Assembly (NCBI GenBank): GCA_964540825.1 | Contig: CAZINT010000003.1 | Coordinates: forward strand, 83,250 to 147,249 | Reading direction: 5' to 3' | DNA length: 64,000 bases | Source of the DNA: an uncultured Gammaproteobacteria bacterium | Lineage (GTDB): Bacteria > Patescibacteriota > Patescibacteriia > Magasanikbacterales > GWA2-37-8 | In this document: positions 1 to 64,000 of the stretch, one piece after another | Layout of the letters: each line of letters opens with the position of its first letter | Position numbering within the stretch: position 1 is the stretch's first letter | Position numbers and translations under genes: made by a program | The notes under the pieces: generated by a model | What the model was told of the DNA's origin: nothing | The model's database searches: none | What the model saw: the letters and a program-made list of their open reading frames with translations, nothing else

Positions 1-1493
1 CGCACGTTGGCTTCATCATTTTTAATTTTTTCGAGGGAACCGATAATCGCTTCGAGCGATCCGAGCGTATCAGCTTTAATAACGACATTAAGCACTTTTT
101 TCTGATCTTCTTCGTCTTCGGATTCATTTTTCTGACTAATAACTTGCTTTTCAGCACCCGTCTGCTGAGTGCGTTTACTTTTCATATTTACCAACGTCGC
201 TGTGGCAGCCTGCGCAATATCCAAAATATCACCTACTTGCGGAGCAATCTTGAAACCCAAAATTCTAACCGGCGTGCTGGGCCCCGCTTCAGTAATATTT
301 TCAGTGCGATAATTTTTGAGCGCACGAACTTTGCCGTAAATTTCACCATTCACGACCAGCGGATCATTAATATGGAGCGTACCGGTCTGCACGAGAATCG
401 TTACCACAGCACCTTCACCTTTATCAACACGCGCTTCAATAACAGTTCCGGCAGCCGGGCGATTGGGATTGGCCTTGATAGTATCTTTATATAAATCAGC
501 CACTAAGAGGAGGGCGTCGAGTGTTTTGTCGATATTCAATTTTTGTTTAGCAGAAATTTCGACCATGACCGTGTCGCCGCCCCATTCTTGCGGAATAATG
601 TTGTACTGGCCAAGTGCAGCTCGAACACGTTCCACATCAGCGCCTGGTTTATCGATTTTGTTAATCGCAACGATGAACGGTAATTTAGCCGCTTTGATAA
701 TATTAATCGCTTCCACTGTCTGCGGCTTAATACCGTCGTCAGCAGCAACTACGAGAATTGCAATATCCGCAACTTTGGCACCGCGACTGCGCATAACCGT
801 AAACGCTTCATGACCCGGGGTGTCAATAAACGTGAGCGGAGTTTCTTCTTTAGAAATCGGATTGGTCCAAACAACCTGGTACGCACCAATATGCTGGGTA
901 ATACCGCCCGCTTCACGGCTGGCAACATTAGCACTACGAATAGAATCAAGTAATGTTGTCTTACCGTGGTCAACGTGACCCATGACAACAATAACTGGCG
1001 CACGCGGCGTCGTCATATCGCCAGCGAGCATGGTAGCCAAATTTTCAAGATGCGTATCTACGGCTTCTGCTTCGCCGCCGCCTGCTGCGACGGTAAACCC
1101 AAGTTCTTCGGCCAGGAGAACAGCAGTATCATGATCAATATTTTCATTCTGTGTAGCCAAAATACCATTTTTCATGAGCTCTAAAATAAGCTTGTTGATC
1201 GGCAAACTTAATTTTTCCGCTAATTCTTTTACTGTCAAAACACCTGGAATCGTAACACTCACCCCGCTTTCACGGCGAAGTTCCTTTTCAAGTTCTTTTT
1301 GTTTTTCTTTTTCTTGCCGCTCCCGCTCTTCTAACACAAATTTGATGCGTCGCCATTCACGCTGGATTTGCTGAGCAACACGATCATCAATCTTGACAGC
1401 ACGGGCACCAATATCAAAACCAAACTCCGGTAAAATAGTAAGGAGCTTTTGCGGGTGAATACGCAGCGAGCGCGCAAGTTCGGAAACATTCAT
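1..1493 (-). CDS. infB: translation initiation factor IF-2, N-terminal ~497 codons; the C-terminus runs off the window start
   Basis: Minus-strand translation from cat at 1491-1493 reads [10 protein letters not shown]..., and the G-domain string [17 protein letters not shown] was read directly around 960-1010. The gene is edge-truncated and therefore absent from the ORF track; the plus-strand ORFs at 144-1374 are antisense artefacts. Confidence 0.85.
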
Positions 1494-1563
1494 GAGAGAG
1501 ATCTAAAATGAGTAATTATTGCTTGAGTATAGCGCAGCTACTCCAAAAGGTCAATAAATAGCC

Positions 1564-1592
1564 TTGACAAAACCCTTAAAATACCCTACTAC
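1564..1592 (+). promoter_or_regulatory. candidate sigma70 promoter of high-GC cassette A (TTGACA-17-TACTAC; weak -10)
   Basis: TTGACA at 1564-1569 sits in the same ccTTGACAaaaccc context as the promoter at 2737, but the -10 is poor. The 10-bp perfect palindrome TTCGATCGAA at 1598-1607 lies just downstream. Confidence 0.35.
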
Positions 1593-1639
1593 TAACGTTC
1601 GATCGAAAATCGATCGCCACCAAAAAAAGGAGCAGACCC

Positions 1640-2467
1640 ATGAAGTTTATCCTGCCATTGCTTACCCTCGCCATTCTGGCCGCGGGGTGCACCGAAACAC
1701 CCATCACGCAGGACCGCGGGGAGTGCCAGCTGGACTCCCAGTGCGACGACACGACCACGCAGCTGTGCATCGCACGGCAGTGCGTCGCCTTCTCCACTTG
1801 CGACGCGCCCGGTGACGTCTGCGGGGTCGGGTACGAGTGCAAGGAGAAGGTGGGGTACCTCAAGGGTGCAACGCCCTACCGGTACGTCACCCGTCTGTGC
1901 GTCCCGGCCGGCACCACGATCATGCCGCCCGTGGATCCGGGATCGGGTGACATGTCCAGCGAGATACTGGACATGCGCAGCTCAGGCACGCCCGACCTGC
2001 GGGCAATCCTGCCCGACTGTCCGGCCGGCTCCATCGACGGCACCCCTCTGTGTGGCGGCGTGCTAACCAGCACGACGTGCCAGCCGCGCACTCGCTGCGG
2101 CGATGGTCGTCACGTGAAGAGCAAGGACGACTGCTCGGCCGACGCCAACAACTTCGCGGGCGCCGAAGGGAGCGACGGCTTCTGTACCAACGCAACCGAG
2201 GCGATCATGATCCAGGTCAACCAGGCGATGGGAGGAACCAAACTCCGCATCAACGCCGCCAACACTAGCCCCGATGTACCGATCGACGGCACCGTTCAGG
2301 TCATCAAGGGTATCGGCGCTTATGGTGGACTTGTGACGGTCAGCATCGTCGACAACGGCGGCAACCCGATCCTGAACTCGACCGGCACCTGCTGGAGCGT
2401 GTCCGGAGGGACCCCGAAGAAAGGGCCCATCAGCGACATCGGCGGCGTCGCCGGGTGCAGGAAGTAA
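1640..2467 (+). CDS. Cys-rich secreted protein, probable lipoprotein (high-GC cassette A; paralog of 2933..3880)
   Basis: 275-aa ORF with an AGGAG SD 7 nt upstream and a signal peptide ending in LAAGC (lipobox-like). It has about 18 Cys, including a CGDG-x6-DDC motif, and its C-terminal ~110 aa align with the ORF at 2933. Third codon positions are strongly GC-rich. Confidence 0.6.
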   Translation: MKFILPLLTLAILAAGCTETPITQDRGECQLDSQCDDTTTQLCIARQCVAFSTCDAPGDVCGVGYECKEKVGYLKGATPYRYVTRLCVPAGTTIMPPVDPGSGDMSSEILDMRSSGTPDLRAILPDCPAGSIDGTPLCGGVLTSTTCQPRTRCGDGRHVKSKDDCSADANNFAGAEGSDGFCTNATEAIMIQVNQAMGGTKLRINAANTSPDVPIDGTVQVIKGIGAYGGLVTVSIVDNGGNPILNSTGTCWSVSGGTPKKGPISDIGGVAGCRK

Positions 2468-2469
2468 GC

Positions 2470-2586
2470 AGCCCCCACCCCCCAGCTCTCCCTCGCCTAG
2501 GGAGACAATGGCTTCCGAGCTGAAGCCTGCGGGGAGTGGTACACCATTTGTTCTTTCAGGCACGCTTTCCTCGCGTGCCACTTCCC
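2470..2586 (+). repeat. 3' structured element, copy 1 (three consecutive hairpins; repeated at 3883..3990)
   Basis: Carries ccccagcTCTCCCtcgcctaGGGAGAca, a variable middle hairpin GCTTCcgagctGAAGC, and ggggagtgg...GGCACGCtttcctcGCGTGCCacttccc. The flanks are near-identical to the copy after the paralogous gene. Confidence 0.6.
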
Positions 2587-2736
2587 AAAATATTTTTATT
2601 GGTATTCACTAGAAGTATATTGAGAAGAACTACCAACGCTTTTCACTCAAAAATGAGGCTGTGGTTTACTATAAAAATACCTAAAATAAAAAGCTGCTTA
2701 TATTAGCCAAATTTTTAGAACCACACCGAGATACTC

Positions 2737-2765
2737 TTGACAAAACCCCAAAAATGTGCTAGCAT
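2737..2765 (+). promoter_or_regulatory. sigma70 promoter TTGACA-17-TAGCAT with TGn extended -10 (cassette B)
   Basis: Read directly as TTGACAaaaccccaaaaatgtgcTAGCAT. The spacer is nearly identical to that of the promoter at 13353. Confidence 0.55.
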
Positions 2766-2932
2766 TGTTCGTTCCTGAAGTTAATCAGGAGGTTCTTTAA
2801 TAAAGCGTCTTTGGCACCAAAAAGCCTCTATTTTAGAGAAGTTTTTTAGTGTCAAAGACCAGTACCACTTTATGAGAGGTACCCCTCTCAATTGGATCCA
2901 GGCTTTCTGTCCCGCAACCAAGGAGAACGATC

Positions 2933-3880
2933 ATGACCACGAGCCGCATCCTTGCCCGCCTCGGCATCCCCGTCCTCGCCCTCACCGGCGTCCTCGGCGT
3001 CGCATGCTACCGCACCGACAAGAACTACTGCATGAGCTCGGCCGACTGCGCCGGCATGGGGGGCTACTGCTCCCTCCCCGCCCACAGTTGTCTGTCGCCG
3101 CAGTGCGACGTGAAGAGCAACAAGCTCCTGGCGCGCGACCAGACCAAGATGGGCGAGATCGTCACGACCTACAGCCCCTACAGCTGCAACCCCGGTGACG
3201 TCTGCGACTCGGTGAAGGGCCTCTGCCGGCCGCTCACCTGCGCCGACGGGATGGCCTGCCCCGACGGCTCGACCTGCAACAAGAGCAAGGGGATGTGCGA
3301 GACGATCTTCGTCCCGCCCGCGCCGGACATGGCGCAGGGCGACATGAACATCTCGCCCGACCTCGCGCCGCCCGCCGACATGACCCCGGGCGACCTGGCC
3401 GGCCTCCCGAACTGCCCCGACAAGGCGGTCAACGGCGGCCCGTCCTGCAACACGGACATCAGCGGCACCACCTGCAGGGCGGTCTTCCCGGCCTGCGGCA
3501 AGGGCTTCCGGGTCGCCAAGAAGGCGGACTGCCACACCTCGGCCCCGAATTTCGCGGGGCAGGAGGGCTCCGACGGCTTCTGCCTATCGGCCAACGCCGG
3601 GATCGAGATGCAGGTCGCCACGAAGCTCGGGGCGACCAAGCTCCAGGTGAACTCGGCGGGTGCCCCGGCCTACGAGGACATCGACGCCGGCGGCAAGCCC
3701 CAGCTCTTCGAGAGCGCCGGGGCTTACAACGGCCTGTTCTCACTCTTCCCGGTCGACGGGTCCAACAACCCCATCAACGGGACGGACGGGAACTGCTGGA
3801 TCCTCTCCTCCATCTCCGGCGCCCGGAAGACGCCGTTCACCGACCTCGGCGGCGTCAAGGGCTGCAAGATGGAGCCCTAG
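2933..3880 (+). CDS. Cys-rich secreted protein, probable lipoprotein (high-GC cassette B; paralog of 1640..2467)
   Basis: 315-aa ORF with an AAGGAG SD and a signal peptide ending in GVAC. It is Cys-rich (CGKG-x6-ADC motif) and its C-terminal domain is alignable to paralog A (DC...NFAG.EGSDGFC...GC). It has a 167-nt structured leader. Confidence 0.6.
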   Translation: MTTSRILARLGIPVLALTGVLGVACYRTDKNYCMSSADCAGMGGYCSLPAHSCLSPQCDVKSNKLLARDQTKMGEIVTTYSPYSCNPGDVCDSVKGLCRPLTCADGMACPDGSTCNKSKGMCETIFVPPAPDMAQGDMNISPDLAPPADMTPGDLAGLPNCPDKAVNGGPSCNTDISGTTCRAVFPACGKGFRVAKKADCHTSAPNFAGQEGSDGFCLSANAGIEMQVATKLGATKLQVNSAGAPAYEDIDAGGKPQLFESAGAYNGLFSLFPVDGSNNPINGTDGNCWILSSISGARKTPFTDLGGVKGCKMEP

Positions 3881-3882
3881 TC

Positions 3883-3990
3883 CACCCCAGCTCTCCCCCG
3901 CCTAGGGAGACACTAACCTCTTAAGAGAGGTCTTTGGGGAGTGGTACACATTGTTCTTTCAGGCACGCTTTCCTCGCGTGCCACTTCCCA
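3883..3990 (+). repeat. 3' structured element, copy 2
   Basis: Outer hairpins are the same as copy 1. The middle hairpin is replaced by CCTCTtaagAGAGG, a different sequence that still folds as a hairpin. Confidence 0.6.
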
Positions 3991-4078
3991 CTACTTTTTT
4001 ACCCCTCCCCGGTAGAAACGTGATAGGAAGACATGCTACCAACTCACCAAACTAAGTTTCGGCTAAGCTTAGGTAACG

Positions 4079-4107
4079 TTTGACACCTCACCCTCTGCCT
4101 GATATAC
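4079..4107 (+). promoter_or_regulatory. sigma70 promoter TTGACA-17-TATACT, probably for rny (about 255-nt leader)
   Basis: Read directly as TTGACAcctcaccctctgcctgaTATACT. Confidence 0.5.
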
Positions 4108-4334
4108 TTACCTCAGTAACTTTATTTATCAAGATTTTGAGCGAAAACTCTGGTTAGAAGAAAAGTCCGAAAGTATTCTGCTACTCTACGCATTTCGAAG
4201 CTTATTTATGTCATTTACCCCTCAATTCCTTAGAGACAATCTTCTTTGGAAGGCAGTACTCCCTGCCCGAGTTTTGTAATTGACCGCTAAATCTTTTCTA
4301 ACCTGCGAGGCCGATTTAAATGCCTCTACCGAGT

Positions 4335-4356
4335 AATCCTCAAATCTTTGAGGATT
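4335..4356 (+). promoter_or_regulatory. perfect 10-bp-arm hairpin that sequesters the rny SD
   Basis: AATCCTCAAAtcTTTGAGGATT: the 3' arm contains GAGGA and is followed by a T-rich stretch and then ATG at 4366. Confidence 0.4.
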
Positions 4357-4365
4357 TTTATTTTT

Positions 4366-5898
4366 ATGGTTCTTAAATACCTTATTGCGGGTATCATTAC
4401 CCTCGCCGGTACGGGGCTTGGCCTCTTAGCTGGGTACCTCCTGCGCAAAAAAATTGCCCAGGCGGAAGCGAACTCAATCGAAGCGCGCGCTGACAAACTC
4501 TTAATCGAAGCAAAGAACAAACAACAGGAACTCCTCTTAGAGGGCAAAGAAAAAGCGACCAAAATACTCGACGAAGCCAAGCAAGAAGAAAAACAACTTC
4601 GCCAGGAACTGCGCACGATCCAAGAACGCCTGGAGCGGCGCGAAAACACCTTTGACCAAAAACTGCTTGAATTCCAAGATAAAGAAAAGCAGCTCCAAGA
4701 AAAAATTGAACGCGTCAAACAAATTAAGCAAGAAATTGAAAACCTAAAAGGTGAACAACTCGCTAAACTTGAACAAGTCGCTGCACTTACCCGCGAGGAA
4801 GCCAAAAATGAACTTCTCGCGAAAGTAGAAGAGCAAAGCAAAACAGACCTCATGGGCCGGATTATTAAACTGGAAAAAGAATCATCTGAAGTCTTTGAAG
4901 ACAAGGCTCGCGATATTATTACCGACGCTATCCAGCGCTGCGCTAGTAGCCATGCCGCCGAAACTACGTCGTCGATTGTTCATATTCCCAGCGAAGAAAT
5001 GAAAGGGCGTATTATCGGTAAAGAAGGCCGCAACATCAAAACCATCGAAAAATTAACGGGTTGTGAAATTATTATTGACGACACACCTGAATCGATTATC
5101 GTGTCGGGCTTTTCCCCGATCCGCCGCCAGGTTGCCAAACTCGCCATTGAAAAACTGATTGCCGACGGCCGCATCCAGCCTGCCCGCATTGAAGAGTTTG
5201 TTGAGAAAGCCAAACAAGATTTAGCGCTTGATATTAAAAAAGCCGGTGAAGAAGCGCTCTACAAAATGGGCATTACCGGTATTGACCCCAAACTCGTCAA
5301 CATTGTTGGTCGCCTTAAGTATCGCACCAGTTATGGACAGAACATCATGAACCACTCGACCGAAGTAGGTTATCTCGCTGCCCTCATAGCTGCCGAGCTT
5401 GGACTTGATGAAGCCAAAGCTAAAAAATGCGGCTTCTTCCATGATATTGGAAAATCGGTTGACCAAGAAACCCAAGGCTCACACCCAGAGATCGGCCACA
5501 TGATCCTCAAAAAGTTCAACATGGACGAGGATATCTGCCAGGCAGCACTCACGCACCACAACGACAAACCGTATAATATCTATTCGTCAGTTGCGAAAGC
5601 TGCTGATGCTATCTCGGGCGCTCGTGTTGGTGCCCGCCGCGATACGTACGAACAATATATTACGCGCCTCGAAGACCTCGAAAAAACAGCCGGATCATTC
5701 CCTGGCATCGACAAAGTGTACGCCATTCAGGCCGGTCGCGAAGTACGTGTGTTTGTTCGCCCAAATGAAATTGATGACTACGCTGCGTACCAGCTTGCCA
5801 AAGACATTGCTCACAAGATCGAACAAGAACTTAAATACCCTGGCGAAATTCGTGTTTCACTCATTCGCGAGACGCGCGTTATCGAATACGCTCGCTAA
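4366..5898 (+). CDS. rny: ribonuclease Y
   Basis: N-terminal TM helix, a coiled coil, a KH motif (IGKEGRNIKTIEKLTG) and an HD domain (GFFHDIGK). The ORF-track start at 4348 is a TTG inside the hairpin, so ATG 4366 is preferred. Confidence 0.9.
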   Translation: MVLKYLIAGIITLAGTGLGLLAGYLLRKKIAQAEANSIEARADKLLIEAKNKQQELLLEGKEKATKILDEAKQEEKQLRQELRTIQERLERRENTFDQKLLEFQDKEKQLQEKIERVKQIKQEIENLKGEQLAKLEQVAALTREEAKNELLAKVEEQSKTDLMGRIIKLEKESSEVFEDKARDIITDAIQRCASSHAAETTSSIVHIPSEEMKGRIIGKEGRNIKTIEKLTGCEIIIDDTPESIIVSGFSPIRRQVAKLAIEKLIADGRIQPARIEEFVEKAKQDLALDIKKAGEEALYKMGITGIDPKLVNIVGRLKYRTSYGQNIMNHSTEVGYLAALIAAELGLDEAKAKKCGFFHDIGKSVDQETQGSHPEIGHMILKKFNMDEDICQAALTHHNDKPYNIYSSVAKAADAISGARVGARRDTYEQYITRLEDLEKTAGSFPGIDKVYAIQAGREVRVFVRPNEIDDYAAYQLAKDIAHKIEQELKYPGEIRVSLIRETRVIEYAR

Positions 5899-6022
5899 AA
5901 ATGGGCTGTGGAAAAGTGGACTTGGCTGAGCATAGCCAAAAAAAGACGACCATGATATAGTATCCCTATCATTACTCAGGCCTCAAGGTCACATACTTGA
6001 GTCCCCTAAAAAGAATGGACCT

Positions 6023-6298
6023 ATGAATAAAGCAGAATTAGCCCAAACTTTGGCCGAAAAACTGAACGTTTCCAAACGTGAAACTGAGGATATGCTCAAC
6101 GCTTTCGTTGACACCGTCACTATGACCCTCAAGAAAGGCGAAGAAGTGGTATTAACTGGTTTTGGTGCTTTCAGCGCCAAGCAGCGTGCCGCTCGCACCG
6201 GTGTTAACCCACAAAATCCTTCACAAAAAATCCAGATCCCGGCTGTTATGGTTCCAAAATTTAAAGCCGGTAAAGCCCTCAAAGACGCTCTCAAATAA
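6023..6298 (+). CDS. hup: HU family DNA-binding protein
   Basis: 91 aa with typical HU motifs (GFGAF, arm RTGVNPQNP). Confidence 0.85.
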   Translation: MNKAELAQTLAEKLNVSKRETEDMLNAFVDTVTMTLKKGEEVVLTGFGAFSAKQRAARTGVNPQNPSQKIQIPAVMVPKFKAGKALKDALK

Positions 6299-6310
6299 TC
6301 CGAAACTTAG

Positions 6311-6343
6311 AAAAATCCCCTCGGTTGTCGGGGGGATTTTTTG
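6311..6343 (+). terminator. rho-independent terminator
   Basis: aaaaaTCCCCtcggttgtcGGGGGAtttttt. Confidence 0.6.
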
Positions 6344-6356
6344 TTACCTGAAACTA

Positions 6357-6384
6357 TTGACAAAAACGCATTTCACGCTATGAT
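6357..6384 (+). promoter_or_regulatory. sigma70 promoter TTGACA-16-TATGAT (cassette C)
   Basis: Read directly. Confidence 0.5.
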
Positions 6385-6458
6385 GCGGTTGTCGCTATGC
6401 CAAAGGTTTCAAACTACATCTTTTTGAAACTCATCAAGAACGATACTGGAGGGAAAAA

Positions 6459-7028
6459 ATGAAAACTGACATTACACTGTTAAGCACCATGCTCCGCGAA
6501 TTTGCGCTCATTGCCCTCCGCGAGCGGTGCGAAAACGGTGTCCCAGTCCGGGCCGATACGCCCAACGAGCTCATGTCCGAGTTTGCGGCGGTATGGAGCA
6601 CCCTGGACCATGGGACCTGTGACTACCGGCAGTTCTGCGAAATTTTTCAGGCGGTGGCCGAAGCCAGTCTACGTGACGAAAACCAGTGCGCCGTACTCGC
6701 GCTCACCACTCTCTCGTTCATCACCTACGTCGGTCCCAATCGAGCGCGCACCATACTCCAGGCCATCTACCGAGAAAGCCGTACCGCGAAGGCTGGCTCC
6801 TACAACCAGCTGGTCTTTTACCTCGGCGCGCTGGAAGCGATGAGTCTCGCCGGTTCACCAGTCACGATTCTCGAGTGGGGCGTGGATGAAGCGTACAAGC
6901 AGCTCGGAAACGAAGTCTCGCGTGAAAGCGTCTTCCTGAGCTTGTGGATCCAGGCACTCAGCAATCGAGCAGTAACGCTTTCCGAAGAACCCATGCCGGC
7001 CGACCGCTCCGGCGTACTCGCACTCTAA
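6459..7028 (+). CDS. hypothetical protein (GC-elevated cassette C)
   Basis: 189-aa ORF with a GGAGGG SD 6 nt upstream. The same-region ORF 6502..6843 is in another frame and has no SD. No recognisable motifs. Confidence 0.5.
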   Translation: MKTDITLLSTMLREFALIALRERCENGVPVRADTPNELMSEFAAVWSTLDHGTCDYRQFCEIFQAVAEASLRDENQCAVLALTTLSFITYVGPNRARTILQAIYRESRTAKAGSYNQLVFYLGALEAMSLAGSPVTILEWGVDEAYKQLGNEVSRESVFLSLWIQALSNRAVTLSEEPMPADRSGVLAL

Positions 7029-7172
7029 CAAACGCTGCTTGAGGCAGCTGCCGGTGGCGCCCTGTGCCACCCTGAACCAGTGATGGAAAGTTATTTTCAT
7101 TAGTGGTTCTGGCCAGATTTTTCTGACCACCTTCTTTGCCTTAAGAACAAAATTGAGTATACTGAAACAGCT

Positions 7173-7997
7173 ATGTCCCCCGCTCAATTTCATAAAAAAA
7201 TCTATACCTACGCCGAATCGGCTAATCGAAAACTTCCCTGGCGCAAAACGACTGATCCGTACAAAATTTTAGTTTCGGAAATCATGCTCCAGCAAACCCA
7301 GGCCGAACGCGTCATTCCAAAATACAACAATTTTATAAAGCAATTTCCAACGTTTAAAAAACTAAGCACCGCTCCGCTTAGCGAACTGCTCGCTGCCTGG
7401 CAAGGACTTGGGTACAACCGACGAGCACTCAGCTTACAAAAAACTGCCCTGGAAGTAGTTAGAAAATACAAAGGCAAACTTCCCAGTGACCCCACCCTCC
7501 TTAAAGAACTTCCCGGGATTGGCCCAGCGACTGCAGCGTCGATCGTTGTGTACGCTTTTAACCTGCCTTTTGTTTTTGTCGAAACAAATGTGCGTACGGT
7601 TTTTATTCATTGTTTTTTTGCTGACCGAACTGATGTAACTGATGCTGAATTACTCCCACTGGTTACAAAAATGATGGATAAAAATAATCCGCGCCGGTGG
7701 TACAACGCGCTTATGGATTACGGCGTTATGCTCAAGAAAATTCATAAAAATCCCAGTCGCGCGAGCGCCCACTATACCAAACAAACCACATTTAAAGGCT
7801 CGCGCCGACAAGTGCGCGGGCGCATCGTTAAAATTTTAACGAACAAAAAAAGTATCACGCTTGCTAAGCTCATTCATGAAGTTGACGATCTTCCTCAAGC
7901 CACCTCGGAAGCGCTGAACACACTTATTACTCAACTCGCCAAAGAAGGTTTTTTAAAAAGAAAAAATACAATGATCACTTTAGCTAAAAATATTTAA
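7173..7997 (+). CDS. HhH-GPD superfamily DNA glycosylase, MutY/Nth-like
   Basis: LPWR...DPYKILVSEIMLQQTQ and LPGIGPATAASI read as HhH-GPD motifs. No C-terminal 4-Cys Fe-S motif was seen. TATACT lies 7 nt upstream of the ATG. Confidence 0.7.
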   Translation: MSPAQFHKKIYTYAESANRKLPWRKTTDPYKILVSEIMLQQTQAERVIPKYNNFIKQFPTFKKLSTAPLSELLAAWQGLGYNRRALSLQKTALEVVRKYKGKLPSDPTLLKELPGIGPATAASIVVYAFNLPFVFVETNVRTVFIHCFFADRTDVTDAELLPLVTKMMDKNNPRRWYNALMDYGVMLKKIHKNPSRASAHYTKQTTFKGSRRQVRGRIVKILTNKKSITLAKLIHEVDDLPQATSEALNTLITQLAKEGFLKRKNTMITLAKNI

Positions 7998-8143
7998 ACC
8001 CTTGATTTTTTTAGGGTTTTAGTGTATACAAAATCTATATTTCAAAATTATTCAAGCTGTTTTCACCACGAGTACCGCGCTCGTCACTCTTAGAGTGGTG
8101 AGTATACGCTCTTGGGTAAATTACCCCATGCACGGAGGAAGCG

Positions 8144-8488
8144 ATGGAAAAGCAGTACATTCTGCCGCCCTCAACACCTGCGCCAACGATCCAGCGCACT
8201 GGAGGCATCATCCTGTGCATGACTGGCTGGATCGTGTTCTTGGCGGCCTTTGCCAAATTTATTGGCGTAACCGTCCTCAACCGCCAGAGCGAGCTTGGTC
8301 TGAGTCTTGACCAGCTCAAGGATGGTATGCGGCTCTGTGGCATCGGCCTGGCGTTGGGCTGCCTCGGCACCCCTCTGTGGGTCTTGGCCGAGATTAAGCT
8401 TCGGCGCCGCGCCAAGGAGGAGTCACGGCAGCCCGGGTACATCCCGCCCAACGCAGAGCTTGCTTCCACCCCCACTTCAAGCAGCTAG
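8144..8488 (+). CDS. hypothetical small membrane protein
   Basis: 114 aa with two hydrophobic helices and a GGAGG SD. Confidence 0.4.
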   Translation: MEKQYILPPSTPAPTIQRTGGIILCMTGWIVFLAAFAKFIGVTVLNRQSELGLSLDQLKDGMRLCGIGLALGCLGTPLWVLAEIKLRRRAKEESRQPGYIPPNAELASTPTSSS

Positions 8489-8693
8489 TTTTGCCACTAT
8501 TTCAACCCTGCCAGCCTCGCTGGCTCCCGGCGACGAACAGATACTTTTTGCCACTCGCAAAAACCTGTTCGTCGCCCTCAGCTCTGTAGACGTCTTCACC
8601 AAAGGCAGCCACATACTGAGACAGACAAAAATTGACACAAACCGACGCCTATGATACGCTATTGGCAGTCTGAACTATCTTCTAACCCTCATT

Positions 8694-8912
8694 ATGAAAG
8701 AAAATCTGTATAATATTTTTCAGCTTGTTCTAGCCATTTTACTGATTATCGTGGTCCTCTTGCAGCAAAAAGGTGGCGGTATCGGCAGCGCCTTTGGCGG
8801 CTCCAGCAATGTCTACAGCACCAAACGCGGTATAGACAAAACCCTTCATTATACAACTATCGTTTTAGGCGTTCTATTCTTCGGCTTATCGTTAGCCCGC
8901 CTGATCTTCTAA
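8694..8912 (+). CDS. secG: preprotein translocase subunit SecG
   Basis: 72 aa with LLQQKGGGIGSAFGGSS and two TM helices. Confidence 0.8.
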   Translation: MKENLYNIFQLVLAILLIIVVLLQQKGGGIGSAFGGSSNVYSTKRGIDKTLHYTTIVLGVLFFGLSLARLIF

Positions 8913-8985
8913 ACCAACGCTGACTCACAGCTTGGTAAGTCTTGGGATTCTGATACCAGAAACCCACTATCTAAAGGTTCTTCTC

Positions 8986-10941
8986 ATGAAGCTCGATACT
9001 TTTTTTACGTGGTTTAAAAAAAATAGCCAACGCAAACAAGCCAAGGCTCATTTAGACCACAAATTACTAGGGGCTGTAAATCGCCGTTCCCTCCCCTCGT
9101 TTTCCCAACTCAAGTACGTTGGCCGTTTTTTAGAACCAAAAGAAAAGAAAATTATTGCGATCCTGGGAATAATTTGCGCTGCTGCTGCCCTTGGTCTTGG
9201 GGTCGTATTTTTGTTCACGCACTTTACACCGGTTGCTCGGCAGGGTGGCGACTATAGCGAAGCAATGGTAGGACAGCCTAAATTTATAAATCCCATTTAC
9301 GCCAGTGCAAGCGATATTGACAGCGACCTCAGCGCGCTTACCTACAGCGGCCTGTTTCACTATGTCGGCGGGGAACTTCAGCCTGATCTTGCTGCCTCAT
9401 CGACTTTAAGCCAGGACAAAAAAGTCTATACTATCACCCTTAAGCCAAATATCACCTGGTCAGACGGCGAACCATTCACCGCTGACGATGTTGTCTACAC
9501 CTTTGAAACAATTCAAAATCCCGAAGCCAGCAGCCCGCTCTTGCCCGCTTTCCAAGGAGTACAGATTGAAAAAGTTGACCCCGCTACGGTTCGCTTCACG
9601 CTCAAAGAATCTTTTGCTCCATTTTTAAACAGTCTTACTGTCGGAATTATTCCTGAGCATATTTGGGGAACTATTTCACCGCTCAACCTGAAAGTTACCC
9701 CGCTTAACCTCAAACCGATCGGCACCGGCCCTTGGAAATTCAAAACCCTTATCAAAGACGATTCCGGGACTATTCAGAGCTATGTTTTGTCACCGAACGA
9801 TTTGTATTATGGTAAAAAGCCGTATCTTCAAACCGTTACTTTCAAGTTTTTTGCCGATCCAAATGAAGCAATCAATGCTGTGCAAAACCAATCAGTCTCT
9901 GCAATTAGTTTTGTTCCCAGCAAATCGCAGGACAAACTCAGCAGCAAGAACCTCGTCAGTCATCCGCTTGTTTTACCCCAATATACTGCACTCTTTTTTA
10001 ATCAAGAACGCAGCAACGTCTTGAAAGACGGGGATGTCCGAAAAGCCCTCGCACTCGCTATTAACAAACAAAATATTGTTAACACCGCACTTGATGGAGC
10101 CGGAGAAGTGCTTGACTCCCCGCTACTACCTGGTAGTATTGGCTACTACCCTGATATCAAAAAAGTCGGTTTTGACGTCGACGCGGCCAATGCGCTTCTT
10201 GATAAAAAATGGACACGCATTCAACCTGAAGAATACTTTGCGCTTCGGCGAGCGGCTTTACTTAAAGAAGCCCAGCCTCAAATCGATGCAGCGATCAAAA
10301 GCCCTGCCGAAGGCACCACCGCTTCAAGTACGATCGCTCTTATCGAGCAACAAGTGACTGAAAATGCCCGCGCCGAAATGTCGGCCGACCAAACATTCTA
10401 TCGCAAAGCCAAAGATGGCACACCGCTTACTATTGGCATCACGTTTGTCGAAACGAAAGAATATCAAAAAACAGCTGAACTCTTGGCTAACGACTGGAAA
10501 GCGCTAGGCATTAAAACAACTTTTAACGAAGTGAGCAGCCGCACTATCAGTAAAGACGTATTCAAAAACCGTTCGTTTGATATTCTCCTCTACGGTGAAA
10601 TTATTGGCGGCGACCCTGATCTATTCCCCTTCTGGCATTCTTCACAAACCAGTTACCCCGGCCTCAATCTCGCTCAATTTTCTGACCGCACAGCCGACAA
10701 GCTCCTTGAAGAAGCTCGGGCTACTACCGATACGAGCGCCCGTGACGGCCTCTATAAAAAATTCCAAGATATTTTGGCCGATCAACTGCCGGCAATATTC
10801 CTCTTTACGCCAAATTATAATTTCTTTGTTAACAAAAATATTAAAGGCATAACCGCCAACCGCATTGTCGCTCCCAGCGATCGCTATGCGTCCTTGAGCG
10901 ACTGGTATGTAAAGACAACCTGGAAATGGAAAACTGAATAG
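8986..10941 (+). CDS. ABC transporter substrate-binding protein, family 5 (Opp/Dpp-like)
   Basis: About 650 aa with an N-terminal TM anchor and SBP-5-like sequence throughout. The ORF track starts at 8932, but the ATG at 8986 (MKLDTFF) is the more plausible start; either is possible. Confidence 0.8.
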   Translation: MKLDTFFTWFKKNSQRKQAKAHLDHKLLGAVNRRSLPSFSQLKYVGRFLEPKEKKIIAILGIICAAAALGLGVVFLFTHFTPVARQGGDYSEAMVGQPKFINPIYASASDIDSDLSALTYSGLFHYVGGELQPDLAASSTLSQDKKVYTITLKPNITWSDGEPFTADDVVYTFETIQNPEASSPLLPAFQGVQIEKVDPATVRFTLKESFAPFLNSLTVGIIPEHIWGTISPLNLKVTPLNLKPIGTGPWKFKTLIKDDSGTIQSYVLSPNDLYYGKKPYLQTVTFKFFADPNEAINAVQNQSVSAISFVPSKSQDKLSSKNLVSHPLVLPQYTALFFNQERSNVLKDGDVRKALALAINKQNIVNTALDGAGEVLDSPLLPGSIGYYPDIKKVGFDVDAANALLDKKWTRIQPEEYFALRRAALLKEAQPQIDAAIKSPAEGTTASSTIALIEQQVTENARAEMSADQTFYRKAKDGTPLTIGITFVETKEYQKTAELLANDWKALGIKTTFNEVSSRTISKDVFKNRSFDILLYGEIIGGDPDLFPFWHSSQTSYPGLNLAQFSDRTADKLLEEARATTDTSARDGLYKKFQDILADQLPAIFLFTPNYNFFVNKNIKGITANRIVAPSDRYASLSDWYVKTTWKWKTE

Positions 10942-10951
10942 AATCGGTCTT

Positions 10952-11033
10952 GCGGACGTGGCGGAACTGGTATACGCGTACGTCTCAGAAGCGTATGGAG
11001 CAATCCTTGGGGGTTCGAGTCCCCCCGTCCGCA
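10952..11033 (+). tRNA. tRNA-Leu (anticodon CAG), type II with a long variable arm
   Basis: Acceptor GCGGACG/CGTCCGC, 3-bp D stem, anticodon loop CTCAGAA, T arm GGGGG-TTCGAGT-CCCCC, discriminator A, CCA not encoded. It starts 11 nt after the SBP stop. Confidence 0.7.
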
Positions 11034-11187
11034 CAACACTGAATTAACAATGAACACAGAGCAAGTAACCACTCACTTGTTAGTTGTTTATTGCTCATTG
11101 TTAATTTAAAAGTTTTTCTTCTTAATTTTATTTTTTGAATTACAGAATCTTCATTCTCTAATTTGAGCTAAGCATTACGTCTATCGT

Positions 11188-13203
11188 ATGAACCCAACAC
11201 CACACACCCCGCTCTCCCCGCTTGATCTTGGGAAGCCAGCCCACCAACCACGCCCCCCAGCCAAACCTCGTGCAGCCGGTACGTTTAACCAGCCCAGCCG
11301 CCCGGCTCCACGGCCCTTTGCCCAAAAGCCAGCGCAGGCCCAAACACCGCGCAGCAATTTTGGCGTACCCGCCTACGCTAAAAAGGCGCCGCTAGCACAC
11401 CCAGCACCGACCCCAAAGCCGGTGAGTGCAAAACCTTACCCGCCTACCTTTCAACCACGCAATCGCTTCACGACCCCACAATCACCTAAAACCCCGGTTG
11501 TACCGATGACGTTTAAACCTACAACTATCGGCAGCGGTGCCGGCACGCTGCGCATTATTCCTGTTGGGGGCTGTGAAGAAGTCGGCCGCAACATGACCAT
11601 TTTCGAATATGGCGATGATATTCTTATCCTCGACATGGGCGTACAGTTCCCGGAAGAAGACATGCCGGGCATCGACTATGTTATTCCCAATACTAAATAC
11701 TTAGTCGGTAAAGAAAAAAATATTCGCGGCGTTATTTTTAGCCACGGCCACCTTGACCATATTGGCGCTGCTCCGATTCTCCTTGAGAAACTCGGCAATC
11801 CGCCAATCATTGCCATGCCGCTCACGATCGCGATGATCAAACACCGCCAGGAAGATTACAAAAAAGATACCGGTGCGAAACTGCGCACTATTCCGGTCAA
11901 AACAATTAACGACGTCATTAAGCTCGGCGCCTTTACCGTTAAATTTTTCCAGGTTGAACATTCCATCATGGACTCGATGGGTACGATTCTCGAAACCCCG
12001 GCTGGTACTGCGATTCACGCAGGCGACTGGACTATGGAGCGCGAAGAAGATGGTTCGACCCACATTCGCTACGAACAATTGCAGAATGTAAAACGCCCGA
12101 GCGTTCTCATGCTGGAGAGCCTTGGCTCCATTCGCGAAGGCCGCCACGCTACCCACGAAGAGTTGTACAGCAACTTAAGTGAAATCCTCGAAAACGCTCC
12201 TGGCCGCGTGATTCTGGCTACGTTCTCGTCCATGGTCGAGCGCGTTAAATGGGTGCTCGAAGCCGCTCAAAAACTCAACAAGTTTGTTGCCCTCGCCGGG
12301 TACAGTATGAAAATGAATATCGAAATCGCGCGCGAGCTTGGCTATATCAAAGTCGGCAAAGGCGTGCAGATTGACATTCGAGATATTGGAAAATACCCGG
12401 ACGATAAAGTCGTGCTCGTTTGTACCGGTGCGCAAGGCGAAGAAAACGCTGCGCTCAACCGTATCGCCAGCGGCGAACACAAAGATATCAAATTCCAAAA
12501 GAATGATACGGTTATTTTCTCGTCATCGGTTATTCCCGGCAACGAACGCACGGTCCAGCGCCTTAAAGATAATATTTATCGCCAAGTCGATAACGTTATT
12601 CATGGCGACCTTATGGATGTGCACGTTTCCGGTCACGGCACGCGCCGCGACATTGTCGACATGATCAACCAGGTACGCCCGGACTTTTACGTTCCGGTCT
12701 ACGCCAACCACTTCTTCCTCAAAGAAGCCCGTAATTTAGCCATCAAAAACGGCTACCCGGCTGACCGTATTTTCGTCCCCGACAACGGCACGGTGATGGA
12801 ACTCGCGGCTGGTAAAATTAAAGTACTGCCAAAAAAGATTCCGACTGAATATGTGTTCGTTGATGGGCTCGGCGTTTCTGACTCGCAGCACGTCGTCCTG
12901 CGCGATCGTCAGGTACTGGCCGAAGATGGTATGGTGGTTATTATCGCCACCATCGATACCAAGAGCGGCAAACTCATTCAGAATCCGGATATTATTTCGC
13001 GCGGTTTCGTCTTCCTCAAAGACCACAAAGATTTGATCGAAGATTTGCGCCACCGTGTGAAGAAAATGGTCGTTGAATCTGACCCCTTATCATGGGCCGA
13101 CACCAATACCATTCGCAACAAGATTCGTGATTACGTTGGTCAATTCTTGTTTACCAAAACCGAGAAGCGCCCGATGATTCTTCCGGTCGTAATTGAAGTC
13201 TAA
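11188..13203 (+). CDS. rnj: ribonuclease J (metallo-beta-lactamase / beta-CASP) with a Pro-rich N-terminal extension
   Basis: HGHLDHIGAAP motif and full-length beta-CASP-like sequence. The first ~120 aa are low-complexity and P/A-rich. Confidence 0.9.
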   Translation: MNPTPHTPLSPLDLGKPAHQPRPPAKPRAAGTFNQPSRPAPRPFAQKPAQAQTPRSNFGVPAYAKKAPLAHPAPTPKPVSAKPYPPTFQPRNRFTTPQSPKTPVVPMTFKPTTIGSGAGTLRIIPVGGCEEVGRNMTIFEYGDDILILDMGVQFPEEDMPGIDYVIPNTKYLVGKEKNIRGVIFSHGHLDHIGAAPILLEKLGNPPIIAMPLTIAMIKHRQEDYKKDTGAKLRTIPVKTINDVIKLGAFTVKFFQVEHSIMDSMGTILETPAGTAIHAGDWTMEREEDGSTHIRYEQLQNVKRPSVLMLESLGSIREGRHATHEELYSNLSEILENAPGRVILATFSSMVERVKWVLEAAQKLNKFVALAGYSMKMNIEIARELGYIKVGKGVQIDIRDIGKYPDDKVVLVCTGAQGEENAALNRIASGEHKDIKFQKNDTVIFSSSVIPGNERTVQRLKDNIYRQVDNVIHGDLMDVHVSGHGTRRDIVDMINQVRPDFYVPVYANHFFLKEARNLAIKNGYPADRIFVPDNGTVMELAAGKIKVLPKKIPTEYVFVDGLGVSDSQHVVLRDRQVLAEDGMVVIIATIDTKSGKLIQNPDIISRGFVFLKDHKDLIEDLRHRVKKMVVESDPLSWADTNTIRNKIRDYVGQFLFTKTEKRPMILPVVIEV

Positions 13204-13352
13204 CGGTTTTCCACAAAAAACTTGGCTAAATGAGCCAAGTTTTTTTGTTTTTTGCATATTTTTTCCCCACACGAAAAGCATTGTTGACAGTTCAAAAATA
13301 TGCTATAGTGGCGGCATTGTGCAAAATATTTTTACTGGTACGGACAGCTATC

Positions 13353-13381
13353 TTGACAAAACACCAATTTTGTGCTAGCGT
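13353..13381 (+). promoter_or_regulatory. sigma70 promoter TTGACA-17-TAGCGT with TGn (cassette D)
   Basis: TTGACAaaacaccaattttgtgcTAGCGT, with a spacer near-identical to the promoter at 2737. Confidence 0.55.
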
Positions 13382-13480
13382 TACTATCTGCTCTTTATAT
13401 GTGTCGGGTGTGACAGTTGTAAAATAATTTTTATTTTCCAGCTATCACACTCAACACAAACTTTTTTACTGGAGGCCGTC

Positions 13481-13831
13481 ATGGCAGGTCATCGCTATAC
13501 TCGGGGCTTCCGTTTGAGCGAGCCCCTCATGAACGTGGTGCTCGATGCGCACCACCTCTTGAACGGAACGACTGAGGTGTTTCGCACCCACATGGACCGC
13601 GTTCTTGAAGCGCTGCGGGAAGGCCATCTTCACGAAGTTGATTACTTCGTGAACCAGGCGGTTGACGTGCTCAGCCAGGTTGGCCACGAGCTGTCCGATG
13701 AGCACAAGACAGAGATCGCGAACTTCGCGAACTTGGTTCGTAGCCGCGCCAAGGCCCTCGCTGCCGAGATCGAGAGCGATCTCACTGCCGAGCACCGGCC
13801 CGAACCCCTTTCTTACTACGCCCACGACTGA
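13481..13831 (+). CDS. hypothetical protein (high-GC cassette D)
   Basis: 116 aa with a GGAGG SD 7 nt upstream. The antisense ORF 13466..13894 was rejected because it has no SD or promoter. Confidence 0.5.
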   Translation: MAGHRYTRGFRLSEPLMNVVLDAHHLLNGTTEVFRTHMDRVLEALREGHLHEVDYFVNQAVDVLSQVGHELSDEHKTEIANFANLVRSRAKALAAEIESDLTAEHRPEPLSYYAHD

Positions 13832-13840
13832 CCCGCCCCA

Positions 13841-13920
13841 GGTCACCGGCCGAGCCTCATCAACTCGCCCGGTGACCGTCCTCTCAACTTTCAACAGACT
13901 TAATAGGTCTTTTTTTATTT
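13841..13920 (+). terminator. GC-rich long hairpin followed by an AT-rich intrinsic terminator
   Basis: GGTCACCGG...CCGGTGACC (9-bp stem), then AGACttaataGGTCT followed by a T7 run. Confidence 0.45.
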
Positions 13921-13938
13921 AATAAACAAGGCTCAGGC

Positions 13939-13967
13939 TTGACTTTTTTCCCCAAAAAATATATTAT
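13939..13967 (+). promoter_or_regulatory. sigma70 promoter TTGACT-17-TATTAT for tRNA-Glu
   Basis: Read directly. The palindrome GTTCAAtTTGAAC at 13974-13986 lies between the -10 and the tRNA. Confidence 0.5.
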
Positions 13968-13994
13968 AGTCACGTTCAATTTGAACACGATAAC

Positions 13995-14066
13995 GGCCCC
14001 ATCGTCTATCGGTTAGGACATTGCCCTTTCAAGGCGAAAAGACGGGTTCGACTCCCGTTGGGGCTA
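13995..14066 (+). tRNA. tRNA-Glu (anticodon UUC)
   Basis: Cloverleaf read directly: acceptor GGCCCCA/TGGGGCT (G1-U wobble), anticodon loop CTTTCAA, T arm ACGGG-TTCGACT-CCCGT, CCA not encoded. Confidence 0.8.
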
Positions 14067-14073
14067 CAGAATT

Positions 14074-14103
14074 AAAAACAGCTTGTTTAAGCTGTTTTTA
14101 TTT
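14074..14103 (+). terminator. rho-independent terminator after tRNA-Glu
   Basis: aaaAACAGCTtgtttaAGCTGTTtttattt. Confidence 0.6.
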
Positions 14104-14162
14104 ACATCAATTCGATTTGAATGGTAGACTATTCTTGATCCAATCATCCTTAAAAAACTTCT

Positions 14163-14795
14163 ATGGAACCCCAAGATATCACCCGGCATACCCTGGAGGC
14201 TTATGAAAGAAAGGCGGATAAGAAATTTTTTCCCGCTGCTGAAACTTCGGCACCGGCACACGACTTGGCCACAGAACTTAAATTACGTTTTTTAGAATCA
14301 ACTCGTAAATCACTCTCTTTTTATAGCGGCACCTTTAGCGAGGAAGAAATAAGAGATATTACCCGACAGGAAAAGGATATGCTGAGTATTGAAATATACG
14401 ACAGTCATGATTTAGCACAAAGCCGATTAAGAGATTTTGGCTATTCAAAAGCAGCGGAACAAATCTTACCTGATGAGACATTGCTTGTGATCCATCTGTC
14501 TGAACCGATGAGAGAAAAATTTCCAGAAGAACCAGGGCTTGACCTCTCCCATCAACAAAAGGTGTGGAAAGAAATTTATGAACAAACGATACCGCAACTT
14601 TGGAGATTGCGCGACACCTTTGCGGATCAGTTTGGTGTTCATATTGAACGAATAAACCCTGTGGCCACGCATGATCCAAACAATTATTACTATTTATGGG
14701 TTGTTTCACCGGCTGGACGCAAACCCATAGAGGTATGGAGCGTCTCAGACTCTGAACACGGAGGAAACAATGCTCATTCGCGGACCGCCGAATAA
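14163..14795 (+). CDS. hypothetical protein
   Basis: 210-aa ORF with no SD and no recognisable motifs. Confidence 0.45.
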   Translation: MEPQDITRHTLEAYERKADKKFFPAAETSAPAHDLATELKLRFLESTRKSLSFYSGTFSEEEIRDITRQEKDMLSIEIYDSHDLAQSRLRDFGYSKAAEQILPDETLLVIHLSEPMREKFPEEPGLDLSHQQKVWKEIYEQTIPQLWRLRDTFADQFGVHIERINPVATHDPNNYYYLWVVSPAGRKPIEVWSVSDSEHGGNNAHSRTAE

Positions 14796-14966
14796 AGTAG
14801 GCGGCGCGACAAAGAACGACTCGCACCCCTACCTTAGTTTCTTAAATAGAGACTGAGGCAGGAGTTAAACCGCGAGTTGTTTTTTATTTCACAAATAGAC
14901 CAAAATGCAATTGAATTATTGTTACAATAAAAATATTTTGTTATTCTTATAGAGCTATTTTGTACT

Positions 14967-15812
14967 ATGCAAATAAATTATAACGGACGCAGAGGGGTTC
15001 TAGCCACCATGCATGAAAAAGAAAAAGTTATTGGTCCTGTTTTACAGCAAGAACTTGGTCTGGCTATTTTTGTTCCGGAAAAATTTAATACGGATGTCTT
15101 TGGCACTTTTACCCGCGATATCAAACGAGCCGGAGACCAGCTGGAAGCAGCGCGCGCCAAAGCGATCGCCGCCATGCACGCAACCGGCGCGACTATTGGC
15201 ATTGCCAGCGAAGGCAGTTTTGGCGAACACCCGGCAAGTGCGCTGATACCATACAACACCGAGATAGTTATGTTTATCGACAAAGAACGTGAGCTTGAAG
15301 TGATCGGTCGCCACGCTTCTTCTACAACCAACCTGAATCAACGATACGTTCGATCGTGGGAAGCGGCAGCGGCATTTGCTCGCGAAGTTGATTTTCCTAC
15401 GCACGGCGTTATCGTCCGTAAAAATGAAAAAGATACTCGCTCGATGGTCAAAGGAATCACTGATTGGAATGTGCTCGAAAAAGAAGTAAAAAAATTATTA
15501 TCGAAATTTTTTGTCAGGAAAATCTTTTTAGAAACCGACATGCGAGCGCTCCATAACCCAACACGCATGGAGCATATCAGGCTTGCGGCACTTGATCTCG
15601 CCAAGCGGCTAAAAACACCTTGCCCGAAGTGCAGGAAACCAGGCTTTGGGTACAGTGGCACAAAAGGCGGGCTGCGCTGCGAACTGTGCGGTTCACCAAC
15701 CGACACAACCAGCGCCACACTATTTACCTGCCCGTCATGTGCACATACACAAGAAGAACTCGTGCCCGAACGTGCTGCCCCGGCTATGGAGTGTGCGAAG
15801 TGTAATCCTTGA
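14967..15812 (+). CDS. hypothetical protein with a C-terminal double zinc-ribbon (four CxxC pairs)
   Basis: CPKCRKPGFG...CELCGSP and CPSCAHT...CAKCNP lie in the last ~70 aa. The N-terminal ~200 aa are unrecognised. Confidence 0.5.
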   Translation: MQINYNGRRGVLATMHEKEKVIGPVLQQELGLAIFVPEKFNTDVFGTFTRDIKRAGDQLEAARAKAIAAMHATGATIGIASEGSFGEHPASALIPYNTEIVMFIDKERELEVIGRHASSTTNLNQRYVRSWEAAAAFAREVDFPTHGVIVRKNEKDTRSMVKGITDWNVLEKEVKKLLSKFFVRKIFLETDMRALHNPTRMEHIRLAALDLAKRLKTPCPKCRKPGFGYSGTKGGLRCELCGSPTDTTSATLFTCPSCAHTQEELVPERAAPAMECAKCNP

Positions 15813-15882
15813 AGCAATAGGCCGCTTTAAATAGCAATTTTAATTGTTTTTGTTCAAACAAAAATTATCCACTCCACCTAAT

Positions 15883-15911
15883 TTGACACGAACTTTTACC
15901 AGGTATACTAT
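15883..15911 (+). promoter_or_regulatory. sigma70 promoter TTGACA-17-TACTAT for lexA
   Basis: TTGACAcgaacttttaccaggtaTACTAT. The GTATAT-ga-GTATAT direct repeat at 15914-15927 overlaps the expected TSS. Confidence 0.5.
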
Positions 15912-15936
15912 GTGTATATGAGTATATTTGTGTAAT

Positions 15937-16590
15937 ATGTCTAACATCACACCAAAACAACAAAAAGTCCTTGATGTCCTGCGAACCTATATCGCGCGGC
16001 ATAAACAGGGGCCAACTATTCGAGAACTGCAGGAACAGCTGCAGCGCTCCGGCCTTAAGGCGAGCAGCTCGCGCTCGGTCACCCAATATTTGGACCAGCT
16101 GGGGAGCAACGGCTTTATACGCCGCACCGGGCAGGATCGGGGCATCACCATCGTGGAACGTGCTGCAGCCGATAACTTAGTCCGCATACCCATCCTCGGC
16201 ACGGCCAACGCCGGTCAGCCGGTCGCTTTTGCCGAAACTGATTACCAAGGATACTTGCCGGTATCCAAAAAGCTTATCAAGAATACCGGACAGTCACTGT
16301 TCGCCGTAAAGATTTTTGGAACGAGTATGAACCTCGAAAAAGTCGAAGGTGGAAATTTGGAAAATGGTGACTACGCCATTGTTGATAGCAGCAAAAAAAG
16401 CAAACAAAACAACAAGCCCTTTCTGTTTACCGTCGAAGACTGCGCCACCATCAAATCCCTCCGCCAAGAAGGAGATGAAGTTACCCTACTGCCCAATTCG
16501 AGCGAAGAACACGAACCGATCTATTTACACAAAGATGACAACGTCCAAATTCTAGGACAAGTCGTACGAGTATTTAAGAGAAAAAAATAA
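15937..16590 (+). CDS. lexA: LexA repressor (S24 peptidase)
   Basis: N-terminal winged HTH, Ala-Gly cleavage site (ANAGQP), Ser nucleophile in FGTSM, and Lys in ATIKSLRQEGDEVTLLPNSSE (compare E. coli VTVKRLKKQGNKVELLPENSE). The ORF-track start at 15928 is a TTG. Confidence 0.8.
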   Translation: MSNITPKQQKVLDVLRTYIARHKQGPTIRELQEQLQRSGLKASSSRSVTQYLDQLGSNGFIRRTGQDRGITIVERAAADNLVRIPILGTANAGQPVAFAETDYQGYLPVSKKLIKNTGQSLFAVKIFGTSMNLEKVEGGNLENGDYAIVDSSKKSKQNNKPFLFTVEDCATIKSLRQEGDEVTLLPNSSEEHEPIYLHKDDNVQILGQVVRVFKRKK

Positions 16591-16700
16591 ACGCAGGGTG
16601 CTTTGCCGGCGAACCTGCGTCTATCTGCTAAGAAGATTGGTCTTTCGACCAAGCATCTCTTTTTTTAACCCTAACATATTAATTTTTTAATGTAAAGCAT

Positions 16701-16937
16701 ATGCTACAGCAACCATACATGGTGAAACGGGCTAACGGATGGATGGTACTTGGAAAAGGTACCTCCCAGAATCTCGTTCGAACAAGAGCACAGCACAAAC
16801 GACTACAATCACTCGGAAAATTAGTATCCGCCACAGGGCAAGGTTTGCTGTTCAAGGTTGAAAAGATTGGATTACCGATTCAATTCCGTCTCGCTATGGC
16901 CCAAAGACTTCACAAGCTCGGAAATTTCAATGCTTAA
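16701..16937 (+). CDS. small basic hypothetical protein
   Basis: 78-aa ORF with no SD, flanked by hairpins. Weak. Confidence 0.25.
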   Translation: MLQQPYMVKRANGWMVLGKGTSQNLVRTRAQHKRLQSLGKLVSATGQGLLFKVEKIGLPIQFRLAMAQRLHKLGNFNA

Positions 16938-17188
16938 TATCTTTGTTACGTATTTCTATGCATTATGCGTTTCGCCAATAAAAAAGACGCATGACTGTTT
17001 ACATCACTGCGTCTTTCCTGCGAGTAGGTACTACTCAGCGTGATAATTGGTAGTATAGCAGGTTCTGACTGATTAAACAAATAGACGAAGAGGGATAAAG
17101 ACAATGCTTGTCTTTTTATCAGTAGCATCTTTCAACAGAACAGCCTCCTCTGCACCAGGGGGTTGTTTTTTAAACACCCCCTTTACCA

Positions 17189-17216
17189 TTTGACTTTTTA
17201 AAAAAATATGATAGTA
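17189..17216 (+). promoter_or_regulatory. sigma70 promoter TTGACT-16-TAGTAT (cassette E)
   Basis: Read directly. The 10-bp perfect palindrome TTCCCGGGAA at 17234-17243 lies between the -10 and the SD. Confidence 0.5.
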
Positions 17217-17261
17217 TCAACTGTTTCCTGAATTCCCGGGAAACGTTAACAAGGAGGAACC

Positions 17262-18269
17262 TTGGAACCCAAAGAACAGGCCTTTCAGCTCCATCGGCGT
17301 CTTGATACCGTGCGTGGAGGAAGCGACCCGGAGTCCCGGGCCGACATCTTCCTCAGCGTCCTTGCCTCGGAAAATCTCGCTCTCATCCGGCGACTCCCCG
17401 AGCTCTGCCCGCTGTCGCCGGACGAACAATCCCTCGTGGTCGGCTGGGCTGAACAGGCCGCAGCCAGCGAGGAAGTGAGCCGGCGGGACTTCGTGTTCCA
17501 CCTACTCATCAACTGCGAGATTGAGCCGACGCTCATCCTGACGCTCCTCGAGTCGCACCAGACCTTCAGCAAAAGCGTGCTCAGCCGAATCGAAGCGACG
17601 CTTCTCACGGGAGAAGGCTCGGTCCAAGAGCGGGCTGTGACCCTGCTCAAAGAGAGCGCGGAAGAATTGCTCGGCTCGAGCGATATCAAGAAGCGCGATC
17701 GCGGCAAGCACATGCTCATCACGAGCGCCGGTGCGAGCAGCGACTGGCAGGCGCTCGCCAAGCGCCTTAGCACCAGCGACATCATCGATCTGCGTCAGCA
17801 CGTGCTTGAACGCTTTCTTGATGAATGCCGCGACATGGCGTCGGTGAACCTTTTCGCTGCGAATGTTGCCACGTGGTGTCTCGGGCAGCTGGAACGCTTC
17901 AGAAAGTGCGATCGGCAGGAGGCAACCTGGGCACACTGGGTAGTCACCTGCTACGAACACGTAGGCGATGAAGCAAAGCTCAAGAGCGCGGCGCGAGCGA
18001 TCACCAATCACTTCGGCAGGCAATTGCCGCAGTCGCTGAGCTTCCGCACGAGCAAGTACCTGCCACAGTCCAAACCGGTTAGCCAGACAAACTTTTCGTG
18101 GGAACTGCCACGAAACACTACCGCTTCCGAAAACGAGCCGACGCCCGAGTCGGTTGACGAAGCACTCCGAAACGACTGGGCCATTAGCAAAGACAACGGC
18201 AGGCAAGTCGTTCTGACGAAAACGGGAGAGAACGGCAAGCGTCGTTCCATCACCCTCTACAGGAGCTAA
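17262..18269 (+). CDS. hypothetical protein (high-GC cassette E), TTG start
   Basis: 335 aa with an AAGGAGG SD 4 nt upstream of TTG. The antisense ORFs 17285..17785 and 17502..18206 were rejected as GC-driven artefacts. Confidence 0.5.
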   Translation: MEPKEQAFQLHRRLDTVRGGSDPESRADIFLSVLASENLALIRRLPELCPLSPDEQSLVVGWAEQAAASEEVSRRDFVFHLLINCEIEPTLILTLLESHQTFSKSVLSRIEATLLTGEGSVQERAVTLLKESAEELLGSSDIKKRDRGKHMLITSAGASSDWQALAKRLSTSDIIDLRQHVLERFLDECRDMASVNLFAANVATWCLGQLERFRKCDRQEATWAHWVVTCYEHVGDEAKLKSAARAITNHFGRQLPQSLSFRTSKYLPQSKPVSQTNFSWELPRNTTASENEPTPESVDEALRNDWAISKDNGRQVVLTKTGENGKRRSITLYRS

Positions 18270-18431
18270 ACGGCAAACACAAAAAATCGAACTTTAGTCC
18301 TGATATTTTGAAGACGTAATAAAACGATTTTAAAGTTAGACTTGAGATCGATGACCGAAGAACTCGCTGATTCGTTAATCAGCAATTCCTCAAATTTCTA
18401 AATACGTTTGGAGATTTTGAGAAATTTTACT

Positions 18432-18461
18432 AAAAAGACTCTGCTCGCTGCAGCGTCTTTT
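18432..18461. terminator. bidirectional intrinsic terminator between the convergent genes 17262(+) and 18462(-)
   Basis: aaaaaGACtCTGCtcgctGCAGcGTCtttttt, with an A-run and a T-run on either side. Confidence 0.5.
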
Positions 18462-21056
18462 TTATTCCAGGCTTAACGCACACATCTTCGCCGTTGTTGT
18501 TTTAGAAACAATTCCTGTCCCCCGTTTCAGCCCCCAAGGCTTTAAAATTTCCGCCGCATATTTTTCTTGAAAACGAATAACAGCCCGCTTAGTGGCCACT
18601 CCAAAATACCCGGTGACCAGACCTTCCGGATATATACCAGCCTGTTTTTTCAAAAAAGTTTGCAATTTTGTTATACCACTATTACTTTCCCCGGGCCGCA
18701 GTGTCGCGCTAAATCCGCAGGCAGTAATTATTGGCAAAGGTCTACTCTTTTTTTCCGGCAACGCAGGCACGGGTTGCACCGAAAGATTTTTAACCACAGC
18801 CAACGGAAGTGCTGAATTTACGGGAACAACCGTAGCAGTACCGCCGCTCGCATAATTTCCTCCCCCGCCCCTTGCTGCAGACTCTCCAAACAATCCAAAC
18901 GTGGAAAAATCGGTTGTCGTACAGTTGATAGTTTTGGCAGTAGCGTCTATCGTGCAATTTTCTAAGGCTGACCAGGCATCATCATGATAATGATAGATCC
19001 AGAGCGACGATTCGCTCAGCCCCTCAATATCGCTGTTTGCATAATGAAAAGTGATCTGCACCGGAAGATCAAAAGTATCGACCGTGGTTTCAGCGTTCGC
19101 CAGCGCCTTGAGATCAAACACGCGACTGCCCGCACTTCGCAGCGCAAAGCCGGGCCTCCCTAAATTTTCGAGGACTGTCGTACTGGGGAGAGCCTTAATC
19201 TGGAATATCACTTCAGCATGGCCTGCAGCAAAATGAGCGGGAGCAGAAAGCGCCAGCGTCGCGCTTCCGTCTGTCAGGCTCGCGCTACTCCTGGTCGAAA
19301 TGTCTGCACGCGTACTCGTCGCCGCAGTAATGCTTGCCCCACCGCCACAGCCGGTCGTCGTAAATGTTCCCGGAGTCGAGGTCGCATAATTAACCAAAGC
19401 ATCAGCCGAAATAATTTTATAATTGTATTCCGTACACGGCACAAGACGCGTCAGCATAACCGTATGAGTGCGCGTCACTCCCCCGCCCGTATCAGTTACA
19501 GGTGTAGTTGAGGTGTAGGAAGTATCAAGCGAATATACCACTTGTGAAGAAGCCGCTTCATCAGTAACCCAGTTTACCACCGAAGTACTGCCGCTGGGCG
19601 CTGCATACACCCCGGTAATACTTGGCCCCGTTGTATCAATTAGCGTGCGTGCCGTGCCCGGACTCGATTGATTACCGTTCGCATCGAGCGCAAAAATAGC
19701 ATAGTCATAATTCCCGTCCGGAAGCCCCATATCGACGTAGGTATTGAGGCTTGCGCTCATGGTGGTCGAAACCGTTACAAAGGGTCCATCATTATAACTG
19801 CGCTTGAGGGTGAAGGACTCTGTTGTAGCCGGAACATCCCAGGTCAACACGGCACTCGAACCGCTCCGTTCGGCTGCAAGGATAGGGGCGCTGGGGGGAG
19901 TAGCATCAATTGATACCGTCGAGGTAACCCCCGGGCTGTAATACCCATCGGAAGTTTGATTAAAAAGAGTGTAGTAATAGGTTCCGTCGTCTAAACCAGC
20001 ATCCACAAAGGGGGTAGTAACGAGCGATGAAGTTACCGCGCTGCCGTCAGTTGGACTGGCAGGATACGTAGTCATACTGCGCCGAATAGTGACCCCGCGA
20101 TAGTCGCTATCACCAACCCCGCTTGTCCAGCTAAAAACAGCACTGTTCCCGCTGGGAGCAACCGACACATCGGACAGGGCATTAATCGGAAAAAAAGTAC
20201 TTACGACGCCCGATGTGGTGATCGTAGTAATTCTGCCGGTGGTAGTATTAAAATCCATGCCAGAGAGGTCACCTGACCCAATACTCTGGGTCCACAGTAC
20301 CGAACCATTTCCCGCTGAAACTTTTACGAGAACACCCGAGCCGTCGGCAAAATAGATCGCACTGGAGTCTCCTGACGCAGCCAGGCCTTTACTGCTCATG
20401 TAACTACTGAGCGCCGAGGAGAGCACTACATCAGTAGCCCCAAGATCATAGCGGCGCAAAGATCGCGTAGTTGTAAAATAGACAAGCCTTCCCATCCCGT
20501 CAAAGGTAATGCGTGCAGCTGCTGTTGCAAGTGTGGTAGTGGGAGCGCGGTTAGCTAAATCCGTATCATAGGAAATAAGTGACACGCCCTTATTAAAATA
20601 CAATCGGCCATCAATGCCCAAAGCTATATCACCTGTTCCGGCGGCTATGCCGTGAGTTGCGATAAGATTCGCCGTGGTATCACCAACCGCATATTTATAG
20701 GCCGGACCATTGGCCCCGGCTGAGACCAAAATATATACATTCCCTTGTGACACAACAAAGTCAGCAAAAGCAGGAGTGATTATAGGTGTACTGAATACTG
20801 AATTCGAACTTGTTGATCCATCGGCCGAAATTACCGACATCGTCGTGGTACTGGTGCCAAGTACGTATATTTTCCCACTGCTCGGATCAACCCTAACCTG
20901 ACGAGGAACGCCAATAACACTTATATCAGCGGCAGCACTGAGAATGGAATTAAGCACGGGTGTTGCGCGCGCGGGACGAACGGAAACAAAAAAAGCGCTC
21001 ACAATCGCCAGCACGATTACGTATATAATTTTTGCACTTTTTTGAGCACGATACAT
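18462..21056 (-). CDS. large secreted surface protein with repetitive beta-rich region, Fn3-like repeats and a C-terminal peptidoglycan-binding (PG_binding_1-like) domain
   Basis: Signal peptide MYRAQKSAKIIYVIVLAIVSAFFVSVRPARA, S/T-rich repeats, Fn3-like segments, and C-terminal LQTFLKKQAGIYPEGLVTGYFGVATKRAVIRFQEKY. The ORF-track start at 21089 is a TTG; the ATG at 21054-21056 has TATACT 7 nt upstream. Confidence 0.75.
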   Translation of the reverse strand: MYRAQKSAKIIYVIVLAIVSAFFVSVRPARATPVLNSILSAAADISVIGVPRQVRVDPSSGKIYVLGTSTTTMSVISADGSTSSNSVFSTPIITPAFADFVVSQGNVYILVSAGANGPAYKYAVGDTTANLIATHGIAAGTGDIALGIDGRLYFNKGVSLISYDTDLANRAPTTTLATAAARITFDGMGRLVYFTTTRSLRRYDLGATDVVLSSALSSYMSSKGLAASGDSSAIYFADGSGVLVKVSAGNGSVLWTQSIGSGDLSGMDFNTTTGRITTITTSGVVSTFFPINALSDVSVAPSGNSAVFSWTSGVGDSDYRGVTIRRSMTTYPASPTDGSAVTSSLVTTPFVDAGLDDGTYYYTLFNQTSDGYYSPGVTSTVSIDATPPSAPILAAERSGSSAVLTWDVPATTESFTLKRSYNDGPFVTVSTTMSASLNTYVDMGLPDGNYDYAIFALDANGNQSSPGTARTLIDTTGPSITGVYAAPSGSTSVVNWVTDEAASSQVVYSLDTSYTSTTPVTDTGGGVTRTHTVMLTRLVPCTEYNYKIISADALVNYATSTPGTFTTTGCGGGASITAATSTRADISTRSSASLTDGSATLALSAPAHFAAGHAEVIFQIKALPSTTVLENLGRPGFALRSAGSRVFDLKALANAETTVDTFDLPVQITFHYANSDIEGLSESSLWIYHYHDDAWSALENCTIDATAKTINCTTTDFSTFGLFGESAARGGGGNYASGGTATVVPVNSALPLAVVKNLSVQPVPALPEKKSRPLPIITACGFSATLRPGESNSGITKLQTFLKKQAGIYPEGLVTGYFGVATKRAVIRFQEKYAAEILKPWGLKRGTGIVSKTTTAKMCALSLE

Positions 21057-21191
21057 GGCTATAGTATAGCATATTTTAGAACTGCCCAAATTAAAACAAA
21101 AAATTTATTGCGCTACTAGCATCCGATAATTGCACAATCATAAGGCGTAGTGTATCCTACTGCTTAAGCAATCTATTTGTAGCACATTTCT

Positions 21192-21509
21192 ATGAATCTA
21201 AAACTTTTCAAAACCGCAGCGATTAATGCCACAGTAACTGCAGCCTATATTGTTCTTGTTGCCTCAGCTCTTTTTTACGCTGAAAACATGAACATTAAGG
21301 AACCGAGCGTGCTCATCCCTATTTTCATGCTCATGCTTCTAGTATTCTCTGCGACGCTCACCGGCTCGCTCATGCTTGGGAAACCAATCCTATGGTATAT
21401 AGACGGAAAAAAGAAAGAAGCGCTCTCGCTGCTCAGTTACACTGTCAGCATCTTCTTTGGCATAATGCTTATTGCCCTTTGCATCATGCTGCTTGTTGGC
21501 ACACGTTAA
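21192..21509 (+). CDS. hypothetical membrane protein
   Basis: 105 aa with three hydrophobic helices. Confidence 0.4.
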   Translation: MNLKLFKTAAINATVTAAYIVLVASALFYAENMNIKEPSVLIPIFMLMLLVFSATLTGSLMLGKPILWYIDGKKKEALSLLSYTVSIFFGIMLIALCIMLLVGTR

Positions 21510-21535
21510 TACAGTAACTCATCAAACTCGAATTT

Positions 21536-21766
21536 ATGAAAAAATTTACCTGCCAAGAAATAATGGATAACAAAGGCGGCTGCGCTAGGGAATTTACCGG
21601 CGACGATATGATGACGGTAGTCAGCGCCTGCGGCAAACATGTTGCCGAAACAAAGGATGAAGCACACAAACCAATGCACGAGATGATGGCAACCGCCAAA
21701 AAGGAAGATCAGGCAACGTGGTTTGCATGGTTTCAGAATGAATGGAACAAAAAAGCTGACGAATAG
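21536..21766 (+). CDS. small DUF1059-like protein
   Basis: MKKFTCQEIMDNKGGCAREFTGDD...H...H resembles the DUF1059 signature from memory. No SD. Confidence 0.4.
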   Translation: MKKFTCQEIMDNKGGCAREFTGDDMMTVVSACGKHVAETKDEAHKPMHEMMATAKKEDQATWFAWFQNEWNKKADE

Positions 21767-21926
21767 AATCGGGCCACTGCCCACTTGTTAGGCAAACCCC
21801 ACTGCCGCCAGTACTTAAAAACAGCTCCAGAGGCTGTTTTTTGCTTTAAACAATGAATCTGCCAATTTTTGCCAAACAAAATTCTCGTTCAAATGTGATT
21901 CAAATCAAGCGATTACAGCGTACTAC

Positions 21927-22556
21927 CTATTTTTCTACAATCTGGCACGAAGGCGGAAGCACTATTTTGCTTATTTTCTTAGCACACACTACCCCGATAC
22001 CTGAGCCGGCCAAGCCATACAAAAGATCGCGGACGGTGTCAGCATAAATATCCGCCCTATAAAAACCTTGCAAATGACTATTAAAAATAAGATCACATAC
22101 ATATTCCACGACTTCCCAGCCCACCGCGCACCCCACCACAACCCCAAAAGCAATTCCGAGCGCCGCGTATCGCTGACGCATAAATCTGATGCGTAGAATA
22201 GCGTAGACAATCGCCACACCTAAAAAAGGAACAAAAAAATGGAGTGCCTTATCATATCCAAAATGAGTTGTATACAATTTGTAAAGCCCTAAACTTCCGA
22301 GGGCGTCCCCCGCGACCGCAACCACCAACAAAAACTGCAGCAACTCCGTCGCCTGATTTTTATTAGCAGCATCAGGGGCATTCTCTGAAACCTTAAGACC
22401 CTGCGGTAAAAAATACACCACAGCTACCCATACCAAGATAGATACACCGGTAAAATGGGCATCTTGAATAAAAAGCACCCATGCCGGCGGCGCAATTAAA
22501 AGCGCCATGCCAACAGCTGCCAAAAAAATACTCACCAAAAGATTGAAACGTTTCAT
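21927..22556 (-). CDS. hypothetical polytopic membrane protein
   Basis: 209 aa with 5-6 hydrophobic helices. Confidence 0.5.
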   Translation of the reverse strand: MKRFNLLVSIFLAAVGMALLIAPPAWVLFIQDAHFTGVSILVWVAVVYFLPQGLKVSENAPDAANKNQATELLQFLLVVAVAGDALGSLGLYKLYTTHFGYDKALHFFVPFLGVAIVYAILRIRFMRQRYAALGIAFGVVVGCAVGWEVVEYVCDLIFNSHLQGFYRADIYADTVRDLLYGLAGSGIGVVCAKKISKIVLPPSCQIVEK

Positions 22557-22698
22557 ACTTTCTGTAATAAGCTAAACAGAGCATCACTCAGCAAACCATA
22601 CGCTTAATCATAGTACCTAAGTACCAAAAAATAGTAAACAAATTGTAAAAATAAATATTCCTGATATACTTACTTCACTTATTAATTAATCTCTATCT

Positions 22699-23244
22699 AT
22701 GCGAAAAACAGGCGCGCTCCTCGGCACACTCGCTCTTATACTTATGATGGGGGCAGGCTGCTCCGCCGGATCAGTCACCACCACTGATTCCAATACCACG
22801 TTGGCTCACTACGAAAATAAAACTAACAAATTTGAGCTCGACTACCCCAAAGATTGGGAAAAGAAAGAAGATGTCCCCGATACTGTTGCGGCCTTTGTTT
22901 CACCACAAAAGGTTCAGGATGACTTTGCAGAAAATATTACCGTAACCATTAAAAAAACTGACGCTGACGTACATGATTATGTCGCTTCTGCCGTACGTAA
23001 TGCCCCAAAATCATACGATGACTTTGTGCTTATCGACGACAAGCCAACGACGCTCGGCGGAGCCGAAGCTGAAATGATTACGTATACCTTTACCTACAAC
23101 AGCATCAAGCCCTACACACGAGAAGTATTTGCTGTAAAAAATGGAACCCTCTACGACGTAACCTTTACCGCCAGCCAAGACAGCCCCGAAGATAACTGGG
23201 ACGTTGCCCAAAAAATCTTGGCGTCCTTCAAAATAACTGAATAG
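22699..23244 (+). CDS. hypothetical lipoprotein
   Basis: Signal peptide with lipobox LMMGAGC; 181 aa. Confidence 0.55.
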   Translation: MRKTGALLGTLALILMMGAGCSAGSVTTTDSNTTLAHYENKTNKFELDYPKDWEKKEDVPDTVAAFVSPQKVQDDFAENITVTIKKTDADVHDYVASAVRNAPKSYDDFVLIDDKPTTLGGAEAEMITYTFTYNSIKPYTREVFAVKNGTLYDVTFTASQDSPEDNWDVAQKILASFKITE

Positions 23245-23332
23245 TCCTGGTAGCTTGCAGAACCTAAAAACTCCTCTTTATTCCCCGAGGGGTTTTATTT
23301 TTACCTAAATCTTTTACAAGAAAGTGTAGGCG

Positions 23333-23986
23333 CTAACGCTTCCTCAAGAGAACGAGCGGCGCAACGAGTATGAGAACAAAAAAACCAATACAGCCATAAT
23401 GCACTCGCTGCCAGCGAATAAGTATCGAAAAGGGATTCGTGGTGTTACGACTTTTTGGGAAAGCTCCAGCTTGCTGTTTTTGCTCAAGCAGCACTTCGCT
23501 TTGCGCGACCCGGCCAAGATCAGTATTCGCACGACTGTAATATATTTTTTTATCCGTGGTTATATAGATTCGTGCTGCATCGTACGAACTATAGGGCTTT
23601 CCGTACCAAGTAACATTTTCTACGCTATAGCTGACTGTTCGTGCAGTTGCTGTATCCAGTTTCACAAGCGGTAGCGACCAAGCATTCTCAAGCACCCATG
23701 TACCATTTTCCTCTATTTTAACGCTCGTAAATTCAAAAAAATAGGGAGCATACAAACTTGCCATGACTCCAAAAAGGCTTGCAAGAATGGCGGCATAATA
23801 CACTGTTTCCCGCCGTCCAAAACCAATGATTTTCGGGCGGAGCGCCAAGACAACAAAACCAACCGCGAGCAAGAAAAAAATACCTAAAAAAAGCGTAAAT
23901 ACAACCAGACCAAATCCTGCCCATCCATTATTGCTGATAATAATATTTTCAACCATAGAAAAATAATAATGAGAAAAGTATACCAT
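23333..23986 (-). CDS. hypothetical membrane protein
   Basis: 217 aa with N-terminal and C-terminal TM helices. Confidence 0.45.
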   Translation of the reverse strand: MVYFSHYYFSMVENIIISNNGWAGFGLVVFTLFLGIFFLLAVGFVVLALRPKIIGFGRRETVYYAAILASLFGVMASLYAPYFFEFTSVKIEENGTWVLENAWSLPLVKLDTATARTVSYSVENVTWYGKPYSSYDAARIYITTDKKIYYSRANTDLGRVAQSEVLLEQKQQAGAFPKSRNTTNPFSILIRWQRVHYGCIGFFVLILVAPLVLLRKR

Positions 23987-24046
23987 GCGAACCCTGCGGG
24001 AGCCAGAGCAAGATTCGGGTTTGCAGATGCAGCTATATAGTATATA

Positions 24047-24916
24047 GTGAATGCGCCTACTAACTTACCTATGCCCAACTACGAAATAATCGCCAAAGCT
24101 TTGCGCTTTATTAACGACAAACAACGCGACCAACCCAGCCTCGAAGCTATTGCCGCACATGTTGGTATAAGCCCCTTTCACCTGCAACGCAGCTTTACCG
24201 ACTGGGCCGGAGTAAGCCCTAAAAAATTTTTACAATACCTCAGCCTGGAACGTGCCAAAAGCATTCTTCAAAATCCAAACAATTCAGTCTACGATGCAGC
24301 CAACAAAACCGGACTCTCGGGAACTGGACGACTCCACGATCTGTTTGTAACTATTGAAGGCATGACCCCCGGCGAATACAAAAATGGCGGCAAAAATTTG
24401 ACTATCTATTACAGCTTAAATTCCTGTGCTTTTGGCAACTATCTTGCGGCTGCAACAGAACACGGAATTTGTACGCTCTTTTTTTATGACACCAGCAACC
24501 AGCAAGCAGAAAAAGATTTAGAAATACTCTGGCCTCAGGCGAAGCTCATTAAAAAGAAAATTCCTGTTCACACTCAAATTCAAAAATTTTTTGATCGCAC
24601 CCTTCAAAAAAATGAAAAAATAAAACTGCATCTGCAGGGCACCCCCTTCCAACTCAAAGTGTGGCAAGCTTTGCTGACGATTCCAGAAGGAAGTTTGTGT
24701 TCTTATGGCAGCCTTTCAAACAAAGTCGGCAAACCAGCCGCTCAGCGCGCGGTTGGCACCGCTGTTGGTGACAACCCGGTTGCCTTTCTTATCCCCTGCC
24801 ACCGAGTGATCAAAAGCACCGGCAGTATCGGCAACTACCGATGGCGGCCGGAACGTAAACGCGCCATGATCGGTTGGGAAGGTATGCAAACTGACACCGA
24901 GCAACAAACTTACTAG
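24047..24916 (+). CDS. AraC-type HTH fused to methylated-DNA--protein-cysteine S-methyltransferase (Ada-like, lacking the Ada N-terminal Zn domain)
   Basis: N-terminal AraC HTH region (GISPFHLQRSF...), C-terminal MGMT with active site PCHRV. Confidence 0.8.
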   Translation: MNAPTNLPMPNYEIIAKALRFINDKQRDQPSLEAIAAHVGISPFHLQRSFTDWAGVSPKKFLQYLSLERAKSILQNPNNSVYDAANKTGLSGTGRLHDLFVTIEGMTPGEYKNGGKNLTIYYSLNSCAFGNYLAAATEHGICTLFFYDTSNQQAEKDLEILWPQAKLIKKKIPVHTQIQKFFDRTLQKNEKIKLHLQGTPFQLKVWQALLTIPEGSLCSYGSLSNKVGKPAAQRAVGTAVGDNPVAFLIPCHRVIKSTGSIGNYRWRPERKRAMIGWEGMQTDTEQQTY

Positions 24917-25051
24917 CCCCTGTATTTTCAAGGTAAAAACAACTTCGCACACCAAACACCCGCCTCCCACTTGTATATTTTTAGATATCCTTATATACTA
25001 TGCCCATAATCATTAGTATTCACATACTATTTATTTTTAACCATATACTAT

Positions 25052-25333
25052 ATGGCCGGTATGACTAAGTCTGCCTTGCTCAGTGCATTGGCAGAAAAAA
25101 CAGAACTCAGTAAAAAACAAGTAGCGATGTTCTTCGACGAATTAACCGCTATGGCCTATAAAGAAGTTAAAAAGAATGGCGTTTTCGTTATGCCAGGCTT
25201 TGGTAAAATGGTTAAAATGAAACGCGCAGCCCGTACCGGCCGCAACCCAGCTACCGGCGAAGCGATCAAAATCGCCGCTAAAACTGTTGTTAAATTCCGC
25301 TTAGCCAAAGCTGCTAAGGACGCAGTTCTCTAA
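25052..25333 (+). CDS. hup: HU family DNA-binding protein, second paralog
   Basis: 93 aa; GFGKM and arm RTGRNPATG. Confidence 0.8.
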   Translation: MAGMTKSALLSALAEKTELSKKQVAMFFDELTAMAYKEVKKNGVFVMPGFGKMVKMKRAARTGRNPATGEAIKIAAKTVVKFRLAKAAKDAVL

Positions 25334-25354
25334 ACAAAAATCTTCTACGCAACA

Positions 25355-25388
25355 AAAACCTGCCTCAAAAGCAGGTTTTTTTGTTTTC
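25355..25388 (+). terminator. rho-independent terminator
   Basis: aaaaaCCTGCctcaaaaGCAGGttttttt. Confidence 0.6.
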
Positions 25389-25438
25389 AGCTCTTTTTAC
25401 CAAGCATCCTCAAATTTCTTTTAAAGAATAAAATACCA

Positions 25439-25467
25439 TTGACAGATCGGCCTTTTTATGCTTTGAT
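25439..25467 (+). promoter_or_regulatory. candidate sigma70 promoter TTGACA-17-TTTGAT (cassette F)
   Basis: The -35 coincides with the TTG 'start' of ORF-track entry 25439, so that start is probably spurious. Confidence 0.4.
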
Positions 25468-25543
25468 CATGTGTCTGCTTTGGCAAAGAAACCAAACAGA
25501 TACAAGCCTTCTCAACGCTACGAACGAAGTAGGTACAGCGTCA

Positions 25544-26608
25544 ATGTGTCAGTTACCGCTTCTTGAGTGCTATGGAAAATACCCAGGGCACCTCGTTGTG
25601 CCGCCAGAAACAAAATTTGGCTTTATCGGAGGAGATTGCTGGCGCCGCCTCTGCGCCACCCCTGTGTACAGCAGCATGCGTGATATGTCGCGGATGCACG
25701 AAGCAGCTAACGCGGTTGCCAGTGCAACCAACGGTGTCCCGCTCAGCATTCTGACCGTAGGCACCGGCGACGCACAACAGGAAGAGCGGTTCATCCGCTC
25801 GCTCGCCACCCGAAGCCCGATCGAGCGCATCTTGCCCCACGGCATCGATATGGCAGAAAAAATGCGCGGACTTGAACGGCTTCGCACAATTCCGGCACAG
25901 TTCACGCCGCTCGCGGTGGGAGGGAACTTCGACGACAACATCGTCCAGCGCTCGCCCTACGAAACGCCCTGGCATCCGCGCATCGAAGAAGCGTCGAATA
26001 ACCTGACCCTCAGCTTCGGCAACACCTTTGGCAACTTACGCCCCGCCAACCTTGCGCACGTGCTCGAGAAAATCCGGCTGGCCCAACAGGTGTACGCCTG
26101 GGACGAACCGAACAAACCCGGGCACCTCCTTATTGAGTGGACGGCACCCTACACGGGCGACCGTCGCCCTGGCATGACGCAGCTCGATCGGACCACAGAA
26201 ATCGGTGCTATCGAATACGAGTGGTACGAGCGGTCGGCCAGACACTTCTTCGGATTGAATAGCCATCATACAGTAAAGATCAGCTTCGAAACCTTCGGGC
26301 CTTACCCTGACGGCGGCTACGAAATTATCGGGCTGGCCAGCCCGATGGAACACCCTCAGCCGCACGAGAAAGTTATCGTGGCACACTTCCTGCGCTACAG
26401 CCCCGAAGCCATGGTGACAATGGCCCGACTCGCCGGTTTCGTTCCGGTCAACAACGCTCTTTTTCAGAACGGTCCGTCGACCATCATGATCTTTCAGACC
26501 GTTAACGCCGCCACTGCCGGGGACTCCAGCGATATCAAGTCGTCGCTGGGGCCCCGGGCCCCCATAAGCCGCCTTACCAAGCGTAAGGAATCTTCAGGGG
26601 CAGCCTAA
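25544..26608 (+). CDS. EgtD-like (Methyltransf_33-like) SAM-dependent methyltransferase, tentative (high-GC cassette F)
   Basis: ILTVGTGDA glycine motif and LSFGNTFGNLRP resemble the EgtD signature FLGSTIGNL. The start at 25544 is the first ATG downstream of the promoter and is uncertain. Confidence 0.45.
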   Translation: MCQLPLLECYGKYPGHLVVPPETKFGFIGGDCWRRLCATPVYSSMRDMSRMHEAANAVASATNGVPLSILTVGTGDAQQEERFIRSLATRSPIERILPHGIDMAEKMRGLERLRTIPAQFTPLAVGGNFDDNIVQRSPYETPWHPRIEEASNNLTLSFGNTFGNLRPANLAHVLEKIRLAQQVYAWDEPNKPGHLLIEWTAPYTGDRRPGMTQLDRTTEIGAIEYEWYERSARHFFGLNSHHTVKISFETFGPYPDGGYEIIGLASPMEHPQPHEKVIVAHFLRYSPEAMVTMARLAGFVPVNNALFQNGPSTIMIFQTVNAATAGDSSDIKSSLGPRAPISRLTKRKESSGAA

Positions 26609-26670
26609 ACGTTAATTTTCTACCTTGCATTTTTAAAGTAGATATGATTTTCTCCTGTAGGGAGGGATAC

Positions 26671-26934
26671 ATGCTCTATACACCACTTCGAATTGTGCTG
26701 GCCATCATCCTTGGCACAGCCGCCACGATCTACTACTTTTTCTGGGCTATCCGCAAGACCGATGGACCAGATGCCACGCTGACGCTGGCGTGGCTACGTC
26801 ACCAAAATTTTTCACTGCTCCTCGAACCCACGTGGTGGTGGCACAACTACGACTTTCTGCTTACCGCCCTCGCTATGGGCGCAACAGTAGCCATGCTCAT
26901 TCTTCGGGACCTTAACGTGGTTCCACCATCCTGA
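26671..26934 (+). CDS. small hypothetical membrane protein
   Basis: GGAGGG SD 4 nt upstream of ATG 26671; two TM helices. Confidence 0.45.
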   Translation: MLYTPLRIVLAIILGTAATIYYFFWAIRKTDGPDATLTLAWLRHQNFSLLLEPTWWWHNYDFLLTALAMGATVAMLILRDLNVVPPS

Positions 26935-27030
26935 ACAGCGCCGGCGTTACCCCTGAGGGTCGCCGGCGTCCTGCTTTGTACTATCAAAAAGATGTTGACA
27001 GATATATAAGAACATGCTAATATATTTATA

Positions 27031-27333
27031 TTGTATTCAAGCCCTATGACTGATCTCTGCGCAGAAATAAATCGATTTGGCAAAGGCATCGGTAACGCCA
27101 CTCGCTACCGAATTCTTGAAATACTTCTGGGTGGTCGTAAATCCGTCAATGAACTCGTGAAAATTACGGGGCTATCACAGCCGCTGGTATCGCAACATCT
27201 CAAGCAGCTCAAAAACTGCAACCTCGTTGTGGATGAACGTCGCGGCCAAGAAATCTGGTACGCTGTAAACGCCGAGTACACGCTCAAACTCCTCAAAAAA
27301 CTAGTCCACAATATTCAAAAAAATAAGAAATAA
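27031..27333 (+). CDS. ArsR/SmtB family transcriptional regulator
   Basis: RYRILEILLGGRKSVNELVKITGLSQPLVSQHLKQL winged HTH. Confidence 0.8.
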   Translation: MYSSPMTDLCAEINRFGKGIGNATRYRILEILLGGRKSVNELVKITGLSQPLVSQHLKQLKNCNLVVDERRGQEIWYAVNAEYTLKLLKKLVHNIQKNKK

Positions 27334-27353
27334 TTTATTAACACACAAAACCT

Positions 27354-27992
27354 ATGCACGCTGATGAAATTATTAAAGCCCTCAACTGGCGCTATGCCGT
27401 ACAAATTTTTGATCCCAGCAAAAAAGTAAGCGATCAGGATCTAACGACAATTCTTGAAAGCGGACGCTTGGCTCCAAGCATGCTTGGGCTTGAACCCTGG
27501 AAGTTTATTGTTGTCACTAACCCGGAAGTACGCGCCAAACTCAAGGAAGCAAGCTATGGACAACCTAAGGTAACCGACGCCAGCCACCTTATTGTTATCG
27601 CCTACCGCACTGACTACGCCGCAATCGGCCGTGATCGTGTTCAGAACGTCGCTGCTGTTCAGAATCAGTCCGTTGAATCACTGTCCGGACTCACCGGCAT
27701 GATTGAAGGGTCCATTGCCGCCCAAACACAAAGTGGCAACGTGGACAGCTGGATCCGGGCGCAAAGCTTCATTCCACTTGGAATGATGGTCGAAACCGCC
27801 GCGCTTCTTGGAGTTGATGGCGGTCCTATGGGCGGATTTAGTCCGCATGTGGTTGATGAAATTCTGGGACTTAAGGCTCAGAATTTACATGCTACCAGTA
27901 TGCTGGCTCTAGGCTACCGCGGCATTGACCCGGCGGCCGCCAGACCCAAAGTACGCCGCGCATTTGAAACGGTTGTCGAATATATTAAATAA
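27354..27992 (+). CDS. nitroreductase family protein
   Basis: Nitroreductase fold motifs (RYAVQIFDP, LAPSMLGLEPWKFIVV). Confidence 0.8.
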   Translation: MHADEIIKALNWRYAVQIFDPSKKVSDQDLTTILESGRLAPSMLGLEPWKFIVVTNPEVRAKLKEASYGQPKVTDASHLIVIAYRTDYAAIGRDRVQNVAAVQNQSVESLSGLTGMIEGSIAAQTQSGNVDSWIRAQSFIPLGMMVETAALLGVDGGPMGGFSPHVVDEILGLKAQNLHATSMLALGYRGIDPAAARPKVRRAFETVVEYIK

Positions 27993-27996
27993 TATA

Positions 27997-28030
27997 AAGG
28001 CCTTCTCGCTTGAGAAGGCCTTTTTTATTT
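27997..28030 (+). terminator. rho-independent terminator
   Basis: aaaGGCCTTCTCgcttGAGAAGGCCttttttattt. Confidence 0.6.
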
Positions 28031-28120
28031 CGAACCTGCCTTCGACCCCTACCGCTTGACAGACATTTGTAGTTAGTATATACTTGATATATCAACTATT
28101 AATCAAGTAAAGCTCCACGT

Positions 28121-28546
28121 ATGCACCAGACAACACCGACCACCACACTTTTCTTACAGCTTGCCAAAGCAAGCGCCATGCTCACCCGCCGCTTCGACGC
28201 TGGCCTCGGGGGCCTGAGCCTGAATGAGTTTATTATCCTCTACTACCTCAGCCTTGCGCCCGACACCCAACTGCGCCGCACTGACCTCGCTGATAAAGTA
28301 GGGCTTACGGCTTCTGGCATCACCCGCCTTTTGCTGCCGATGGAAAAAATCGGCCTCGTAAAGCGCGAAACCGACAAAACCGACGCCCGGGTCAGCTTCG
28401 TGCGCCTGGCTTCCGGCGGTAAACACAAACTGGCCGATGCTATCGAACGCATCAACGAGCACGGCGAGGAAATTCTTGGGAACGTTCCCCAAAAAAAGCT
28501 GACTGAATTCAGCGCGCTCCTCTGTGCCATCACTAAAAACATCTAA
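28121..28546 (+). CDS. MarR family transcriptional regulator
   Basis: 141 aa with a MarR-type wHTH (LSLNEFIILYYLSL...RTDLADKVGLTASGITRLL). Confidence 0.8.
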   Translation: MHQTTPTTTLFLQLAKASAMLTRRFDAGLGGLSLNEFIILYYLSLAPDTQLRRTDLADKVGLTASGITRLLLPMEKIGLVKRETDKTDARVSFVRLASGGKHKLADAIERINEHGEEILGNVPQKKLTEFSALLCAITKNI

Positions 28547-28550
28547 CCGT

Positions 28551-29396
28551 ATGAACACAAAAAAGATTGCCCAAGTTTTCACCAGCCGCCCCACCATTGA
28601 GGGGGCTGGCGTAAAACTCCACCGCGGCTTTGCCAACGCCGAACTCCCCCGCTTCGATCCTTTTCTCCTGTTCGATGATTTCAGTTCGCCAAACCCGGCC
28701 GACTATTTGTCCGGTTTCCCCATGCACCCGCACCGCGGCATTGAAACGGTTACGTATATCTTAGACGGCGATGTTCGTCATCGCGACTCGATTGGTAACA
28801 GCGGTGTCATTGGCAAAGGCGACCTGCAGTGGATGAGCTCAGGCCGCGGGATCATTCACGAAGAAATGCCCGAGGGTACCGGCGGCATCAAGGGCTTCCA
28901 GCTCTGGATAAACATTCCTCAAAAAGACAAAATGTCCGCGCCGCGCTACCAGGAAATCAGCAATAAAATTATTCCGGTTATTTCACTCTCCGACCACGCG
29001 GTTGCTCGCGTGATTGCCGGGAATATTGGAAATGTTATTGGACCAGTGCAGGACGTTATAGCAAACCCAGTCTATCTCGATATCACGCTTGAACGGGGTG
29101 CCACACTCGACTTCCCTACCCCGGACGGATTCACGACATTCATCTACATTTTTGATGGAGCACTCGATACCCGAGAAAAAGAAAGTGTTGAACACAAAAA
29201 AGGCAGTATCATTTTATTTGAGCGTGCAGGTGAACTGGTTTCGGTTCGCGCTGGCGCAACAGACGCCCGATTCCTCCTGGTGTCAGGCAAACCACTGAAC
29301 GAACCGATCGCTTGGTATGGACCAATTGTGATGAATACCGAAGACGAAATTAAACAGGCATTTGAAGATCTGCGAACCGGAGCATTTATCAAATAA
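28551..29396 (+). CDS. pirin family protein
   Basis: HPHRGIETVTYILDGDVRHRDSIGN cupin motif. ATG 28551 is preferred over the ORF-track 28524, which overlaps marR. Confidence 0.8.
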   Translation: MNTKKIAQVFTSRPTIEGAGVKLHRGFANAELPRFDPFLLFDDFSSPNPADYLSGFPMHPHRGIETVTYILDGDVRHRDSIGNSGVIGKGDLQWMSSGRGIIHEEMPEGTGGIKGFQLWINIPQKDKMSAPRYQEISNKIIPVISLSDHAVARVIAGNIGNVIGPVQDVIANPVYLDITLERGATLDFPTPDGFTTFIYIFDGALDTREKESVEHKKGSIILFERAGELVSVRAGATDARFLLVSGKPLNEPIAWYGPIVMNTEDEIKQAFEDLRTGAFIK

Positions 29397-29404
29397 CTGC
29401 TCAT

Positions 29405-29434
29405 TAAAAAACCTTTGTACTCAAAGGTTTTTTA
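29405..29434 (+). terminator. rho-independent terminator
   Basis: aaaaaACCTTTGtactCAAAGGTttttt. Confidence 0.6.
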
Positions 29435-29501
29435 CTTTTCTTATGTACCAAGCGATTGTCAAAAATGATTTGCTCGTGTATCGTGGAAAGATACATTATT
29501 C

Positions 29502-30551
29502 GTGTCTAATAAATTTATGAAAAAATCTTTTCTTCTTTTGGCACTGTTCGCCTTACTAAGTCTTCCATTCCAAACTCAAGCGGCCACCTGGAAAGCGCCA
29601 ACGCCCGACGGCTACACCCAAATCACCTGGGCCAAAGCAAACGGCATCAGCACATTTATGAAAGCGCCGGAAGGAAGCGGACACATTGATTTTCTGACCT
29701 TCATCTACTTGCCCTACAACCAAATTAAATTAATTGCTTCCTCTACTCCCAGACTCGATTGGGGCCAAGGCAAGACTCCTTTTGATACCAATGCCGACGT
29801 GCACAACTGGTCATTCGCCAAAACTGTTGCCGAAAAAACAAAACAAGCCACACCTACTGCACAGTTCGTGTGGAATGTTCCTTTCTTTAACTACACCATT
29901 CCCTCGTCCGACCTCAGTCTCGGTCTTAAATCAACTGACGCCACCAGCACCTACATTACAAGCGGCAGTCGCCCCGAAAATGATGTAGCCCAAGATCGCA
30001 AAATGCTCCTCATTGATAATAAAACCAATACGGCCGAAATTAGTGATTTTGATGCAGCACGTTTTGTCAGTTACGGCGACCAGGCAGTCGAAGGATTTGC
30101 CGCAACTGAAACCTGGAAAGGAACCGACACCGATGTTGCCCGCCTCTTTGTCGGCGTGCGCCCCGGCGGTAAAGAATTAGTTGTTTACTGCAGCCAAGGC
30201 GCCTCGCCCAACGAAGCGATCACTGCGCTTAATGCCGCTGGAGTTCCAACTGAAAATCAGTTGCAGGCAGATGGCGGTAGCAGTGCCACCTGCGGATATA
30301 ATTTAGCGGGACAATATTTTGTAGAACCGGGCCGCACGCTCACACATCTGATGGGCGCATTCCCCTTCATCGCTCGCGGCACAGTTACTACTGATAATCT
30401 TAACGTCCGCAAAGGCCCCGGCACTGCCTTCGCTGCCGTTCGCAAACTTAAAAAGGGCGCGGTGGTTACCGCTGTTGAAGAAAAGAATGGTTGGTACCGC
30501 ATCAGTGACAGTCAGGAATGGATAACTAAACAATACTTCAAGGCCCAATAA
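29502..30551 (+). CDS. secreted hypothetical protein with a C-terminal bacterial SH3-like domain
   Basis: Signal peptide ...PFQTQA; the last ~60 aa (NLNVRKGPGTAFAAVRKLKKGAVVTAVEEKNGWYRI) are SH3b-like. Confidence 0.6.
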   Translation: MSNKFMKKSFLLLALFALLSLPFQTQAATWKAPTPDGYTQITWAKANGISTFMKAPEGSGHIDFLTFIYLPYNQIKLIASSTPRLDWGQGKTPFDTNADVHNWSFAKTVAEKTKQATPTAQFVWNVPFFNYTIPSSDLSLGLKSTDATSTYITSGSRPENDVAQDRKMLLIDNKTNTAEISDFDAARFVSYGDQAVEGFAATETWKGTDTDVARLFVGVRPGGKELVVYCSQGASPNEAITALNAAGVPTENQLQADGGSSATCGYNLAGQYFVEPGRTLTHLMGAFPFIARGTVTTDNLNVRKGPGTAFAAVRKLKKGAVVTAVEEKNGWYRISDSQEWITKQYFKAQ

Positions 30552-30565
30552 AAACAATCGTCTTA

Positions 30566-30596
30566 AAAACACCTTCTTACTGAAGGTGTTTTTTTA
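30566..30596 (+). terminator. rho-independent terminator
   Basis: aaaaACACCTTCttacTGAAGGTGTttttttt. Confidence 0.6.
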
Positions 30597-30628
30597 TAAC
30601 AAGTATAATCGATATGCCCTTATATCTA

Positions 30629-30657
30629 TTGACAAAAACTTGTTTTTATACTATAGT
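30629..30657 (+). promoter_or_regulatory. sigma70 promoter TTGACA-17-TATAGT (cassette G)
   Basis: Read directly. Confidence 0.55.
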
Positions 30658-30730
30658 GAATTATTGATTTTTGAGTATTTTATTTTACTTCCACAGAATA
30701 AAATACTGAGGAATTTTACAGAGGTAGATA

Positions 30731-31090
30731 ATGGAAAAACTAGGTGCCCGCCCGCATCTTCGGCTGTGCCCTTCACCTGCGGAAGGTGGATCAGAGCCAC
30801 CTCGCGAACCCTCACTTGAGGTAATCGAACCGAGCTTACCACCAGGAGTGCCGCAAACCCCCTTAACCCCTCAAGAGCATTCGACGCTCATGATCATCGG
30901 CCTCAGTCTGCGGGTACGAGCATGTCTTGCCATCATACACGCAGAGATAAATCGGCCGGAGGTTACCGTTTATCCCGGAACTTCGGCTGACGAGATACAG
31001 TCTGTTATCGATCTCATGGCCGAGTACGGTTGGAAAGGAACCTACTATAGCGATAAAAAAGATATTCTCTATATCTGTAGGGTCCGCTGA
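30731..31090 (+). CDS. hypothetical protein (high-GC cassette G)
   Basis: 119 aa with a GAGGT SD. Followed by a nested GC-rich hairpin GGCAGACGcCTCCACcctGTGGAGacCCGTCTGCC at 31099-31135. Confidence 0.4.
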   Translation: MEKLGARPHLRLCPSPAEGGSEPPREPSLEVIEPSLPPGVPQTPLTPQEHSTLMIIGLSLRVRACLAIIHAEINRPEVTVYPGTSADEIQSVIDLMAEYGWKGTYYSDKKDILYICRVR

Positions 31091-31225
31091 AATTCCCCCT
31101 GGCAGACGCCTCCACCCTGTGGAGACCCGTCTGCCGCCCCCAACTATTTTCTTTCTTGATTAGAGAAAATTGAGGCGGCCAATATCCACTTGCTCTTTTT
31201 TTCAAAAGAGTTACAGTACCTCTCT

Positions 31226-31483
31226 ATGAAAGAAATTACGCTCTATACCACAACCTATTGTCCCTACTGCCACCGGGCTAAGCAATTGCTCAATCAGCTT
31301 GCTTTAGAATACAAAGAAATAAATCTTTCAAATAACGATAAACTTCGTGAAGAGCTTACCGAAAAATACAGCTGGTACACCGTACCCATGATCACGATTG
31401 GAGACGAATTTATTGGCGGGTTTGATGATTTACATAAGTTACACCAGCAAGGAAGACTGATCGACAAGCTACATGGTGAATAA
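31226..31483 (+). CDS. glutaredoxin (GrxC/NrdH-like)
   Basis: MKEITLYTTTYCPYCHRAK...VPMITIGDEFIGGFDDL. Confidence 0.75.
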   Translation: MKEITLYTTTYCPYCHRAKQLLNQLALEYKEINLSNNDKLREELTEKYSWYTVPMITIGDEFIGGFDDLHKLHQQGRLIDKLHGE

Positions 31484-31497
31484 AAAATAAATTGCTT

Positions 31498-31531
31498 AAA
31501 ATCCGTAAACGCTACGGATTTTTTTATTTTT
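31498..31531 (+). terminator. rho-independent terminator
   Basis: aaaATCCGTAaacgcTACGGATttttttattttt. Confidence 0.6.
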
Positions 31532-31538
31532 AAAAAAC

Positions 31539-31567
31539 TTGTCAAAAAAACTTCAAGCAGGTAGTAT
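31539..31567 (+). promoter_or_regulatory. sigma70 promoter TTGTCA-17-TAGTAT (cassette H)
   Basis: Read directly. Confidence 0.5.
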
Positions 31568-31615
31568 GGCCCCACCTCTAAACGCGCCCCCGTAAGGCGT
31601 ATAAGGAGCAGTCAC

Positions 31616-32503
31616 ATGACCCAGCGTCGCCACCTCGCCACACCCCAACCGAACCTGTTTACCGTCCGCGTGAAACGGATCGCGGCTAACATCAAGCGCT
31701 GGCTTGCCAGGCACGGTGTCACCGCGCCCGTCACAACAGCGATCACGCTCGGGAGCGGTCTCGGCGGCTACGGCTCCGACCACCCCTCGGCTATCACGAT
31801 CCCGTATGCGAAGGTCGGCCTGCCAAAGTGCGGCATGGTCGGGCACGCCGGAGTCCTCCGCTTCATGCAGGTCGGCAAGCACGGCATCCTCATCTTCGAC
31901 GGACGTGCGCACGGGTACGAAGGCTATCCGATCGAGTCCGTGGTCATGGCCGTGCGCGCTGCGGCGTTCGCGGGCGCCACGACGCAGGTCATCACCTGCG
32001 CGTCGGGCGGCATCAACCCCAACTACGTTGCCGGCCAGCTGGTGGTCATCAAAGACCACCTGAACCTGATGGGCCGGAACCCCCTCACGGGCAGGAACGA
32101 TCAGAAGCATGGACCGCGCTTCCCCGACATGACGCAAGCGTACGATCCGGAACTCCGCACCCTCGCCGGCAACGCCGGAAAGGCCATCGGTCTCACCCTC
32201 GCCGAGGGTGTTTACGCGGCGCTCAGCGGCCCCAACTACGAGACTCCGGCCGAGGTCCGCATGCTCAGCATCCTCGGCGCTGACATGGTGGGCATGTCCA
32301 CCGTGCCCGAGGTGCTCGCGCTGCGTCACCTCAGCGTCCGCGTCCTTGGCATATCGTGCATCGCCAACAAGGCCGCGAGCACCAACCAAGAGCCGCTCAG
32401 CCACGACGAAGTGGTCGCGGCCGGACGCAACGCCGCACCCCGCTTCAAGATGCTCCTCGACGGTATCGTCGAATCGCTCCCCCTCCCCGAAACCACGGCC
32501 TAA
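31616..32503 (+). CDS. purine nucleoside phosphorylase (PNP/MTAP family)
   Basis: GPNYETPAE and GADMVGMSTVPEV are hallmark PNP-I/MTAP motifs. AAGGAG SD. Strongly GC-rich relative to its neighbours. Confidence 0.8.
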   Translation: MTQRRHLATPQPNLFTVRVKRIAANIKRWLARHGVTAPVTTAITLGSGLGGYGSDHPSAITIPYAKVGLPKCGMVGHAGVLRFMQVGKHGILIFDGRAHGYEGYPIESVVMAVRAAAFAGATTQVITCASGGINPNYVAGQLVVIKDHLNLMGRNPLTGRNDQKHGPRFPDMTQAYDPELRTLAGNAGKAIGLTLAEGVYAALSGPNYETPAEVRMLSILGADMVGMSTVPEVLALRHLSVRVLGISCIANKAASTNQEPLSHDEVVAAGRNAAPRFKMLLDGIVESLPLPETTA

Positions 32504-32540
32504 ACGGCCGAACCGTTCTTAGAGTAACGCAAGGGTAGAC

Positions 32541-32613
32541 GGGCGAGTCAGCAAGATCGCCCTACTACCATATTTCGCAGCATTTCTGCTACGAAGTATG
32601 GTGGCGATCTTGC
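32541..32613 (+). promoter_or_regulatory. nested, mutually exclusive long hairpins 3' of the PNP gene
   Basis: GGGCGAgtcagcaagATCGCCC overlaps GCAAGATCGCC...ACCATATTTCG-GCAGcatttCTGC-CGAAGTATGGT...GGCGATCTTGC. Confidence 0.4.
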
Positions 32614-32628
32614 CTATATATACTTTTT

Positions 32629-32656
32629 AAAAAATCCCTATGCCGGGGATTTTTTT
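32629..32656 (+). terminator. rho-independent terminator
   Basis: aaaaaATCCCtatgccgGGGATtttttt. Confidence 0.55.
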
Positions 32657-32734
32657 AATTTACACAGTAACCTGTAACATTTACCCCTTCTCGGGTATTA
32701 TCTTTATAGACGGATTAATCCTCTAGTACATTTT

Positions 32735-33268
32735 ATGACTCTTAGCGAAGAAACAGCTTTGGTTAAACGTGCCAAAAGCGGCAACAAAGAAGCCCTGGGA
32801 CTTCTTTTTGAATCACTGACCCCAAAACTCTACGGGTATCTTTTAAACACGCTAAAAGATAGACCGCTTGCCGAAGATATCGTGCAACAAACCTGGATCA
32901 AAGCGACGACCGCCTTGCCACGTTTTGAACTGCGCAGCATCCCCTTTGGCGCCTGGCTCTTTGCGATTGCCAAAAATGAATGCCGGCAACACTGGCGCAA
33001 ACACACTCCCGATTCGCTGGAACACATACCAGAAAGTGAACACGCCGTCACCACTACCGAACAACAAACTATCGAACACCATATTCTTATCGATCAACTC
33101 CTCGCCAAACTCTCACCCGAAGATCAAGAAATTTTACGCCTCAGGTATATTGCGGATTTGTCGTTTGAAGCTATTGCCGCTGTAGCAACTATTTCCTCAC
33201 TCACTGCCCGCGTCCGTTTGCACCGCGCGCTCAAACGCGCTCGAATTATTTTACAAAATACTAAGTAG
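32735..33268 (+). CDS. RNA polymerase sigma-70 factor, ECF subfamily
   Basis: 177 aa with sigma region 2 and region 4 features (IVQQTWIKA..., EILRLRYIADLSFEAIA). Confidence 0.8.
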   Translation: MTLSEETALVKRAKSGNKEALGLLFESLTPKLYGYLLNTLKDRPLAEDIVQQTWIKATTALPRFELRSIPFGAWLFAIAKNECRQHWRKHTPDSLEHIPESEHAVTTTEQQTIEHHILIDQLLAKLSPEDQEILRLRYIADLSFEAIAAVATISSLTARVRLHRALKRARIILQNTK

Positions 33269-33275
33269 CCCGTGT

Positions 33276-34475
33276 ATGCAATTTACTCCTTCCGAATTCA
33301 AAAATGCCCTCACCGCGTGGGGCAAAGACCAACGCATTCCTTTTCCCCAAAGCGAAGCACTTAAAAAAACTATTCTTACACTACAACCGGAACAACCGAC
33401 CACTCGTTATTTCAAACGCGGGTGGCTGGCCGGTTTTGCTCTTGCGAGCATTGCCGTTCTGATCCTTTTCGTCAACCACACTTCCCGCCCGGAATACAGC
33501 TCGAGTACAGTAAGCCTGCACCAGAAAGCCGGAATAGCTAGCGATTCGGCCGCCAATAAACTAAGTGACAGGGCCGCTGAAGATTTGGGTATGGAATATG
33601 CCGAACCTACCGGTCTTGATTCGGCCGCACTACCCGATGAAATAAAAACAGCTCCACCCCTCTTTCAAGATACCGCCGAAATTTCTGCGCGCGATACACG
33701 TGAATACCTTAAAACAGATTATTCAGCAGGGGTTGAAACACGCGCGGTCACCAAACTCACGCTTCAGTTAGAAACACTTGTTCGCGGACATGGCGGACGC
33801 ATCGATAGCTTTTCATCCAACAGTCGGTACGGTTCCCTCACTTTTGTCTTGCCAAAAAAATCATTAGAAGCGTTTCGGAGCGAACTTGTCGGCCTCGTAC
33901 CCGAGCGTTTTTTGAATGAAACAATTCAAGCTCAAAATCTTCTGCCGCAAAAAAATGATCTTGACGACGAGCAGGCGAGCAGTGAAGCAGAACTCAAGCG
34001 TGCCCAAGATGCCGAGACTGCCCTTATTAAAACGCATACTCAAACAGTTACCAACTTGCAGGCACAAATAAACACGCACATCAAAAGTATTCAAGCACTT
34101 TCACGGGCCACAGCCCCTACCCCCGAAGAAGCGACGCGCATTGCAGCCAGTATCACCGCCCACAATCAAAGTATCGCTTATCTGCGCCGCCAATTGACCG
34201 AAGAAAACGCCAGCTTTGCACGTAAGCAGACTGACAGCGAAGAAACAATTACCTACCTGCAAAGCGAACTTGCTTCACTTAAAAAACAAAACACTCAGCT
34301 GATTGATTCAGCGGAAACAATTCAGGGCTCTATCTCTATTTCGCGGATAACCTTTGGCGAATTTCTTGAAGCCTACCTTCCTTATTTCCGAGAAATTCTT
34401 TTCGTTATCGGAGTCCTGGGCGCTGGCCTCTACTGGCGCTTTGGGCGCACTCGCCGGCTACAGCTCCCGAGCTAA
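33276..34475 (+). CDS. membrane protein with extracytoplasmic coiled-coil; candidate anti-sigma factor (DUF4349-like)
   Basis: Immediately downstream of the ECF sigma (7-nt gap). One TM near residue 60 and a C-terminal TM. Anti-sigma function inferred from position only. Confidence 0.45.
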   Translation: MQFTPSEFKNALTAWGKDQRIPFPQSEALKKTILTLQPEQPTTRYFKRGWLAGFALASIAVLILFVNHTSRPEYSSSTVSLHQKAGIASDSAANKLSDRAAEDLGMEYAEPTGLDSAALPDEIKTAPPLFQDTAEISARDTREYLKTDYSAGVETRAVTKLTLQLETLVRGHGGRIDSFSSNSRYGSLTFVLPKKSLEAFRSELVGLVPERFLNETIQAQNLLPQKNDLDDEQASSEAELKRAQDAETALIKTHTQTVTNLQAQINTHIKSIQALSRATAPTPEEATRIAASITAHNQSIAYLRRQLTEENASFARKQTDSEETITYLQSELASLKKQNTQLIDSAETIQGSISISRITFGEFLEAYLPYFREILFVIGVLGAGLYWRFGRTRRLQLPS

Positions 34476-34505
34476 CAGCTCTGTCTGCCCCCCGCCCCTC
34501 TTGCC

Positions 34506-35066
34506 ATGCAAGGAAAGCAGCGGTACACTCAGAGCATCTCATGTAGCTCTATGCCCAAAAATATCGTCATCGTTGTACTCATTATTTTTACCGGAATCAG
34601 TGGATTTTATTTTTGGAAATCGCGCAGACTAATTCCAGCACCTCGCCCTGAAGTACTTTTGCCCTCACTCTTGCCAGCAGGATGGGACACCAACCTTACG
34701 CCCGAGCAGTACAGAATTTTACGCGACAAAGATACTGAGCGGCCATTCACGAGCCCCCTCCTCCACGAAAAACGTCCGGGCACCTATGTGACCGCGGACT
34801 GCGGCGAACCCGTATTCCGTTCCGAACAAAAATACGACTCCGGCACCGGCTGGCCAAGCTTTTGGGCTCCAATCAGCGAAGATGCCGTGGTGCTCGAAGC
34901 GGACTATCAACTTCTTCTGCCACGCACTGAAGTACTATCTAAATGCGGCGGACACCTCGGGCATGTGTTTGATGACGGTCCAGCACCAACCGGTAAACGA
35001 TACTGCATGAACGGCCTCGCCCTCCGATTTATTCCCGACGAGGCGCCAACTTCGACTTCGCCCTAA
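34506..35066 (+). CDS. msrB: peptide-methionine (R)-S-oxide reductase MsrB with an N-terminal hydrophobic anchor
   Basis: GTGWPSF, RYCMNGLALRF and Cys pairs of SelR. N-terminal IVIVVLIIFTGISGFYFW helix. The alternative start at 34548 is possible. Confidence 0.8.
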   Translation: MQGKQRYTQSISCSSMPKNIVIVVLIIFTGISGFYFWKSRRLIPAPRPEVLLPSLLPAGWDTNLTPEQYRILRDKDTERPFTSPLLHEKRPGTYVTADCGEPVFRSEQKYDSGTGWPSFWAPISEDAVVLEADYQLLLPRTEVLSKCGGHLGHVFDDGPAPTGKRYCMNGLALRFIPDEAPTSTSP

Positions 35067-35076
35067 CACTCGTTAC

Positions 35077-35289
35077 ATGCCAGAAATAATCAAAAATTCA
35101 GTTAATCAACTCCGTCTGAAGGCAGCTGTTACCCAAGAAGATTTTGCGGCCGCGATTGGCGTAACCCGTCAGACGGTGAGTGCGATTGAGAAAGGAAACT
35201 ATACCCCTTCAGTTTTACTCGCTTTAAAAATTGCCCGCTTTTTTAAAAAAAGAGTTGAGGATATTTTTTCTATTACCTATGAAAAATAA
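35077..35289 (+). CDS. XRE family HTH transcriptional regulator
   Basis: 70 aa with LRLKAAVTQEDFAAAIGVTRQTVSAIEKG. Confidence 0.7.
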   Translation: MPEIIKNSVNQLRLKAAVTQEDFAAAIGVTRQTVSAIEKGNYTPSVLLALKIARFFKKRVEDIFSITYEK

Positions 35290-35650
35290 TTCCCTTGTTA
35301 CAGAGCTTGCTTTGTCTGCCCTGCTCATCACCATCGCTGCTTGTTTTTTTACGCCACTCCAAACTATCTGGATGCCAAGCATGGTACACAGTTTTTTTCT
35401 TATCGGACTAGCATTGGTTTTTTGTGTTTTTGCTGTTTTCGTCTGGAAAGAACGCGCCCTGGACGAACGAGAAGAGCAGCAGCGCCTCATGACGGGACGA
35501 ATTGGTTTTTTGGCGGGAGCGGGCCTGCTGGTTGCCGGTATTATCATCCAAACATTGCGTCACGAACTCGATACCTGGCTTATCATCACACTCTCCGGCA
35601 TGGTTCTCGCGAAACTCATTACCCGCCTTTCGATGGGACTTCGCGGCTAG
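35279..35650 (+). CDS. small membrane protein partnered with the XRE regulator
   Basis: ATG 35279 overlaps the XRE stop by 11 nt; four hydrophobic helices. Confidence 0.45.
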   Translation: MKNNSLVTELALSALLITIAACFFTPLQTIWMPSMVHSFFLIGLALVFCVFAVFVWKERALDEREEQQRLMTGRIGFLAGAGLLVAGIIIQTLRHELDTWLIITLSGMVLAKLITRLSMGLRG

Positions 35651-35740
35651 ATTAAACTTATCCACATGATAATGTAAAGTTAACTTTACATTGTTTTTTT
35701 TCGTTATATACTATAGCTATTATTAACTAATTTTTTCGCT

Positions 35741-36367
35741 ATGCGGAACAAATTCTTTCTACTCATACTTGCTGGTGCCGGGCTTATGCTGGCTGGCGCA
35801 GGCTGTGAAAAGGCTGCTATGACCACAAACACCCCCTCAAACTCAGCTGCAATGCATGGCGAATCCATGCCAAAAACGGATGGTGCGATGATGGATCACG
35901 ATGACGCGATGACAGACCGCCAAGACACCATGATGAAAGATGATGCCAGTGCCGATGCAATGAAAAAGGACGACGCGATGATGAAAGACAAAGCCGCCGG
36001 AGACACCATGATGAAAGATGACAAAAAAGAAGGCGCCATGATGGACGACAAAAAAAGTGCCGGCACCTACGAAGACTACGCCGCCAGTAAACTGGCCTGG
36101 GCCAAAGACGGCAAAGTAATTCTCTTTTTCAAAGCCTCGTGGTGCCCAACATGTCAGGCAGTTGATAAAGATATTCTTGCCCATCTTGGAAATATCCCCG
36201 GCAAAACATACATTTTGAAAGTCGACTACGACACGTCAGCCGAACTCAAGAAAAAATACGGCGTTACTTACCAACACACCTTTGTTCAAGTAGACACAAA
36301 CGGAACGATGATCAAAAAATGGAGCGGAAGCCCAACGCTGGCCGCTTTGACTGCTGAAATTAAATAA
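35741..36367 (+). CDS. thioredoxin-like lipoprotein with a Met/Asp/Lys-rich repetitive linker
   Basis: Lipobox LAGAGC, four DAMMKD-like repeats, and a C-terminal thioredoxin fold with WCPTC. Confidence 0.7.
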   Translation: MRNKFFLLILAGAGLMLAGAGCEKAAMTTNTPSNSAAMHGESMPKTDGAMMDHDDAMTDRQDTMMKDDASADAMKKDDAMMKDKAAGDTMMKDDKKEGAMMDDKKSAGTYEDYAASKLAWAKDGKVILFFKASWCPTCQAVDKDILAHLGNIPGKTYILKVDYDTSAELKKKYGVTYQHTFVQVDTNGTMIKKWSGSPTLAALTAEIK

Positions 36368-36368
36368 C

Positions 36369-38114
36369 ATGCTACTCTTACTTCTTTCATTCACAGCTGG
36401 AGTTCTGACTGTTCTGGCGCCCTGTACCTTGCCGCTCCTGCCGATTATTATCGGCGGGTCGGCGGGCGGGACTTCCAAGCGAAGCCCGTATATTATTACT
36501 TTAGCGCTTGCCGGCGGGATTGTACTGTTTACGCTGCTTCTTAAATTCAGCACGCTGTTTATCAATATTCCCCAAAACGTCTGGAGTATTATTTCTGGCT
36601 CGATTATTATCATCCTGGGCATTACAAATGTCTTTCCTGTTCTCTGGGAAAAAATCAACATAGGGCTTGGCCTCGGCAGCCGATCGAGTCAGCTGCTTTC
36701 GGAGTCTGCCGCTCACAAAAACCGCTGGGGCGACATACTCATCGGCCTCTCGCTCGGCCCGGTTTTCTCGAGCTGTTCACCGACCTACTTCTTGATCTTG
36801 GCTACTGTCCTGCCGCGCAGCTTGGCTGTCGGCACATTGTATCTTGTCGCTTACGCGCTTGGGCTCGCACTCATTCTTCTCTTGGTTAGCATCTTGGGAC
36901 GGCGCTTTACTGCTCGTGCTGCTTGGGCTACTGATCCAAAAGGCTGGTTTAAACGCGGACTTGGGGTAGTGTTTATTATTATCGGCTTAGTTATCTTTAC
37001 GGGTACGGACAAAAAAATCCAAACGTATCTGGTACAAAACAACTATTACCCCGGCGGATCACTTGAACAAAGCCTGATTGAACGCTTTAACAATACTTCC
37101 CTCGAGCCGCAAGCAGACACAGCTTCAGCAACAACCATGCCTACGGATATGACCAAAAATTTTCCGCGCTACCGCGAAATTACTAATCCTGCCGGTTACG
37201 TCAATACACCGCCGGTCAAACTGGCCGATTTGATCGGTAAAAAAGTCATCCTCGTTGATTTCATGACCTACAGCTGCATCAACTGCATCCGAACGTTTCC
37301 CTATCTCAATGCTTGGTACGATAAATATAAAGATGATGGGCTCGAAATCGTTGGCATCCACACGCCGGAATTTGCCTTTGAACACAAACAAGCCAATGTG
37401 GAAAAAGCACTTGCTGAATTTGGCATTAAATTTCCTGTTGTTCTTGATAATGACTATGGTACCTGGAACGCCTATGGCAATAATTATTGGCCACGCAAAT
37501 ACCTGATTGATATCGATGGCTATATTGTCTACGATCACATTGGCGAAGGCAACTACGACGAAACCGAAGCAAAAATCCAAGAACTGTTGCAAGAAAAAAT
37601 GCTGCGCGACCACGCAACAACAACACTCGAAACCTCATTGGTTACTATTCCAGCTCGCACCCCAAACCGTGTAGCTAGCCCGGAAACATATTTCGGCGCT
37701 GATCGTAACCGAAACTTTGCCAACGGTGACGCAGGTAAGCTTGGAACCCAGACCATTACCGGAAATGTAACCGGCAAACTCAACGACCTCAACCTCCTTG
37801 GTACCTGGAATTTTAACCGGGAATACACCGAAGCGTCTGCCGGCGCCACCATCAGCTATCGCTATAGCGCAGCCCACGTCTTTTTTGTTGGCAGTGCTAC
37901 CAAAGCCGTACGCGTAGAAGTGCTTGAAGACGGCAAACCACTACCTCAAGATGCGGCCGGAAAAGATATCGAATACATTAATGGAAAAAGTTACGTAACC
38001 GTACAGGAAGACCGACTTTATGAACTTGTCAAAAACCTCGGCAGCGAAGAGCATACCCTGGAACTTAAAATTGAAGGTGGGGGTTTGAAAGCGTATACAT
38101 TTACGTTTGGCTAA
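36369..38114 (+). CDS. DipZ-like protein: CcdA/DsbD-type transmembrane electron-transfer domain fused to a redoxin/thioredoxin-like domain and a C-terminal beta domain
   Basis: N-terminal APCTLPLLP and a second-half Cys pair in TM helices (CcdA-like), a periplasmic Trx-like YSCINC domain, and a start 1 nt after the upstream stop (translational coupling). Confidence 0.75.
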   Translation: MLLLLLSFTAGVLTVLAPCTLPLLPIIIGGSAGGTSKRSPYIITLALAGGIVLFTLLLKFSTLFINIPQNVWSIISGSIIIILGITNVFPVLWEKINIGLGLGSRSSQLLSESAAHKNRWGDILIGLSLGPVFSSCSPTYFLILATVLPRSLAVGTLYLVAYALGLALILLLVSILGRRFTARAAWATDPKGWFKRGLGVVFIIIGLVIFTGTDKKIQTYLVQNNYYPGGSLEQSLIERFNNTSLEPQADTASATTMPTDMTKNFPRYREITNPAGYVNTPPVKLADLIGKKVILVDFMTYSCINCIRTFPYLNAWYDKYKDDGLEIVGIHTPEFAFEHKQANVEKALAEFGIKFPVVLDNDYGTWNAYGNNYWPRKYLIDIDGYIVYDHIGEGNYDETEAKIQELLQEKMLRDHATTTLETSLVTIPARTPNRVASPETYFGADRNRNFANGDAGKLGTQTITGNVTGKLNDLNLLGTWNFNREYTEASAGATISYRYSAAHVFFVGSATKAVRVEVLEDGKPLPQDAAGKDIEYINGKSYVTVQEDRLYELVKNLGSEEHTLELKIEGGGLKAYTFTFG

Positions 38115-38145
38115 ACCCCATTAAATTAAAACTTTGTGTAAAAAA

Positions 38146-38180
38146 TAAAAATTCGCTGAACAGCGAATTTTTATTTTTAA
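38146..38180. terminator. bidirectional rho-independent terminator
   Basis: aaaaATTCGCTGaaCAGCGAATttttatttttaa, between the convergent genes. Confidence 0.6.
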
Positions 38181-38265
38181 AATGCATGCAAGGTGAGCCT
38201 TAGTCTAAAGCTATTCTTGGATGCGCCGAACGGTCGAGTGACCGTTCGGGTGGTGGGGCGTTTAC

Positions 38266-38598
38266 TCAGCGGCCCGGGAACACAAGTCCCGACCGGTAGT
38301 CCTTGTACTCGATCTGGGTGCAGACCATACCATCTTCCCGGTACTTGCGGATCTCACACTTCTTCACCGCAGGAGCGGGTGAAGGGAAGCTCGGCTTGGT
38401 CGCGAAGAGTCCTGGAAGGTGGACGCCGTCGCAGATAATATGGTACTTGCCGTACCAATCCTCCTGCTGCGGTTTCTGCGGCTGAGACACGGTGGACGCA
38501 CCAGGCACCAAGCCCAAACGCTGAACCGTGCTCGGCTGCACAGAACCACAGCCTGCCAGAGAACTCATCACAAACAACCCGATTAGTGCCCGCTTCAT
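38266..38598 (-). CDS. hypothetical lipoprotein (high-GC cassette I)
   Basis: Lipobox SLAGC; 110 aa. Followed on its 3' side by the perfect hairpin CCGAACGGTCgagtGACCGTTCGG (38226-38249). Confidence 0.45.
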   Translation of the reverse strand: MKRALIGLFVMSSLAGCGSVQPSTVQRLGLVPGASTVSQPQKPQQEDWYGKYHIICDGVHLPGLFATKPSFPSPAPAVKKCEIRKYREDGMVCTQIEYKDYRSGLVFPGR

Positions 38599-38770
38599 GC
38601 TTCCATCCTCTCAAAAAAGAGCCCATCACGTACGTGCAACGCTCGTGTTTTGACACGTCGCACAATTCTCTAGAACAGATTTTGACCGTACTCCAAAAAT
38701 TGTTTTTTGTCAATTCTTCAAAGAGTCTATACCTATTTTTCGCTATACTCATCATGTCATAGTCATAATC

Positions 38771-38799
38771 TTGACGAATTAATTGTTTTTAAGTACTAT
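38771..38799 (+). promoter_or_regulatory. sigma70 promoter TTGACG-17-TACTAT for tRNA-Met
   Basis: Read directly. Confidence 0.5.
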
Positions 38800-38821
38800 A
38801 GGCTTTGTTTTAAGCCCTCAT

Positions 38822-38898
38822 GTCAGGGTAGCTCAGCTGGTTAGAGCACGGGATTCATAACCCCGAGGTCGGCGGTTCGATCCCGCCTCCTGACACCA
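38822..38898 (+). tRNA. tRNA-Met (anticodon CAU), CCA encoded
   Basis: Acceptor GTCAGGG/TCCTGAC, D arm GCTC-AGCTGGTTA-GAGC, anticodon loop TTCATAA, T arm GGCGG-TTCGATC-CCGCC, 3' ACCA. Initiator, elongator or Ile-lysidine identity is not resolved. Confidence 0.85.
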
Positions 38899-38910
38899 CC
38901 ACAGTACTAA

Positions 38911-38965
38911 GCAGAATAGGCAGAATAAGTACTAAGCAACCGATAACTTACTCTGCCTATTCTGC
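38911..38965 (+). repeat. 20-bp-stem hairpin (19 of 20 paired) abutting the tsaD start
   Basis: GCAGAATAGGCAGAATAAGT, a 15-nt loop, then ACTTACTCTGCCTATTCTGC. The direct repeat GTACTAAGCA at 38904-38913 and 38929-38938 flanks it. Confidence 0.5.
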
Positions 38966-38979
38966 TTAATCTGCTTACC

Positions 38980-40008
38980 ATGCTTGTACTCGGCATTGAA
39001 TCATCTTGCGACGACACTTCGGTTGCCCTGCTCGACTCTTCTAGCCAGGGTCATTTTATTATTGCTGAAAAAACTTTTTCACAGATTGAAATCCACCAAA
39101 AATATGGTGGCGTCGTTCCCGAAATTGCCGGCCGTATGCATGCCGAAAAAATTGCGCCAATTATTGAAGAAGTTCTCAAAGGCCAAGACAAGCCGGATAT
39201 AATTGCTGTAACTGCCGGCCCAGGCCTTATCACCGGACTCATTGTCGCGGTCGAAGCCGCTCGCACGCTCGGGTATGCCTGGAATATTCCAATTGTTGCC
39301 ACCAATCATATTAGTGGCCACGTGCATTCGGTCGAAATTCAAAACGAAAAAACTACTACTCCTGCCCCGATCGCCTTTCCCGCACTCGCGCTCATTGTGA
39401 GCGGTGGCCACACTGAACTTATTCTGATGCAAAGCCATACGGAATGTACAATTCTTGGACGCACCAAAGACGATGCTGCTGGAGAATGTTTTGATAAAGT
39501 CGCGAGCCTCTTAGGCTTTGCCTACCCGGGCGGCCCGCACATTTCTCGCGAAGCAGTGAACGGAAACCCAAACGCAATTGAGTTCCCCCGCCCGATGATT
39601 CATGACAAGAGTTATGATTTTAGTTTTTCAGGGCTGAAGACTGCGGCCCTGTACTGGCTCCGTGACAACATAGTAGGAGAAAAAGTTTCTCAAACAGATT
39701 TTTGTGCCAGTTTCGAACAAGCGATCATTGATGTACTGGTAACCAAAACAATGCGTGCTGCCACTGAGCACAAACCAAAGAGTATTATTCTCGGCGGCGG
39801 TGTTTCGGCTAACAAAAAATTACGCGAAGCGCTGACAAACGCTGTGCAGACAGATTTTCCAGAAACAACTATGCACCTTCCCCCACCCGGGTATTCCATG
39901 GATAACGGCGCTATGATTGCCGTGGCCGGGTATTACCAAGCCTTAAACAAAAACTTCACTAACTGGACAGAACTGAGTGCCAATCCGAATTGGCGAATTG
40001 ACCGCTAG
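38980..40008 (+). CDS. tsaD: tRNA N6-adenosine threonylcarbamoyltransferase TsaD (Kae1/Gcp family)
   Basis: MLVLGIESSCDDTSVAL and NHISGHV motifs; 342 aa. Confidence 0.9.
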   Translation: MLVLGIESSCDDTSVALLDSSSQGHFIIAEKTFSQIEIHQKYGGVVPEIAGRMHAEKIAPIIEEVLKGQDKPDIIAVTAGPGLITGLIVAVEAARTLGYAWNIPIVATNHISGHVHSVEIQNEKTTTPAPIAFPALALIVSGGHTELILMQSHTECTILGRTKDDAAGECFDKVASLLGFAYPGGPHISREAVNGNPNAIEFPRPMIHDKSYDFSFSGLKTAALYWLRDNIVGEKVSQTDFCASFEQAIIDVLVTKTMRAATEHKPKSIILGGGVSANKKLREALTNAVQTDFPETTMHLPPPGYSMDNGAMIAVAGYYQALNKNFTNWTELSANPNWRIDR

Positions 40009-40046
40009 CCATTTCTTGTATTTTTAGCCTAATTAAGCCCTTTATC

Positions 40047-40075
40047 TTTACAAAAGGGCTTTTTTGTGCTATTAT
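40047..40075 (+). promoter_or_regulatory. promoter-like module TTTACA-17-TATTAT with TGn (cassette J), embedded in a hairpin AAGCCCTTT/AAAGGGCTT
   Basis: ctttatctTTACAaaagggcttttttgtgcTATTAT is about 85% identical to the module at 41457. Confidence 0.45.
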
Positions 40076-40155
40076 TTTCTGTTTATCCGTGGGTCTTTCT
40101 CTCTGCCTGCGGAAAACCTGTTCATTAACAAAAGAGAGAGACAAGGATCGCGAAC

Positions 40156-41277
40156 ATGCCGAATGGAAAAACCGATCTGCTCGCTCCGGGTGAACTGGGT
40201 GCTGTCATCGTGACAGCGCTCGGTTTCAAGAACAATCGCTCCGCAGCCGATTACCTCAAGAGTACGGAATACCAGCAGCGTTTCTCGGCGGCGTCAGACG
40301 CCTACCAGCCGATCGACTTTGGCGGCGGTACCTACGTACCGCTTTCACCCAAAAACAAAGGACCACTCGATCTCACCGGCCTCATGGAAGAGACTCGTGG
40401 CGACCAGGAGCGACCCACCTGGATCCCGCTCTTCAAAGCTGGCACGCCGAAGCCTGTCGGAGCCTACAACGTCGCTCTCGTCTGTGACGGAGCGGCGCGG
40501 TTCTACAGCCGCATCGGCGCCAACACCCGTGTGAAAGGGTGGATGTACCGCATCATCTCGGGAGAGCGCGACTGCTACGCCGTGTGGGCGCGAACCGACG
40601 GACAGCCGCTCCGCGGGGCCATGGGCAACTCGGTAGATTCGAAGCGCTTCTACGCGACGCAGTCTGCCCGCGGCCTCATCTACGCCCGCGAGGCACTCTT
40701 CGACCACGTCGGCACGATGGTGGGCTACGCCACCACCACGACGCAGATCGAGGTCCGCGTGCGCGACCAGGACCCCAAACTCTGCGACAACCTGCAGGTC
40801 TTCCGCAAGACGAGCGTCAGCTACAGCTACGACCGCGAGAAGCATGATCCGCCCCGGCTGAACGACTTCGGCCAGGTTTGGCACCCCCTCATCGAGCGTG
40901 CCTACAAATGTTTCGAGCTGTACTGCATGCCCCTGCCGGAGGAGCTACAACACCGACAGCTCTTCTTCATAGAGCAGCTCGCCAAGAGCAAGGCTGACCA
41001 GCGGACATACCCCAACTTCGACAGCAAGATCGGGAAGCTCGACTGGCAGCTAGCGCTCGACAAGGTCGACGAGCCCTGGCAGCTCAGCGTCGTGATCCGG
41101 CGTTACTGCAACAGCCGCTTCGACAGCTCCCCCTGCTGCAATGACACCACCTCCAGTCGCTGGACCAAGATGCTTAGCCAGTACGTCTGCTCCACCGAGC
41201 GTCGCACCAAGCTTCAGGAGATGGTGAACAGCTACTGCTCGGTCGTCGATAGCATGTGGAACTACAGCGGCGACTAA
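40156..41277 (+). CDS. hypothetical protein (high-GC cassette J)
   Basis: 373 aa with an AAGGA SD. GC-rich third positions. The antisense ORFs 40345..40884 and 41050..41307 were rejected. Confidence 0.5.
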   Translation: MPNGKTDLLAPGELGAVIVTALGFKNNRSAADYLKSTEYQQRFSAASDAYQPIDFGGGTYVPLSPKNKGPLDLTGLMEETRGDQERPTWIPLFKAGTPKPVGAYNVALVCDGAARFYSRIGANTRVKGWMYRIISGERDCYAVWARTDGQPLRGAMGNSVDSKRFYATQSARGLIYAREALFDHVGTMVGYATTTTQIEVRVRDQDPKLCDNLQVFRKTSVSYSYDREKHDPPRLNDFGQVWHPLIERAYKCFELYCMPLPEELQHRQLFFIEQLAKSKADQRTYPNFDSKIGKLDWQLALDKVDEPWQLSVVIRRYCNSRFDSSPCCNDTTSSRWTKMLSQYVCSTERRTKLQEMVNSYCSVVDSMWNYSGD

Positions 41278-41317
41278 CCCGCGCTCCACTAACGGTTGGT
41301 CTAACAACCAATCACCA

Positions 41318-41430
41318 CCTCTTCCAAACCCTGGGGGAGCGCACTACAGTTTTTCTAAAAATATTAGAACCACTGTAGTCTCCCCCAGATTATAAAAATA
41401 ACTCCTTTTTAGGGAGTTGTTTTTTATATA
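41318..41430 (+). repeat. 3' module copy 1: 17-bp interrupted stem CTGGGGGAG-cgc-ACTACAGT...ACTGTAGT-CTCCCCCAG plus terminator AACTCCtttttaGGGAGTT-T6
   Basis: Near-identical to 42166..42275. Confidence 0.6.
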
Positions 41431-41456
41431 CAAAAGCAACACCCGCCACCTTTATC

Positions 41457-41485
41457 TTGACAAAAGGGTTCTTTTGTGCTATACT
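41457..41485 (+). promoter_or_regulatory. sigma70 promoter TTGACA-17-TATACT with TGn (cassette K)
   Basis: ctttatcTTGACAaaagggttcttttgtgcTATACT. Confidence 0.5.
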
Positions 41486-41576
41486 CACTTGTTGTTTTGA
41501 TAGCTTTTTGTCTGCATAAATAGTGCGTATTATAAAGCTTCTCAAACTGAAGCTCACAATTGATTGGAGGACAGAG

Positions 41577-42149
41577 ATGAGTCGTCTATCCCAGAAGGCA
41601 CGTCAGCACCGCGCGAACCTTCGCGACCTCAGCGATCGTATCGCCGAAGATAATGAGGTGGACCACCGAGAAGCCGACAACACCCTCGAGGACGATGACT
41701 TCGACGACGCACCCCACCCCTTCGACAGAGCAAAGGAGCTCGTCGATTGGACTGGCCGCAAGCGGTCCGGCGACATGAAGGGCATCTCCTTCTGCGGATA
41801 CTCCACGCGAGTAATCGCCTTCGAGCTGAACCACCAGGATCGGCTCACCGAGATCGCCGAGGAGAACTACCCGGCCTCCGCCGACGAGGACCCGGATGTG
41901 CACCGCTACTACGCAGAGCATCAGCGCCAGATCGACCGAGAGCTCGACTGGCTCTGGGCCAAGCGGGGAGAGTACCGGGCGCAGGGCGCACACGAAGTCT
42001 GGGTGTACCTCAACGGCAAGAACATCGAGGACCACCCGTACCGGTCGTGGGTCCCTCGCATGCCCGGTCTCCCGGCCCAGGAAGACTCCGACTTCGACCG
42101 CCACTACCACCCGTGGGGCGGCAACCTCTACTCCTTCAGCTACGTCTAG
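41577..42149 (+). CDS. acidic hypothetical protein (high-GC cassette K)
   Basis: 190 aa from ATG 41577, with a GGAGG SD 7 nt upstream. The ORF-track start at 41523 is further upstream. The antisense ORF 41586..42281 was rejected. Confidence 0.5.
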   Translation: MSRLSQKARQHRANLRDLSDRIAEDNEVDHREADNTLEDDDFDDAPHPFDRAKELVDWTGRKRSGDMKGISFCGYSTRVIAFELNHQDRLTEIAEENYPASADEDPDVHRYYAEHQRQIDRELDWLWAKRGEYRAQGAHEVWVYLNGKNIEDHPYRSWVPRMPGLPAQEDSDFDRHYHPWGGNLYSFSYV

Positions 42150-42165
42150 CACTAGCCGAAGACCA

Positions 42166-42275
42166 TCCTCTTCCACCCTGGGGGAGCCGACTACAGTTTT
42201 TCTAAAAAATATTAGAGCCACTGTAGTCTCCCCCAGATTATAAAAACAACTCCTTTTTAGGGAGTTGTTTTTATG
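42166..42275 (+). repeat. 3' module copy 2; its terminal hairpin overlaps the last codons of dnaE on the opposite strand
   Basis: CTGGGGGAG-ccg-ACTACAGT...ACTGTAGT-CTCCCCCAG then AACTCCtttttaGGGAGTTgttttt. The dnaE stop lies at 42257-42259, inside this hairpin. Confidence 0.6.
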
Positions 42276-45200
42276 TACCAAATCTTTTCCAGCGCTTCGG
42301 TAAATTCAGATGAAGTACTAATTGTAAACGATGTTTTTATTTTCTTATCACCAACCTTCAGGAAAACCAATTTTTCTCCCGGGAACTCCGCAAAAATCTT
42401 TTTAAGTTCCGCCGCTTTCATCCCCGCTTCTTCTGGGGAAAGCTTTATTTCTACGGTGCCGTCACCCAGGTCAACCACGCGATCCGCACGGTCGCGCTCG
42501 ATTGCAGCACGGTTAGGCACGTGACTTTTTACCGATTTCTCACCATGATTCATGGCCATTTGCATGGCCATGGCCCGTACATTTTCGGGCGTCAATTCAT
42601 ACGCTTTTTCTACAAACAATTTATCGTCCCCTTCTTCATCACTCGTCTTACCCACCACGCAAACAAGCCTACCTTCGACCCACACATCTTTGGTTGTTTC
42701 ATATGTTTTAGGAAAAACCAACAGCTCCAAACTCGCACTGATATCTTGGATCGTTACGAACATCATCGGCTTACCCCCGCGCGTAATTTTTTTCTTGGTA
42801 CTATCAATGACACCGCCCACAATCAGCCAGGTGCTGCGCGACTGACCGCCCAGGTCTTTAATCGGCGTCAGGCAGTTACTCATAATTTCCTGGTAGCGGG
42901 TAAACGGATGCGCTGTTACATACAGGCCCAGCAGCTCTTTTTCCCAAGTAAGCTTTTCAGCTTCGGTTGCGAGTGGTGCCGGGTCCAATTTTACTTTACT
43001 GACGATATCAATCTTTGAACCAGAGAAAAGCGAATGCTGTTTAGAACTATTTGCTTCCTGCGTCTGTTTCGCAAAAGAAAGAATATTATCAATGTTCTTG
43101 AGAATTAAATTACGATCAAACCCCAAACAATCCATGGCTCCACACTTTGCCAAACTTTCGACGGATTTTTTGTTTAAGTCTTTATCTTTAACGCGCGTCA
43201 AAAATTCTTCCAAAGTTTTGAAAGGGCCGTTTGCTTCGCGCTCTTTATAGATAACTTCGGCAATGTGTTCACCCACGTTTTTAATACCTGAAAAACCAAA
43301 ACGAATATGCGGCTCACTCCCGTCATCAGGCGTAATCATGGCAAAGTTTTTGTGGCTCGCGTTAATGTCGGGGGGCAATACCTTCACGCCCATGCGCGCG
43401 CACTCGTGAATGACTTCCGGAACTTTTTCAATATCCCCGCTTTCTGCAATTAAAATAGCGGTCATGTACTGAATCGGAAAATTGGCTTTCAAATACGCAG
43501 TTTGGTACGCGACAACCGCGTAACTAGCGGCATGCGCTTTGTTAAACCCGTACGCTGCGAACGGCTCAATCAATTCCCAGAGGCGGTGAATCTTTACTTC
43601 CGGCACTTTCCCGATTTCTTTACAGCCTTTAAAAAACTTTTCTTTTTGTTTTTCCATTTCTTCGGGAATTTTCTTACCCATCGCTTTACGGAATTTATCC
43701 GCCTCTTCCCAATTGTACCCGCCCAAATTAATAGCCGTCAGGAGCACGTCGTCTTGATACACAATAAGGCCGAGCGACTGATCCAAATAATCTTTCATGC
43801 GCGGATCAAGGTATTCAATCAGCTCAGGATGATTTTTGCGCTTGATATATTCCGGAATTGATTCCATTGGGCCAGGGCGGAAGAGCGCTACCATAGCCAT
43901 GATATCAAAGATACTGGCTGGTTTCAGTTCTTTCAGGTAACGCGTCATGCCCGAACCCGACAATTGAAACACACCCACGGTTTCACCGCGCGCGAGCATG
44001 TCGTAGGTTTTCTGATCATCCCACGGAAGGGTGTAGATATTAATTTTCTGCCCCGTTGTTTTGGCAATAATTTCAATGGCGTGCCCCAGAATGGAAAGGT
44101 TGCGAATACCCAAGAAGTCCATTTTGAGTACTCCGGCGGCTTCAACCGCATGCATTTCGTACTGCGTGGTGATTTTTTCACCGCCCGTTTCATATTGAAT
44201 CGGCGTAAAGTCAGTTAAGGGGGTCGGCGAAATAACCACGCCGGCCGCATGCATCGACGAGTGACGCGCACAGCCTTCAACTTTACGCGCCAAGTCAAGC
44301 AGGCGTTTCGCCTGGCCATTTTTGGTGTACAGTTCCTTGAGATCAGGCTCAAGATCAAGCGCTTTGTCGATTGTCATCTGAAAGCCCTGTGCCCCAAACG
44401 GAATAAGTTTTGATACTTGGTCGCAAAAAGAATATGAATACCCTAGGGCACGCCCCACATCGCGCACTGCTCCGCGAGCGGCCATGGTTCCAAACGTAAT
44501 AATCTGCGCTACTTTGTCGGCACCGTATTTATCCGTAACATATTTAATCATCTCGTCGCGGCGGTCGTCAGCGAAGTCAGTATCAATATCCGGCGGGCTC
44601 GGGCGGAACGGGTTGAGGAAACGCTCGAACGGCAATTTAAAATACAATGGGTTTACCGTCGTAATACCAAGCGCATACGAAACAATTGAACCAGCGCCCG
44701 ATCCACGCGTGGTTTCGACGATGTCATTGCGCCGAGCAAAATCGACATAATCAGCCACGGTCAAAAAGTACGGTGAATAACCTTTTTTAGAAATAATATC
44801 AAGCTCATAATCAACACGCTTGCGCACATCTTCCGTCACCTCAGTCAACGCCGGCAGCTTTTCATACACCTGATTACGCAAATGCGTATCGAATGTTTCG
44901 CCGGGCGGAATTTCGATCGCCGCAAAATGCCATTTATTGAGTTCCAGTTTAAAATTAACGCGCTCGGCAATTTTAACTGTGTTGGCTATTGCTTCGGGCA
45001 AATGTTTAAACCGGGCCGCAATATCGTCCGCGCTTGCGAGCGAATAATCAACGGCGCTCATGGAAATACGATTCGGTTCTTCCATACTGAGGCCGTCCCG
45101 AATACAGGTCAAAATATCCTGCGCTTCGGCATCTTCTTCGTGTAGATAATGCGCATCGCGCGTTACTACCAAGGGAATTCCTGTTTCTTTACTCAGTTTA

Positions 45201-45778
45201 ACGAGTTCACTGTTAACTTCAAATTGCCCTTCTTGGTTCGCCAGATCGACAATTTCCAAATAATAATTTTCCGGGCCAAAAATCGCTTGGTATTCCAAGG
45301 CTACTTTTTTGGCTTTCTCAAAATTCTTTTCTTTAAATAAAATACGCGGCACTTCGCCTTCCATACAGCCTGACAAGGCCACGATGCCTTCGTGATATTT
45401 TTCGAGCAGCTCACGGTCAACACGGGGTTTGCCTAAATGAAAGCCTTCCAAGTGACTATCTGACACTAGCTTCATCATGTTGCGGTACCCGTCGTAGTTG
45501 AGCGCCAAGAGGACCAGATGATACACACGAGCATCATTGGTCTTTTTATCAAACCGACTACCCGGGGCAACATACACTTCCACCCCAATAATCGGTTTTA
45601 TCTCTTGCTTAAGACATTCTTCATAAAACTCGATCGCCCCATACATGTTGGCGTGATCAGTTAGGGCGAGCGTCGTAAAGCCTAATTTTTTGGCACCCTT
45701 AACCAGCTCATCGATTTTAGGCAGAGCGTCCAGGAGCGAATAATGGCTATGGGTGTGGAGGTGAACAAAATTCGACAT
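42257..45778 (-). CDS. dnaE: DNA polymerase III subunit alpha
   Basis: MSNFVHLHTHSHYSLLDA PHP domain and full-length DnaE-like sequence. ATG at 45776-45778 is preferred over the upstream ORF-track start. Confidence 0.9.
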   Translation of the reverse strand: MSNFVHLHTHSHYSLLDALPKIDELVKGAKKLGFTTLALTDHANMYGAIEFYEECLKQEIKPIIGVEVYVAPGSRFDKKTNDARVYHLVLLALNYDGYRNMMKLVSDSHLEGFHLGKPRVDRELLEKYHEGIVALSGCMEGEVPRILFKEKNFEKAKKVALEYQAIFGPENYYLEIVDLANQEGQFEVNSELVKLSKETGIPLVVTRDAHYLHEEDAEAQDILTCIRDGLSMEEPNRISMSAVDYSLASADDIAARFKHLPEAIANTVKIAERVNFKLELNKWHFAAIEIPPGETFDTHLRNQVYEKLPALTEVTEDVRKRVDYELDIISKKGYSPYFLTVADYVDFARRNDIVETTRGSGAGSIVSYALGITTVNPLYFKLPFERFLNPFRPSPPDIDTDFADDRRDEMIKYVTDKYGADKVAQIITFGTMAARGAVRDVGRALGYSYSFCDQVSKLIPFGAQGFQMTIDKALDLEPDLKELYTKNGQAKRLLDLARKVEGCARHSSMHAAGVVISPTPLTDFTPIQYETGGEKITTQYEMHAVEAAGVLKMDFLGIRNLSILGHAIEIIAKTTGQKINIYTLPWDDQKTYDMLARGETVGVFQLSGSGMTRYLKELKPASIFDIMAMVALFRPGPMESIPEYIKRKNHPELIEYLDPRMKDYLDQSLGLIVYQDDVLLTAINLGGYNWEEADKFRKAMGKKIPEEMEKQKEKFFKGCKEIGKVPEVKIHRLWELIEPFAAYGFNKAHAASYAVVAYQTAYLKANFPIQYMTAILIAESGDIEKVPEVIHECARMGVKVLPPDINASHKNFAMITPDDGSEPHIRFGFSGIKNVGEHIAEVIYKEREANGPFKTLEEFLTRVKDKDLNKKSVESLAKCGAMDCLGFDRNLILKNIDNILSFAKQTQEANSSKQHSLFSGSKIDIVSKVKLDPAPLATEAEKLTWEKELLGLYVTAHPFTRYQEIMSNCLTPIKDLGGQSRSTWLIVGGVIDSTKKKITRGGKPMMFVTIQDISASLELLVFPKTYETTKDVWVEGRLVCVVGKTSDEEGDDKLFVEKAYELTPENVRAMAMQMAMNHGEKSVKSHVPNRAAIERDRADRVVDLGDGTVEIKLSPEEAGMKAAELKKIFAEFPGEKLVFLKVGDKKIKTSFTISTSSEFTEALEKIWYIKTTP

Positions 45779-45889
45779 AAACAACCGAAAAAGCAAAATT
45801 TTTAACAGTCCTTCAGCTAGAATACTCTACCCTTATAAACTTAAAAAAGCAACCCCGACCAAGGTCGAGATTGCTGATGAAAACCAAGC

Positions 45890-46276
45890 TTATTTTTTAA
45901 TCTTTTTAGTCATCCGGTGCATCTTGTCGGCTGTCGCACGTACTGCCCTATCTACTGCTTCTTTGGCGCTTTCGTCAAACTTTTCACTGGCATCATCGAC
46001 CCATTCTTTGGTTTTTTTACGAACCACTTTTTGCACGAGTCCGCCAACGCCACCGCTAATCATACCCGCGATGCCTGAGAGCTGTTCCACGCGGCCACGA
46101 ATATAATCAATGGCTTCGGTTAATTTTTCTAATTTGGAACGCACTTCGCCAACAATCTCGCTGGCATTTTTGAGAATGCGCATGACATAGTAGAGCATCC
46201 AGCAAAAAAAAGCTGTGCCGACCAAAAGACAAAAGGCCAAAACCCAATAAAGAATGTCTTTAGAAGTATCAAACAT
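45890..46276 (-). CDS. hypothetical membrane protein with an N-terminal TM and coiled-coil (DUF948-like)
   Basis: 128 aa. Confidence 0.45.
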   Translation of the reverse strand: MFDTSKDILYWVLAFCLLVGTAFFCWMLYYVMRILKNASEIVGEVRSKLEKLTEAIDYIRGRVEQLSGIAGMISGGVGGLVQKVVRKKTKEWVDDASEKFDESAKEAVDRAVRATADKMHRMTKKIKK

Positions 46277-46344
46277 ACACGAACAACTTAAGAGTAACGT
46301 ACAAAGTAGCTGCTACTATACCACAAAGCCTCTCAAGAACAAAA

Positions 46345-48810
46345 CTATTTTCTAATTTCTGCTTGAAACTTTTTTTGGAGCAGTTCGACAATCTTTTTTT
46401 CTGCTGCATCTACTTCGGTGCTGATAAGTGTTCGATCGGGATGAGCGTAGGTAATATGATACGCCATACTCTTCGCTCCTTCAGGTAAGGAGCCGCCCAT
46501 AAAAACATCAAACAGATCGACGCGGGTTACCAGGGGGTCAACTGCAGCGAGCGCTGACACAATTGTTTCGTGTGAAAGTGATTTTGAAACAACGAAGGCC
46601 AAATCGCGCTGCACTTCGGGGTAGACTGCAACAGGCACGTACGTGGAGAATTGCTCCTCTCCCAGAGACTGGAGCAGAGAAAAATTAAGCGAACATACAC
46701 CCACCCGACCGAGCCCAATCTTTTCGCTGACTGCCGGGTGGAGTTCGTAGACCTGCCCGACTACCTGATTTTCATGGACAAGATTAAGCGAACGAGCCGG
46801 GTGTTGCCAAGCGGCAAGCGAACCAGTCTCGGGCGCAACGCTTTTTAAAATAATTCCGGTATGACTTAAAAATAATTCGCTAATACGCTTAGCTTCCCAA
46901 AAAGGCGTGCGATCCTTTTTTTCTGCATACACGCAGGTAACCCATGTATCTTGCCGCGGCAACAGTTCATCACTCTTAGCTTCGCTCCGGAGTCCCGCTT
47001 CGTCAGCGCGAAAAACCAAGCCAATTTCAAAAAGTGCGAGTCGGTCACGGTCGGCACTATTTTTTTCCAAAACTTCGAGAAGGTTTGGCAACAGTGACCG
47101 CCGAATATACGGCCGTTCTTTGGAGATAGGATTATCGAGTTCAAGGTAAAGCTTAGGATCATCTCCTACTTTAGTTATCTGCGCTTCGCTCACAAATGAG
47201 TAGGTGTAGATTTCCGTATACTTAAGATTTTCTACGAGCATGCTTCGCACAACGTTCTCCAGTTTTTTTAAGGGGCTCACGACAACCGGCGCAATTGGAA
47301 AATCAGGCAGGCTGGCCGGCACATTTTCATAACCATATAAACGAAGCACTTCTTCAACTACATCTTCAGGAGTGGTAATATCTTTACCCGAACGCCAGGT
47401 TGGCACCGTAAGCACCAGCATATTTTTCTTGGTCTTAACGCCGAAGCCTAAACGAGCCAACGTTTGTTCGATAAACTTTGCCGGGATCAGTGCGCCAATT
47501 TTTTGTTCAAAAAATGAAAGCGGCATTTCAATCGACTGTGGTTTTCGAACCGAGCCGTAGTGATCAACGACGCTGCTTGCAACGTGCGCCTTCGGGTGGA
47601 GTTCAAGCAGTAACGCAACCACGCGTTCAAGCGCAAGCGAACACACATTAGGATCAAGATTTTTTTCAAAACGCATCGATGCATCCGAGCGAAGTGCATA
47701 GTGCCCCGAGGCACTGCGGATAAGGCCGGGTGCAAAGGTGGCAGACTCAATAATGACAGTCGTCGTTGCGTCCGAAATTCCACTTTCCCGTCCGCCCATA
47801 ACTCCGGCAAGCGCCAGCACTGAATCGGTATCCGCAATAACCAGACTGTTTTTATCAAGTACACGCTCGACACCATCCAGCGTAACAACTCTTTCACCAT
47901 CAGCAGCACGGCGCACAGTAATATGTTTAGTGTTTTTTATTTTGTGATTTTTATCAAGCGCAGCAGCATCAAAAGCATGGAGCGGCTGGCCCAAATCAAA
48001 CATGACGTAGTTTGTAGCATCGACAATGGTATTGATCGGCCGAACGCCCACCGCCTTAAGAGCGTTTTGGAGCCAAGCCGGTGATGCCGTTGGCGACACA
48101 CCATCGATTGCCACCGCAGAATACCGCGGACAGTCGATTTTATTTTCAACAGTTACTTTGAGCGTAATTCCTTTGCCCGGTTTTATTTTTTCACTCGGAT
48201 ATTTAGCCACCTCGCGATTAAACAAAACCGCTACTTCGCGTGCCAGGCCATAATGCCCCCAGAGGTCCGGGCGATGCGAGAGCGATTTATTATCGATTTC
48301 AAACAAAACATCATTAAGCCCCAGTGCCTCGGCAAGCGGCGTACCTGGCTTCGATTGCAGGCTGGCAAGATCAACCACTTCGCGTTCCTCTTTTTTAGGA
48401 AAACGTTCCGCGAGACCGATTTCGTCGGCCGCGCAAATCATACCAAACGATTCAACCCCGCGAATAGTCGCTTTTTCCATAACAATCGGCTCACCTTCAC
48501 CGTGCCAGCGTACTTTGGCGCCGAGCTTAGCAACGGCGACCAGCATACCCTCGGCAACATTACTACCACCACAGACAATCACCACTTCTTCGTTACCGAC
48601 ATTAACCCGGCAGACTTTGAGCTTATCGGCATTCGCATGTTTTTCAACTGTTTTAATTTTACCAACCACAATACCAGCGAGGCTCTCGCCCGGTTTCACG
48701 ATATTCTCTACTTCAACTGTGGCCGCTTTTAATTTTGCCGCTACTTCTTCGGGCAAAATCGAGTCTGGCAAGGTAACGTATTTTTTGAGCCAATTAAATG
48801 AGATAAGCAT
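46345..48810 (-). CDS. pheT: phenylalanine--tRNA ligase beta subunit
   Basis: 821 aa with N-terminal tRNA-binding, B3/B4 and B5 regions, immediately downstream of pheS. Confidence 0.9.
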   Translation of the reverse strand: MLISFNWLKKYVTLPDSILPEEVAAKLKAATVEVENIVKPGESLAGIVVGKIKTVEKHANADKLKVCRVNVGNEEVVIVCGGSNVAEGMLVAVAKLGAKVRWHGEGEPIVMEKATIRGVESFGMICAADEIGLAERFPKKEEREVVDLASLQSKPGTPLAEALGLNDVLFEIDNKSLSHRPDLWGHYGLAREVAVLFNREVAKYPSEKIKPGKGITLKVTVENKIDCPRYSAVAIDGVSPTASPAWLQNALKAVGVRPINTIVDATNYVMFDLGQPLHAFDAAALDKNHKIKNTKHITVRRAADGERVVTLDGVERVLDKNSLVIADTDSVLALAGVMGGRESGISDATTTVIIESATFAPGLIRSASGHYALRSDASMRFEKNLDPNVCSLALERVVALLLELHPKAHVASSVVDHYGSVRKPQSIEMPLSFFEQKIGALIPAKFIEQTLARLGFGVKTKKNMLVLTVPTWRSGKDITTPEDVVEEVLRLYGYENVPASLPDFPIAPVVVSPLKKLENVVRSMLVENLKYTEIYTYSFVSEAQITKVGDDPKLYLELDNPISKERPYIRRSLLPNLLEVLEKNSADRDRLALFEIGLVFRADEAGLRSEAKSDELLPRQDTWVTCVYAEKKDRTPFWEAKRISELFLSHTGIILKSVAPETGSLAAWQHPARSLNLVHENQVVGQVYELHPAVSEKIGLGRVGVCSLNFSLLQSLGEEQFSTYVPVAVYPEVQRDLAFVVSKSLSHETIVSALAAVDPLVTRVDLFDVFMGGSLPEGAKSMAYHITYAHPDRTLISTEVDAAEKKIVELLQKKFQAEIRK

Positions 48811-48811
48811 A

Positions 48812-49846
48812 CTAAAATTGTTCTAAAAACCGTAAATCCCCGCTTTCAAGCAGCCGCACATCATCAATGCCATACTTCAGCATCGCAAGGCGTGTAAGCC
48901 CAAAACCAAACGCAAAACCCTGGTAGACATTCGGATCAATATCCCCGGCCTTAAGCACGTTCGGGTGCACCATACCGGCCCCCAAAACTTCCAGCCAGCC
49001 AGTTTGCTTGCAAAGACGGCACCCTGCACCCTTACAGAGGTAGCAGGTGACTTCGCCGTTTACACCGGGTTCCACAAACGGATAAAATTTCGGCCTTAAA
49101 CGCACTTTGGTTTCCGGTCCATATAAATGTTTCGCCGTTGCTTCAAGCACGCCTTTCAAATGTGCAAACGTAATATTTTTATCAAGCACCAGTCCTTCGA
49201 GCTGATAAAACGTATGTTCATGGCGCACATCAGTTGATTCATTGCGGAAACATTTGCCCGGCACAATCGCCCGAATCGGCGCGCCGTATTTTTGCATCGC
49301 GCGCACCTGGACTGACGACGTGTGCGTACGCATCACCCAGTCTGGATGATTCTTAATATAAAATGTATCCTGCATATCACGCGCCGGGTGGTCAGCAGGA
49401 ATATTTACGGCCGTAAAATTATAGTATTCGCTTTCAAGTTCCGGCCCATCAAGCACCATAAACCCCATGGACGTAAAAAAATCTTCGAGGTCGCGCTGAA
49501 TAATCGTATTTGGATGCAGGTGACCTGAAGCTTGTACCGGGAGAGCTGGCTGCGAAATATCGATTGCTTCTTTTTGGAGCAGCGTTCCCCACTCTTGCAT
49601 TTTTAAGGCATTTTTTTTCTGCTCAAAGGCTTGCTCAATAATTGTTTTAACATCATTTGCAAGCGCACCCGCTGTTTTCCGCGCGTCGCCTTCCAGGTCT
49701 TTTAAACCTTTTAATAGATTCGTCAGTTTACCATTCTTGCGACTTAAAAAAGTATTCTCGAATACCTCAAGGGCGGCTACGCCCTGCACTTGCTGAAGCT
49801 GCCCCAGCGCCTCGGCCTTAAGTTCTGAGAGTTGTTCTGCTAGCAT
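48812..49846 (-). CDS. pheS: phenylalanine--tRNA ligase alpha subunit
   Basis: Class II aaRS motifs (FRNE..., GAGMVHPNVL). Confidence 0.9.
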   Translation of the reverse strand: MLAEQLSELKAEALGQLQQVQGVAALEVFENTFLSRKNGKLTNLLKGLKDLEGDARKTAGALANDVKTIIEQAFEQKKNALKMQEWGTLLQKEAIDISQPALPVQASGHLHPNTIIQRDLEDFFTSMGFMVLDGPELESEYYNFTAVNIPADHPARDMQDTFYIKNHPDWVMRTHTSSVQVRAMQKYGAPIRAIVPGKCFRNESTDVRHEHTFYQLEGLVLDKNITFAHLKGVLEATAKHLYGPETKVRLRPKFYPFVEPGVNGEVTCYLCKGAGCRLCKQTGWLEVLGAGMVHPNVLKAGDIDPNVYQGFAFGFGLTRLAMLKYGIDDVRLLESGDLRFLEQF

Positions 49847-49853
49847 ATAAAAC

Positions 49854-51068
49854 TTAAAAAATTCTTCCTAAAGCTGATCTAATCGCACCGCTAAAACTTC
49901 CTAGATCTTTCACCGTAATAACCACAACCAACAGCATCAGAAGAACAAAACCAACCGTATGCGCAATTCCTTCATACTTAATTGCTTTTCCTTTTTTACT
50001 TATAGCTCCAATAACCACAAACAGCAATCGTCCGCCATCGAGGGCCGGAATCGGCAGAATATTAAGTACCGCCAAGTTAAGCGATAATATTGCTGTAAAT
50101 TGCAGGAGATAGATGAAGCCGAGACGGGCTACTTTGCCAGTCATCACTGCCACCCCGACCGGACCGGAAACTTGATCACCCACATGACTGCCTGGAGTAA
50201 ACAATCCTTTAACCAGCGCCCCAAAACCAAATAAAATTTGTTTGAAATAAGACCCGGTTTCTTTGGCGCCTTCATACAGTGCCCGGTACCAAGGGTAGCG
50301 AATCGTACCTATTTCGGCAATCGCAATTCCAAGTCCGCCCTTACCGGTATCTTCGTAGACAATGGGTTGAATTTCTTTAGTGAGTATTTCTGCACCGCGC
50401 TTAATCTGAACCGTAATTTTTTGTGTACGACGCGCATCAATATACGCTTGGAGTTCGGCGAGACGTGGATTCTGCACCGCGTCGAGCGCAACTACCTGGT
50501 CGCCCGGCATAACACCTGCTTGCGCTGCCGGTTTTCCGGCCAGCACATCGACAACCTCAATGTGGCGATTAATCACCCGGCTTACATCAGCCATACCATC
50601 GGTTGGCTGTGGCGTACCAATCATAAGGCCGATACTGAGGAGTACCCAAGCCACCAAAATATTCATCAGGACTCCAGCAGTCAGTACCAACGCTCTTTGC
50701 CAAACTTTTTTGCTGGCAAAGCTGTCTGAATCGTGCCCACCTTCCGCCTCGCCATTTTCGCCTTTAATCTTTACAAAGCCGCCCAGGGGGATTATATTAA
50801 AGGAATACAGCGTTCCAGCACTAACCGCAGCGTCGGGAGTAAGCTGAGGGTTTTTACTGCCCCAAACCACACGCCACGAACGCGAGCGTGTTCCGTCTGT
50901 ATGGGTACGTGTTAAGCGCTGAATACCAACTACACGCGGCGGAAAGCCAAAACCAAATTCCTCGACCGCCATACCGCTCTTACGGGCAGTAATAAAGTGA
51001 CCAAATTCGTGTGAGATAACAAGAACACTGAGGACGGCGAGAAAAATAAGGAGTGTAATCATAGACAA
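49854..51068 (-). CDS. rseP: RIP metalloprotease RseP (site-2 protease, M50)
   Basis: HEFGHFITA zinc motif, a PDZ-like middle region, and a C-terminal LDGGRL motif. Confidence 0.85.
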   Translation of the reverse strand: MSMITLLIFLAVLSVLVISHEFGHFITARKSGMAVEEFGFGFPPRVVGIQRLTRTHTDGTRSRSWRVVWGSKNPQLTPDAAVSAGTLYSFNIIPLGGFVKIKGENGEAEGGHDSDSFASKKVWQRALVLTAGVLMNILVAWVLLSIGLMIGTPQPTDGMADVSRVINRHIEVVDVLAGKPAAQAGVMPGDQVVALDAVQNPRLAELQAYIDARRTQKITVQIKRGAEILTKEIQPIVYEDTGKGGLGIAIAEIGTIRYPWYRALYEGAKETGSYFKQILFGFGALVKGLFTPGSHVGDQVSGPVGVAVMTGKVARLGFIYLLQFTAILSLNLAVLNILPIPALDGGRLLFVVIGAISKKGKAIKYEGIAHTVGFVLLMLLVVVITVKDLGSFSGAIRSALGRIF

Positions 51069-51106
51069 AATTTTTTCTTAATTTAACCCTTAATCTATCA
51101 GAAAAT

Positions 51107-51673
51107 ATGCCCGTACTATATATCATCCTTGCTGTAGTGGCAATAGCAGCGATTTGGATTATCAGCGTCTACAACGGCCTCATTACCAGCAAAAACCGTG
51201 TTGACGAAGCCGTAAGTGATATCGATGTACAACTCAAGCGTCGCTACGACCTCATTCCAAACCTCGTAGAAACCGTCAAAGGCTACATGACCCATGAACG
51301 CGAGACACTGGTCAAACTGACCGAAGCCCGCACCAGCGCCATGACCGCACACAATGACCCTAACGCCACCTTGCAGCAAAAAGAAGCGGCTGAAAATCAG
51401 CTCAGCGGCACCCTTAAGACATTATTTGCAGTTACTGAAAACTACCCGGAACTCAAAGCGAGCCAAAACTTCCTCCAGCTCCAGGATGAAATTTCAGATA
51501 CTGAAAACAAAATCATGGCTTCAAGACGCTTCTACAACAGCAATGTTCGCGACTTCAATACCAAAATTCAGGTCTTCCCTACCAACCTGATTGCCAACTC
51601 ACTTAAATTCACTAAATACGAATTTTTCCAGGCAGCTGAAGGCGAACGCCAGAATGTAAAGGTACAGTTCTAA
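51107..51673 (+). CDS. lemA: LemA family protein
   Basis: N-terminal TM and conserved LemA sequence (ISVYNGLI...DEAVSDIDVQLKRRYDLIPNLV). Confidence 0.8.
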   Translation: MPVLYIILAVVAIAAIWIISVYNGLITSKNRVDEAVSDIDVQLKRRYDLIPNLVETVKGYMTHERETLVKLTEARTSAMTAHNDPNATLQQKEAAENQLSGTLKTLFAVTENYPELKASQNFLQLQDEISDTENKIMASRRFYNSNVRDFNTKIQVFPTNLIANSLKFTKYEFFQAAEGERQNVKVQF

Positions 51674-51676
51674 GGT

Positions 51677-52567
51677 ATGTATAACGATATAGCGAGCAAC
51701 AAACGCAATTCAGTATTCCTGGTCATGATTGTCATTGCACTTATTATTGCTATTGGCTATGTTTTCGATCGTGCAACCGGCGACACAACATACTCGGGCG
51801 TTTGGCTCGCCATAATTATTTCGCTAGTCTCAACACTCATTTCATATTTTCAGGGTGATAAAATTGCACTCTTTACGAGCGGCGCCAAACCACTGGCCCC
51901 TGATGACAATCCGTACGTATACCGAATTGTCGAAAATTTATCGATCGCGAGCGGCACCCCGATACCAAAGATTTATATCATGGAAGAAAGCGCCATCAAC
52001 GCGTTTGCAACGGGCCGTAAGCCCGAACTAGCCTCAATCGCTATCACGCGCGGAGCAATTGAAAAATTAGAAAACGAAGAACTGGAAGGTGTCATTGCGC
52101 ACGAATTGTCGCATGTTAAAAATTATGACGTGCGTTTTATGACACTGGTTGCAGTCTTAGTCGGCGCGCTCATTCTTCTCTCGGACATATTCTTACGTTC
52201 ACGCTTTTTCTTCGGCGGACGAAGGAGCAGCGATCGTGACAATGGCGGGGCGGGAATATTTATGATCGCCGGTATTGTGCTTGCAATACTTTCACCCATC
52301 CTCGCCAATCTCATTAAACTCGCTATTTCACGTCGCCGCGAGTATTTGGCCGATGCGTCGGGCGCTCTACTTACCCGCTACCCTGAAGGCCTGGCGAGGG
52401 CTCTTGAAAAGATTGGTCAGGAAAATTTGCCAATGCAGCGAGCCAGCAAAGCCACGGCACACTTGTTTTTATCTAACCCCTTCGGTAGCAGCAAACTGCA
52501 ATCATTGTTTTCAACACACCCGTCAATTGAAGATCGCGTTAAAAAGTTACGTGGCATGGGGGCATAA
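51677..52567 (+). CDS. htpX: zinc metalloprotease HtpX (M48)
   Basis: IAHELSHVKNYD HExxH motif and four TM helices. The LemA-HtpX pairing is common. Confidence 0.85.
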   Translation: MYNDIASNKRNSVFLVMIVIALIIAIGYVFDRATGDTTYSGVWLAIIISLVSTLISYFQGDKIALFTSGAKPLAPDDNPYVYRIVENLSIASGTPIPKIYIMEESAINAFATGRKPELASIAITRGAIEKLENEELEGVIAHELSHVKNYDVRFMTLVAVLVGALILLSDIFLRSRFFFGGRRSSDRDNGGAGIFMIAGIVLAILSPILANLIKLAISRRREYLADASGALLTRYPEGLARALEKIGQENLPMQRASKATAHLFLSNPFGSSKLQSLFSTHPSIEDRVKKLRGMGA

Positions 52568-52576
52568 TATTTTTCT

Positions 52577-52924
52577 ATGACAGAAATATACTCAGGCGAT
52601 CCCTACCGTAGCGAAGCCCTGTCAATGCAAGAGCGAATTGCCCGCACCGGAAAAATCGGCATCGAGCTTACCTCGACAAAAGTTGGCGAAAAGGTGCCGC
52701 TTCTTGAAGCGGCATTGACGATTGGAACTAAACCACAAGACATCATGCTCTACACTCGCGGCGGCGCTTTCACGTATGCGGGCGTCGTTGACCCTAAGGA
52801 ATGGACCAGCGATGAATCAAGATGTTGGAAATGGGCGGCTGATTATAACGTGTTTCCAGCTACCAGACCCCCGGAAATTATTATTAGCTCAAACTACACC
52901 GTGCGGGATCCGCTAGATGTGTAA
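52577..52924 (+). CDS. hypothetical protein
   Basis: 115 aa, no recognisable motifs. Confidence 0.4.
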   Translation: MTEIYSGDPYRSEALSMQERIARTGKIGIELTSTKVGEKVPLLEAALTIGTKPQDIMLYTRGGAFTYAGVVDPKEWTSDESRCWKWAADYNVFPATRPPEIIISSNYTVRDPLDV

Positions 52925-52989
52925 GGGTCTTAAAAAAACCAACAAACAATGGAGCTTAAAATTAAGAAGCCCGCAATTACTAAGCACGT

Positions 52990-53502
52990 ATGCTTGATAT
53001 TTTACCCGTTGATCAACGTGAAGGCAGGGGTAGCTGCGGCGCAGCGTGCCTCAAAACCATACTCGCCTATCACGGTGTTACCACTACCGAAGCCAAGCTC
53101 ACCAAACTGCTTGGCACCACTGCCGCCAATGGTACAAGGGGTGAAGCATTGGTCAGCGTAGCAAAAAAATTTGGTCTGCAGAGTTTCATCAAAGACAATT
53201 CCGAACTTAGTGATCTTAAAAAATATTTGGACAAAAAAATTCCCATTATTGTTGCCTGGTTTAGCGGGACAGATACACACTACTCAGTAGTAGTTGGAAT
53301 AGATGCAGAAAATATTTACTTGCAAGACCCAGAACTAGGACACTTGCGCGCCATGCACCACGTCTGGTTTAAACGAGTTTGGTTCGATTTTTGGGGGCCG
53401 TTCATGAAAAAAACAAGCGACCTCATTTTACGACGGATGATCGTAATTATACCGCCGGCAAATTTCGGCGATACCAGATCCACACAATCCAAAAAACAAT
53501 AA
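52990..53502 (+). CDS. standalone peptidase C39-like domain protein
   Basis: Q9...GSCGAACLKTIL (Gln/Cys), HYSVVVGID (His), LQDP (Asp). No signal peptide and no SD. Confidence 0.6.
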   Translation: MLDILPVDQREGRGSCGAACLKTILAYHGVTTTEAKLTKLLGTTAANGTRGEALVSVAKKFGLQSFIKDNSELSDLKKYLDKKIPIIVAWFSGTDTHYSVVVGIDAENIYLQDPELGHLRAMHHVWFKRVWFDFWGPFMKKTSDLILRRMIVIIPPANFGDTRSTQSKKQ

Positions 53503-53821
53503 AAATTCCAAACGGCAGCCACGCAATAGCAGGACTGCCGTTTATAATTGCGAGGACAATGCCAACAAGCGCGGCTGACGACCAAATAATCTTGAGATTC
53601 AACAGCGCCCGGTAGCTTTCGAGGCCAGCATTTTTCATGACGAGCGACGTGGTACCGATGGCAAAAAAGGCCGCGCCAACCATACGCGGCGCGAGCGAGT
53701 CACCCATGGTAAGACCGAACACGCTGAATACTGCTGCAGGAAAAAAAATAAGCGGCAGCGAGAAAATGAGATCGACAATAAAATGAATGACAAACCAAAT
53801 TCGCAGACTTCTTGAAATCAT
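53447..53821 (-). CDS. hypothetical membrane protein
   Basis: 124 aa with four hydrophobic helices. Overlaps the 3' end of the C39-like gene by 56 nt, so one of the two ends may be wrong. Confidence 0.35.
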   Translation of the reverse strand: MISRSLRIWFVIHFIVDLIFSLPLIFFPAAVFSVFGLTMGDSLAPRMVGAAFFAIGTTSLVMKNAGLESYRALLNLKIIWSSAALVGIVLAIINGSPAIAWLPFGIFIVFWIVWIWYRRNLPAV

Positions 53822-53829
53822 ATGGATAT

Positions 53830-54585
53830 TTAAGCTGCTTTTTGATCTGTCTGACCACCTCCTTCGCTCTCAATCTCAATCAATTTTTTTCGATACTGAT
53901 CAGTATCTTTTCCGAAGCGATTGTCAAAATCTTTAAGCATTAATACTTTTTGCTCGTAGGTTAAATTTTGTAACTGGGTGTCTAGAAATACATTGCTTTC
54001 TGCTCGCGCTTTCTTCACCGACACTGTCTGACCAGCCGCGCGATTAGCCGAATGAACCGGTAATTTTTTAGCCAATTTAGGATCTGTTGCTCCAGTGAAA
54101 ATAATTTCTGGAGTTGGCGGGGGTACTTTCACAGCCTTTCTAGCTTGCGGTGCAGGGTTTAGTTTTTCAACCGGTTTGCTAGAAGCCTCAGAATTATCAT
54201 CAAACAATTCCATTTCTGGCCCTAATTCAAGCAAGGAAGGATCTTTTTTAGTTACAACTTTTGGGTTAATCTTGGTCGGTTCGAACGGTAAAAGTGGATC
54301 ATACGTATCTAACATAGTGTTTGAAACCTCCCGTCGCTCAGCGTCTGGTTCATTACGATATTCAGCTGCATAATACTTCATTTTCTCAATTTCTTGAGGC
54401 GTAAATTCCATTTTGTTATCCTTTCCTGGAAAACCTAATAATTTGGCGAGAATCTCTTGACCAACTTCGCTCATAATTCCAACTTCTCGTAAATAATTAA
54501 GAGCATCTTCTTTGTCTTGTCGTGAAACACTCTCATGTTCAGCTTCGGATTTCATAATTAACGAGCGGTCTGGTGAGAACTCCAT
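53830..54585 (-). CDS. charged hypothetical protein
   Basis: 251 aa, K/E-rich. Confidence 0.45.
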   Translation of the reverse strand: MEFSPDRSLIMKSEAEHESVSRQDKEDALNYLREVGIMSEVGQEILAKLLGFPGKDNKMEFTPQEIEKMKYYAAEYRNEPDAERREVSNTMLDTYDPLLPFEPTKINPKVVTKKDPSLLELGPEMELFDDNSEASSKPVEKLNPAPQARKAVKVPPPTPEIIFTGATDPKLAKKLPVHSANRAAGQTVSVKKARAESNVFLDTQLQNLTYEQKVLMLKDFDNRFGKDTDQYRKKLIEIESEGGGQTDQKAA

Positions 54586-54679
54586 ACAAATATATTTAAA
54601 ATAAAATTAAATAACATTACTTATGAACTTCCATAGACCTCAGCCTGACAGACAGGCGATTCGGGTATACTGTGTGGAA

Positions 54680-56056
54680 TTAATTCTTGATTATTTCTTT
54701 TAATTCAGCGACTTTATTCATCATTACCGCCCGATCTTTTGCTTCCACATTCAACCGCAAAACCGGCTCCGTATTACTGGCCCGGACTCCAAACCAGCCC
54801 CAGTCAAATGTCATCATCAGGCCATCAAGGCGAATAATTTCTTTTGCTTCAGGACTATATTTTTCTTCCAATTTTTGGAGCACACTATCTTTATCACCTA
54901 CTTCAAAATTTATTTCTCCGGAATGAAAATATTTTTTAAGTGACTGTGCAAGCTCGCTTAATTTTTTATTTTCACGCGAGAGCATTTGGAGCACGTAGAG
55001 TAAACTTAGATCTGAAGATTCTAGATTGTGTACGTCACCGTAGTACAGATGCTGCGATAATTCACTGGCGAACACTGCACCAGTATCACGCATTGCTTTT
55101 TTAATATTCGCGTGACCTACCTGGCACATTTCGGTCGTCGCCCCACTCTTCTCCCAAACTTCGGAAACAATCATACTCGAACGTAAATCATACATCAGAA
55201 GGCTACCGGGATGAGCACGAAGCACCTCAAGACCAAGAAGTGCGCCTACAAAAGATGCATCAACCACAGCACCTGTTTCGTCTACGAGGCCTATGCGGTC
55301 ACAATCGCCATCAAGCGCAAAACCGAAATCGGCGCCGGTAGCAACCACTTTTTCTTGGAGCGTTTTCAAGGTGTCTGTTTTAAGCGGATTCGCTTCGTGA
55401 TTTGGGAAGGTGCCATCCGGTTCAAGGAACAAATATTCAACCGTCATAGGCAATTTTGCCAGCCAATCCGGGAACGTTGCTTTGCCCATACCGTTTCCCG
55501 CGTCAACGACAATTTTAAAAGGTTTAAGCGTACTCGGGTTAACTAATTCAAAAATCTTGGCTTCGTAATCGGGCAAAACATTTTTTTGCATCGTAGTCCC
55601 CTGTTTTTGAGCGGGATTAAATACATTCAGCCGCACCGCTTCTTTAATAAAATCCATACCGTTTTTGCCGCCAACCGGCAAACCGTTCCCCATAGTGAGC
55701 TTAAAACCATTGTATTCGGCTGGATTATGGCTGGCCGTTACCATAATTCCTCCGGCATGTTCCGAGTAATGGGCGCAGGCAAAATTGAAAAGTGGCGTGG
55801 AAGCCAAGCCAATTTCGACCACATCAACGCCTTCGTCGGTAATACCGCGAATGACTGCGGGGGTAAAGCGGTCACCGCTCGGGCGCATATCTCGCCCGAC
55901 CACCAGTGATTTCCCGTCTAAAGGGATATTTTGAGCGCGTAAAAACAAAACAAACGCCCGGCCGATACCGTAAGCGATTTCTTCTGACAATTGGCCATCC
56001 ACTAAACCACGGATATCGTAGGCTTTAAAGATAGATTCTGGGAACTGCATAGGCAA
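54680..56056 (-). CDS. phosphoglucomutase/phosphomannomutase family protein
   Basis: GIMVTASHNPAEYNGFK active-site Ser loop; 458 aa. Confidence 0.85.
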   Translation of the reverse strand: MPMQFPESIFKAYDIRGLVDGQLSEEIAYGIGRAFVLFLRAQNIPLDGKSLVVGRDMRPSGDRFTPAVIRGITDEGVDVVEIGLASTPLFNFACAHYSEHAGGIMVTASHNPAEYNGFKLTMGNGLPVGGKNGMDFIKEAVRLNVFNPAQKQGTTMQKNVLPDYEAKIFELVNPSTLKPFKIVVDAGNGMGKATFPDWLAKLPMTVEYLFLEPDGTFPNHEANPLKTDTLKTLQEKVVATGADFGFALDGDCDRIGLVDETGAVVDASFVGALLGLEVLRAHPGSLLMYDLRSSMIVSEVWEKSGATTEMCQVGHANIKKAMRDTGAVFASELSQHLYYGDVHNLESSDLSLLYVLQMLSRENKKLSELAQSLKKYFHSGEINFEVGDKDSVLQKLEEKYSPEAKEIIRLDGLMMTFDWGWFGVRASNTEPVLRLNVEAKDRAVMMNKVAELKEIIKN

Positions 56057-56118
56057 AAATTTGCTTTGACGAAAGGGTATATACAGTATATACTAGCCCT
56101 ACTTAAAAGTCTATAAAT

Positions 56119-58641
56119 ATGAATGTTTTAGAGCGTTTTTCTACTCATGTGCGTCAGGTTCTGGCAAAAAGTATTCAGCTCGCTGCCGAACTCAAACATA
56201 AAGAGGTTGAACCGATCCATCTGTTTTTTTCGTTAGCCGGTCAAAAGGGCTCGGTTGGGGCAGAAATTATTAATCGCTTTAAACTCGACCCCAAAAGTCT
56301 TGAGTATTATTTGTTCAATTTACCCGTTGTCAAAGCCCGACCCGTCCGGCGCGCCCCTGCTGCCGCACTTGTTATGACGCCACTCTCGGCCGAGGCTCAG
56401 CGCGCAGTTGAAAAAGCCATGCTCATTGCCGAGCAAAACCGCCACAACTACGTCGGGACCGAACATTTGTTAGCCGGGCTCCTGGCGCTTCACAACTCCC
56501 TGCTTGAGGATATTTTTAAAATGAACGCTATTACGCTCGCTGACCTCAACAAGCAGCTTGACACCGTGCTCGCTAACGCCACCCAGTTCCCCCGCATCAA
56601 CGACGTAAGCGAGGTCGTGGAACAAATTCAAGATACTTTAGGTGAAAACCAGCATCCTCCGCATATGGGCGAACATCATAATCACACTGCTCCAAAAAAT
56701 AACAAAAAAACCGAAGCGGCTTTGGATTTTTTTGCGACCGAACTAACCAGTAGCGAGACAGAAAGCACACTTGACCCGGTTGTCGGCCGCGCTGGTGAAA
56801 TCGAACGCCTTATTCAGATTTTGTGCCGACGCAGCAAAAATAATCCAGTGCTTCTGGGTGAACCTGGTGTTGGTAAAACGGCTATTGTCGAAGGACTGGC
56901 TAAACGAATTGTTGCCGGTGACGTTCCCGATCTCCTCCTTAACAAAAAAATCTACGCCCTCGACCTAGGACTCCTGATTGCTGGCACGATTTATCGCGGC
57001 GAGTTTGAGGGGCGGCTCCGCCAAGTGATTGAAGAAGTCACCGAAAACCCTGATATCATTTTATTTATTGACGAAATTCACAATATTGTCGGTGCCGGAT
57101 CAAACCAAGGCACCATGGATGCCGGCAATATTCTCAAGCCCGCCTTGTCGCGCGGACAAATTCATTGTATTGGCGCTACAACGCCGCAAGAATTTAAAAA
57201 ACATATTGAAAACGACCCCGCGCTCGAACGCCGTTTTCAATCTATCTATGTCGAGGAACCAAGTCTGGCAGACACAGTAACGATTCTCAAAGGCATTAGA
57301 GAAAACTACGAACATTTTCACCATATTGCAATTACCGATGAAGCAATTGAAATGGCCGTACGCTTGGCTGACCGGTATATCAGTAACAAATTTTTGCCTG
57401 ACAAAGCGATTGATCTTATCGACGAAGCAGCGGCAGCTAAACGCCTAGCGCAAAAGGTGGCGCCGTGGCAAAACAAACTTGCCAAATTAAAACAAAAACT
57501 TGAAAAAACGATTCAGGCCAAAGAAACCGCTGCCCAAAACGATCATTTTGAAGAAGCAGTAAAACTGAAAGAGGAGGAAGAAAAAATTCGCACAGCAGTT
57601 AAACAAGCCGAAAAAATAGCCGGCAGCAAAAAACCCAAAATTTTAGCCAGCATTACTGACCAAGATATTTTGGCGCAAATCGCCCGCATCACCCACACCG
57701 CACCAACTGAACTTATTCTTGAGGACACCGGAAACTTACAGCTGATTGAGCAAAAATTGCGCTCCGCGATTGTTGGCCAAAGCGAGGCCATTACTACGGT
57801 GGCTGCTCAGGTACGCCAGGCACTTATGGGACTCTCGCACCCTGACCGCCCACTTGCGTCGTTCTTGTTTGTCGGCGAATCGGGTGTCGGTAAAACCGAA
57901 CTGGCGAAGACGCTCGCGAAAACCCTCTACCCCGGACGTGACGCCCTTATTCGCCTGAACATGAGCGAATTTAATGAAAGTTTCGGAGTATCAAAATTAC
58001 TCGGCTCCCCGGCCGGATATGTTGGCTACAAAGAAAGCAATCAGTTTACTGATAAAATAAAACAAAACCCGCACTGCGTGCTTTTATTTGATGAAATTGA
58101 CAAAGCGCATAAAGACGTTACCAAGCTTCTCTTACAAATGCTTGAAGATGGCGAGATAACCGACTCGACGGGCAAGAAAATTTCTTTAAAACATGCTATA
58201 CTAATCATGACTACCACGCTTGGAGCCGAAGATGTTAAAAAAGGACTTCTCGGGTTTGGCGGCAACACTACTTCGGCAACAACTCAGCAAGCGCAGCTGG
58301 TTGAAAAGCTCAAAGACTATTTCTCGGCTGAGATTATCAATCGAATCGACAGTATTTGCTTCTTTAATCCGCTGACACAGCTTGATTTAGTGACTATTGC
58401 CGAGCTCGAACTGAACCGCCTGAATGATCGGCTTAAAATACACCACACCAAACTCAGCTCACCGACTCCGGTACTGGAGTGGCTTATCGAGCATCAAAGC
58501 AAGGCGAGTCAAAATGCTCGGGAAGTCCGCCGCACTGTTAGGACGCAGGTCGAAAAATTAATCGCTGAAATCCTCTTAACCAAAAAAATTAACGCCCAGT
58601 ACGAACTGACTGTTACTGATGAGCAGCTTGAACTTCGCTAA
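56119..58641 (+). CDS. clpC: ATP-dependent Clp protease ATP-binding subunit, ClpC-like
   Basis: Clp_N repeats, two AAA+ modules ([15 protein letters not shown]; [15 protein letters not shown]), and a UVR-like linker ([16 protein letters not shown]). Confidence 0.85.
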
Positions 58642-58697
58642 TACCGGTGTAGTCGCGGGCGGCTACAACTCACACTACTCAGGTTTAAATATTCTGT

Positions 58698-59630
58698 ATG
58701 CCCCCGGCTCGGCCAGTCTCAAACAATTCAGCAGTCCGAAAATTTGGACAGGCCCTCAGCCTGGCAGCAGCTCTTGGCGGCAGTGCGCCAGCAGCCCAGC
58801 CACAGCGCACACTCAGCGAGACAGAACAAATGAGTGCGGCGAACGAACTTGGAAATTCTCTGGCCGTAGCGCGAGGCAGCGGCCTTGGGGCAGCGCCAAC
58901 CTCGGACGAAAATTACCAACCCCCTGCCGGCACTAATTTTGAAGCAACCGAAACTAGCAAACCAGGTGAAAAACAATCTTTAACGAAAAGATTATTTGGC
59001 GTCACGAGTGCAAAAGCAAACTATAGCCGCTCTAGCCGGAACGATTATCAAACTCCTGATCGCTCTAAATCCACCCCTACTACAGAGGGCACACCTGAAT
59101 CAAACACCTATGACCAGCTCATGGCCGAACAAAATCGCAGCCGCGCGCTTATAAAAGCTGAACAACAGTCCGAAAAATCTGACGATACACTGCGCAATCA
59201 AATTACCGGCGGTAATCTTTTACATATTATTAAACGGGTCTTGCCCAATTTTGACAGCTTGCTTGGCGGCATCGAAAAAGCGCCTGCCGAAAAACGCCTC
59301 CCTTTGCTGGAAAATCTTAAAAGCGCTCTTCGCGCGGCTGAAACAGGCGCTGGTTTTATTGACGGATGCTCAACGTGGCTAGAAATTTTTTCCCTCAGTA
59401 TTCCTACGATTGTCGTTCCCTTTTTGCTACCCTTCCTATTCTTACCCTGGGTGATTCTCTATATGTCTTTTGGAAGAATTTTAGGCGGAACACTGTCGGT
59501 CGGTGTTCATAAAATCACTCAAATTGTTGACGCGATGATTGCGGAAACCAAAAAACAAATTGCCAAAAAACAAAAGAAAAGAAATCTATTACTGCGCCTC
59601 ATGCAAATGCAACGCCGCCAATCCGCTTAA
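58698..59630 (+). CDS. hypothetical protein with a low-complexity N-terminus and a C-terminal TM segment
   Basis: The start is uncertain; several in-frame ATGs. Confidence 0.35.
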   Translation: MPPARPVSNNSAVRKFGQALSLAAALGGSAPAAQPQRTLSETEQMSAANELGNSLAVARGSGLGAAPTSDENYQPPAGTNFEATETSKPGEKQSLTKRLFGVTSAKANYSRSSRNDYQTPDRSKSTPTTEGTPESNTYDQLMAEQNRSRALIKAEQQSEKSDDTLRNQITGGNLLHIIKRVLPNFDSLLGGIEKAPAEKRLPLLENLKSALRAAETGAGFIDGCSTWLEIFSLSIPTIVVPFLLPFLFLPWVILYMSFGRILGGTLSVGVHKITQIVDAMIAETKKQIAKKQKKRNLLLRLMQMQRRQSA

Positions 59631-59657
59631 TAAACTATTGTATTTAGTCTTACCTCT

Positions 59658-60890
59658 ATGTCGCCTCTTCTTAAGAGAATTCTCCTTATCGCACTCCTCG
59701 TTGTAGTCGCGCTCGGAATTGGTTTTGGCCTCTATTACTTGTTTAACCGAACCGGTTCGCTGGCTGGTGTTAGCCCAACACCAGCGCCAGGGGGCGCGCA
59801 GCTGCCCGGATCAGGCGAACGACCAACAACGACTCCCGGGGGAATAACTCCCGGCGCAGGCACAGGAACGACCCTTCCTGCTTCGGGCGTCACACCGGCC
59901 ACGCCTTCACCCAGCTTCTACCAGCCAAAGCCGGTTGAAAAAGTAAGCAATGATTTTGCCATCTTTCCTTCGCTGAGTACAGCCGGCGACGTGCGCTATC
60001 ACAACGCGAGCGATGGAAGATTTTATCAAATTCAGCCTGACGGCCAAATAAAAACGCTTTCTGATCAACAGTTTTATAATGTTCAAAACGTTACCTGGGC
60101 CAAGACAGCCGACAAGGCCGTGCTGGAATACCCCGATGGCTCAAAAATTATTTATAATTTTGACACCAAAAAACAAACATCACTCCCCAAGCACTGGGAA
60201 GACTTTTCCTTCTCTCCTGACGGCAATCAACTGGCCGCCAAAAGCATGGGCCTTTCACCTGAAAATCGCTGGCTCGTGACCACCAAGGATGACGGCAGCG
60301 GCACAACACTTATTGAGCCACTTGGCGATAACGGCGATGCTGTTCAGGTCGCCTGGTCACCAAGCCGCCAGACAGTCGCCTTTGCTCAAACCGGCCAAGC
60401 GCTCGGCCTCGATCGCCGCGAAGTCCTGTTGGTTGGTTTACAGGGTGAAAATTTTAAATCAACGGTTGTGGAAGGGCTCGACTTTTTGCCAGCCTGGTCA
60501 CCAACCGGCAAAAAACTACTCTACAGCGTTGACAGTGCGCGCAGTGATTTCAAGCCTGAACTCTGGATCGTAAATGCCTACGGCGACGAAATTGGCACCA
60601 ACCGCCAATCACTCAGTATCAACACCTGGGCAGACAAATGTTCCTTTGGAGACGATGATACCCTGTTTTGTGCCGTGCCTCGCAACTTACCGCAGGGGGC
60701 CGGCATGTCACGCGATGTCGCCAAAGATTCTTATGACGATCTGTACAAGATAGACCTGAAAACCGGCGCCAAGGTGCCAGTACCACTTGGCGACGATTAC
60801 CACATCAACAATATTTCTTTTGATAAATCCACTAATAAAGTATACTTTACTGACCAAGATCAAACGGGAATTTTTGAGGCAAAATTATAA
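59658..60890 (+). CDS. membrane-anchored protein with a P/G/T-rich linker and a TolB-like (PD40) beta-propeller
   Basis: N-terminal TM, a linker, then a WD/PD40-like repeat region. Confidence 0.55.
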   Translation: MSPLLKRILLIALLVVVALGIGFGLYYLFNRTGSLAGVSPTPAPGGAQLPGSGERPTTTPGGITPGAGTGTTLPASGVTPATPSPSFYQPKPVEKVSNDFAIFPSLSTAGDVRYHNASDGRFYQIQPDGQIKTLSDQQFYNVQNVTWAKTADKAVLEYPDGSKIIYNFDTKKQTSLPKHWEDFSFSPDGNQLAAKSMGLSPENRWLVTTKDDGSGTTLIEPLGDNGDAVQVAWSPSRQTVAFAQTGQALGLDRREVLLVGLQGENFKSTVVEGLDFLPAWSPTGKKLLYSVDSARSDFKPELWIVNAYGDEIGTNRQSLSINTWADKCSFGDDDTLFCAVPRNLPQGAGMSRDVAKDSYDDLYKIDLKTGAKVPVPLGDDYHINNISFDKSTNKVYFTDQDQTGIFEAKL

Positions 60891-60898
60891 TCTACCGT

Positions 60899-61555
60899 AT
60901 GTCGCATACTAAAAAATTCTTTCTTGTTCTTCTGGCCCTTATTTTGGGCACCCTGCTCCTCCTTGGCAAACAAATTAGCCGCGCGTTTACTATTACCACA
61001 GCACCGACCAACCAACCGCTGATTAGCCCGCTTACCACCGATATTCCAAGCGACAGCACGGATCCGATTTTTGGTAACCCGGGAGCCGCGCTTAGCATCG
61101 TTGAGTTTACTGACATTGGCTGCGCAGAGTGCCAGCGAGTTCACCATATTCTTACGACTTTCATCGCCGCTCACCCCAAAGATGCCCGCCTCATCTGGAA
61201 AGATGCACCGAATCGAAGTATTTTTTTGAAAGAAAATATTCCAGCGCATGTGGCTGCTTTTTGTGCCGAACAGCAAAATAAATTTTGGGAATATACTGAC
61301 GCAGTCATGGCTGACAAAAAATATACTTCTACCAAGAATCTTATAGAGCAAGCCAGCAAGCTTGCATTGGACATTCCCGTCTTTGAAGCCTGTCTCAAAG
61401 ACCCGGCTTCGACAGCACGAATAACCAGCGCTCGGATTCTGGCCCAGCAGCTCGGCATTACAACTGCACCAGTATTGTTCGTTAACAACCGGCGCATCAC
61501 CCTCACCAAAGACATCGATCTTACAGAGCTGCTTGAAGCCTTTATTGCCCTATAA
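60899..61555 (+). CDS. DsbA-like thiol:disulfide oxidoreductase, membrane-anchored
   Basis: N-terminal TM and a thioredoxin fold with CAEC. Confidence 0.6.
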   Translation: MSHTKKFFLVLLALILGTLLLLGKQISRAFTITTAPTNQPLISPLTTDIPSDSTDPIFGNPGAALSIVEFTDIGCAECQRVHHILTTFIAAHPKDARLIWKDAPNRSIFLKENIPAHVAAFCAEQQNKFWEYTDAVMADKKYTSTKNLIEQASKLALDIPVFEACLKDPASTARITSARILAQQLGITTAPVLFVNNRRITLTKDIDLTELLEAFIAL

Positions 61556-61564
61556 TTTTTACGT

Positions 61565-62722
61565 ATGTACTCGCCTCGCCTTCCACTTGGTCAAAAAATA
61601 TTTCTGCTTTTTACATTCAGCATTCTTTGTTTGGCGGCCACCCCGGCGCACGCCATAACAACAAGCACGGGCGAAACAGTCGACAATGGATATAGCAACA
61701 TCGCCAAACAGCTTAAACCGCCTCAACCTGCTATCCATATTCCTGGTCTTGTTTTTAGCGACGTTTCTCCAACCCTCGATGAAGATGGTAATGTTTCGGT
61801 GCCATTCCTCGGCGAATACATCGGCGCGGTGTACAAGTTTGCCATGATTGCAGCCAGTGTCGTTGCCGTTATCATGATTATTGTTCAAGGTTTTCAGGTA
61901 GTGATGTCGGGCGGCGGCGAAGAACAAGTTGCCGCTTACAAAAATATTGGACGCATTGTTATCGGACTCTGTCTGGTCTGGGGATCATATTTTATTTTAT
62001 ATACCGTCAACCCCGAGCTTGTTAATTTTAAGACCTTAAAAATTAAGTATATTCCACCTCAAGTGATTAAGGTAGACGCAGCTGACGAACCGCCAACTGA
62101 TGGGCCCGCAACACCGACGACAGGCACCGGGAATGTTCCCTATTTTGCTCAATGGGAAGGGCCGTGGGCGAAACGAAAACCGGGCGACGAACTTAATCCG
62201 CCATGGCCGCTCGCAGACAGCCAAGCCGGACGAACAGACTGCAGCACAATTCAGCAGCGCGGCTGCGGCCCTACCAGCCTTGCCATGGTTTTAGCTTACT
62301 ATGGGCAAAGTGTTACTCCGCTTGATACCGCAAAATGGGGTCTTGGCTGCACCGGCGCCTGGCAGCCAAGCCAAACACTCGGAAAAAATAGTGCCAATTT
62401 TGAAGCAAAATGGCCCGGGCTTACTGCTAAAACAGTTAAAGCTGAACAAATTTTACCTTTACTTACGAACGGTAAACCGCTGGTGTATAATTGTGCACCC
62501 TGCCAAGGCCTGAATAAGGATGGAAAACCGGCCAAGGAATATTCCGGACATTATGTGGTACTTACTAAACTGCAGCAGCGCGATACCCAAGGCTTAGCAA
62601 ATGATCAAATCATTGTTGAAGTTAACGACCCCGGAGCAAACCCAACTAAACGCATTATGACCATGACCATGCAGCAAGTACTTGATCATTACCGGACAGC
62701 CGTGTACGTTGATAAAAAATAA
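61565..62722 (+). CDS. fusion protein: signal peptide plus two-helix VirB2/TrbC-like pilin segment, a P/T-rich linker and a C-terminal C39-like peptidase domain
   Basis: Signal peptide ...ATPAHA, the helices YKFAMIAASVVAVIMIIVQGFQVV and IGRIVIGLCLVWGSYFILYTV, and C39-like Gln/Cys (QQRGCGPTSLAMVLAYYG), His (SGHYVVLT) and Asp (VNDPG). Confidence 0.5.
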   Translation: MYSPRLPLGQKIFLLFTFSILCLAATPAHAITTSTGETVDNGYSNIAKQLKPPQPAIHIPGLVFSDVSPTLDEDGNVSVPFLGEYIGAVYKFAMIAASVVAVIMIIVQGFQVVMSGGGEEQVAAYKNIGRIVIGLCLVWGSYFILYTVNPELVNFKTLKIKYIPPQVIKVDAADEPPTDGPATPTTGTGNVPYFAQWEGPWAKRKPGDELNPPWPLADSQAGRTDCSTIQQRGCGPTSLAMVLAYYGQSVTPLDTAKWGLGCTGAWQPSQTLGKNSANFEAKWPGLTAKTVKAEQILPLLTNGKPLVYNCAPCQGLNKDGKPAKEYSGHYVVLTKLQQRDTQGLANDQIIVEVNDPGANPTKRIMTMTMQQVLDHYRTAVYVDKK

Positions 62723-62723
62723 C

Positions 62724-64000
62724 ATGCCCTCTAAATACGAAACAATTTTTACCTGCAGCAACTGCGGCGCTCAATTCCAAAAATGGATTGGGCGCTGTTT
62801 AGAGTGTGGAAAATGGGGAACGGTTGAAAAAGCCCAAATATCAAATGCCAAATTACAAAACGATGAAGTGATTTTACCCACGAAGACCGTGAAACTGAGC
62901 GAGGTAGGAGGTAAAAATTTTAAACGAATTGCTACAGGCATCTCGGAACTTGATCGCGTGCTCGGCGGCGGGATCGTACCGGGGAGTCTTATTCTTCTTG
63001 GCGGCGAACCGGGTATTGGTAAATCAACACTTTCGCTCCAACTCGCCGCAGTCCTTCCCAACACGTTCTATTTTTCAGCCGAAGAATCTGCCGAGCAAAT
63101 TAAAATGCACGCTGATCGCCTCGGTATTACAGCGCCGACACTTCAACTCGCCAACGAACCGGAAGTCGAAAAAATAATTGCCACGCTTACCCCAACCAAA
63201 AAAGAAGCGCCCATGCCACTCCCCGGACTCGTGATTATCGACTCCATTCAAACGCTCTACTCAAACGATGTTGAAGGCGAACCGGGAAATATCAATCAAA
63301 TCCGCGCTTGCACCGTCAAACTCATGGAGCTGGCCAAAACGAGCGGCATTCCCATTGTCATTATTGGCCACGTCACTAAAGAAGGAACTGTTGCGGGACC
63401 GAAGACACTGGAGCATTTGGTTGATACTGTTTTATACCTCGAGGGCGATCAACACCATCTGTACCGAATACTTCGCACGGTCAAAAATCGTTTTGGAGCG
63501 ACCGACGAAGTGGGTATTTTTCAAATGGAAGAAAAGGGGCTTATGGAAGTTAAAAATGCTTCAGCCTATTTTATGTCTGAACGCGGAGAAGATTTGCCGG
63601 GAACTATTCTCACCTGTCTGATCGAAGGCACGCGCCCTATCATCGTTGAAATTCAAGCACTCGTAAACAAAACTGCGTTTGGCTACCCAACGCGTAAATC
63701 GAGCGGTTTTGATTTAAACCGCCTCTATGTTTTGATCGCTGTACTCCAAAAACGAGCAGGACTGCACCTGGAACAATATGACGTGCACATCAATGTGGTT
63801 GGCGGACTCACCGCTGACGAACCGGCGGCTGACCTCGCTGTCGCTATGGCCATTGCCAGCGCCTACAAAGACAAACCGCTCGGGCACGACCTCGTCGCGT
63901 TTGGCGAAGTAGGCCTTGGCGGCGAAGTGCGCTCAATCCCCCAGCTAGAAAAGCGCATTCGCGAAGCTGAGCAGCTCGGACTCAAACGGGCCATAACCAA
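62724..64000 (+). CDS. radA: DNA repair protein RadA/Sms; the C-terminus runs off the window end
   Basis: Translated by hand from ATG 62724: MPSKYETIFTCSNCGAQFQKWIGRCLECGKWG zinc ribbon and Walker A GGEPGIGKSTL. The gene is edge-truncated and therefore not in the ORF track. Confidence 0.85.
   Translation, partial: MPSKYETIFTCSNCGAQFQKWIGRCLECGKWGTVEKAQISNAKLQNDEVILPTKTVKLSEVGGKNFKRIATGISELDRVLGGGIVPGSLILLGGEPGIGKSTLSLQLAAVLPNTFYFSAEESAEQIKMHADRLGITAPTLQLANEPEVEKIIATLTPTKKEAPMPLPGLVIIDSIQTLYSNDVEGEPGNINQIRACTVKLMELAKTSGIPIVIIGHVTKEGTVAGPKTLEHLVDTVLYLEGDQHHLYRILRTVKNRFGATDEVGIFQMEEKGLMEVKNASAYFMSERGEDLPGTILTCLIEGTRPIIVEIQALVNKTAFGYPTRKSSGFDLNRLYVLIAVLQKRAGLHLEQYDVHINVVGGLTADEPAADLAVAMAIASAYKDKPLGHDLVAFGEVGLGGEVRSIPQLEKRIREAEQLGLKRAIT

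Follow-up and report, generated by a model that had tools for sequence, protein, structure and literature searches.

About twelve small accessory expression units in the window analyzed here, a 64,000-nt stretch of DNA, look like native, fast-changing genes: GC-rich, mostly orphan single genes that occupy fixed sites among housekeeping genes. We hold with modest confidence that they are native to the lineage of their host rather than fresh imports, and the evidence supports treating them as accessory genes of a moron-like, replacement type. Judged from dnaE loci (the closest relatives are 97% and 95% identical at the amino acid level), the window belongs to the chromosome of a Candidatus Magasanikbacteria bacterium; the host is thus of the CPR (Patescibacteria) type that the initial annotation had considered, although not a member of the Saccharibacteria, which it gave as an example. 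Its description of autonomous, compositionally distinct expression units also stands, as a prediction from sequence, and the units vary between related genomes. In a typical unit, a promoter is followed by an AT-rich 5′UTR (40-165 nt) that carries a Shine-Dalgarno sequence, a single GC-rich (C3-rich), usually orphan ORF, a GC-rich stem-loop and an intrinsic terminator rich in AT. The products include several lipoproteins or membrane proteins.

GC content at third codon positions (GC3) separates these ORFs from the backbone, where it averages 0.469 ± 0.052 with a maximum of 0.57 (n = 33 genes). Eleven ORFs had been listed as high in GC. Ten of them, plus an overlooked one (w8144, 8144-8488), have GC3 values of 0.69-0.97, 4-10 sd over the backbone mean, whereas the remaining one, c30731, is not GC-rich (0.49). 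The individual values are 0.84 for c1640, 0.97 for c2933, 0.69 for c6459, 0.74 for w8144, 0.73 for both c13481 and c17262, 0.70 for c25544, 0.85 for c31616 (PNP), 0.71 for c38598, 0.81 for c40156 and 0.83 for c41577. The step at the ORF boundaries proved to be sharp: GC climbs at the start codon (0.24-0.48 in the last 100 nt of the 5′UTR, 0.48-0.70 in the first 90 nt of the CDS) and drops past the GC-rich 3′ hairpin (0.50-0.68 in the first 60 nt past the stop in 10 of 12 units, then ~0.35). Orphan genes usually share the GC content of their genome (PMC11293555).

All units but c38598 lie on the forward strand. The first, c1640 (1564-2598), has a promoter beginning with TTGACAAAA (1564-1592), a CDS (1640-2467) for a 275-aa Cys-rich lipoprotein and a structured GC-rich 3′ element (2475-2598). 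Its paralog c2933 (2737-4001; 41% amino acid identity) has a promoter at 2737-2765, a 5′UTR of ~165 nt, a CDS at 2933-3880 (315 aa) and a 3′ element at 3882-4001 that matches its c1640 counterpart at 78-92% identity and shows compensatory changes in the stem. Unit c6459 (6357-7113) comprises a promoter (6357-6384), a CDS (6459-7028, 189 aa) and 3′ hairpins (7034-7113, z = -5.8), and w8144 (7999-8576) a promoter/terminator composite (~7999-8030), the CDS for a 114-aa protein in which two putative TM segments were noted by eye, and hairpins (8510-8576, z = -6.7). In c13481 (13284-13918), a conserved upstream promoter (13284-13309) precedes a TTGACAAAA promoter (13353-13381), the CDS (13481-13831, 116 aa), a GC hairpin (13841-13877) and an AT-rich terminator (13896-13918) directly ahead of the tRNA-Glu promoter. 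Unit c17262 (17190-18269; promoter TTGACT-16-TAGTAT at 17190-17217; CDS 17262-18269, 335 aa) is an atypical member, with no GC-rich 3′ hairpin. Its TTG start is plausible; the TTG at 25439, in contrast, belongs to the -35 hexamer. A variable 2.7-kb islet (25337-28048) holds c25544 (25544-26608), an ORF at 26644/26671-26934 (GC3 0.62), arsR (27031-27333) and a nitroreductase gene (27354-27992). The second ORF follows c25544 within 36-63 nt with no terminator between them and is probably co-transcribed with it, an exception to the monocistronic layout that had been proposed. Two cargos had been considered recognizable. The "EgtD-like" label of c25544 corresponds to a weak Methyltransf_33 match (24.2 bits vs a cut-off of 23) and no PDB match, leaving a trimeric-type purine nucleoside phosphorylase (PNP) as the sole firmly identified cargo. 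The PNP unit (31539-32656) has a promoter beginning with TTGTCAAAA (31539-31567), a CDS at 31616-32503, a long hairpin (32551-32613) and a terminator (32630-32656); just upstream lies c30731 (30629-31136; promoter 30629-30657, CDS 30731-31090, 119 aa, hairpin 31100-31136). On the reverse strand, c38598 (38146-38713) encodes a 110-aa lipoprotein (promoter 38713-38685, CDS 38598-38266, hairpin 38249-38226, terminator 38180-38146) and adjoins tRNA-Met (38822-38898). The last two units are arranged in tandem: c40156 (40039-41426) consists of a terminator/promoter composite P1 (40039-40075), a CDS (40156-41277, 373 aa) and T1, a long hairpin plus terminator (41317-41426), and c41577 (41449-42275) of P2 (41449-41485), a CDS (41577-42149, 190 aa) and T2 (42167-42275, z = -8.2), which from its position also appears to terminate the convergent dnaE.

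Promoter-like sites precede ~10 of the 11 listed ORFs, in line with the proposal that each has its own promoter, but near-consensus TTGACA-17-TAnnnT sites also lie upstream of the backbone rny, tRNA-Glu, marR and clpC genes, so promoter strength by itself does not set the cassettes apart. Their specific features are the extended -35 element TTGACAAAA and a long 5′UTR: all seven copies of this 9-mer in the window lie 76-196 nt 5′ of cassette start codons, the same promoter-to-start distance as for the cassettes overall, vs 36-65 nt for backbone genes. Over the three genomes compared, the mean downstream GC excess is +0.126 for 14 TTGACAAAA sites but -0.013 for the remaining 31 TTGACN sites (p = 1.4e-6), in counts that include orthologous sites and duplicated promoters repeatedly, and the pattern recurs in distant Magasanikbacteria. 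We therefore regard the cassette promoter as a distinct, putatively sigma-70-type subclass, TTGACAAAA-N13-15-TAnnnT. The class is not uniform: c17262 and c25544 lack both this promoter and the 3′ hairpin, and c30731 lacks the GC-richness.

Evidence that the units are native comes from the same sites in two related genomes, co-assembled MAGs with ~80% nucleotide identity to the window (loci L001, L049, L081, L088, L089 and L090). With synonymous sites saturated (pS 0.55-0.78), the non-coding frames that still align must be under constraint. At every comparable site, the promoter, the 5′UTR up to the start codon and the AT-rich terminator are kept, with promoters, UTRs and terminators aligning at 70-90% and the alignment breaks falling on the cassette CDSs. 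The CDS is either a very diverged homolog (31-44% amino acid identity) or an unrelated ORF, and the occupants are GC-rich in all three genomes (GC3 0.60-0.93). Diverged homologs were found for c30731 (32%), c41577 (44%) and c1640/c2933 (32-36%, to an ORF at 2308-3561 of L088 with GC3 0.93, at the c2933 site). For c30731, the blastn alignment with L081 ends at 30738 and restarts at 31096; the proteins are 32-37% identical between flanks of 81-83% nucleotide identity. The c41577 homology to L001 covers only the N-terminal 115 aa, while P plus 5′UTR (90%) and T (91%) are well conserved. L081 has a PNP with 85% identity at the corresponding site. Unrelated occupants were found at the c13481, c38598, c6459 and c25544 sites, the last having a single 480-aa sigma-like ORF (GC3 0.63) in L081 in place of the islet and c6459 a 395-aa ORF (GC3 0.84) in L088/L089; the c1640 site in L088 holds an unrelated GC-rich lipoprotein ORF. 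The three-way alignment at c13481 is kept up to the start codon and resumes at the terminator, around L090 and L088 ORFs that share 60% identity but are unrelated to c13481. Likewise, the GC-rich lipoprotein ORFs of L081 and L049 at the c38598 site show 42% mutual identity and no relationship to the window's, and at the w8144 site those of L090 and L088 are 55% identical, with borderline similarity to the window's (z ~2). Since homologs with 42-60% identity persist between sister genome and outgroup at these three sites, the change there took place in the window's lineage. The c30731, PNP and c40156 units are absent from L049, and c40156 also from L001.

In our reading, a regulatory frame under purifying selection is maintained at fixed intergenic sites between housekeeping genes, while its coding part turns over extremely fast: some ORFs diverge nearly unconstrained (pN/pS 0.4-1.0), others are swapped outright for unrelated GC-rich ORFs, and whole units are also duplicated or inserted in tandem (P-A-T-P-B-T). 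Turnover could proceed by homologous recombination in the conserved flanks and P/T repeats, drawing on allele diversity at the population level, and diversifying selection on proteins that contact the host or phage may be its driver. GC-richness is stationary in the gene class, presumably upheld by a locus- or class-specific force, for which candidates are selection on mRNA or GC-biased gene conversion at recombination-prone loci, although such conversion cannot operate within non-homologous alleles.

It is unlikely that evolution was purely in situ, that is, that the units are ordinary orthologous orphans, very weakly constrained and not exchanged as cassettes, in which GC-biased mutation or repair shows because codon and amino acid selection is relaxed. 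Homologous pairs do show pN/pS of 0.4-1.0 and dN of 0.3-0.9, and the "unrelated" occupants could be orthologs diverged past detection, a reading that fits their comparable lengths and common lipoprotein or TM character. Backbone GC at fourfold sites (GC4) exceeds that of the sister genome by ~0.1 in the window, a sign of shifting composition within the clade. However, the three sites at which the window's ORF alone is unrecognizable would demand a lineage-specific burst, and c40156 is a clean gain or loss between repeats. Fast-evolving backbone genes (74-81% amino acid identity) are not GC-rich and the GC3 distribution is bimodal, which makes the cassettes a discrete class. Magasanikbacteria and other low-GC, CPR-like contigs whose backbone GC3 is 0.27-0.33 (L009, L084) contain GC-rich ORFs too, and a GC-biased mutation regime is implausible there.

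The initial annotation had offered, as one of two readings, repeated acquisition from high-GC donors such as the epibiont's host. In a recent event of this kind, each ORF would have arrived with its donor-terminator hairpin behind a resident promoter. GC steps that take in the hairpin, presence or absence of units among relatives, and ordinary accessory domains in ~10 of 50 GC-rich ORFs of other CPR loci fit such a scheme, and Patescibacteria reportedly undergo HGT commonly (PMC12455944). We now consider it rather improbable. The relatives' same sites hold GC-rich genes within conserved synteny, promoters and UTRs, and the recognizable homologs of c30731, c41577, PNP and the c1640/c2933 family speak against import. 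No donor emerged from very large databases for the orphans searched: c2933/c1640 had zero relatives among 5.8e9 protein clusters or 1.84e9 HMMER-scanned representatives, and c40156, c17262, c6459 and the c1640 family had none in JGI metagenome or IMG/VR contigs. Gene callers put some of the relatives' cassettes on the wrong strand, so protein databases under-represent the class; this weakens the orphan argument for in-lineage relatives, not for high-GC donors.

Nor is the GC-richness a remnant of a high-GC donor. Homologous cassette pairs hold GC3 of 0.7-0.97 at saturated synonymous sites (pS 0.52-0.56 and GC3 0.84-0.97 in the c1640/c2933/L088 trio; p4 = 0.38 and GC4 0.87/0.83 for PNP in the window and L081), outlasting 0.5-1 or more synonymous substitutions per site by a rough two-state estimate on near-saturated sites. 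Composition is thus stationary rather than that of a decaying import. Codon choice is consistent across cassettes (CTC>CTG, AGC, CGC, GGC) and resembles the backbone's, with r = 0.83 for C-versus-G preference over only 8 fourfold boxes; CTC>CTG seems atypical of high-GC phyla. With a GC4 of 0.32-0.43 in the presumably highly expressed HU gene, codons ending in G or C are not those preferred for translation. A common promoter subclass is likewise hard to square with random insertion. PNP, a salvage enzyme of the same compositional class, may derive from an old transfer: its nearest named relatives (~50% identity) are from Acidobacteriia and Haliangiales. Its homologs are also GC-elevated in two of three other low-GC, CPR-like (not classified) contigs (0.75 versus 0.30 for the contig in L084 and 0.64 versus 0.40 in L086, with 0.41 versus 0.38 in L087).

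The units had also been suggested to form an undescribed cassette system. Its weak form survives in the fixed sites, the class-specific promoter and the P/T repeats of c40156. We doubt strongly that there is a dedicated site-specific system, akin to an integron or IS200/605-PATE, in which a recombinase encoded elsewhere moves ORF-plus-hairpin modules via the hairpins or the P palindrome. Such modularity is visible, and the 3′ hairpins predicted initially are real in 8 of 12 units (z = -3.9 to -8.2), weaker in c1640/c2933 and absent from c17262 and c25544, with a GC content of 0.55 vs 0.375 for backbone 3′ ends (p = 3e-4). Relative to L001, c40156 is an extra 1410 bp flanked by a 34-bp direct repeat of P that contains the inverted repeat GCCCTTT-N9-AAAGGGC; P2 is 91% identical to P1, and T2 93% to T1. 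The tandem P-A-T-P-B-T layout occurs twice, and two units adjoin tRNA genes. However, the window contains no attC-like RYYYAAC...GTTRRRY pairs. In agreement with the initial annotation, the backbone ORFs tested yielded neither an integrase nor a transposase, Y1 transposases included, and no recombinase turned up. The units are scattered with a promoter each, their hairpins share neither sequence nor architecture, and in several places the hairpin is part of the conserved frame, not of the variable portion, as at c38598, where all three genomes keep it and one pair shows a compensatory change.

Finally, that chimeric co-assembly or mis-binning added GC-rich fragments of other organisms is barely credible, even for a metagenome assembly compared with co-assembled MAGs, as two other MAGs and their Logan contigs show the same architecture and the GC steps match start codons and hairpins. 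Single-run Logan contigs reproduce the window at 100% identity over 5229-10986 and 38843-45277, so the junctions there are not co-assembly chimeras, and one of them (L092) matches it with no differences across the c6459 region.

For 10 of the 11 ORFs that the initial annotation had singled out as markedly GC-richer than their neighbors, this description holds: GC3 (GC at third codon positions) is 0.69–0.97, against 0.469 ± 0.052 (maximum 0.57, n = 33 genes) for the backbone, the housekeeping genes that lie between them. The eleventh, c30731 (we name each unit by its CDS start), had to be removed from the high-GC set, its GC3 being only 0.49. A further unit had been overlooked: w8144 (CDS 8144–8488, plus strand, with hairpins at 8510–8576) encodes a protein of 114 amino acids, apparently two-TM as judged by eye, with a GC3 of 0.74. 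The step in GC at the ORF boundaries is sharp, with 0.24–0.48 in the 5′UTRs and 0.48–0.70 in the first 90 nt of the CDS; past the stop codon, GC stays at 0.50–0.68 over the first 60 nt in 10 of 12 units and then drops to ~0.35. Because GC3 far exceeds GC2, we regard the units as genuine coding frames. Their antisense ORFs gave no Pfam match, and codon-position GC also supports the annotated strands, c13481 being ambiguous on composition alone. The units are 0.5–1.4 kb in size and scattered over 40 kb, each with its own predicted promoter, and the original observation of GC-rich expression units was largely right. The divide between the GC3 classes is not absolute, since marR (28121–28546), a conserved gene (87% amino acid identity in L081, a locus of the sister genome introduced below), has a GC3 of 0.67; the value at 26644–26934, 0.62, is also intermediate.

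The GC-rich 3′ hairpins ascribed to the units are present as significant stem-loops in eight of them (z = −3.9 to −8.2) but absent from c17262 and c25544, and the stem-loops have a GC of 0.55, versus 0.375 for backbone 3′ ends (p = 3e-4). For c25544 the label "monocistronic" also fails, as the next ORF is probably co-transcribed. Strong consensus promoters are indeed predicted for the units, but this is not distinctive: backbone genes have such promoters too. The 9-mer TTGACAAAA occurs seven times on the two strands of the window, and all seven copies are located 76–196 nt upstream of unit start codons; c40156 carries the variant TTTACAAAA and PNP (c31616) the variant TTGTCAAAA. Backbone promoters have different bases past the −35 hexamer and lie 36–65 nt from the start codon, except for that of rny (~270 nt), and among backbone genes only the SH3-domain gene has a near match to the 9-mer. 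In the window plus two relatives, TTGACAAAA-N13-15-TAnnnT is found at 14 sites with a mean downstream GC excess of +0.126, versus −0.013 for a comparison set of 31 other TTGACN promoter-like sites (p = 1.4e-6; both counts take in orthologous and duplicated sites). Distant Magasanikbacteria show a weaker association (p = 0.02), of which loci L008, L017, L027, L028, L044 and L046 provide clear examples. Besides the promoter, no common 5′UTR motif was found among the units. The c13481 promoter is preceded, at a distance of ~45 nt, by a second near-consensus promoter (13284–13309; TTGACAGTTCAAAAATATGCTATAGT) that is better conserved over the three genomes than the surrounding sequence and may act in tandem with the first or drive a short RNA.

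Scanning DnaE (42257–45796, minus strand) against representative genomes placed the window in Candidatus Magasanikbacteria, confirming the earlier guess that the host of the units is a CPR-type (Patescibacteria) bacterium. Two MAGs are related closely enough to serve as comparators: the sister GCA_964510495.1 (DnaE 97% identical; loci L001, L081 and L090) and the outgroup GCA_964634875.1 (95%; loci L049 and L088), with a backbone nucleotide identity of ~70–83% between the window and each. The units’ neighbors are housekeeping genes whose synteny is kept across Magasanikbacteria, the backbone comprising infB, rny, HU, secG, an SBP, rnj, lexA, tsaD, dnaE, pheST, rseP-like and clpC genes, and the scanned window ORFs include neither an integrase nor a transposase. 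Because single-run Logan contigs (SRR11567520) match the window 100% across 5229–10986 and 38843–45277, a co-assembly artefact is excluded for the junctions within those segments. At fourfold sites, 10 of 15 backbone genes (e.g. pheT, msrB, ada and 33276–34475) are GC-richer in the window than in the sister (L081/L001) by 0.07–0.14; of the rest, three hardly differ and grx is GC-poorer in the window. Backbone composition appears, from these gene sequences, to be shifting inside the window’s clade.

When the window is aligned with the relatives, the alignable blocks consist of backbone genes together with unit promoters, 5′UTRs and AT-rich terminators, and the gaps fall on unit coding sequences in every comparable site (c17262 being without a comparator). 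At c13481 the 5′UTR is conserved as far as the start codon, and homology returns at the terminator ahead of the tRNA-Glu promoter; at c30731 alignment ends 7 nt inside the ORF and returns 6 nt past the stop; and at c38598, on the minus strand, it ends 15 nt past the stop codon and returns 8 nt within the 5′ end of the ORF. With backbone synonymous sites saturated (pS 0.55–0.78), non-coding frames that still align must be under purifying selection. The relatives’ occupants of these sites are all GC-rich (GC3 0.60–0.93). Some are very diverged homologs of the window’s: 32–37% identical at c30731, 44% at c41577 (N-terminal part only), and 32–36% for c1640/c2933 versus L088_2308. By BLAST, permutation z-score and six-frame tblastx, occupants at the c13481, c38598, c6459, c25544 and c1640 sites are unrelated to the window’s, where "unrelated" may include divergence past detection, since the relatives are at ~80% ANI and saturated at neutral sites, and replacement is not fully separable from extreme divergence. 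A tblastx search for homology between site occupants masked by inversion or frameshift gave only a weak out-of-frame match, in the C-terminus of c41577.

Three sites, c13481, c38598 and w8144, share a pattern in which the sister and outgroup genes are 42–60% identical to each other and the window’s occupant is unrecognizable (for w8144, similarity to the relatives’ GC-rich ORFs, L090 104–586 and L088 9049–9525, is borderline, with z about 2). These patterns suggest that in the window’s lineage the genes were replaced or diverged in a burst. There is also gain or loss: c40156 is missing from both relatives, c41577, c30731 and PNP are missing from L049, and L049 and L001 carry GC-rich ORFs at places that are empty in the window. 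Homologous unit pairs have a dN of 0.3–0.9 and a pN/pS of 0.42–0.99, compared with a dN of 0.02–0.18 for backbone genes. Across Magasanikbacteria (loci L002–L048), the convergent dnaE–tsaD gap ranges from ~60 bp to 5 kb, several other gaps vary likewise, and the same intergenic spots are used recurrently as insertion positions. Variable gaps are not GC-rich throughout Magasanikbacteria: over 77 of them GC differed from the backbone by −0.013 on average, exceeding it by more than 0.03 in 15 and falling short by more than 0.03 in 27.

The units c1640 and c2933 are paralogs (41% amino acid identity) with similar promoters, and their 3′ elements are 78–92% identical, with compensatory changes in the stems. 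The c40156 and c41577 proteins are unrelated, yet both genes are flanked by common elements in the order P-A-T-P-B-T: P, a terminator/promoter composite (34 bp, 91%), and T, a hairpin-terminator (~100 nt, 93%). Relative to L001, the window contains an extra 1410 bp that is bounded by a direct repeat of P and carries its own T. Recombination of one P or T copy with another would yield such an insert, either as a tandem duplication or through integration of a circle that had been released from a P-A-T-P array. No site-specific recombination machinery for the tandem units was found among the scanned ORFs.

The reading with the best support is that the units form a moron-like accessory class, intrinsic to the lineage, whose members occupy conserved sites and evolve, or are replaced, very fast. 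Morons are autonomous promoter–gene–terminator units of deviant base composition found between phage genes. Like phage morons (Hendrix/Juhala), the units are single genes between conserved genes, differ from their neighbors in composition and vary in presence among relatives, and each is predicted to have its own sigma-70-type promoter and a terminator around one gene of deviant composition. Unlike them, the units lie outside any phage or prophage, in a housekeeping chromosome (infB, rny, rnj, tsaD, dnaE, pheST, clpC), and have conserved sites, conserved regulatory frames and a common promoter subclass; searches for a phage origin gave no PHROG match save a marginal one to a signal peptide, and no IMG/VR relatives. 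Replacement-type flexible genomic islands or islets (Rodriguez-Valera and López-Pérez) likewise place unrelated or diverged occupants at the same site between conserved flanks and are enriched in lipoprotein and membrane products. Non-homologous content between conserved flanks was indeed seen at c13481, c38598, c6459, c25544 and c1640, in relatives of only ~80% ANI, but the units are single genes of 0.4–1.3 kb, the break comes at the start codon with promoter and 5′UTR in common, and the occupants are uniformly GC-rich, not AT-rich or host-like. Bacterial ORFans share with the units a lack of detectable homologs, short length, fast evolution and non-optimal codons, but unit GC3 is 0.2–0.5 above that of the genome. 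Prokaryotic orphans usually match genome GC (0.45 vs 0.46, rho 0.96), phage-derived or phage-like ones being lower (PMC11293555), and the GC-rich unit pattern is therefore atypical; our searches of the literature turned up no account of it.

The initial annotation had favored, as one explanation, acquisition from a high-GC host. Host-derived genes have been reported in CPR epibionts (the Saccharibacteria/Actinobacteria scenario), and here too the recipient is a CPR bacterium, the genes are GC-richer than the backbone, and the salvage function of PNP would be useful to an auxotroph. The sites, however, are conserved, and no donor was found: a search of 5.8e9 protein clusters yielded no relative of c2933, a profile built from c1640 and c2933 matched only these two queries among 1.84e9 representatives, and JGI metagenome and IMG/VR contigs contained no relative of c40156, c17262, c6459 or the c1640 family. 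Unit composition is, moreover, stationary. The PNP genes of the window and L081 differ at 38% of fourfold sites with a GC4 (GC at fourfold sites) of 0.83–0.87 in both; GC3 is 0.84–0.97 in each of c1640, c2933 and L088_2308 despite synonymous saturation among them; and a rough two-state amelioration estimate would demand an ancestral GC >1. Codon choice (CTC>CTG, with AGC, CGC and GGC preferred) is a GC-shifted version of native usage: C/(C+G) in units correlates with that in the backbone over eight fourfold boxes (r = 0.83), consistently across units in several genomes. Translational selection was rejected as the cause of the high GC3, because HU, which we take to be highly expressed, prefers AT-ending fourfold codons (GC4 0.32–0.43). 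Mere relaxed constraint was ruled out as well, backbone genes at only 74–81% amino acid identity having ordinary GC. Given the missing donor, stationary GC and native-like codon choice, and with neither translational selection nor simple relaxation as the cause, recent high-GC import is unsupported; the orphans tested showed neither closest homologs in high-GC taxa nor a composition relaxing to that of the recipient.

Integron cassettes and CALINs resemble the units in pairing an ORF with a following imperfect palindrome and in carrying accessory, often orphan, cargo. The units differ in having no attC, intI or array, each has its own promoter, and the hairpins have no common architecture; the regex RYYYAAC-N35-130-GTTRRRY for attC cores gave 0 matches on both window strands. 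The other early proposal, an undescribed cassette system, survives only in a weak form, no recombinase and no attC-like cores having been found. The integrase, tRNA-adjacent direct repeats and >10 kb length of classical genomic islands are lacking from these units of 0.5–1.4 kb, two of which adjoin tRNA genes (tRNA-Glu and tRNA-Met) without tRNA-derived repeats. Nor do the units resemble the targets of a diversity-generating retroelement: the window has no TR/VR-like repeats, the scanned ORFs include no RT, and variation covers the whole CDS rather than C-terminal VR adenines.

PNP is the only cargo with relatives outside the lineage and the firmer of the two cargos recognized initially, scoring above the curated cut-off for the trimeric PNP-I family (NF006054, 302.5 bits, cut-off 218; PF01048, 145 bits; PDB PNPs, E = 3e-63). 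The EgtD-like match of c25544 is borderline: Methyltransf_33 at 24.2 bits (cut-off 23), over profile positions 25–166 of 304 only, with no NCBIfam or PDB match. An exact look-up found no record identical to the window’s PNP sequence. The PNP matches checked at 54–59% identity sit in low-GC contigs that look CPR-like by composition and gene content, and PNP is GC-elevated in two of three (L084, 0.75 vs 0.30; L086, 0.64 vs 0.40); the named matches, at ~50% identity, are Acidobacteriia and Haliangiales. An old transfer of PNP is possible, and its GC excess, too, survives deep divergence. A ~75-nt stem-loop 3′ of PNP differs at about 5 positions between L084 (6829–6905) and L086 (6913–6990), though the PNP proteins are only 62% identical; the element is missing from L087.

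Searches of the unit proteins against Pfam, NCBIfam, PHROGs and PADLOC yielded only PNP, the one borderline methyltransferase and a marginal spanin match to a signal peptide, and Rfam, at gathering and E-value thresholds, matched three tRNAs only and none of the UTRs or hairpins. AlphaFold2 models were unusable for both c2933 (with c1640; pLDDT 41.7) and c40156 (36.5). By eye, lipoproteins appear to be encoded by c1640, c38598 and probably c2933, as well as by the majority of the genes that occupy these sites in the relatives; some other unit products look like membrane proteins. Among 92 fetched loci, 54 ORFs are at least 10 GC points above their own locus, and roughly 80% of the 50 scanned have no Pfam domain. 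Several gene calls on record for the relatives, L088 2299–2874(−), 3673–4284(−) and 6860–7918(−) and L084 4945–5880(+), appear to put GC-rich units on the wrong strand: GC1 of the called frame is 0.82–0.89, and GC3 on the opposite strand is 0.84–0.93. Because protein databases probably hold such wrong translations, members of the class seem more orphan than they are, an annotation problem that leaves them missing or garbled there.

Within the moron-like reading, lipoprotein and membrane products would fit diversifying selection at the epibiont cell surface, and turnover may come about through homologous recombination, at the conserved flanks and the P/T repeats. A bolder version, which we think rather unlikely, is that Magasanikbacteria keep a dedicated, co-regulated "expression-site" system in which GC-rich ORF(+hairpin) modules are swapped and their composition is actively maintained, giving a hypervariable surface and effector repertoire. 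Fixed sites would be defined by the TTGACAAAA-N13-15-TAnnnT promoter (its spacer often containing an A4-6/T4-6 palindrome), a long 5′UTR and a terminator; modules would be swapped, duplicated and diversified inside them; a class-specific process (biased conversion or repair, or mRNA selection) would keep them GC/C3-rich; and the resulting hypervariable surface and effector proteins would serve the epibiotic lifestyle. We know of no description of a dedicated system of this kind.

CPR/Patescibacteria genomes are small and streamlined, and how their host- and phage-facing proteins vary is little known. The jump in GC3, TTGACAAAA promoter, long 5′UTR and GC-rich hairpin form a sequence-readable signature of a fast-turnover gene class, which is seen again in both related genomes; more distant Magasanikbacteria also have GC-rich ORFs behind similar promoters. 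The signature points to candidate host-interaction genes. Because the GC-rich state is stationary here, a large compositional deviation need not equal recent HGT, and the question arises of locus-specific GC-biased forces in bacteria.

Elsewhere in the window, a 23-nt inverted repeat (38908–38968, 96% complementary) between tRNA-Met and tsaD is probably the tRNA terminator. Two proteins (52990–53502 and 61565–62722) contain a Peptidase_C39 domain, known from bacteriocin-processing peptidases, and one of them has a weak T4SS-pilin match besides; genes for secreted-peptide or pilin processing may lie nearby. A 21-nt repeat (AGACACCATGATGAAAGATGA) is present in three copies at 35923–36021, within the thioredoxin-domain gene 35741–36367.

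Follow-up and report, generated by a model that had tools for sequence, protein, structure and literature searches.

A candidate cis-acting RNA structure in the 3' untranslated regions of hypervariable, putative surface lipoprotein genes of Candidatus Magasanikbacteria

Introduction

Two tandem genes in an uncultivated groundwater bacterium of Candidatus Magasanikbacteria are each followed by the same hairpin-rich element. Is this element a functional RNA, or is it what remains of a duplication? Bacteria of the CPR (Patescibacteria) are thought to live attached to host cells, and because few have been cultivated, almost nothing is known about their surface proteins or about regulation at the level of RNA. 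We analyzed a 64-kb stretch of DNA (the window) that contains the two genes, together with related loci from other genomes, and asked how far the element extends, on which strand it is maintained, and what it might do.

Results

The two genes encode paralogous, putative lipoproteins. The genes have infB and rny as neighbors and are referred to here as ORF1 and ORF2. The coding regions and the sequences around them are as follows.

1564-1639, plus strand: weak promoter-like site (TTGACAAAACCC, 1564-1575) and short ORF1 5' leader, with a hairpin (CGATCGAAAATCGATCG) at 1600-1616
1640-2467, plus strand: ORF1, a 275-aa Cys-rich putative lipoprotein; GC 0.65, GC3 0.84; lipobox Cys17
2737-2932, plus strand: ORF2 promoter (TTGACA, 17 nt, TAGCAT, with TG; 2737-2765, from the promoter scan) and 5' UTR of ~165 nt
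2933-3880, plus strand: ORF2, a 315-aa Cys-rich putative lipoprotein; GC 0.69, GC3 0.97; lipobox Cys25
4031-4079, plus strand: junction remnant toward a second GC-rich lipoprotein gene, from comparison with the sister species L003 and L004

A preliminary description of the locus had placed both ORFs at these positions and had called them diverged, Cys-rich paralogs with lipobox-like signal peptides, and our measurements agree with it. The C-terminal halves share a domain and align by BLASTP (E = 6e-37, with 41% identity over 191 aa), the N-terminal halves show no alignment, and cysteines number 17 in the 275 residues of ORF1 and 21 in the 315 of ORF2. The PROSITE-type pattern PS51257 matches the N-terminus of each protein (LLTLAILAAGC, Cys17, in ORF1; LALTGVLGVAC, Cys25, in ORF2), with GVAC in ORF2 being an atypical lipobox. 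With a signal peptide and a lipobox Cys in each sequence, we regard both proteins as putative lipoproteins.

The proteins had no detectable relatives in the collections searched. Pfam, NCBIfam, PHROG and PDB sequences contained none, and no viral locus encodes the C-terminal domain. Word-indexed protein searches with ORF2 and with a four-sequence profile, as well as a full HMMER search over 1.84 billion representatives, returned only ORF1 and/or ORF2 themselves. No relative was detectable among ~15 billion predicted proteins, libraries from which the assemblies holding the L003 and L004 homologs are evidently missing. The AlphaFold2 model of the C-terminal domain, made from an alignment of two sequences only, had a pLDDT of 41.5, too low for a fold search. 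The literature that we searched contained nothing on Magasanikbacteria lipoproteins or comparable elements.

ORF1 and ORF2 belong to a hypervariable hotspot whose genes are GC-rich. GC3 is 0.84-0.97 in these genes and 0.40-0.50 in housekeeping genes (up to 0.97 in the coding regions versus ~0.45 for the genome). RNase Y is 97% identical between the window and L003 and 95% identical between the window and L004, a sister of L003. ORF2 is the positional ortholog of genes in both species, and ORF1 is absent from both. Across species the coding region is nearly unalignable (28-34% amino-acid identity in the C-terminal domain, none in the N-terminal part). The second GC-rich lipoprotein gene is still present in L003 and L004 and has been lost from the window, where the blastn block resumes at 4007. 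A chimeric assembly was rejected because the AT-rich promoter is joined to the GC-rich ORF in independent Logan contigs and several MAGs as well, and recent transfer from a sequenced GC-rich donor was rejected because even the GC-rich PNP gene has no match above 60% identity, save a close relative at 85%. Sequencing runs SRR11567520 and SRR11567528 contain the locus. A second gene pair, at 40-42 kb, has the same layout (own promoter, GC-rich ORF, structured 3' end) and encodes unrelated proteins.

Sequences upstream of the genes are also conserved. The -35 box and adjoining bases are common to the promoter-like site of ORF1 and the ORF2 promoter (repeat family D4, by alignment); the ORF1 site was not called by the promoter scan because its -10 box is poor. 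The ORF2 promoter and 5' UTR are kept in both L003 and L004 (73% identity over ~215 nt in the former), and the 5' UTR contains a conserved hairpin (CCTGA-loop-TCAGG, 2772-2791).

The element behind each gene comprises five helices. The preliminary description had reported that the same element follows each gene, and we found that flanks of 28 nt and 37 nt each occur exactly twice in the 64 kb, against an expectation of zero from shuffles. It had given a length of ~110 nt and an anatomy of three hairpins. These hairpins stand as helices P2, P3 (the middle one) and P4, but P1 and P5 had been overlooked, and the true extent is ~150 nt (2475-2627 behind ORF1, copy 1; 3882-4030 behind ORF2, copy 2). 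P1 is a clamp that encloses hairpins 1 and 2, closing a three-way junction with P2 and P3. P5 is a further long hairpin of 19-21 bp, and the motif ending in ACTTCCCA, which had been taken as the end of the element, is its 5' base. The parts of the two copies are listed here.

2475-2541, plus strand: copy 1 three-way junction (MFE folds, RNAalifold consensus, pair table)
2475-2483 with 2531-2539, plus strand: copy 1 P1, CCACCCCCC with GGGGAGTGG
2487-2492 with 2500-2505, plus strand: copy 1 P2, TCTCCC with GGGAGA
2510-2527, plus strand: copy 1 P3, GGCTTC-cgagct-GAAGCC
2542-2558, plus strand: copy 1 pyrimidine-rich linker (ending in CACCATTTGTTCTTTCA), single-stranded and unpaired in every fold
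2559-2579, plus strand: copy 1 P4 hairpin, GGCACGC-tttcctc-GCGTGCC
2581-2627, plus strand: copy 1 P5 long hairpin (CTTCCCAAAATATTTTTA ... TAGAAGTATATTGAGAAG); P4+P5 fold z = -5.0
3882-3946, plus strand: copy 2 three-way junction (folds, pair table)
CCACCCC with GGGGAGTGG at 3936-3944, plus strand: copy 2 P1
3892-3897 with 3905-3910, plus strand: copy 2 P2
3916-3931, plus strand: copy 2 P3, ACCTCT-taag-AGAGGT
3947-3982, plus strand: copy 2 linker (3947-3961) and P4 hairpin (3962-3982)
3984-4030, plus strand: copy 2 P5 long hairpin (CTTCCCACTACTTTTTTACC ... GGTAGAAACGTGATAGGAAG); P4+P5 fold z = -5.9

Orthologous copies lie between infB and rny in L003, where the element is complete, and in L004, where it is partial: P1-P3 are missing there as such and two other hairpins occupy their place. 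In all three complete copies the 5' strand of P1 begins 2-8 nt past the stop codon. A small ORF inside the element was rejected, as a 2-nt indel between the copies shifts its frame.

The structure is stable and is maintained on the plus strand. The preliminary description had made stable computed folds a condition of its reading, and plus-strand z-scores were -3.3 to -4.8 in the window copies and as low as -8.0 in L003. The five-helix architecture is common to all complete copies (shuffle z-scores of -3.9 and -4.8 in the window and of -8.0 in L003), P4+P5 had z-scores of -5.0 to -7.7 in four copies, and the RNAalifold consensus recovers P1-P4. In 4 of 4 copies the z-scores were better on the plus than on the minus strand. 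P5 contains an invariant U-G pair, and more U-G pairs occur in P1 and P4 of L003; all of these would be A-C mismatches if the other strand were read.

Helices are upheld by paired changes. In a sequence-only MAFFT alignment of four sequences, 93% of the P4+P5 cells pair, versus 43-56% when the partners are slid, and there are six changes on both sides of a pair, a number reached by 0 of 500 shuffles. This tool-based count was restricted to P4+P5 because MAFFT misaligns P2 and P3 of L003; when the junction was aligned manually, 60 of 61 cells pair, and P2 has one compensated pair (C-G to U-A). The middle hairpin, as had been described, differs in sequence and yet folds in both window copies (GGCTTC/GAAGCC versus ACCTCT/AGAGGT), and L003 carries a third sequence, so that P3 is different in all three complete copies. 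How many pairs of P3 are counted as compensated varies with the alignment register, its stems being CT/AG repeats. Compensatory changes in P2, P4 and P5 support the argument from covariation to a functional RNA, in a family whose three complete members and one partial member do not suffice for a formal covariation test. Compensated helices on the mRNA strand, which mark structured cis-regulatory or stabilizing mRNA elements, were found in this sample of three to four sequences.

The element is under selection between species. Outside P3, the window and L003 are 77-82% identical, compared with 55% at four-fold degenerate sites of rny (binomial p ~1e-6). The linker and loops are also kept above the neutral level, and TGTTCTTT of the copy 1 linker is retained in L003. 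These findings bear on a null reading, in which the element does nothing itself and is left over from a duplication or belongs to a commonplace GC-rich terminator region. Just two copies are present in the window, each behind a paralogous gene, and copy 1 is most simply explained by a tandem duplication that took the 3' flank along, because ORF1 is missing in L003 and L004. However, identity between species is far above neutral, helices are upheld by compensated changes, no U-tract follows P4 or P5, and analogous clamps directly after the stop codon (CCUCCCC, variable hairpin, GGGGAGG) are found behind other, unrelated GC-rich lipoprotein genes at the locus in L005, L006 and L009. A remnant, already disfavored in the preliminary description, is very unlikely, and we conclude, in keeping with the part of that description that called the element functional, that it is a selected, structured, plus-strand RNA present at the orthologous locus in two sister species.

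Homogenization of DNA may have contributed to the pattern. Outside P3, the window copies are 91% (left) and 96% (right) identical, versus only 60% for the C-terminal coding DNA. This pattern, the same but for P3, looks like segment replacement or gene-converted flanks rather than stepwise compensatory drift, and the near-identity suggests that gene conversion has acted in addition to selection. Template switching between the arms of a hairpin is another way, at the level of DNA, of keeping it perfect. We considered whether the conserved flanks are homology anchors for allele replacement or gene conversion, with hairpins perfected by intra-strand template switching and not by selection on RNA. 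A coding region that is almost unalignable between conserved flanks, while RNase Y is 95-97% identical, would fit such anchors, as would the signs of homogenization between the window copies and the fact that P3 differs as one block. Against this, template switching should give perfect Watson-Crick arms, whereas the conserved G-U wobbles and the better folding of the plus strand point to RNA; the single-stranded linker and loops are conserved above neutral too; the recombinase core sites GTTRRRY and RYYYAAC are absent; and no silent donor copies were found in the 64-kb window. We think it improbable that DNA-level processes account for the element.

The element matched no described RNA family, dispersed repeat or cassette type that we tested, and copies were found at this locus only. 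The preliminary description had looked to further copies in the genome and in relatives, but across 1.09 Mb of related loci a covariance model detected the orthologous-locus copies only, and exact and degenerate pattern scans of genome, metagenome and viral contig collections found no further copies. When the pattern was loosened to GGGAGTGGYAC, gap, GTGCCACTTCCC, seven metagenome loci matched, all of them unrelated perfect hairpins. A weak covariance-model match in L076 (E = 0.003, both strands) was rejected: it is a GC-rich palindrome, it overlaps an unrelated minus-strand ORF at the latter's end, and the context is different. With exactly two copies in 64 kb and, in the related loci and collections searched, only those at the orthologous locus, REP/BIME-type dispersed repeats and MITEs were rejected. 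Rfam 15 at the gathering score found only three tRNAs in the window and, at E up to 10 in the region 1400-4400, nothing overlapping the element; ARAGORN found no tRNA-like or tmRNA gene. An integron attC site was rejected, since RYYYAAC (R'') and GTTRRRY (R') are both absent from 2460-2640 and 3873-4045, and so was the target of a diversity-generating retroelement, as a repeat search of the whole window found no template-like copy of the coding region and the flanking genes are infB and rny.

The element does not have the features of a canonical terminator. A consensus scan for Rho-independent terminators called none at the element. P4 is followed by ACUUCCC and zero to six bases before a T-run, which lies within the 5' arm of P5 and pairs there and is not a terminator tail; nothing downstream of P5 is U-rich. 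Terminator geometry would fit only with an alternative helix in L003.

This alternative helix could make the element a conditional terminator or attenuator. The 3' strand of P1, GGGGAGUGG(Y)AC, has two possible partners: the C-rich strand just after the stop codon (P1) and the downstream GUGCCACUUCCC. At the stop codon, a terminating ribosome would sit on the 5' strand of P1, which lies 2-8 nt away in 3 of 3 copies, and so favor the downstream helix; expression of the next gene would then be coupled to translation of the one before. The 9-bp GGGGAGUGG:CCACUUCCC helix has no mismatch, lies only 2-6 kcal/mol above the MFE when forced, and is itself the MFE once the 5' strand of P1 is removed; in L003 it is followed directly by UUUAUUUUUUU, and a U-to-C change there converts its U-G pair into C-G. 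However, CUUCCC is occupied by P5 in 4 of 4 copies, with covariation, and L004 has no GGGGAG strand and yet retains CCACUUCCC, paired in P5. In the window copies 5-6 nt separate the U-run from the alternative helix, a non-canonical distance, and the terminator scan was negative at the element. We consider an attenuator unlikely.

The element might also be released from the 3' UTR by processing and act in trans as a small RNA, with P3 as a copy-specific seed or identity hairpin. It is a discrete, highly structured module with conserved sequence, and P3 varies between copies as a specificity element might. That said, the promoter scan found no internal promoter, Rfam searches up to E = 10 gave no match, there is no known conserved single-stranded seed for which a target was identified, the best-conserved unpaired stretch is a plain pyrimidine tract, and copies are linked to the one locus. 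Such a small RNA seems quite doubtful to us. The preliminary description had listed a stability element, a terminator and an sRNA as options: the canonical terminator feature was absent on testing, and stability or processing is not separated from a terminator or sRNA by these comparisons.

Discussion

From the structure of the element, its conservation, its strand and the selection on its sequence, we infer that its most likely role is in the stability or processing of mRNA. We give about even weight to the reading that the element is a cis-acting, plus-strand RNA structure with this role in the 3' UTR of hypervariable surface lipoprotein genes. The ancestral position of the element is intercistronic: in L003 and L004 it is flanked on both sides by lipoprotein genes of the same orientation, inspection by eye shows no promoter-like sequence there, and a U-tract terminator is absent. 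The very stable P1-P2-P3 junction right behind the stop codon would block 3'-to-5' exonucleases, and so may set and guard the 3' end of the lipoprotein message. The exposed pyrimidine-rich linker is a likely entry site for an endonuclease, and P4 and P5 would then cap the 5' end of the downstream RNA, which would fit the logic of intercistronic stabilizers in polycistronic mRNAs. This reading is limited by a family of three complete copies and one partial copy, and by the lack of P1-P3 in L004.

Stabilizing stem-loops in mRNA include the pufBA-pufLM hairpins of Rhodobacter capsulatus, the REP sequence between malE and malF of E. coli, and the 3' "positive retroregulator" of the cry genes of Bacillus thuringiensis. 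Like these, the element has stable GC-rich hairpins directly behind a coding region, no U-tract is obligatory, and in L003 and L004 it lies between two genes that we take to be co-transcribed, where it would be expected to protect the upstream segment from 3' exonucleases. It differs in being a defined five-helix module with a three-way junction, and, unlike REP, it is a single-locus, lineage-restricted element that is not dispersed. Rho-independent terminators share the GC-rich hairpin in the 3' UTR (here P4) and a nearby T-run, but the T-run of the element starts 8-14 nt after P4 and is base-paired in P5.

Three other kinds of system are similar in part. Like phage "morons" and comparable autonomous expression units (promoter, ORF and 3' structure, of deviating base composition), the locus has GC-rich ORFs (GC3 0.84-0.97), each with a sigma-70-type promoter of its own on one side and a structured 3' end on the other, in an AT-richer genome (GC3 0.40-0.50); unlike them, it is chromosomal with housekeeping neighbors, has no PHROG matches and no viral contig with the domain, and does not have a simple terminator for a 3' end. 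Integron attC sites are likewise structured elements (~60-140 nt) behind each ORF, with structure kept more than sequence and a variable center, but here the R''/R' core sites are absent, each gene has its own promoter, AT-rich spacers of ~150-350 nt separate the units, G-U pairs indicate RNA and not single-stranded DNA, and no integrase was noticed among the ORFs read. Among antigenic-variation loci, the Sma/Cla repeat downstream of Neisseria pilin loci is a conserved 3' repeat. It is similarly a conserved non-coding segment beside a hypervariable surface-protein gene, with signs of concerted evolution between copies; in contrast to the pilin loci, no silent cassette array was found at our locus, the evidence for recombination is indirect, and the element has covariation of the RNA type.

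The element and the conserved promoter and 5' UTR together frame a coding region whose replacement or diversification far outpaces that of its flanks. In a stronger form of this idea, the infB-rny gap of this Magasanikbacteria clade is a dedicated "expression frame" for surface lipoproteins, in which the conserved promoter and 5' UTR and the five-helix RNA bracket coding regions that are swapped or diversified above the neutral rate and kept at an extreme GC3, and the RNA is an active part, for example a translation-sensing switch (through the alternative partners of GGGGAGUGG) or a processing or localization tag with P3 as a copy-specific identity hairpin. We regard this form as a distinctly improbable one.

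We consider the significance of the findings to be moderate, because the RNA alone is an ordinary kind of feature, a structured 3' UTR. The locus nevertheless gives a conserved, previously undescribed RNA structure on the fastest-changing surface lipoprotein genes of a Magasanikbacteria lineage, a family with a base composition foreign to its genome, and a coding region whose turnover exceeds that of synonymous sites in housekeeping genes, in clear contrast to its conserved untranslated flanks. If the element controls the fate of mRNA, then it would provide a handle on the expression of host-interaction genes, and if it does not, the hotspot would still be a useful marker of strain-level variation. 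The "expression frame", if true, would represent a novel type of system for variable surface proteins among episymbiotic CPR bacteria.

Two paralogous lipoprotein genes and a shared 3' element between infB and rny

The window is DNA of an uncultivated Candidatus Magasanikbacteria bacterium (CPR/Patescibacteria). Between infB (minus strand, ending near 1493) and rny, the RNase Y gene (4348-5898), it contains two tandem cysteine-rich genes, each followed by a copy of a structured element.

Genes and element copies in the infB-rny interval
1640-2467, + strand: ORF1, 275 aa, 17 Cys, GC 0.65, GC3 0.84
2475-2627, + strand: element copy 1, full unit
2933-3880, + strand: ORF2, 315 aa, 21 Cys, GC 0.69, GC3 0.97
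3882-4030, + strand: element copy 2, full unit

ORF1 and ORF2 are paralogues and encode putative lipoproteins, as proposed in a preliminary description of the sequence. Their C-terminal domains were 41% identical over 191 aa (E = 6e-37), the N-terminal halves did not align, and both N-termini matched a PROSITE-type lipobox pattern. Both genes are foreign to the genome in composition, with GC3 of 0.84 and 0.97 compared to 0.40-0.50 in five housekeeping genes. Neither had a match among protein families, phage families, or solved structures. A word-indexed protein search and a full HMMER search over 1.84 billion cluster representatives found only ORF1 and ORF2 themselves, and a four-sequence profile search returned ORF1 alone. 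An AlphaFold2 model of the C-terminal domain, from a shallow alignment, was uninformative (pLDDT 41.5).

The C-terminal domain was found in two sister species. Using the RNase Y of the window as a query against species-representative genomes, we obtained 80 loci, with informative record titles naming Magasanikbacteria, Patescibacteria or Parcubacteria. The closest were L003 (97% identity) and L004 (95%), which share gene order with the window. These and many other contigs (including L005, L006, L008, and L009) are titled 'uncultured Gammaproteobacteria bacterium' and are evidently Magasanikbacteria, based on RNase Y identity and gene order; the titles appear to be a labelling problem of that assembly project. 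Only L003 and L004 had tblastn matches to the C-terminal domain, both at the infB-rny position. Each has, in order, an ORF2-type promoter, a 5' UTR that contains a conserved hairpin, a lipoprotein gene rich in GC and Cys, the element, and a second, unrelated GC-rich lipoprotein gene (L003, 7050-7700; L004, 7010-7700). This second gene is absent from the window (3991-4079), where just the sequences of its two junctions remain, indicating that it was deleted. The L003 lipoprotein gene contains a run of 100 N (6398-6497) with the same ~55-nt sequence on each side, which probably arose as an artefact of scaffolding over an internal repeat, and the length of the L003 protein is therefore uncertain.

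The element has five helices

The element is longer than the ~110-nt, three-hairpin structure initially described. The window has exactly two occurrences of its conserved flanks (0 expected by chance), which a repeat finder lists as families D3 and D5. Differences between copies 1 and 2 clustered in the middle hairpin, outside of which the copies were 91% and 96% identical, compared to 60% for the adjoining coding DNA. Both copies, taken as first described, were more stable than shuffled sequences (z = -4.0 and -3.3), and the three hairpins are present as helices P2, P3, and P4. A model based on folding, RNAalifold, and comparison with relatives added P1 and P5, which had been missed. P1 is formed by a C-rich strand starting 2-8 nt past the stop codon, paired with GGGGAGUGG, and closes a three-way junction that holds the first hairpin (P2) and the variable middle one (P3). 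The junction is separated from P4 (the third hairpin) by a pyrimidine-rich, single-stranded linker of ~17-19 nt. P5 is a 19-21 bp hairpin with a T-run within its AU-rich arm and a 3' foot of GGAAG or GGGAGG; ACTTCCCA, previously thought to end the element, is its 5' foot. There was no U-tract after P4 or P5, and a terminator scan made no call at the element.

The element is complete in L003 and partly retained in L004. In L003 (fold z = -8.0), P2 is TCTTCC/GGAAGA, with a compensated C-G to U-A change, P3 is a third sequence (GGTCTC-taac-GAGACC), P4 has one U-G pair, and P5 is perfect. In L004, two other hairpins take the place of the P1-P3 junction, and both P4 (longer stem, with a compensated A-U to G-C change) and P5 are retained. 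With a covariance model of the three complete copies, the E-values were 2e-25 for L003 and 0.14 for L004, and no other credible match was obtained in 1.09 Mb of related loci. Pattern scans of public genome, metagenome, and viral collections found zero further copies.

The element might be a switch in which GGGGAGUGG pairs alternatively with CCACUUCCC. That pairing is perfect, costs only 2-6 kcal/mol, and is the optimum once the 5' strand of P1 is masked, as by a terminating ribosome. However, CUUCCC is taken up by P5 in all copies and L004 has no G-rich strand, and we therefore consider a switch unlikely.

Selection appears to act on the plus-strand RNA

Pairing in the element was conserved despite changes in sequence. 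In a MAFFT alignment made from sequence alone, P4 and P5 were paired in 93% of cells, compared to 43-56% in slid controls, and six pairs were altered on both sides, a number matched in 0 of 500 shuffles. In a manual alignment, the junction was paired in 60 of 61 cells, and both partners had changed in seven pairs, of which P3 contributed six. The P3 figure cannot be taken at face value because these stems are CT/AG repeats in which a 1-nt register shift yields much apparent change; there were fewer P3 changes under MAFFT's own register. The middle hairpin does differ in sequence yet fold, but the covariation initially claimed for it depends on register and is weaker than it seemed.

The element was more conserved than neutral sites. 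Neutral divergence was high: at four-fold degenerate sites of rny, the window was 55% identical to L003 and 44% identical to L004. Outside P3, the element was 77-82% identical to L003, compared to the neutral level of 55% (p about 1e-6). In each of the four copies, folding was better for the plus strand than for the minus strand, and an invariant U-G pair in P5 and the U-G pairs in P1 and P4 of L003 would be A-C mismatches on the opposite strand. Together, the pairing, above-neutral identity, strand bias, and U-G pairs argue that the selected unit is the plus-strand RNA, in which sequence as well as pairing is constrained. Conservation, pairing, and strand support in kind the functional RNA structure that had been proposed.

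The two copies in the window resembled each other more than orthologues do, and the conserved flanks enclose a coding region that was nearly unalignable across the sister species. Both observations would fit a role at the DNA level, as homology anchors or in gene conversion, although we think such a role improbable.

Other GC-rich genes also have conserved untranslated regions

The infB-rny gap is a hotspot, with GC-rich islands in at least 10 related genomes, many with lipobox proteins and often with tandem paralogues. Several GC-rich genes in three of the related loci (L005, L006, and L009) carry a comparable post-stop clamp on their 3' side, with a variable hairpin between CCUCCCC and GGGGAGG, and in another locus (L066) a P4-like hairpin is present together with a long hairpin and a canonical terminator. 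The hotspot in L005 (3482-4279 and 6729-7553) and L006 (1792-2730 and 3079-3600) holds further GC-rich lipoprotein genes as tandem paralogues, each pair with a C-terminal motif specific to and common within the pair and with near-identical 3' elements; those of L005 were identical over the 170 nt inspected, bar the last few bases. Many Magasanikbacteria loci contain, independent of GC-rich genes, short GC-rich palindromes, CCCTCCCC-N4-6-GGGGAGGG (L018, ~4470-4500; L025, ~6690-6715; also L031, L032, L037, L064, and L075), that may be a dispersed repeat family of the phylum.

GC-rich islands and a common promoter type are found elsewhere in the window. The islands have GC of 0.58-0.69 and GC3 of 0.70-0.97, in a genome of ~46% GC. 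One encodes a purine-nucleoside phosphorylase with a top non-self relative that is 85% identical and the rest at most 60%, so no recent donor was identifiable. Old transfers or biased gene conversion, among other possible causes, may account for the composition of the islands.

GC-rich, ORF-sized islands and promoters in the window
6459-7028: island
13481-13831: island
17262-18269: island
25439-26608: island
31616-32503: island
40156-42149: island
1564: variant promoter
2736-2761: promoter
13352-13377: promoter
40046-40071: promoter
41456-41481: promoter

The promoter, CTTGACAAAA-N9-TKTGCTA, precedes five GC-rich ORFs; there were four matches compared to 0.09 expected, and none elsewhere in the window with up to two mismatches. 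An inverted repeat, ACAAAA-N6-TTTTGT, within the spacer of three copies looks like the operator of a common regulator.

The region 40043-42275 contains another tandem pair of GC-rich ORFs, at 40156-41277 and 41577-42149, whose products are unrelated and show no detectable similarity. Both ORFs have a common ~30-nt promoter (at 40046 and 41456) and a common ~100-nt 3' element (41328-41424 and 42175-42272) consisting of a long hairpin, CTGGGGGAG..ACTACAG / CTGTAGT..CTCCCCCAG, and then a canonical terminator. Thus the framing of compositionally foreign ORFs by conserved untranslated sequence characterises this genome and is not confined to ORF1 and ORF2.

Leaders in the infB-rny region also contain hairpins. 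Near its 5' end, the ORF2-type leader has a conserved hairpin with a variable loop, CCTGA-loop-TCAGG, and then TTCTTT (window, 2772-2791; L003, ~5432-5452; L004, ~5567-5587); this hairpin may act as a 5' stabiliser or as an attenuator. The ORF1 leader has a different hairpin (1600-1616) in the same relative place. rny is preceded by a strong promoter-like site of its own, TTGACA-17-TATACT (4080-4108), and has a ~260-nt leader (region 4080-4365) that is 86% identical to that of L003. Two terminator-like hairpins in this leader (4252-4267 and 4335-4356) may be an attenuator for RNase Y; the second, which includes a T-tract, overlaps the TTG listed as the start (4348) and lies just upstream of the ATG at 4366.

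Possible function of the element

The element is at the end of the lipoprotein message, and in the ancestral layout it is between two co-oriented genes, where no promoter-like sequence was visible by eye and there is no canonical terminator. By analogy with known intercistronic mRNA stabilisers, our preferred reading, to which we give an even chance, is that the element is a cis-acting module for mRNA stability or processing. In this model, 3' exonucleases would be stopped at the post-stop junction, endonucleases would be drawn to the exposed linker, and P4 and P5 would cap the downstream fragment. The possibilities that the element is an sRNA, which we doubt, or has no function, which we doubt even more, are weaker than a stability or processing module, a switch, or a DNA-level role. 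We conclude that the element is a lineage-restricted, newly found case of a known kind of feature, on an unusual gene family.

Follow-up and report, generated by a model that had tools for sequence, protein, structure and literature searches.

The window (the whole stretch of DNA that was analysed, 64 kb, probably of candidate-phyla (Patescibacteria) origin) contains a cluster of seven genes, all on the + strand, enclosed by two terminator-like hairpins. A previous sequence-only reading had given the same gene set, strand and tight spacing. Our ORF list reproduces all of these, only the msrB start needs correction (see below), and the Pfam and TIGR profiles bear out the domain identities of the sigma factor, MsrB, XRE protein, thioredoxin and DipZ. 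The features of the locus are as follows (transmembrane (TM) segments in the text are defined by hydropathy, with a threshold of 1.6):

32626..32658, + strand: terminator-like hairpin with T-run (inverted repeat I20), 3´ of the upstream PNP gene; left boundary of the cluster
32673..32699, + strand: candidate promoter of the sigma gene, TGTAAC-N6-CCCTTCTC-NN-GTATT; alike in L003 and L088
32735..33268, + strand: ECF-type sigma factor, 177 aa; Pfam Sigma70_r2 and Sigma70_r4_2, TIGR02937 with 89.9 bits (cutoff 42.9)
33276..34475, + strand: DUF4349 membrane protein, 399 aa, anti-sigma candidate; Pfam DUF4349 with 29.2 bits (threshold 27.7)
34501..34529, + strand: sigma-70-like promoter of msrB, TTGCCA-17-TACACT, from promoter scan
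34551..35066, + strand: MsrB, 171 aa from Met16; SelR E 9e-45, TIGR00357 with 159.6 bits; start according to P0001
35077..35289, + strand: XRE-family HTH protein, 70 aa, DNA-binding domain alone; HTH_3 E 3e-14
35279..35650, + strand: four-TM partner of XRE, 123 aa; alignment A3, no curated family
35672..35691, no strand: putative palindromic operator, 20 bp, ATGTAAAGTTAACTTTACAT; unique in the window, the -35 box of the trx promoter falls within its right half
35685..35712, + strand: sigma-70-like promoter of trx-dipZ, TTTACA-16-TATACT
35741..36367, + strand: anchored thioredoxin (Trx), 208 aa; Thioredoxin E 6e-9, lipobox Cys22, WCPTC at residues 134-138
35807..36055, + strand: Met-rich thioredoxin tether with MMKDD-type repeats (direct-repeat families D1/D2)
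36369..38114, + strand: DipZ, 581 aa; Pfam DsbD_TM, Redoxin and Thioredoxin_10
38141..38178, + strand: terminator-like hairpin, perfect 18-nt inverted repeat with A/T-runs (I4); right boundary of the cluster

The sigma gene is followed after 7 nt by the gene for the 399-aa protein, which is composed of a short predicted cytoplasmic N-terminal segment, one TM segment (residues 49-67), a DUF4349/coiled-coil ectodomain and a C-terminal tail that is hydrophobic in the alignment, yet stays under the hydropathy threshold. In each of the five lineages whose context was seen (window/L084, L003, L087, L088 and L089), its gene follows one for an ECF sigma factor, and we regard the protein as a candidate anti-sigma factor. 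The N-terminal 45 or so residues (L..WGK..R) are missing in three of eight members of this family (P0125, P0126 and P0128) and kept in all five members whose neighbourhood was read. Both L003 and the distant L088 have an almost identical promoter before the sigma gene; the partner protein of L088 shares only 32% identity. The sigma gene is possibly autoregulated through this promoter.

The sequence-only reading took the ECF sigma factor for the organising regulator of the locus. The pair would then sense envelope oxidative stress and drive msrB, the XRE/membrane genes and trx-dipZ through shared ECF-type promoters. The common strand, the tight spacing and the lack of a terminator between 34475 and msrB are consistent with this, and sigma, partner and msrB are neighbours again in L003 as well as in L087, which is more distant (partner protein 39% identical). 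In Neisseria, msrAB expression is Ecf-dependent. Another precedent is SigF/NrsF in Azospira (PMC4436054). Nevertheless, we consider such a regulon improbable. The sigma promoter motif occurs a single time in the window, even with up to three mismatches allowed, and the promoters of msrB and trx are sigma-70-like and unlike that of sigma. The sequence TTGnCn-17-GTACACT aligns before msrB across four lineages (window, L001, L003 and L087), including a genome without sigma at this locus. The locus thus has three distinct promoters, among which we found no shared ECF motif; where a shared ECF-type -35/-10 before msrB and trx had been expected, separate sigma-70-like promoters are present. Because independent promoters with no common motif had been named beforehand as the outcome speaking against ECF control, the idea fails by its own measure. 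The gene neighbourhoods argue in the same direction. L001/L005, a sister genome, retains msrB-xre-mem-trx-dipZ at 65-97% identity without the sigma pair, L088 and L089 hold the pair without msrB, and dozens of divergent xre-mem-trx-dipZ loci have no ECF sigma nearby. Both sigma and 399-aa genes are found in L003/L004 and L087; judged from these neighbourhoods, the pair is restricted to the nearest relatives, i.e. to a small clade.

The comparison of loci points to a small XRE protein, a putative repressor, and the four-TM protein as the conserved regulator, rather than to the ECF sigma factor. The sequence-only reading listed this pair as just one more part of the locus; it is present as stated, but its role has to be upgraded. 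The two genes overlap by 11 nt. Hydropathy gives four TM segments for the membrane protein, it matched no Pfam family, and its structural model is of low confidence (pLDDT 60). Its family comprises 429 cluster representatives, all of about 120 aa. Met32 in the predicted outer loop is invariant and Pro33 nearly so; E58, D62, E63 and R74, within or beside the predicted cytoplasmic loop, are invariant as well (alignment A3). In the XRE-centred sample, 67 of 70 loci have the four-TM gene 3´ of xre, and 43 of the 47 with enough sequence encode Trx and/or DipZ/CcdA downstream. Conversely, in about 25 loci of the DipZ-centred sample (DipZ identities of 32-54%), the pair immediately precedes (trx-)dipZ.

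The trx promoter is the best match of the promoter scan in 31000-39500 (10 of 12 positions). Its -35 box is overlapped by the palindrome, for which we derived the 20-bp consensus ATGTAAAG-N4-CTT(T/G)ACAT; the logo built from 95 sites reads ATGTAAAG-T-nn-A-CTT(T/G)ACAT. A TAnnnT -10 box follows at 16-18 nt in 82 of these 95 sites. Intergenic positions directly 5´ of xre, trx or dipZ account for 36 of 39 sites (about 6 expected in shuffles). Of 25 loci with XRE/mem, 20 have the putative operator, as against none of 55 loci without the pair; since the loci lack phylogenetic independence, this evidence is weaker than the Fisher p-value implies. In L051 and L061, which encode diverged XREs, the operator is changed symmetrically in both half-sites. 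These observations suggest that XRE binds the predicted operator and acts there as a repressor. Conservation of the right half-site is in part just that of the -35 box. A run of eight T follows the window palindrome, which could double as a weak terminator.

Small XRE proteins are often antitoxins, so the pair might also be an autonomous addiction-like or mobile cassette that simply inserts next to redox genes, with the palindrome as its own autoregulatory site or terminator. The XRE protein has HipB/HigA-type NCBIfam matches, although weak and all below cutoff, the palindrome lies 5´ of xre itself in many loci, and the T-run would suit a terminator. We find this explanation very hard to maintain. 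The sole operator in the window, L001 and L003 is 5´ of trx, with none 5´ of xre, and many other loci have a second site directly 5´ of trx/dipZ. The regular presence of Trx, DipZ or CcdA downstream is not expected for a mobile cassette, and the pair is kept across divergent DipZ-centred loci. Moreover, the GC3 values of XRE (0.32) and the four-TM gene (0.52) do not stand out as foreign, as opposed to PNP (0.85) and two other variable flanking genes of foreign composition.

The regulated unit would consist of trx and dipZ, separated by 1 nt. The Trx protein has the thioredoxin fold and WCPTC motif previously ascribed to it, and its lipobox makes it a putative lipoprotein. The closest solved structures are classical thioredoxins, and the domain resembles these rather than ResA/Etrx. 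Methionine makes up 19% of the tether (15 of 83 residues), and at least 10% of the linker in 52 of 71 homologous Trx ORFs (median 14%), which suggests that the tether is a sacrificial oxidant sink. DipZ possesses a six-TM CcdA domain (hydropathy), a redoxin domain and a C-terminal Thioredoxin_10 domain. It has exactly four cysteines, all at expected sites: Cys19 and Cys136 in CcdA and Cys303-x-x-Cys306 in the redoxin domain. Against M. tuberculosis DipZ (Rv2874; 2hyx/5cyy) the E-value is 2e-53 over the ectodomain, and what had been called DipZ-like is a full homologue.

The msrB gene most likely starts at 34551 (Met16 of the longer frame) instead of the 34506 proposed before, since database gene calls (P0001) begin there and the conserved -10 box (34524-34529) lies downstream of the 34506 ATG. 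The N-terminal hydrophobic anchor, also noted before, is present (residues 4-22, the only TM segment), and the majority of MsrB homologues of this type have a positive N-terminus followed by such an anchor. Catalytic Cys152 lies within RYCMN. We infer that the catalytic domain is outside. In the window protein, less positive charge precedes the anchor (MPKN) than follows it (KSRR...R), so the positive-inside rule by itself does not favour this orientation here, and the argument rests on the homologues and on fusions. In nine related loci, a single CcdA-MsrA-MsrB ORF occupies the slot of DipZ and the anchored Trx still precedes it, which points to a functional link of CcdA with Msr. A search for msrA, suggested by the sequence-only reading, found none within the 64-kb window, so local repair would be possible for the R-epimer only.

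A further alternative is, in our view, unlikely. DipZ and the tethered Trx might serve another extracytoplasmic role, such as general disulfide reduction/isomerisation in surface proteins or copper/metal handling with the tether as Cu(I) ligand. MsrB would then be only a co-regulated neighbour with another electron source or with a cytoplasmic orientation. In the XRE-centred sample, 26 of the 47 loci with enough sequence have Trx and/or DipZ but no msr within reach. In many other loci, MsrA and MsrB linked to the operon lack an anchor and are probably cytoplasmic, so co-location may reflect co-regulation and not direct electron transfer. Cu(I) is classically bound by Met-rich motifs, and in L135 the operon is followed by a Met-rich HH..A..MA protein, which we take to be DUF305-like. 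DipZ has a complete redoxin ectodomain of its own and a carbohydrate-binding-like domain, and the charges around the window MsrB anchor are ambiguous. On the other hand, the nine operons of the same type with CcdA-MsrA-MsrB in place of DipZ keep the anchored Trx, and anchored MsrB is encoded beside DipZ in the window, L001, L003, L006, L042 and L069. The experimentally shown CcdA-Etrx-MsrAB2 pathway follows the same logic (PMC3914529). The synteny of trx, dipZ, xre and the four-TM gene, msr genes recurring in operons of this type, the fusions and the MsrB anchors uphold the envelope repair reading, and support a module for thiol and methionine-sulfoxide repair outside the cytoplasm.

Among known systems, CcdA-Etrx-MsrAB2 of S. 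pneumoniae, which serves extracellular repair (Saleh et al. 2013), is similar in that a monoderm-type cell jointly encodes a CcdA-type membrane electron transporter, a thioredoxin-fold protein tethered to the surface and an Msr anchored there. In our locus, however, the transporter is fused within DipZ to redoxin and Thioredoxin_10 domains, the tethered Trx (WCPTC) resembles classical thioredoxins rather than ResA/TlpA and bears a Met-rich tether, MsrB is the sole reductase, and electron transfer is a proposal. For this and the related S. gordonii msrAB operon (PMC7034828), we found no description of control by an XRE/four-TM pair with a defined putative operator. M. tuberculosis DipZ shares the CcdA TM domain, the thioredoxin-like domain with YSCINC and the C-terminal carbohydrate-binding-module-like domain; the context with XRE/four-TM regulator, anchored Trx and MsrB sets our locus apart. 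Neisseria PilB is a Trx-MsrA-MsrB fusion. There, too, an envelope Msr is fed by a DsbD/CcdA-type pathway (proposed in our case) and an ECF sigma factor is linked to msr. No Trx-Msr fusion exists in the window, related loci fusing CcdA to MsrA-MsrB instead, and in contrast to Ecf-msrAB, neither the sigma motif search of the window nor the promoter alignment detected an ECF promoter before msrB. NrsF is not known to contain a DUF4349 domain such as that of the 399-aa partner. In the hypochlorite response of Azospira suillum (SigF/NrsF-MrpX-YedY1; Melnyk et al. 2015), an ECF sigma/anti-sigma pair (a candidate pair here) likewise accompanies a periplasmic Msr and a Met-rich scavenger, MrpX, proposed as sacrificial oxidant sink. 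Our Met-rich sequence is a tether inside thioredoxin and no separate soluble protein, our Msr is the thiol-based MsrB and not the molybdoenzyme MsrP/YedY, and conservation of the module does not extend to the ECF pair. Finally, the LytTR regulatory systems HdrRM/BrsRM, in which a transcription factor is inhibited by a co-encoded membrane protein (PMC6193735), also couple translationally a small sensor-less DNA-binding protein to a small polytopic membrane protein. The DNA-binding domain of our pair is XRE/HTH_3 instead of LytTR, its membrane partner is outside Pfam, and the interaction is proposed from the genes.

Our proposed model of the locus involves three transcription units. The first would encode the ECF sigma/candidate anti-sigma pair; as no terminator separates it from msrB, read-through transcription could add to the second, in which msrB, xre and the four-TM gene would be expressed from their own sigma-70-like promoter. 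The third, trx-dipZ, would be repressed when an XRE dimer on the palindrome blocks the -35 box, and the four-TM protein might adjust XRE upon an envelope signal. After expression, electrons of a cytoplasmic reductant would cross the membrane via C19 and C136 of DipZ and pass to its CxxC ectodomain and the tethered thioredoxin. The latter would recycle membrane-anchored MsrB for repair of methionine-R-sulfoxide in surface proteins, probably including the Met-rich thioredoxin tether itself.

Taken together, we propose, with somewhat better than even confidence, that the locus is an extracytoplasmic (surface) oxidative-damage repair unit with three transcription units and XRE/operator control of trx-dipZ. 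Far from being dispersed, trx, dipZ, xre and the four-TM gene are closely co-located in very divergent relatives. On the evidence of these neighbourhoods, the core conserved in divergent Patescibacteria is xre, the four-TM gene, the putative operator and trx, then dipZ or ccdA, joined by msrA/B in some loci.

The cluster consists of seven genes on one strand, and the ORF table reproduces the arrangement and spacing described in the sequence-only reading, which took the genes for an envelope oxidative-damage repair module driven by an ECF sigma factor. Its domain calls are borne out by Pfam and NCBIfam, and terminator-like hairpins flank the cluster on both sides.

Features of the cluster (window positions; genes from the ORF table)
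32626-32658, terminator-like hairpin, upstream flank
32735-33268, same strand as the other six genes, ECF sigma factor
33276-34475, same strand, 399-aa protein, 7-nt gap after the sigma gene
34506/34551-35066, same strand, MsrB
35077-35289, same strand, XRE (small HTH protein)
35279-35650, same strand, 4-TM membrane protein of 123 aa, 11-nt overlap with the XRE gene
35741-36367, same strand, thioredoxin, 90-nt gap after the 4-TM gene
36369-38114, same strand, DipZ (CcdA-redoxin fusion), 1-nt gap after the thioredoxin gene
38141-38178, terminator-like hairpin, downstream flank

Hydropathy assigns four hydrophobic segments to the 4-TM protein, six to DipZ and one to MsrB, the last in agreement with the N-terminal anchor proposed for it. 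The msrB gene is present as described, with 34551 (Met16) as its most likely start instead of 34506: the -10 box of its promoter lies 3´ of the 34506 ATG, and database gene calls agree. Because these calls begin at Met16, exact look-up of the 186-aa MsrB returned no match. The protein matches SelR (PF01641, E 9e-45) and TIGR00357 (159.6 bits vs 113), with catalytic Cys152 in RYCMN. Just one Cys remains at each position of the zinc CxxC motifs (ADCGEP, SKCGGH), which puts MsrB among the zinc-free forms. In most homologues of this protein a positive N-terminus comes ahead of the hydrophobic segment, which fits an N-in, C-out anchor; in the window protein, positive charge is greater behind the segment, and its own flanks do not favour the C-out orientation. 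Anchored MsrBs are encoded in the window and in L001, L003, L006, L042, L069 and L087 (such handles denote loci of related genomes or metagenomes compared with the window). In many loci, MsrA and MsrB have no anchor and are encoded after a DipZ-type ectodomain protein. No msrA was found in the 64-kb window.

The predicted thioredoxin lipoprotein was likewise recovered, with a signal sequence, a lipobox that fits the PROSITE pattern (AGAGC22) and the WCPTC motif, as in surface-tethered thioredoxins. The lipobox is found in 7 of 71 thioredoxin homologues; the other N-termini shown start with a short charged stretch and a hydrophobic run. DipZ comprises DsbD_TM, DsbD_2, Redoxin (E 8e-14) and Thioredoxin_10 (E 1e-29) domains of Pfam. 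It contains exactly four cysteines, namely C19 (APC19) and C136 (SC136SP) in the CcdA helices and the pair C303/C306. A Cys-bearing CcdA/DsbD transmembrane domain is thus followed by a CxxC domain and Thioredoxin_10, as in DipZ proteins of the Rv2874 type. The ectodomain matches that of Mycobacterium tuberculosis DipZ (2HYX/5CYY) with E 2e-53, YSCINC being conserved.

The repair module holds up and is conserved; its synteny was followed in two samples of loci. The first, a DipZ-centred scan of species-representative genomes, comprised 80 loci. Among those with names, the nearest to the window come from Minisyncoccia, Paceibacteria, Kaiserbacteria, Adlerbacteria and Saccharibacteria, and more distant dipZ genes from Actinomycetota, Verrucomicrobiae, a Frateuria and archaea; the window thus probably derives from one of the Patescibacteria. 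The XRE and 4-TM genes directly precede trx-dipZ or dipZ (trx being the anchored thioredoxin gene) in about 25 of the 80, at DipZ identities of 32-54%. The second sample, chosen to remove sampling bias, consisted of 80 XRE-centred metagenome loci retrieved with an XRE alignment as query. Where enough sequence was available, the 4-TM gene follows XRE in 67 of 70 loci, and thioredoxin and/or DipZ/CcdA is encoded at most 5.5 kb downstream in 43 of 47. Among the four exceptions, L117 has after the XRE/4-TM pair a gene (6569-7093) which we take, by eye, to be rhodanese-like; this would represent another sulfur-redox function.

Two further observations concern the genomes sampled. A gene for a glutaredoxin-like protein (CPYC) is found repeatedly in the operons or close to them (window 31229-31483, L091 6336-6548, L094 913-1083, L098, L151 9116-9307); in L091 and L094 it sits between the 4-TM gene and the operator described below. 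The product could be the cytoplasmic electron donor. Further, the operon occurs in L004-L006, L029, L039 and other TPA_asm records under the title 'uncultured Gammaproteobacteria'. Among named organisms, Patescibacteria are closest to them, and we take the titles to be probable placeholders or misassignments.

The link between the transporter and methionine sulfoxide reductases is most directly visible in nine loci (L107, L112, L119, L131, L133, L135 at 2593-4473, L139, L151 and L162), where the DipZ slot is occupied by an ORF encoding a CcdA-Msr fusion, 587-714 aa long or, in one locus cut off at the contig end, 390 aa. The CcdA domain is fused to MsrA in all nine and additionally to MsrB in eight, the ninth being cut before MsrB. 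All of them retain the XRE gene, the 4-TM gene, the operator and the anchored thioredoxin. Since CcdA has its C-terminus on the outer side in DipZ, such fusions would place Msr outside the membrane, beside the transporter. We regard them as the strongest support for a putative electron flow from CcdA through thioredoxin to Msr, and they also suggest that the tethered thioredoxin acts as the electron shuttle. We know of no earlier description of a CcdA-MsrA-MsrB fusion.

The XRE protein matches HTH_3 (PF01381, E 3e-14) over residues 11-62 of 70 and is thus a member of the XRE family. A perfect 20-bp palindrome, ATGTAAAGTTAACTTTACAT, is located at 35672-35691, where it holds the -35 box of the trx promoter, and it is unique in the window. 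In divergent loci, 36 of 39 such sites are intergenic and immediately precede xre, trx or dipZ, against about 6 sites expected from shuffles. In the DipZ-centred sample, 20 of the 25 loci that carry XRE/4-TM contain the palindrome, compared with none of the 55 that lack the pair (counts that ignore relatedness). In many loci a site precedes xre and a second one precedes trx; in the window and the relatives nearest to it, just the trx site exists. The logo of 95 sites from both samples reads ATGTAAAG-T-nn-A-CTT(T/G)ACAT, and in 82 of the 95 a TAnnnT -10 box follows TTKACA after 16-18 nt. This pattern is the signature to be expected of a putative operator for a dimeric XRE positioned over the -35 box, and because of that overlap we infer repression by promoter occlusion. 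The sites belonging to the two most divergent XREs (L051 6860 and L061 about 6716; 49-53% identical) are changed symmetrically in both half-sites, to ATGTATAG...CTATACAT and ATGTATTG...CCATACAT, so that protein and site look as if they had co-evolved.

We also considered that the palindrome serves mainly as a plain intrinsic terminator and rejected it on three grounds: its stem consists of 8 A/T-rich pairs, the logo lacks a consistent T-run (T at +21 in 57/95 sites, at +25 in 58/95), and the element is conserved upstream of xre, where no terminator purpose is apparent. A second candidate, a type II toxin-antitoxin system, was dismissed too: HipB, HigA and MqsA-type antitoxin models all score the XRE under cutoff, and its partner is a 4-TM protein that belongs to no known family.

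The proposed control of the module by its ECF sigma factor fared differently. The sigma factor itself is clear. It has 177 aa and consists of regions 2 and 4 only (Sigma70_r2 E 5e-16, Sigma70_r4_2 E 7e-11, Pfam), and it scores 89.9 bits with the general ECF model TIGR02937 (cutoff 42.9), as an ECF (group IV) factor should. No named ECF equivalog or subgroup could be assigned, NCBIfam models lying far under cutoff (e.g. PRK12513, 88 vs 206). A search for a shared ECF-type -35/-10, suggested by the earlier reading, yielded three promoters with no ECF motif in common. Firstly, the sigma promoter, TGTAAC-N6-CCCTTCTC-NN-GTATT, is conserved in L003 and in L088, where the 399-aa protein's counterpart is just 32% identical; the motif occurs once in the window. 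Secondly, the msrB promoter, TTGnCn-17-GTACACT (34501-34529), aligns in the window, L001, L003 and L087. It is sigma-70-like and exists also in L001, a genome without the sigma gene at this locus. Thirdly, the trx promoter, TTTACA-16-TATACT (35685-35712), is the best sigma-70-like match of the region. In the window, the patterns GTAAC-N15-18-GGTAT and TAAC-N-CGGGTA match only the site upstream of sigma itself, as does the conserved 27-nt promoter of sigma when searched with up to 3 mismatches. As no terminator is seen between 34475 and 34501, sigma could still boost msrB-xre-mem by read-through.

Comparison with the nearest relatives, which are metagenome-assembled genomes, points in the same direction. 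L003/L004 (GCA_964510495.1) keeps the whole arrangement, including a purine-nucleoside phosphorylase (PNP) gene, sigma and a 402-aa partner. In L001/L005 (GCA_964634875.1), the genes for glutaredoxin, MsrB, XRE, the 4-TM protein, thioredoxin, DipZ and TsaD are present at 65-97% protein identity, with a 143-aa gene in place of PNP, sigma and partner. Because this locus keeps the other genes without it, the sigma pair is dispensable for the rest. Among DipZ-centred loci, sigma and partner accompany the module in L003/L004 only. Control by the ECF sigma factor is thus not a conserved logic of the system.

The 399-aa protein is a reasonable anti-sigma candidate. It scores above the Pfam threshold for DUF4349, and no anti-sigma domain (class I ASD or ZAS) is found among its Pfam and NCBIfam matches; with zero cysteines, it does not have the HxxxCxxC zinc motif. 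Its family is small, 8 proteins having been found, and in all five readable contexts (window/L084, L003, L087, L088, L089) its gene lies 3´ of an ECF sigma gene. What comes next differs between the contexts: three times it is an anchored msrB, once a gene on the opposite strand and once a protease gene. An N-terminal segment of about 45 residues is present in all five members whose neighbourhood was read and missing from 3 of the 8, which resemble plain DUF4349 proteins. Its co-oriented adjacency to sigma across lineages, and its predicted cytoplasmic N-terminal segment with a transmembrane segment after it, agree with what is expected functionally of an anti-sigma factor.

The PNP gene (31616-32503), directly upstream, has 66% GC and GC3 of 0.85 compared with about 0.45-0.53 in its neighbours; it is found in L003 and missing from L001. 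It seems to have been acquired recently from a high-GC donor, possibly along with the sigma pair. Between PNP and sigma lies a long imperfect hairpin (32551-32613; -43.5 kcal/mol, z-score -6.5), single-copy, without Rfam match and 100% identical in L003 despite differing flanks, which could be a 3´-UTR stabiliser, a small RNA or an insertion relic. More high-GC patches are found at 38266-38598 (minus strand), 40156-41277 (plus strand) and about 2001-4000 (GC3 0.71 and 0.81), among them a minus-strand small lipoprotein-like ORF and a 373-aa ORF without Pfam match. The source genome appears to carry several foreign islands. Another hairpin, of about 70 nt (38902-38973), directly follows tRNA-Met (38822-38898) and precedes tsaD; Rfam gives only chance-level microRNA matches for it. 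Rfam searches of 29000-41500 in E-value mode and of the whole window in gathering mode returned tRNAs and chance-level matches only. A few kb upstream of the cluster, a MarR-family regulator and a pirin gene keep their synteny (window 28524-29396 and upstream; L001 5812-7087) and may constitute another redox-related pair.

The anchored thioredoxin has a Met-rich linker. Between anchor and fold it contains 15 Met in 83 residues, with MMKDD-like repeats, compared with 5 Met in the 581 residues of DipZ. Its sequence is not conserved and its composition is: Met accounts for at least 10% in 52 of 71 homologous ORFs (median 14%). The obvious alternative to a role in oxidant defence is that the Met-rich tether binds copper. 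In L135 the operon is followed by a small anchored Met-rich protein (4531-4929) whose HH..A..MA motif looks DUF305-like; this hints at a possible metal (copper) connection of the Met-rich sequences. As for oxidant defence, a conserved Met-rich, charged tether in an Msr-bearing operon recalls MrpX of Azospira, a periplasmic Met-rich hypochlorite scavenger that is regenerated by methionine sulfoxide reductase (PMC4436054).

The 4-TM family comprises 429 cluster representatives (E up to 1e-3), all of about 120 residues. It has no Pfam model, 18 members scanned at E up to 1 giving scattered noise only, and a word-indexed homologue search found 9 proteins with no informative names. The AlphaFold model shows four long helices at low confidence (mean pLDDT 60.5). 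An alignment of 18 divergent members shows six invariant residues: Met32 in the predicted outer loop, where Pro33 is nearly invariant, the acidic residues E58, D62 and E63 in the predicted cytoplasmic loop, R74 at the start of the third predicted helix, and K112 in the fourth.

In the overall model of the locus, which we hold to be somewhat better than an even bet, the 4-TM protein would modulate XRE upon an envelope signal. This is the weakest step of the model, and we propose it by analogy: transcription factors held in check by co-encoded membrane proteins have been described (PMC6193735). The likeness to LytTR systems is in logic only, as the XRE domain is HTH_3 and not LytTR. A more specific reading, which seems to us improbable, takes the XRE/4-TM pair for a one-step redox sensor of the envelope, not described before and present in many divergent loci of Patescibacteria. 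The 4-TM protein would detect oxidants via Met32 of its outer loop and act on XRE through the conserved DERE...R loop on the cytoplasmic side, and XRE would then be released from the operator over the -35 box. The system so induced would comprise the Met-rich thioredoxin tether, as a sacrificial element, and the anchored MsrB or CcdA-MsrAB fusions, which could regenerate both the tether and the sensor methionine and thereby close a feedback loop.

The redox chemistry of the locus is not new. As proposed, it matches the CcdA-Etrx-MsrAB2 system of Streptococcus pneumoniae (PMC3914529), which is established by experiment; here the putative electron transfer is supported by gene fusion and synteny. 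The window differs in having a DipZ-type transporter, MsrB alone, another regulator and a classical-type thioredoxin with a Met-rich tether, and in belonging to another phylum. We found no description of the operon, its operator or the 4-TM family in the literature. Searches combining DipZ with Msr, Patescibacteria with Msr and thioredoxin, or the candidate phyla radiation with CcdA returned nothing relevant, and neither did those on DUF4349 or on COG1476.

Patescibacteria (the candidate phyla radiation) account for a large part of bacterial diversity and are mostly uncultured; their tiny genomes contain few recognisable regulators or stress defences. If our assumptions are true, many divergent members of this group have in common a regulated surface repair system with a predicted operator usable for gel-shift tests and regulon mapping, and a candidate sensor family of about 430 sequence clusters, so far without annotation, is added. 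To our knowledge, the substrate of DipZ in mycobacteria is still unclear. The CcdA-MsrA-MsrB fusions and the Met-rich tether suggest a physiological role for DipZ, and they lead to testable hypotheses on how exposed proteins may be protected from oxidants in cells without a periplasm.
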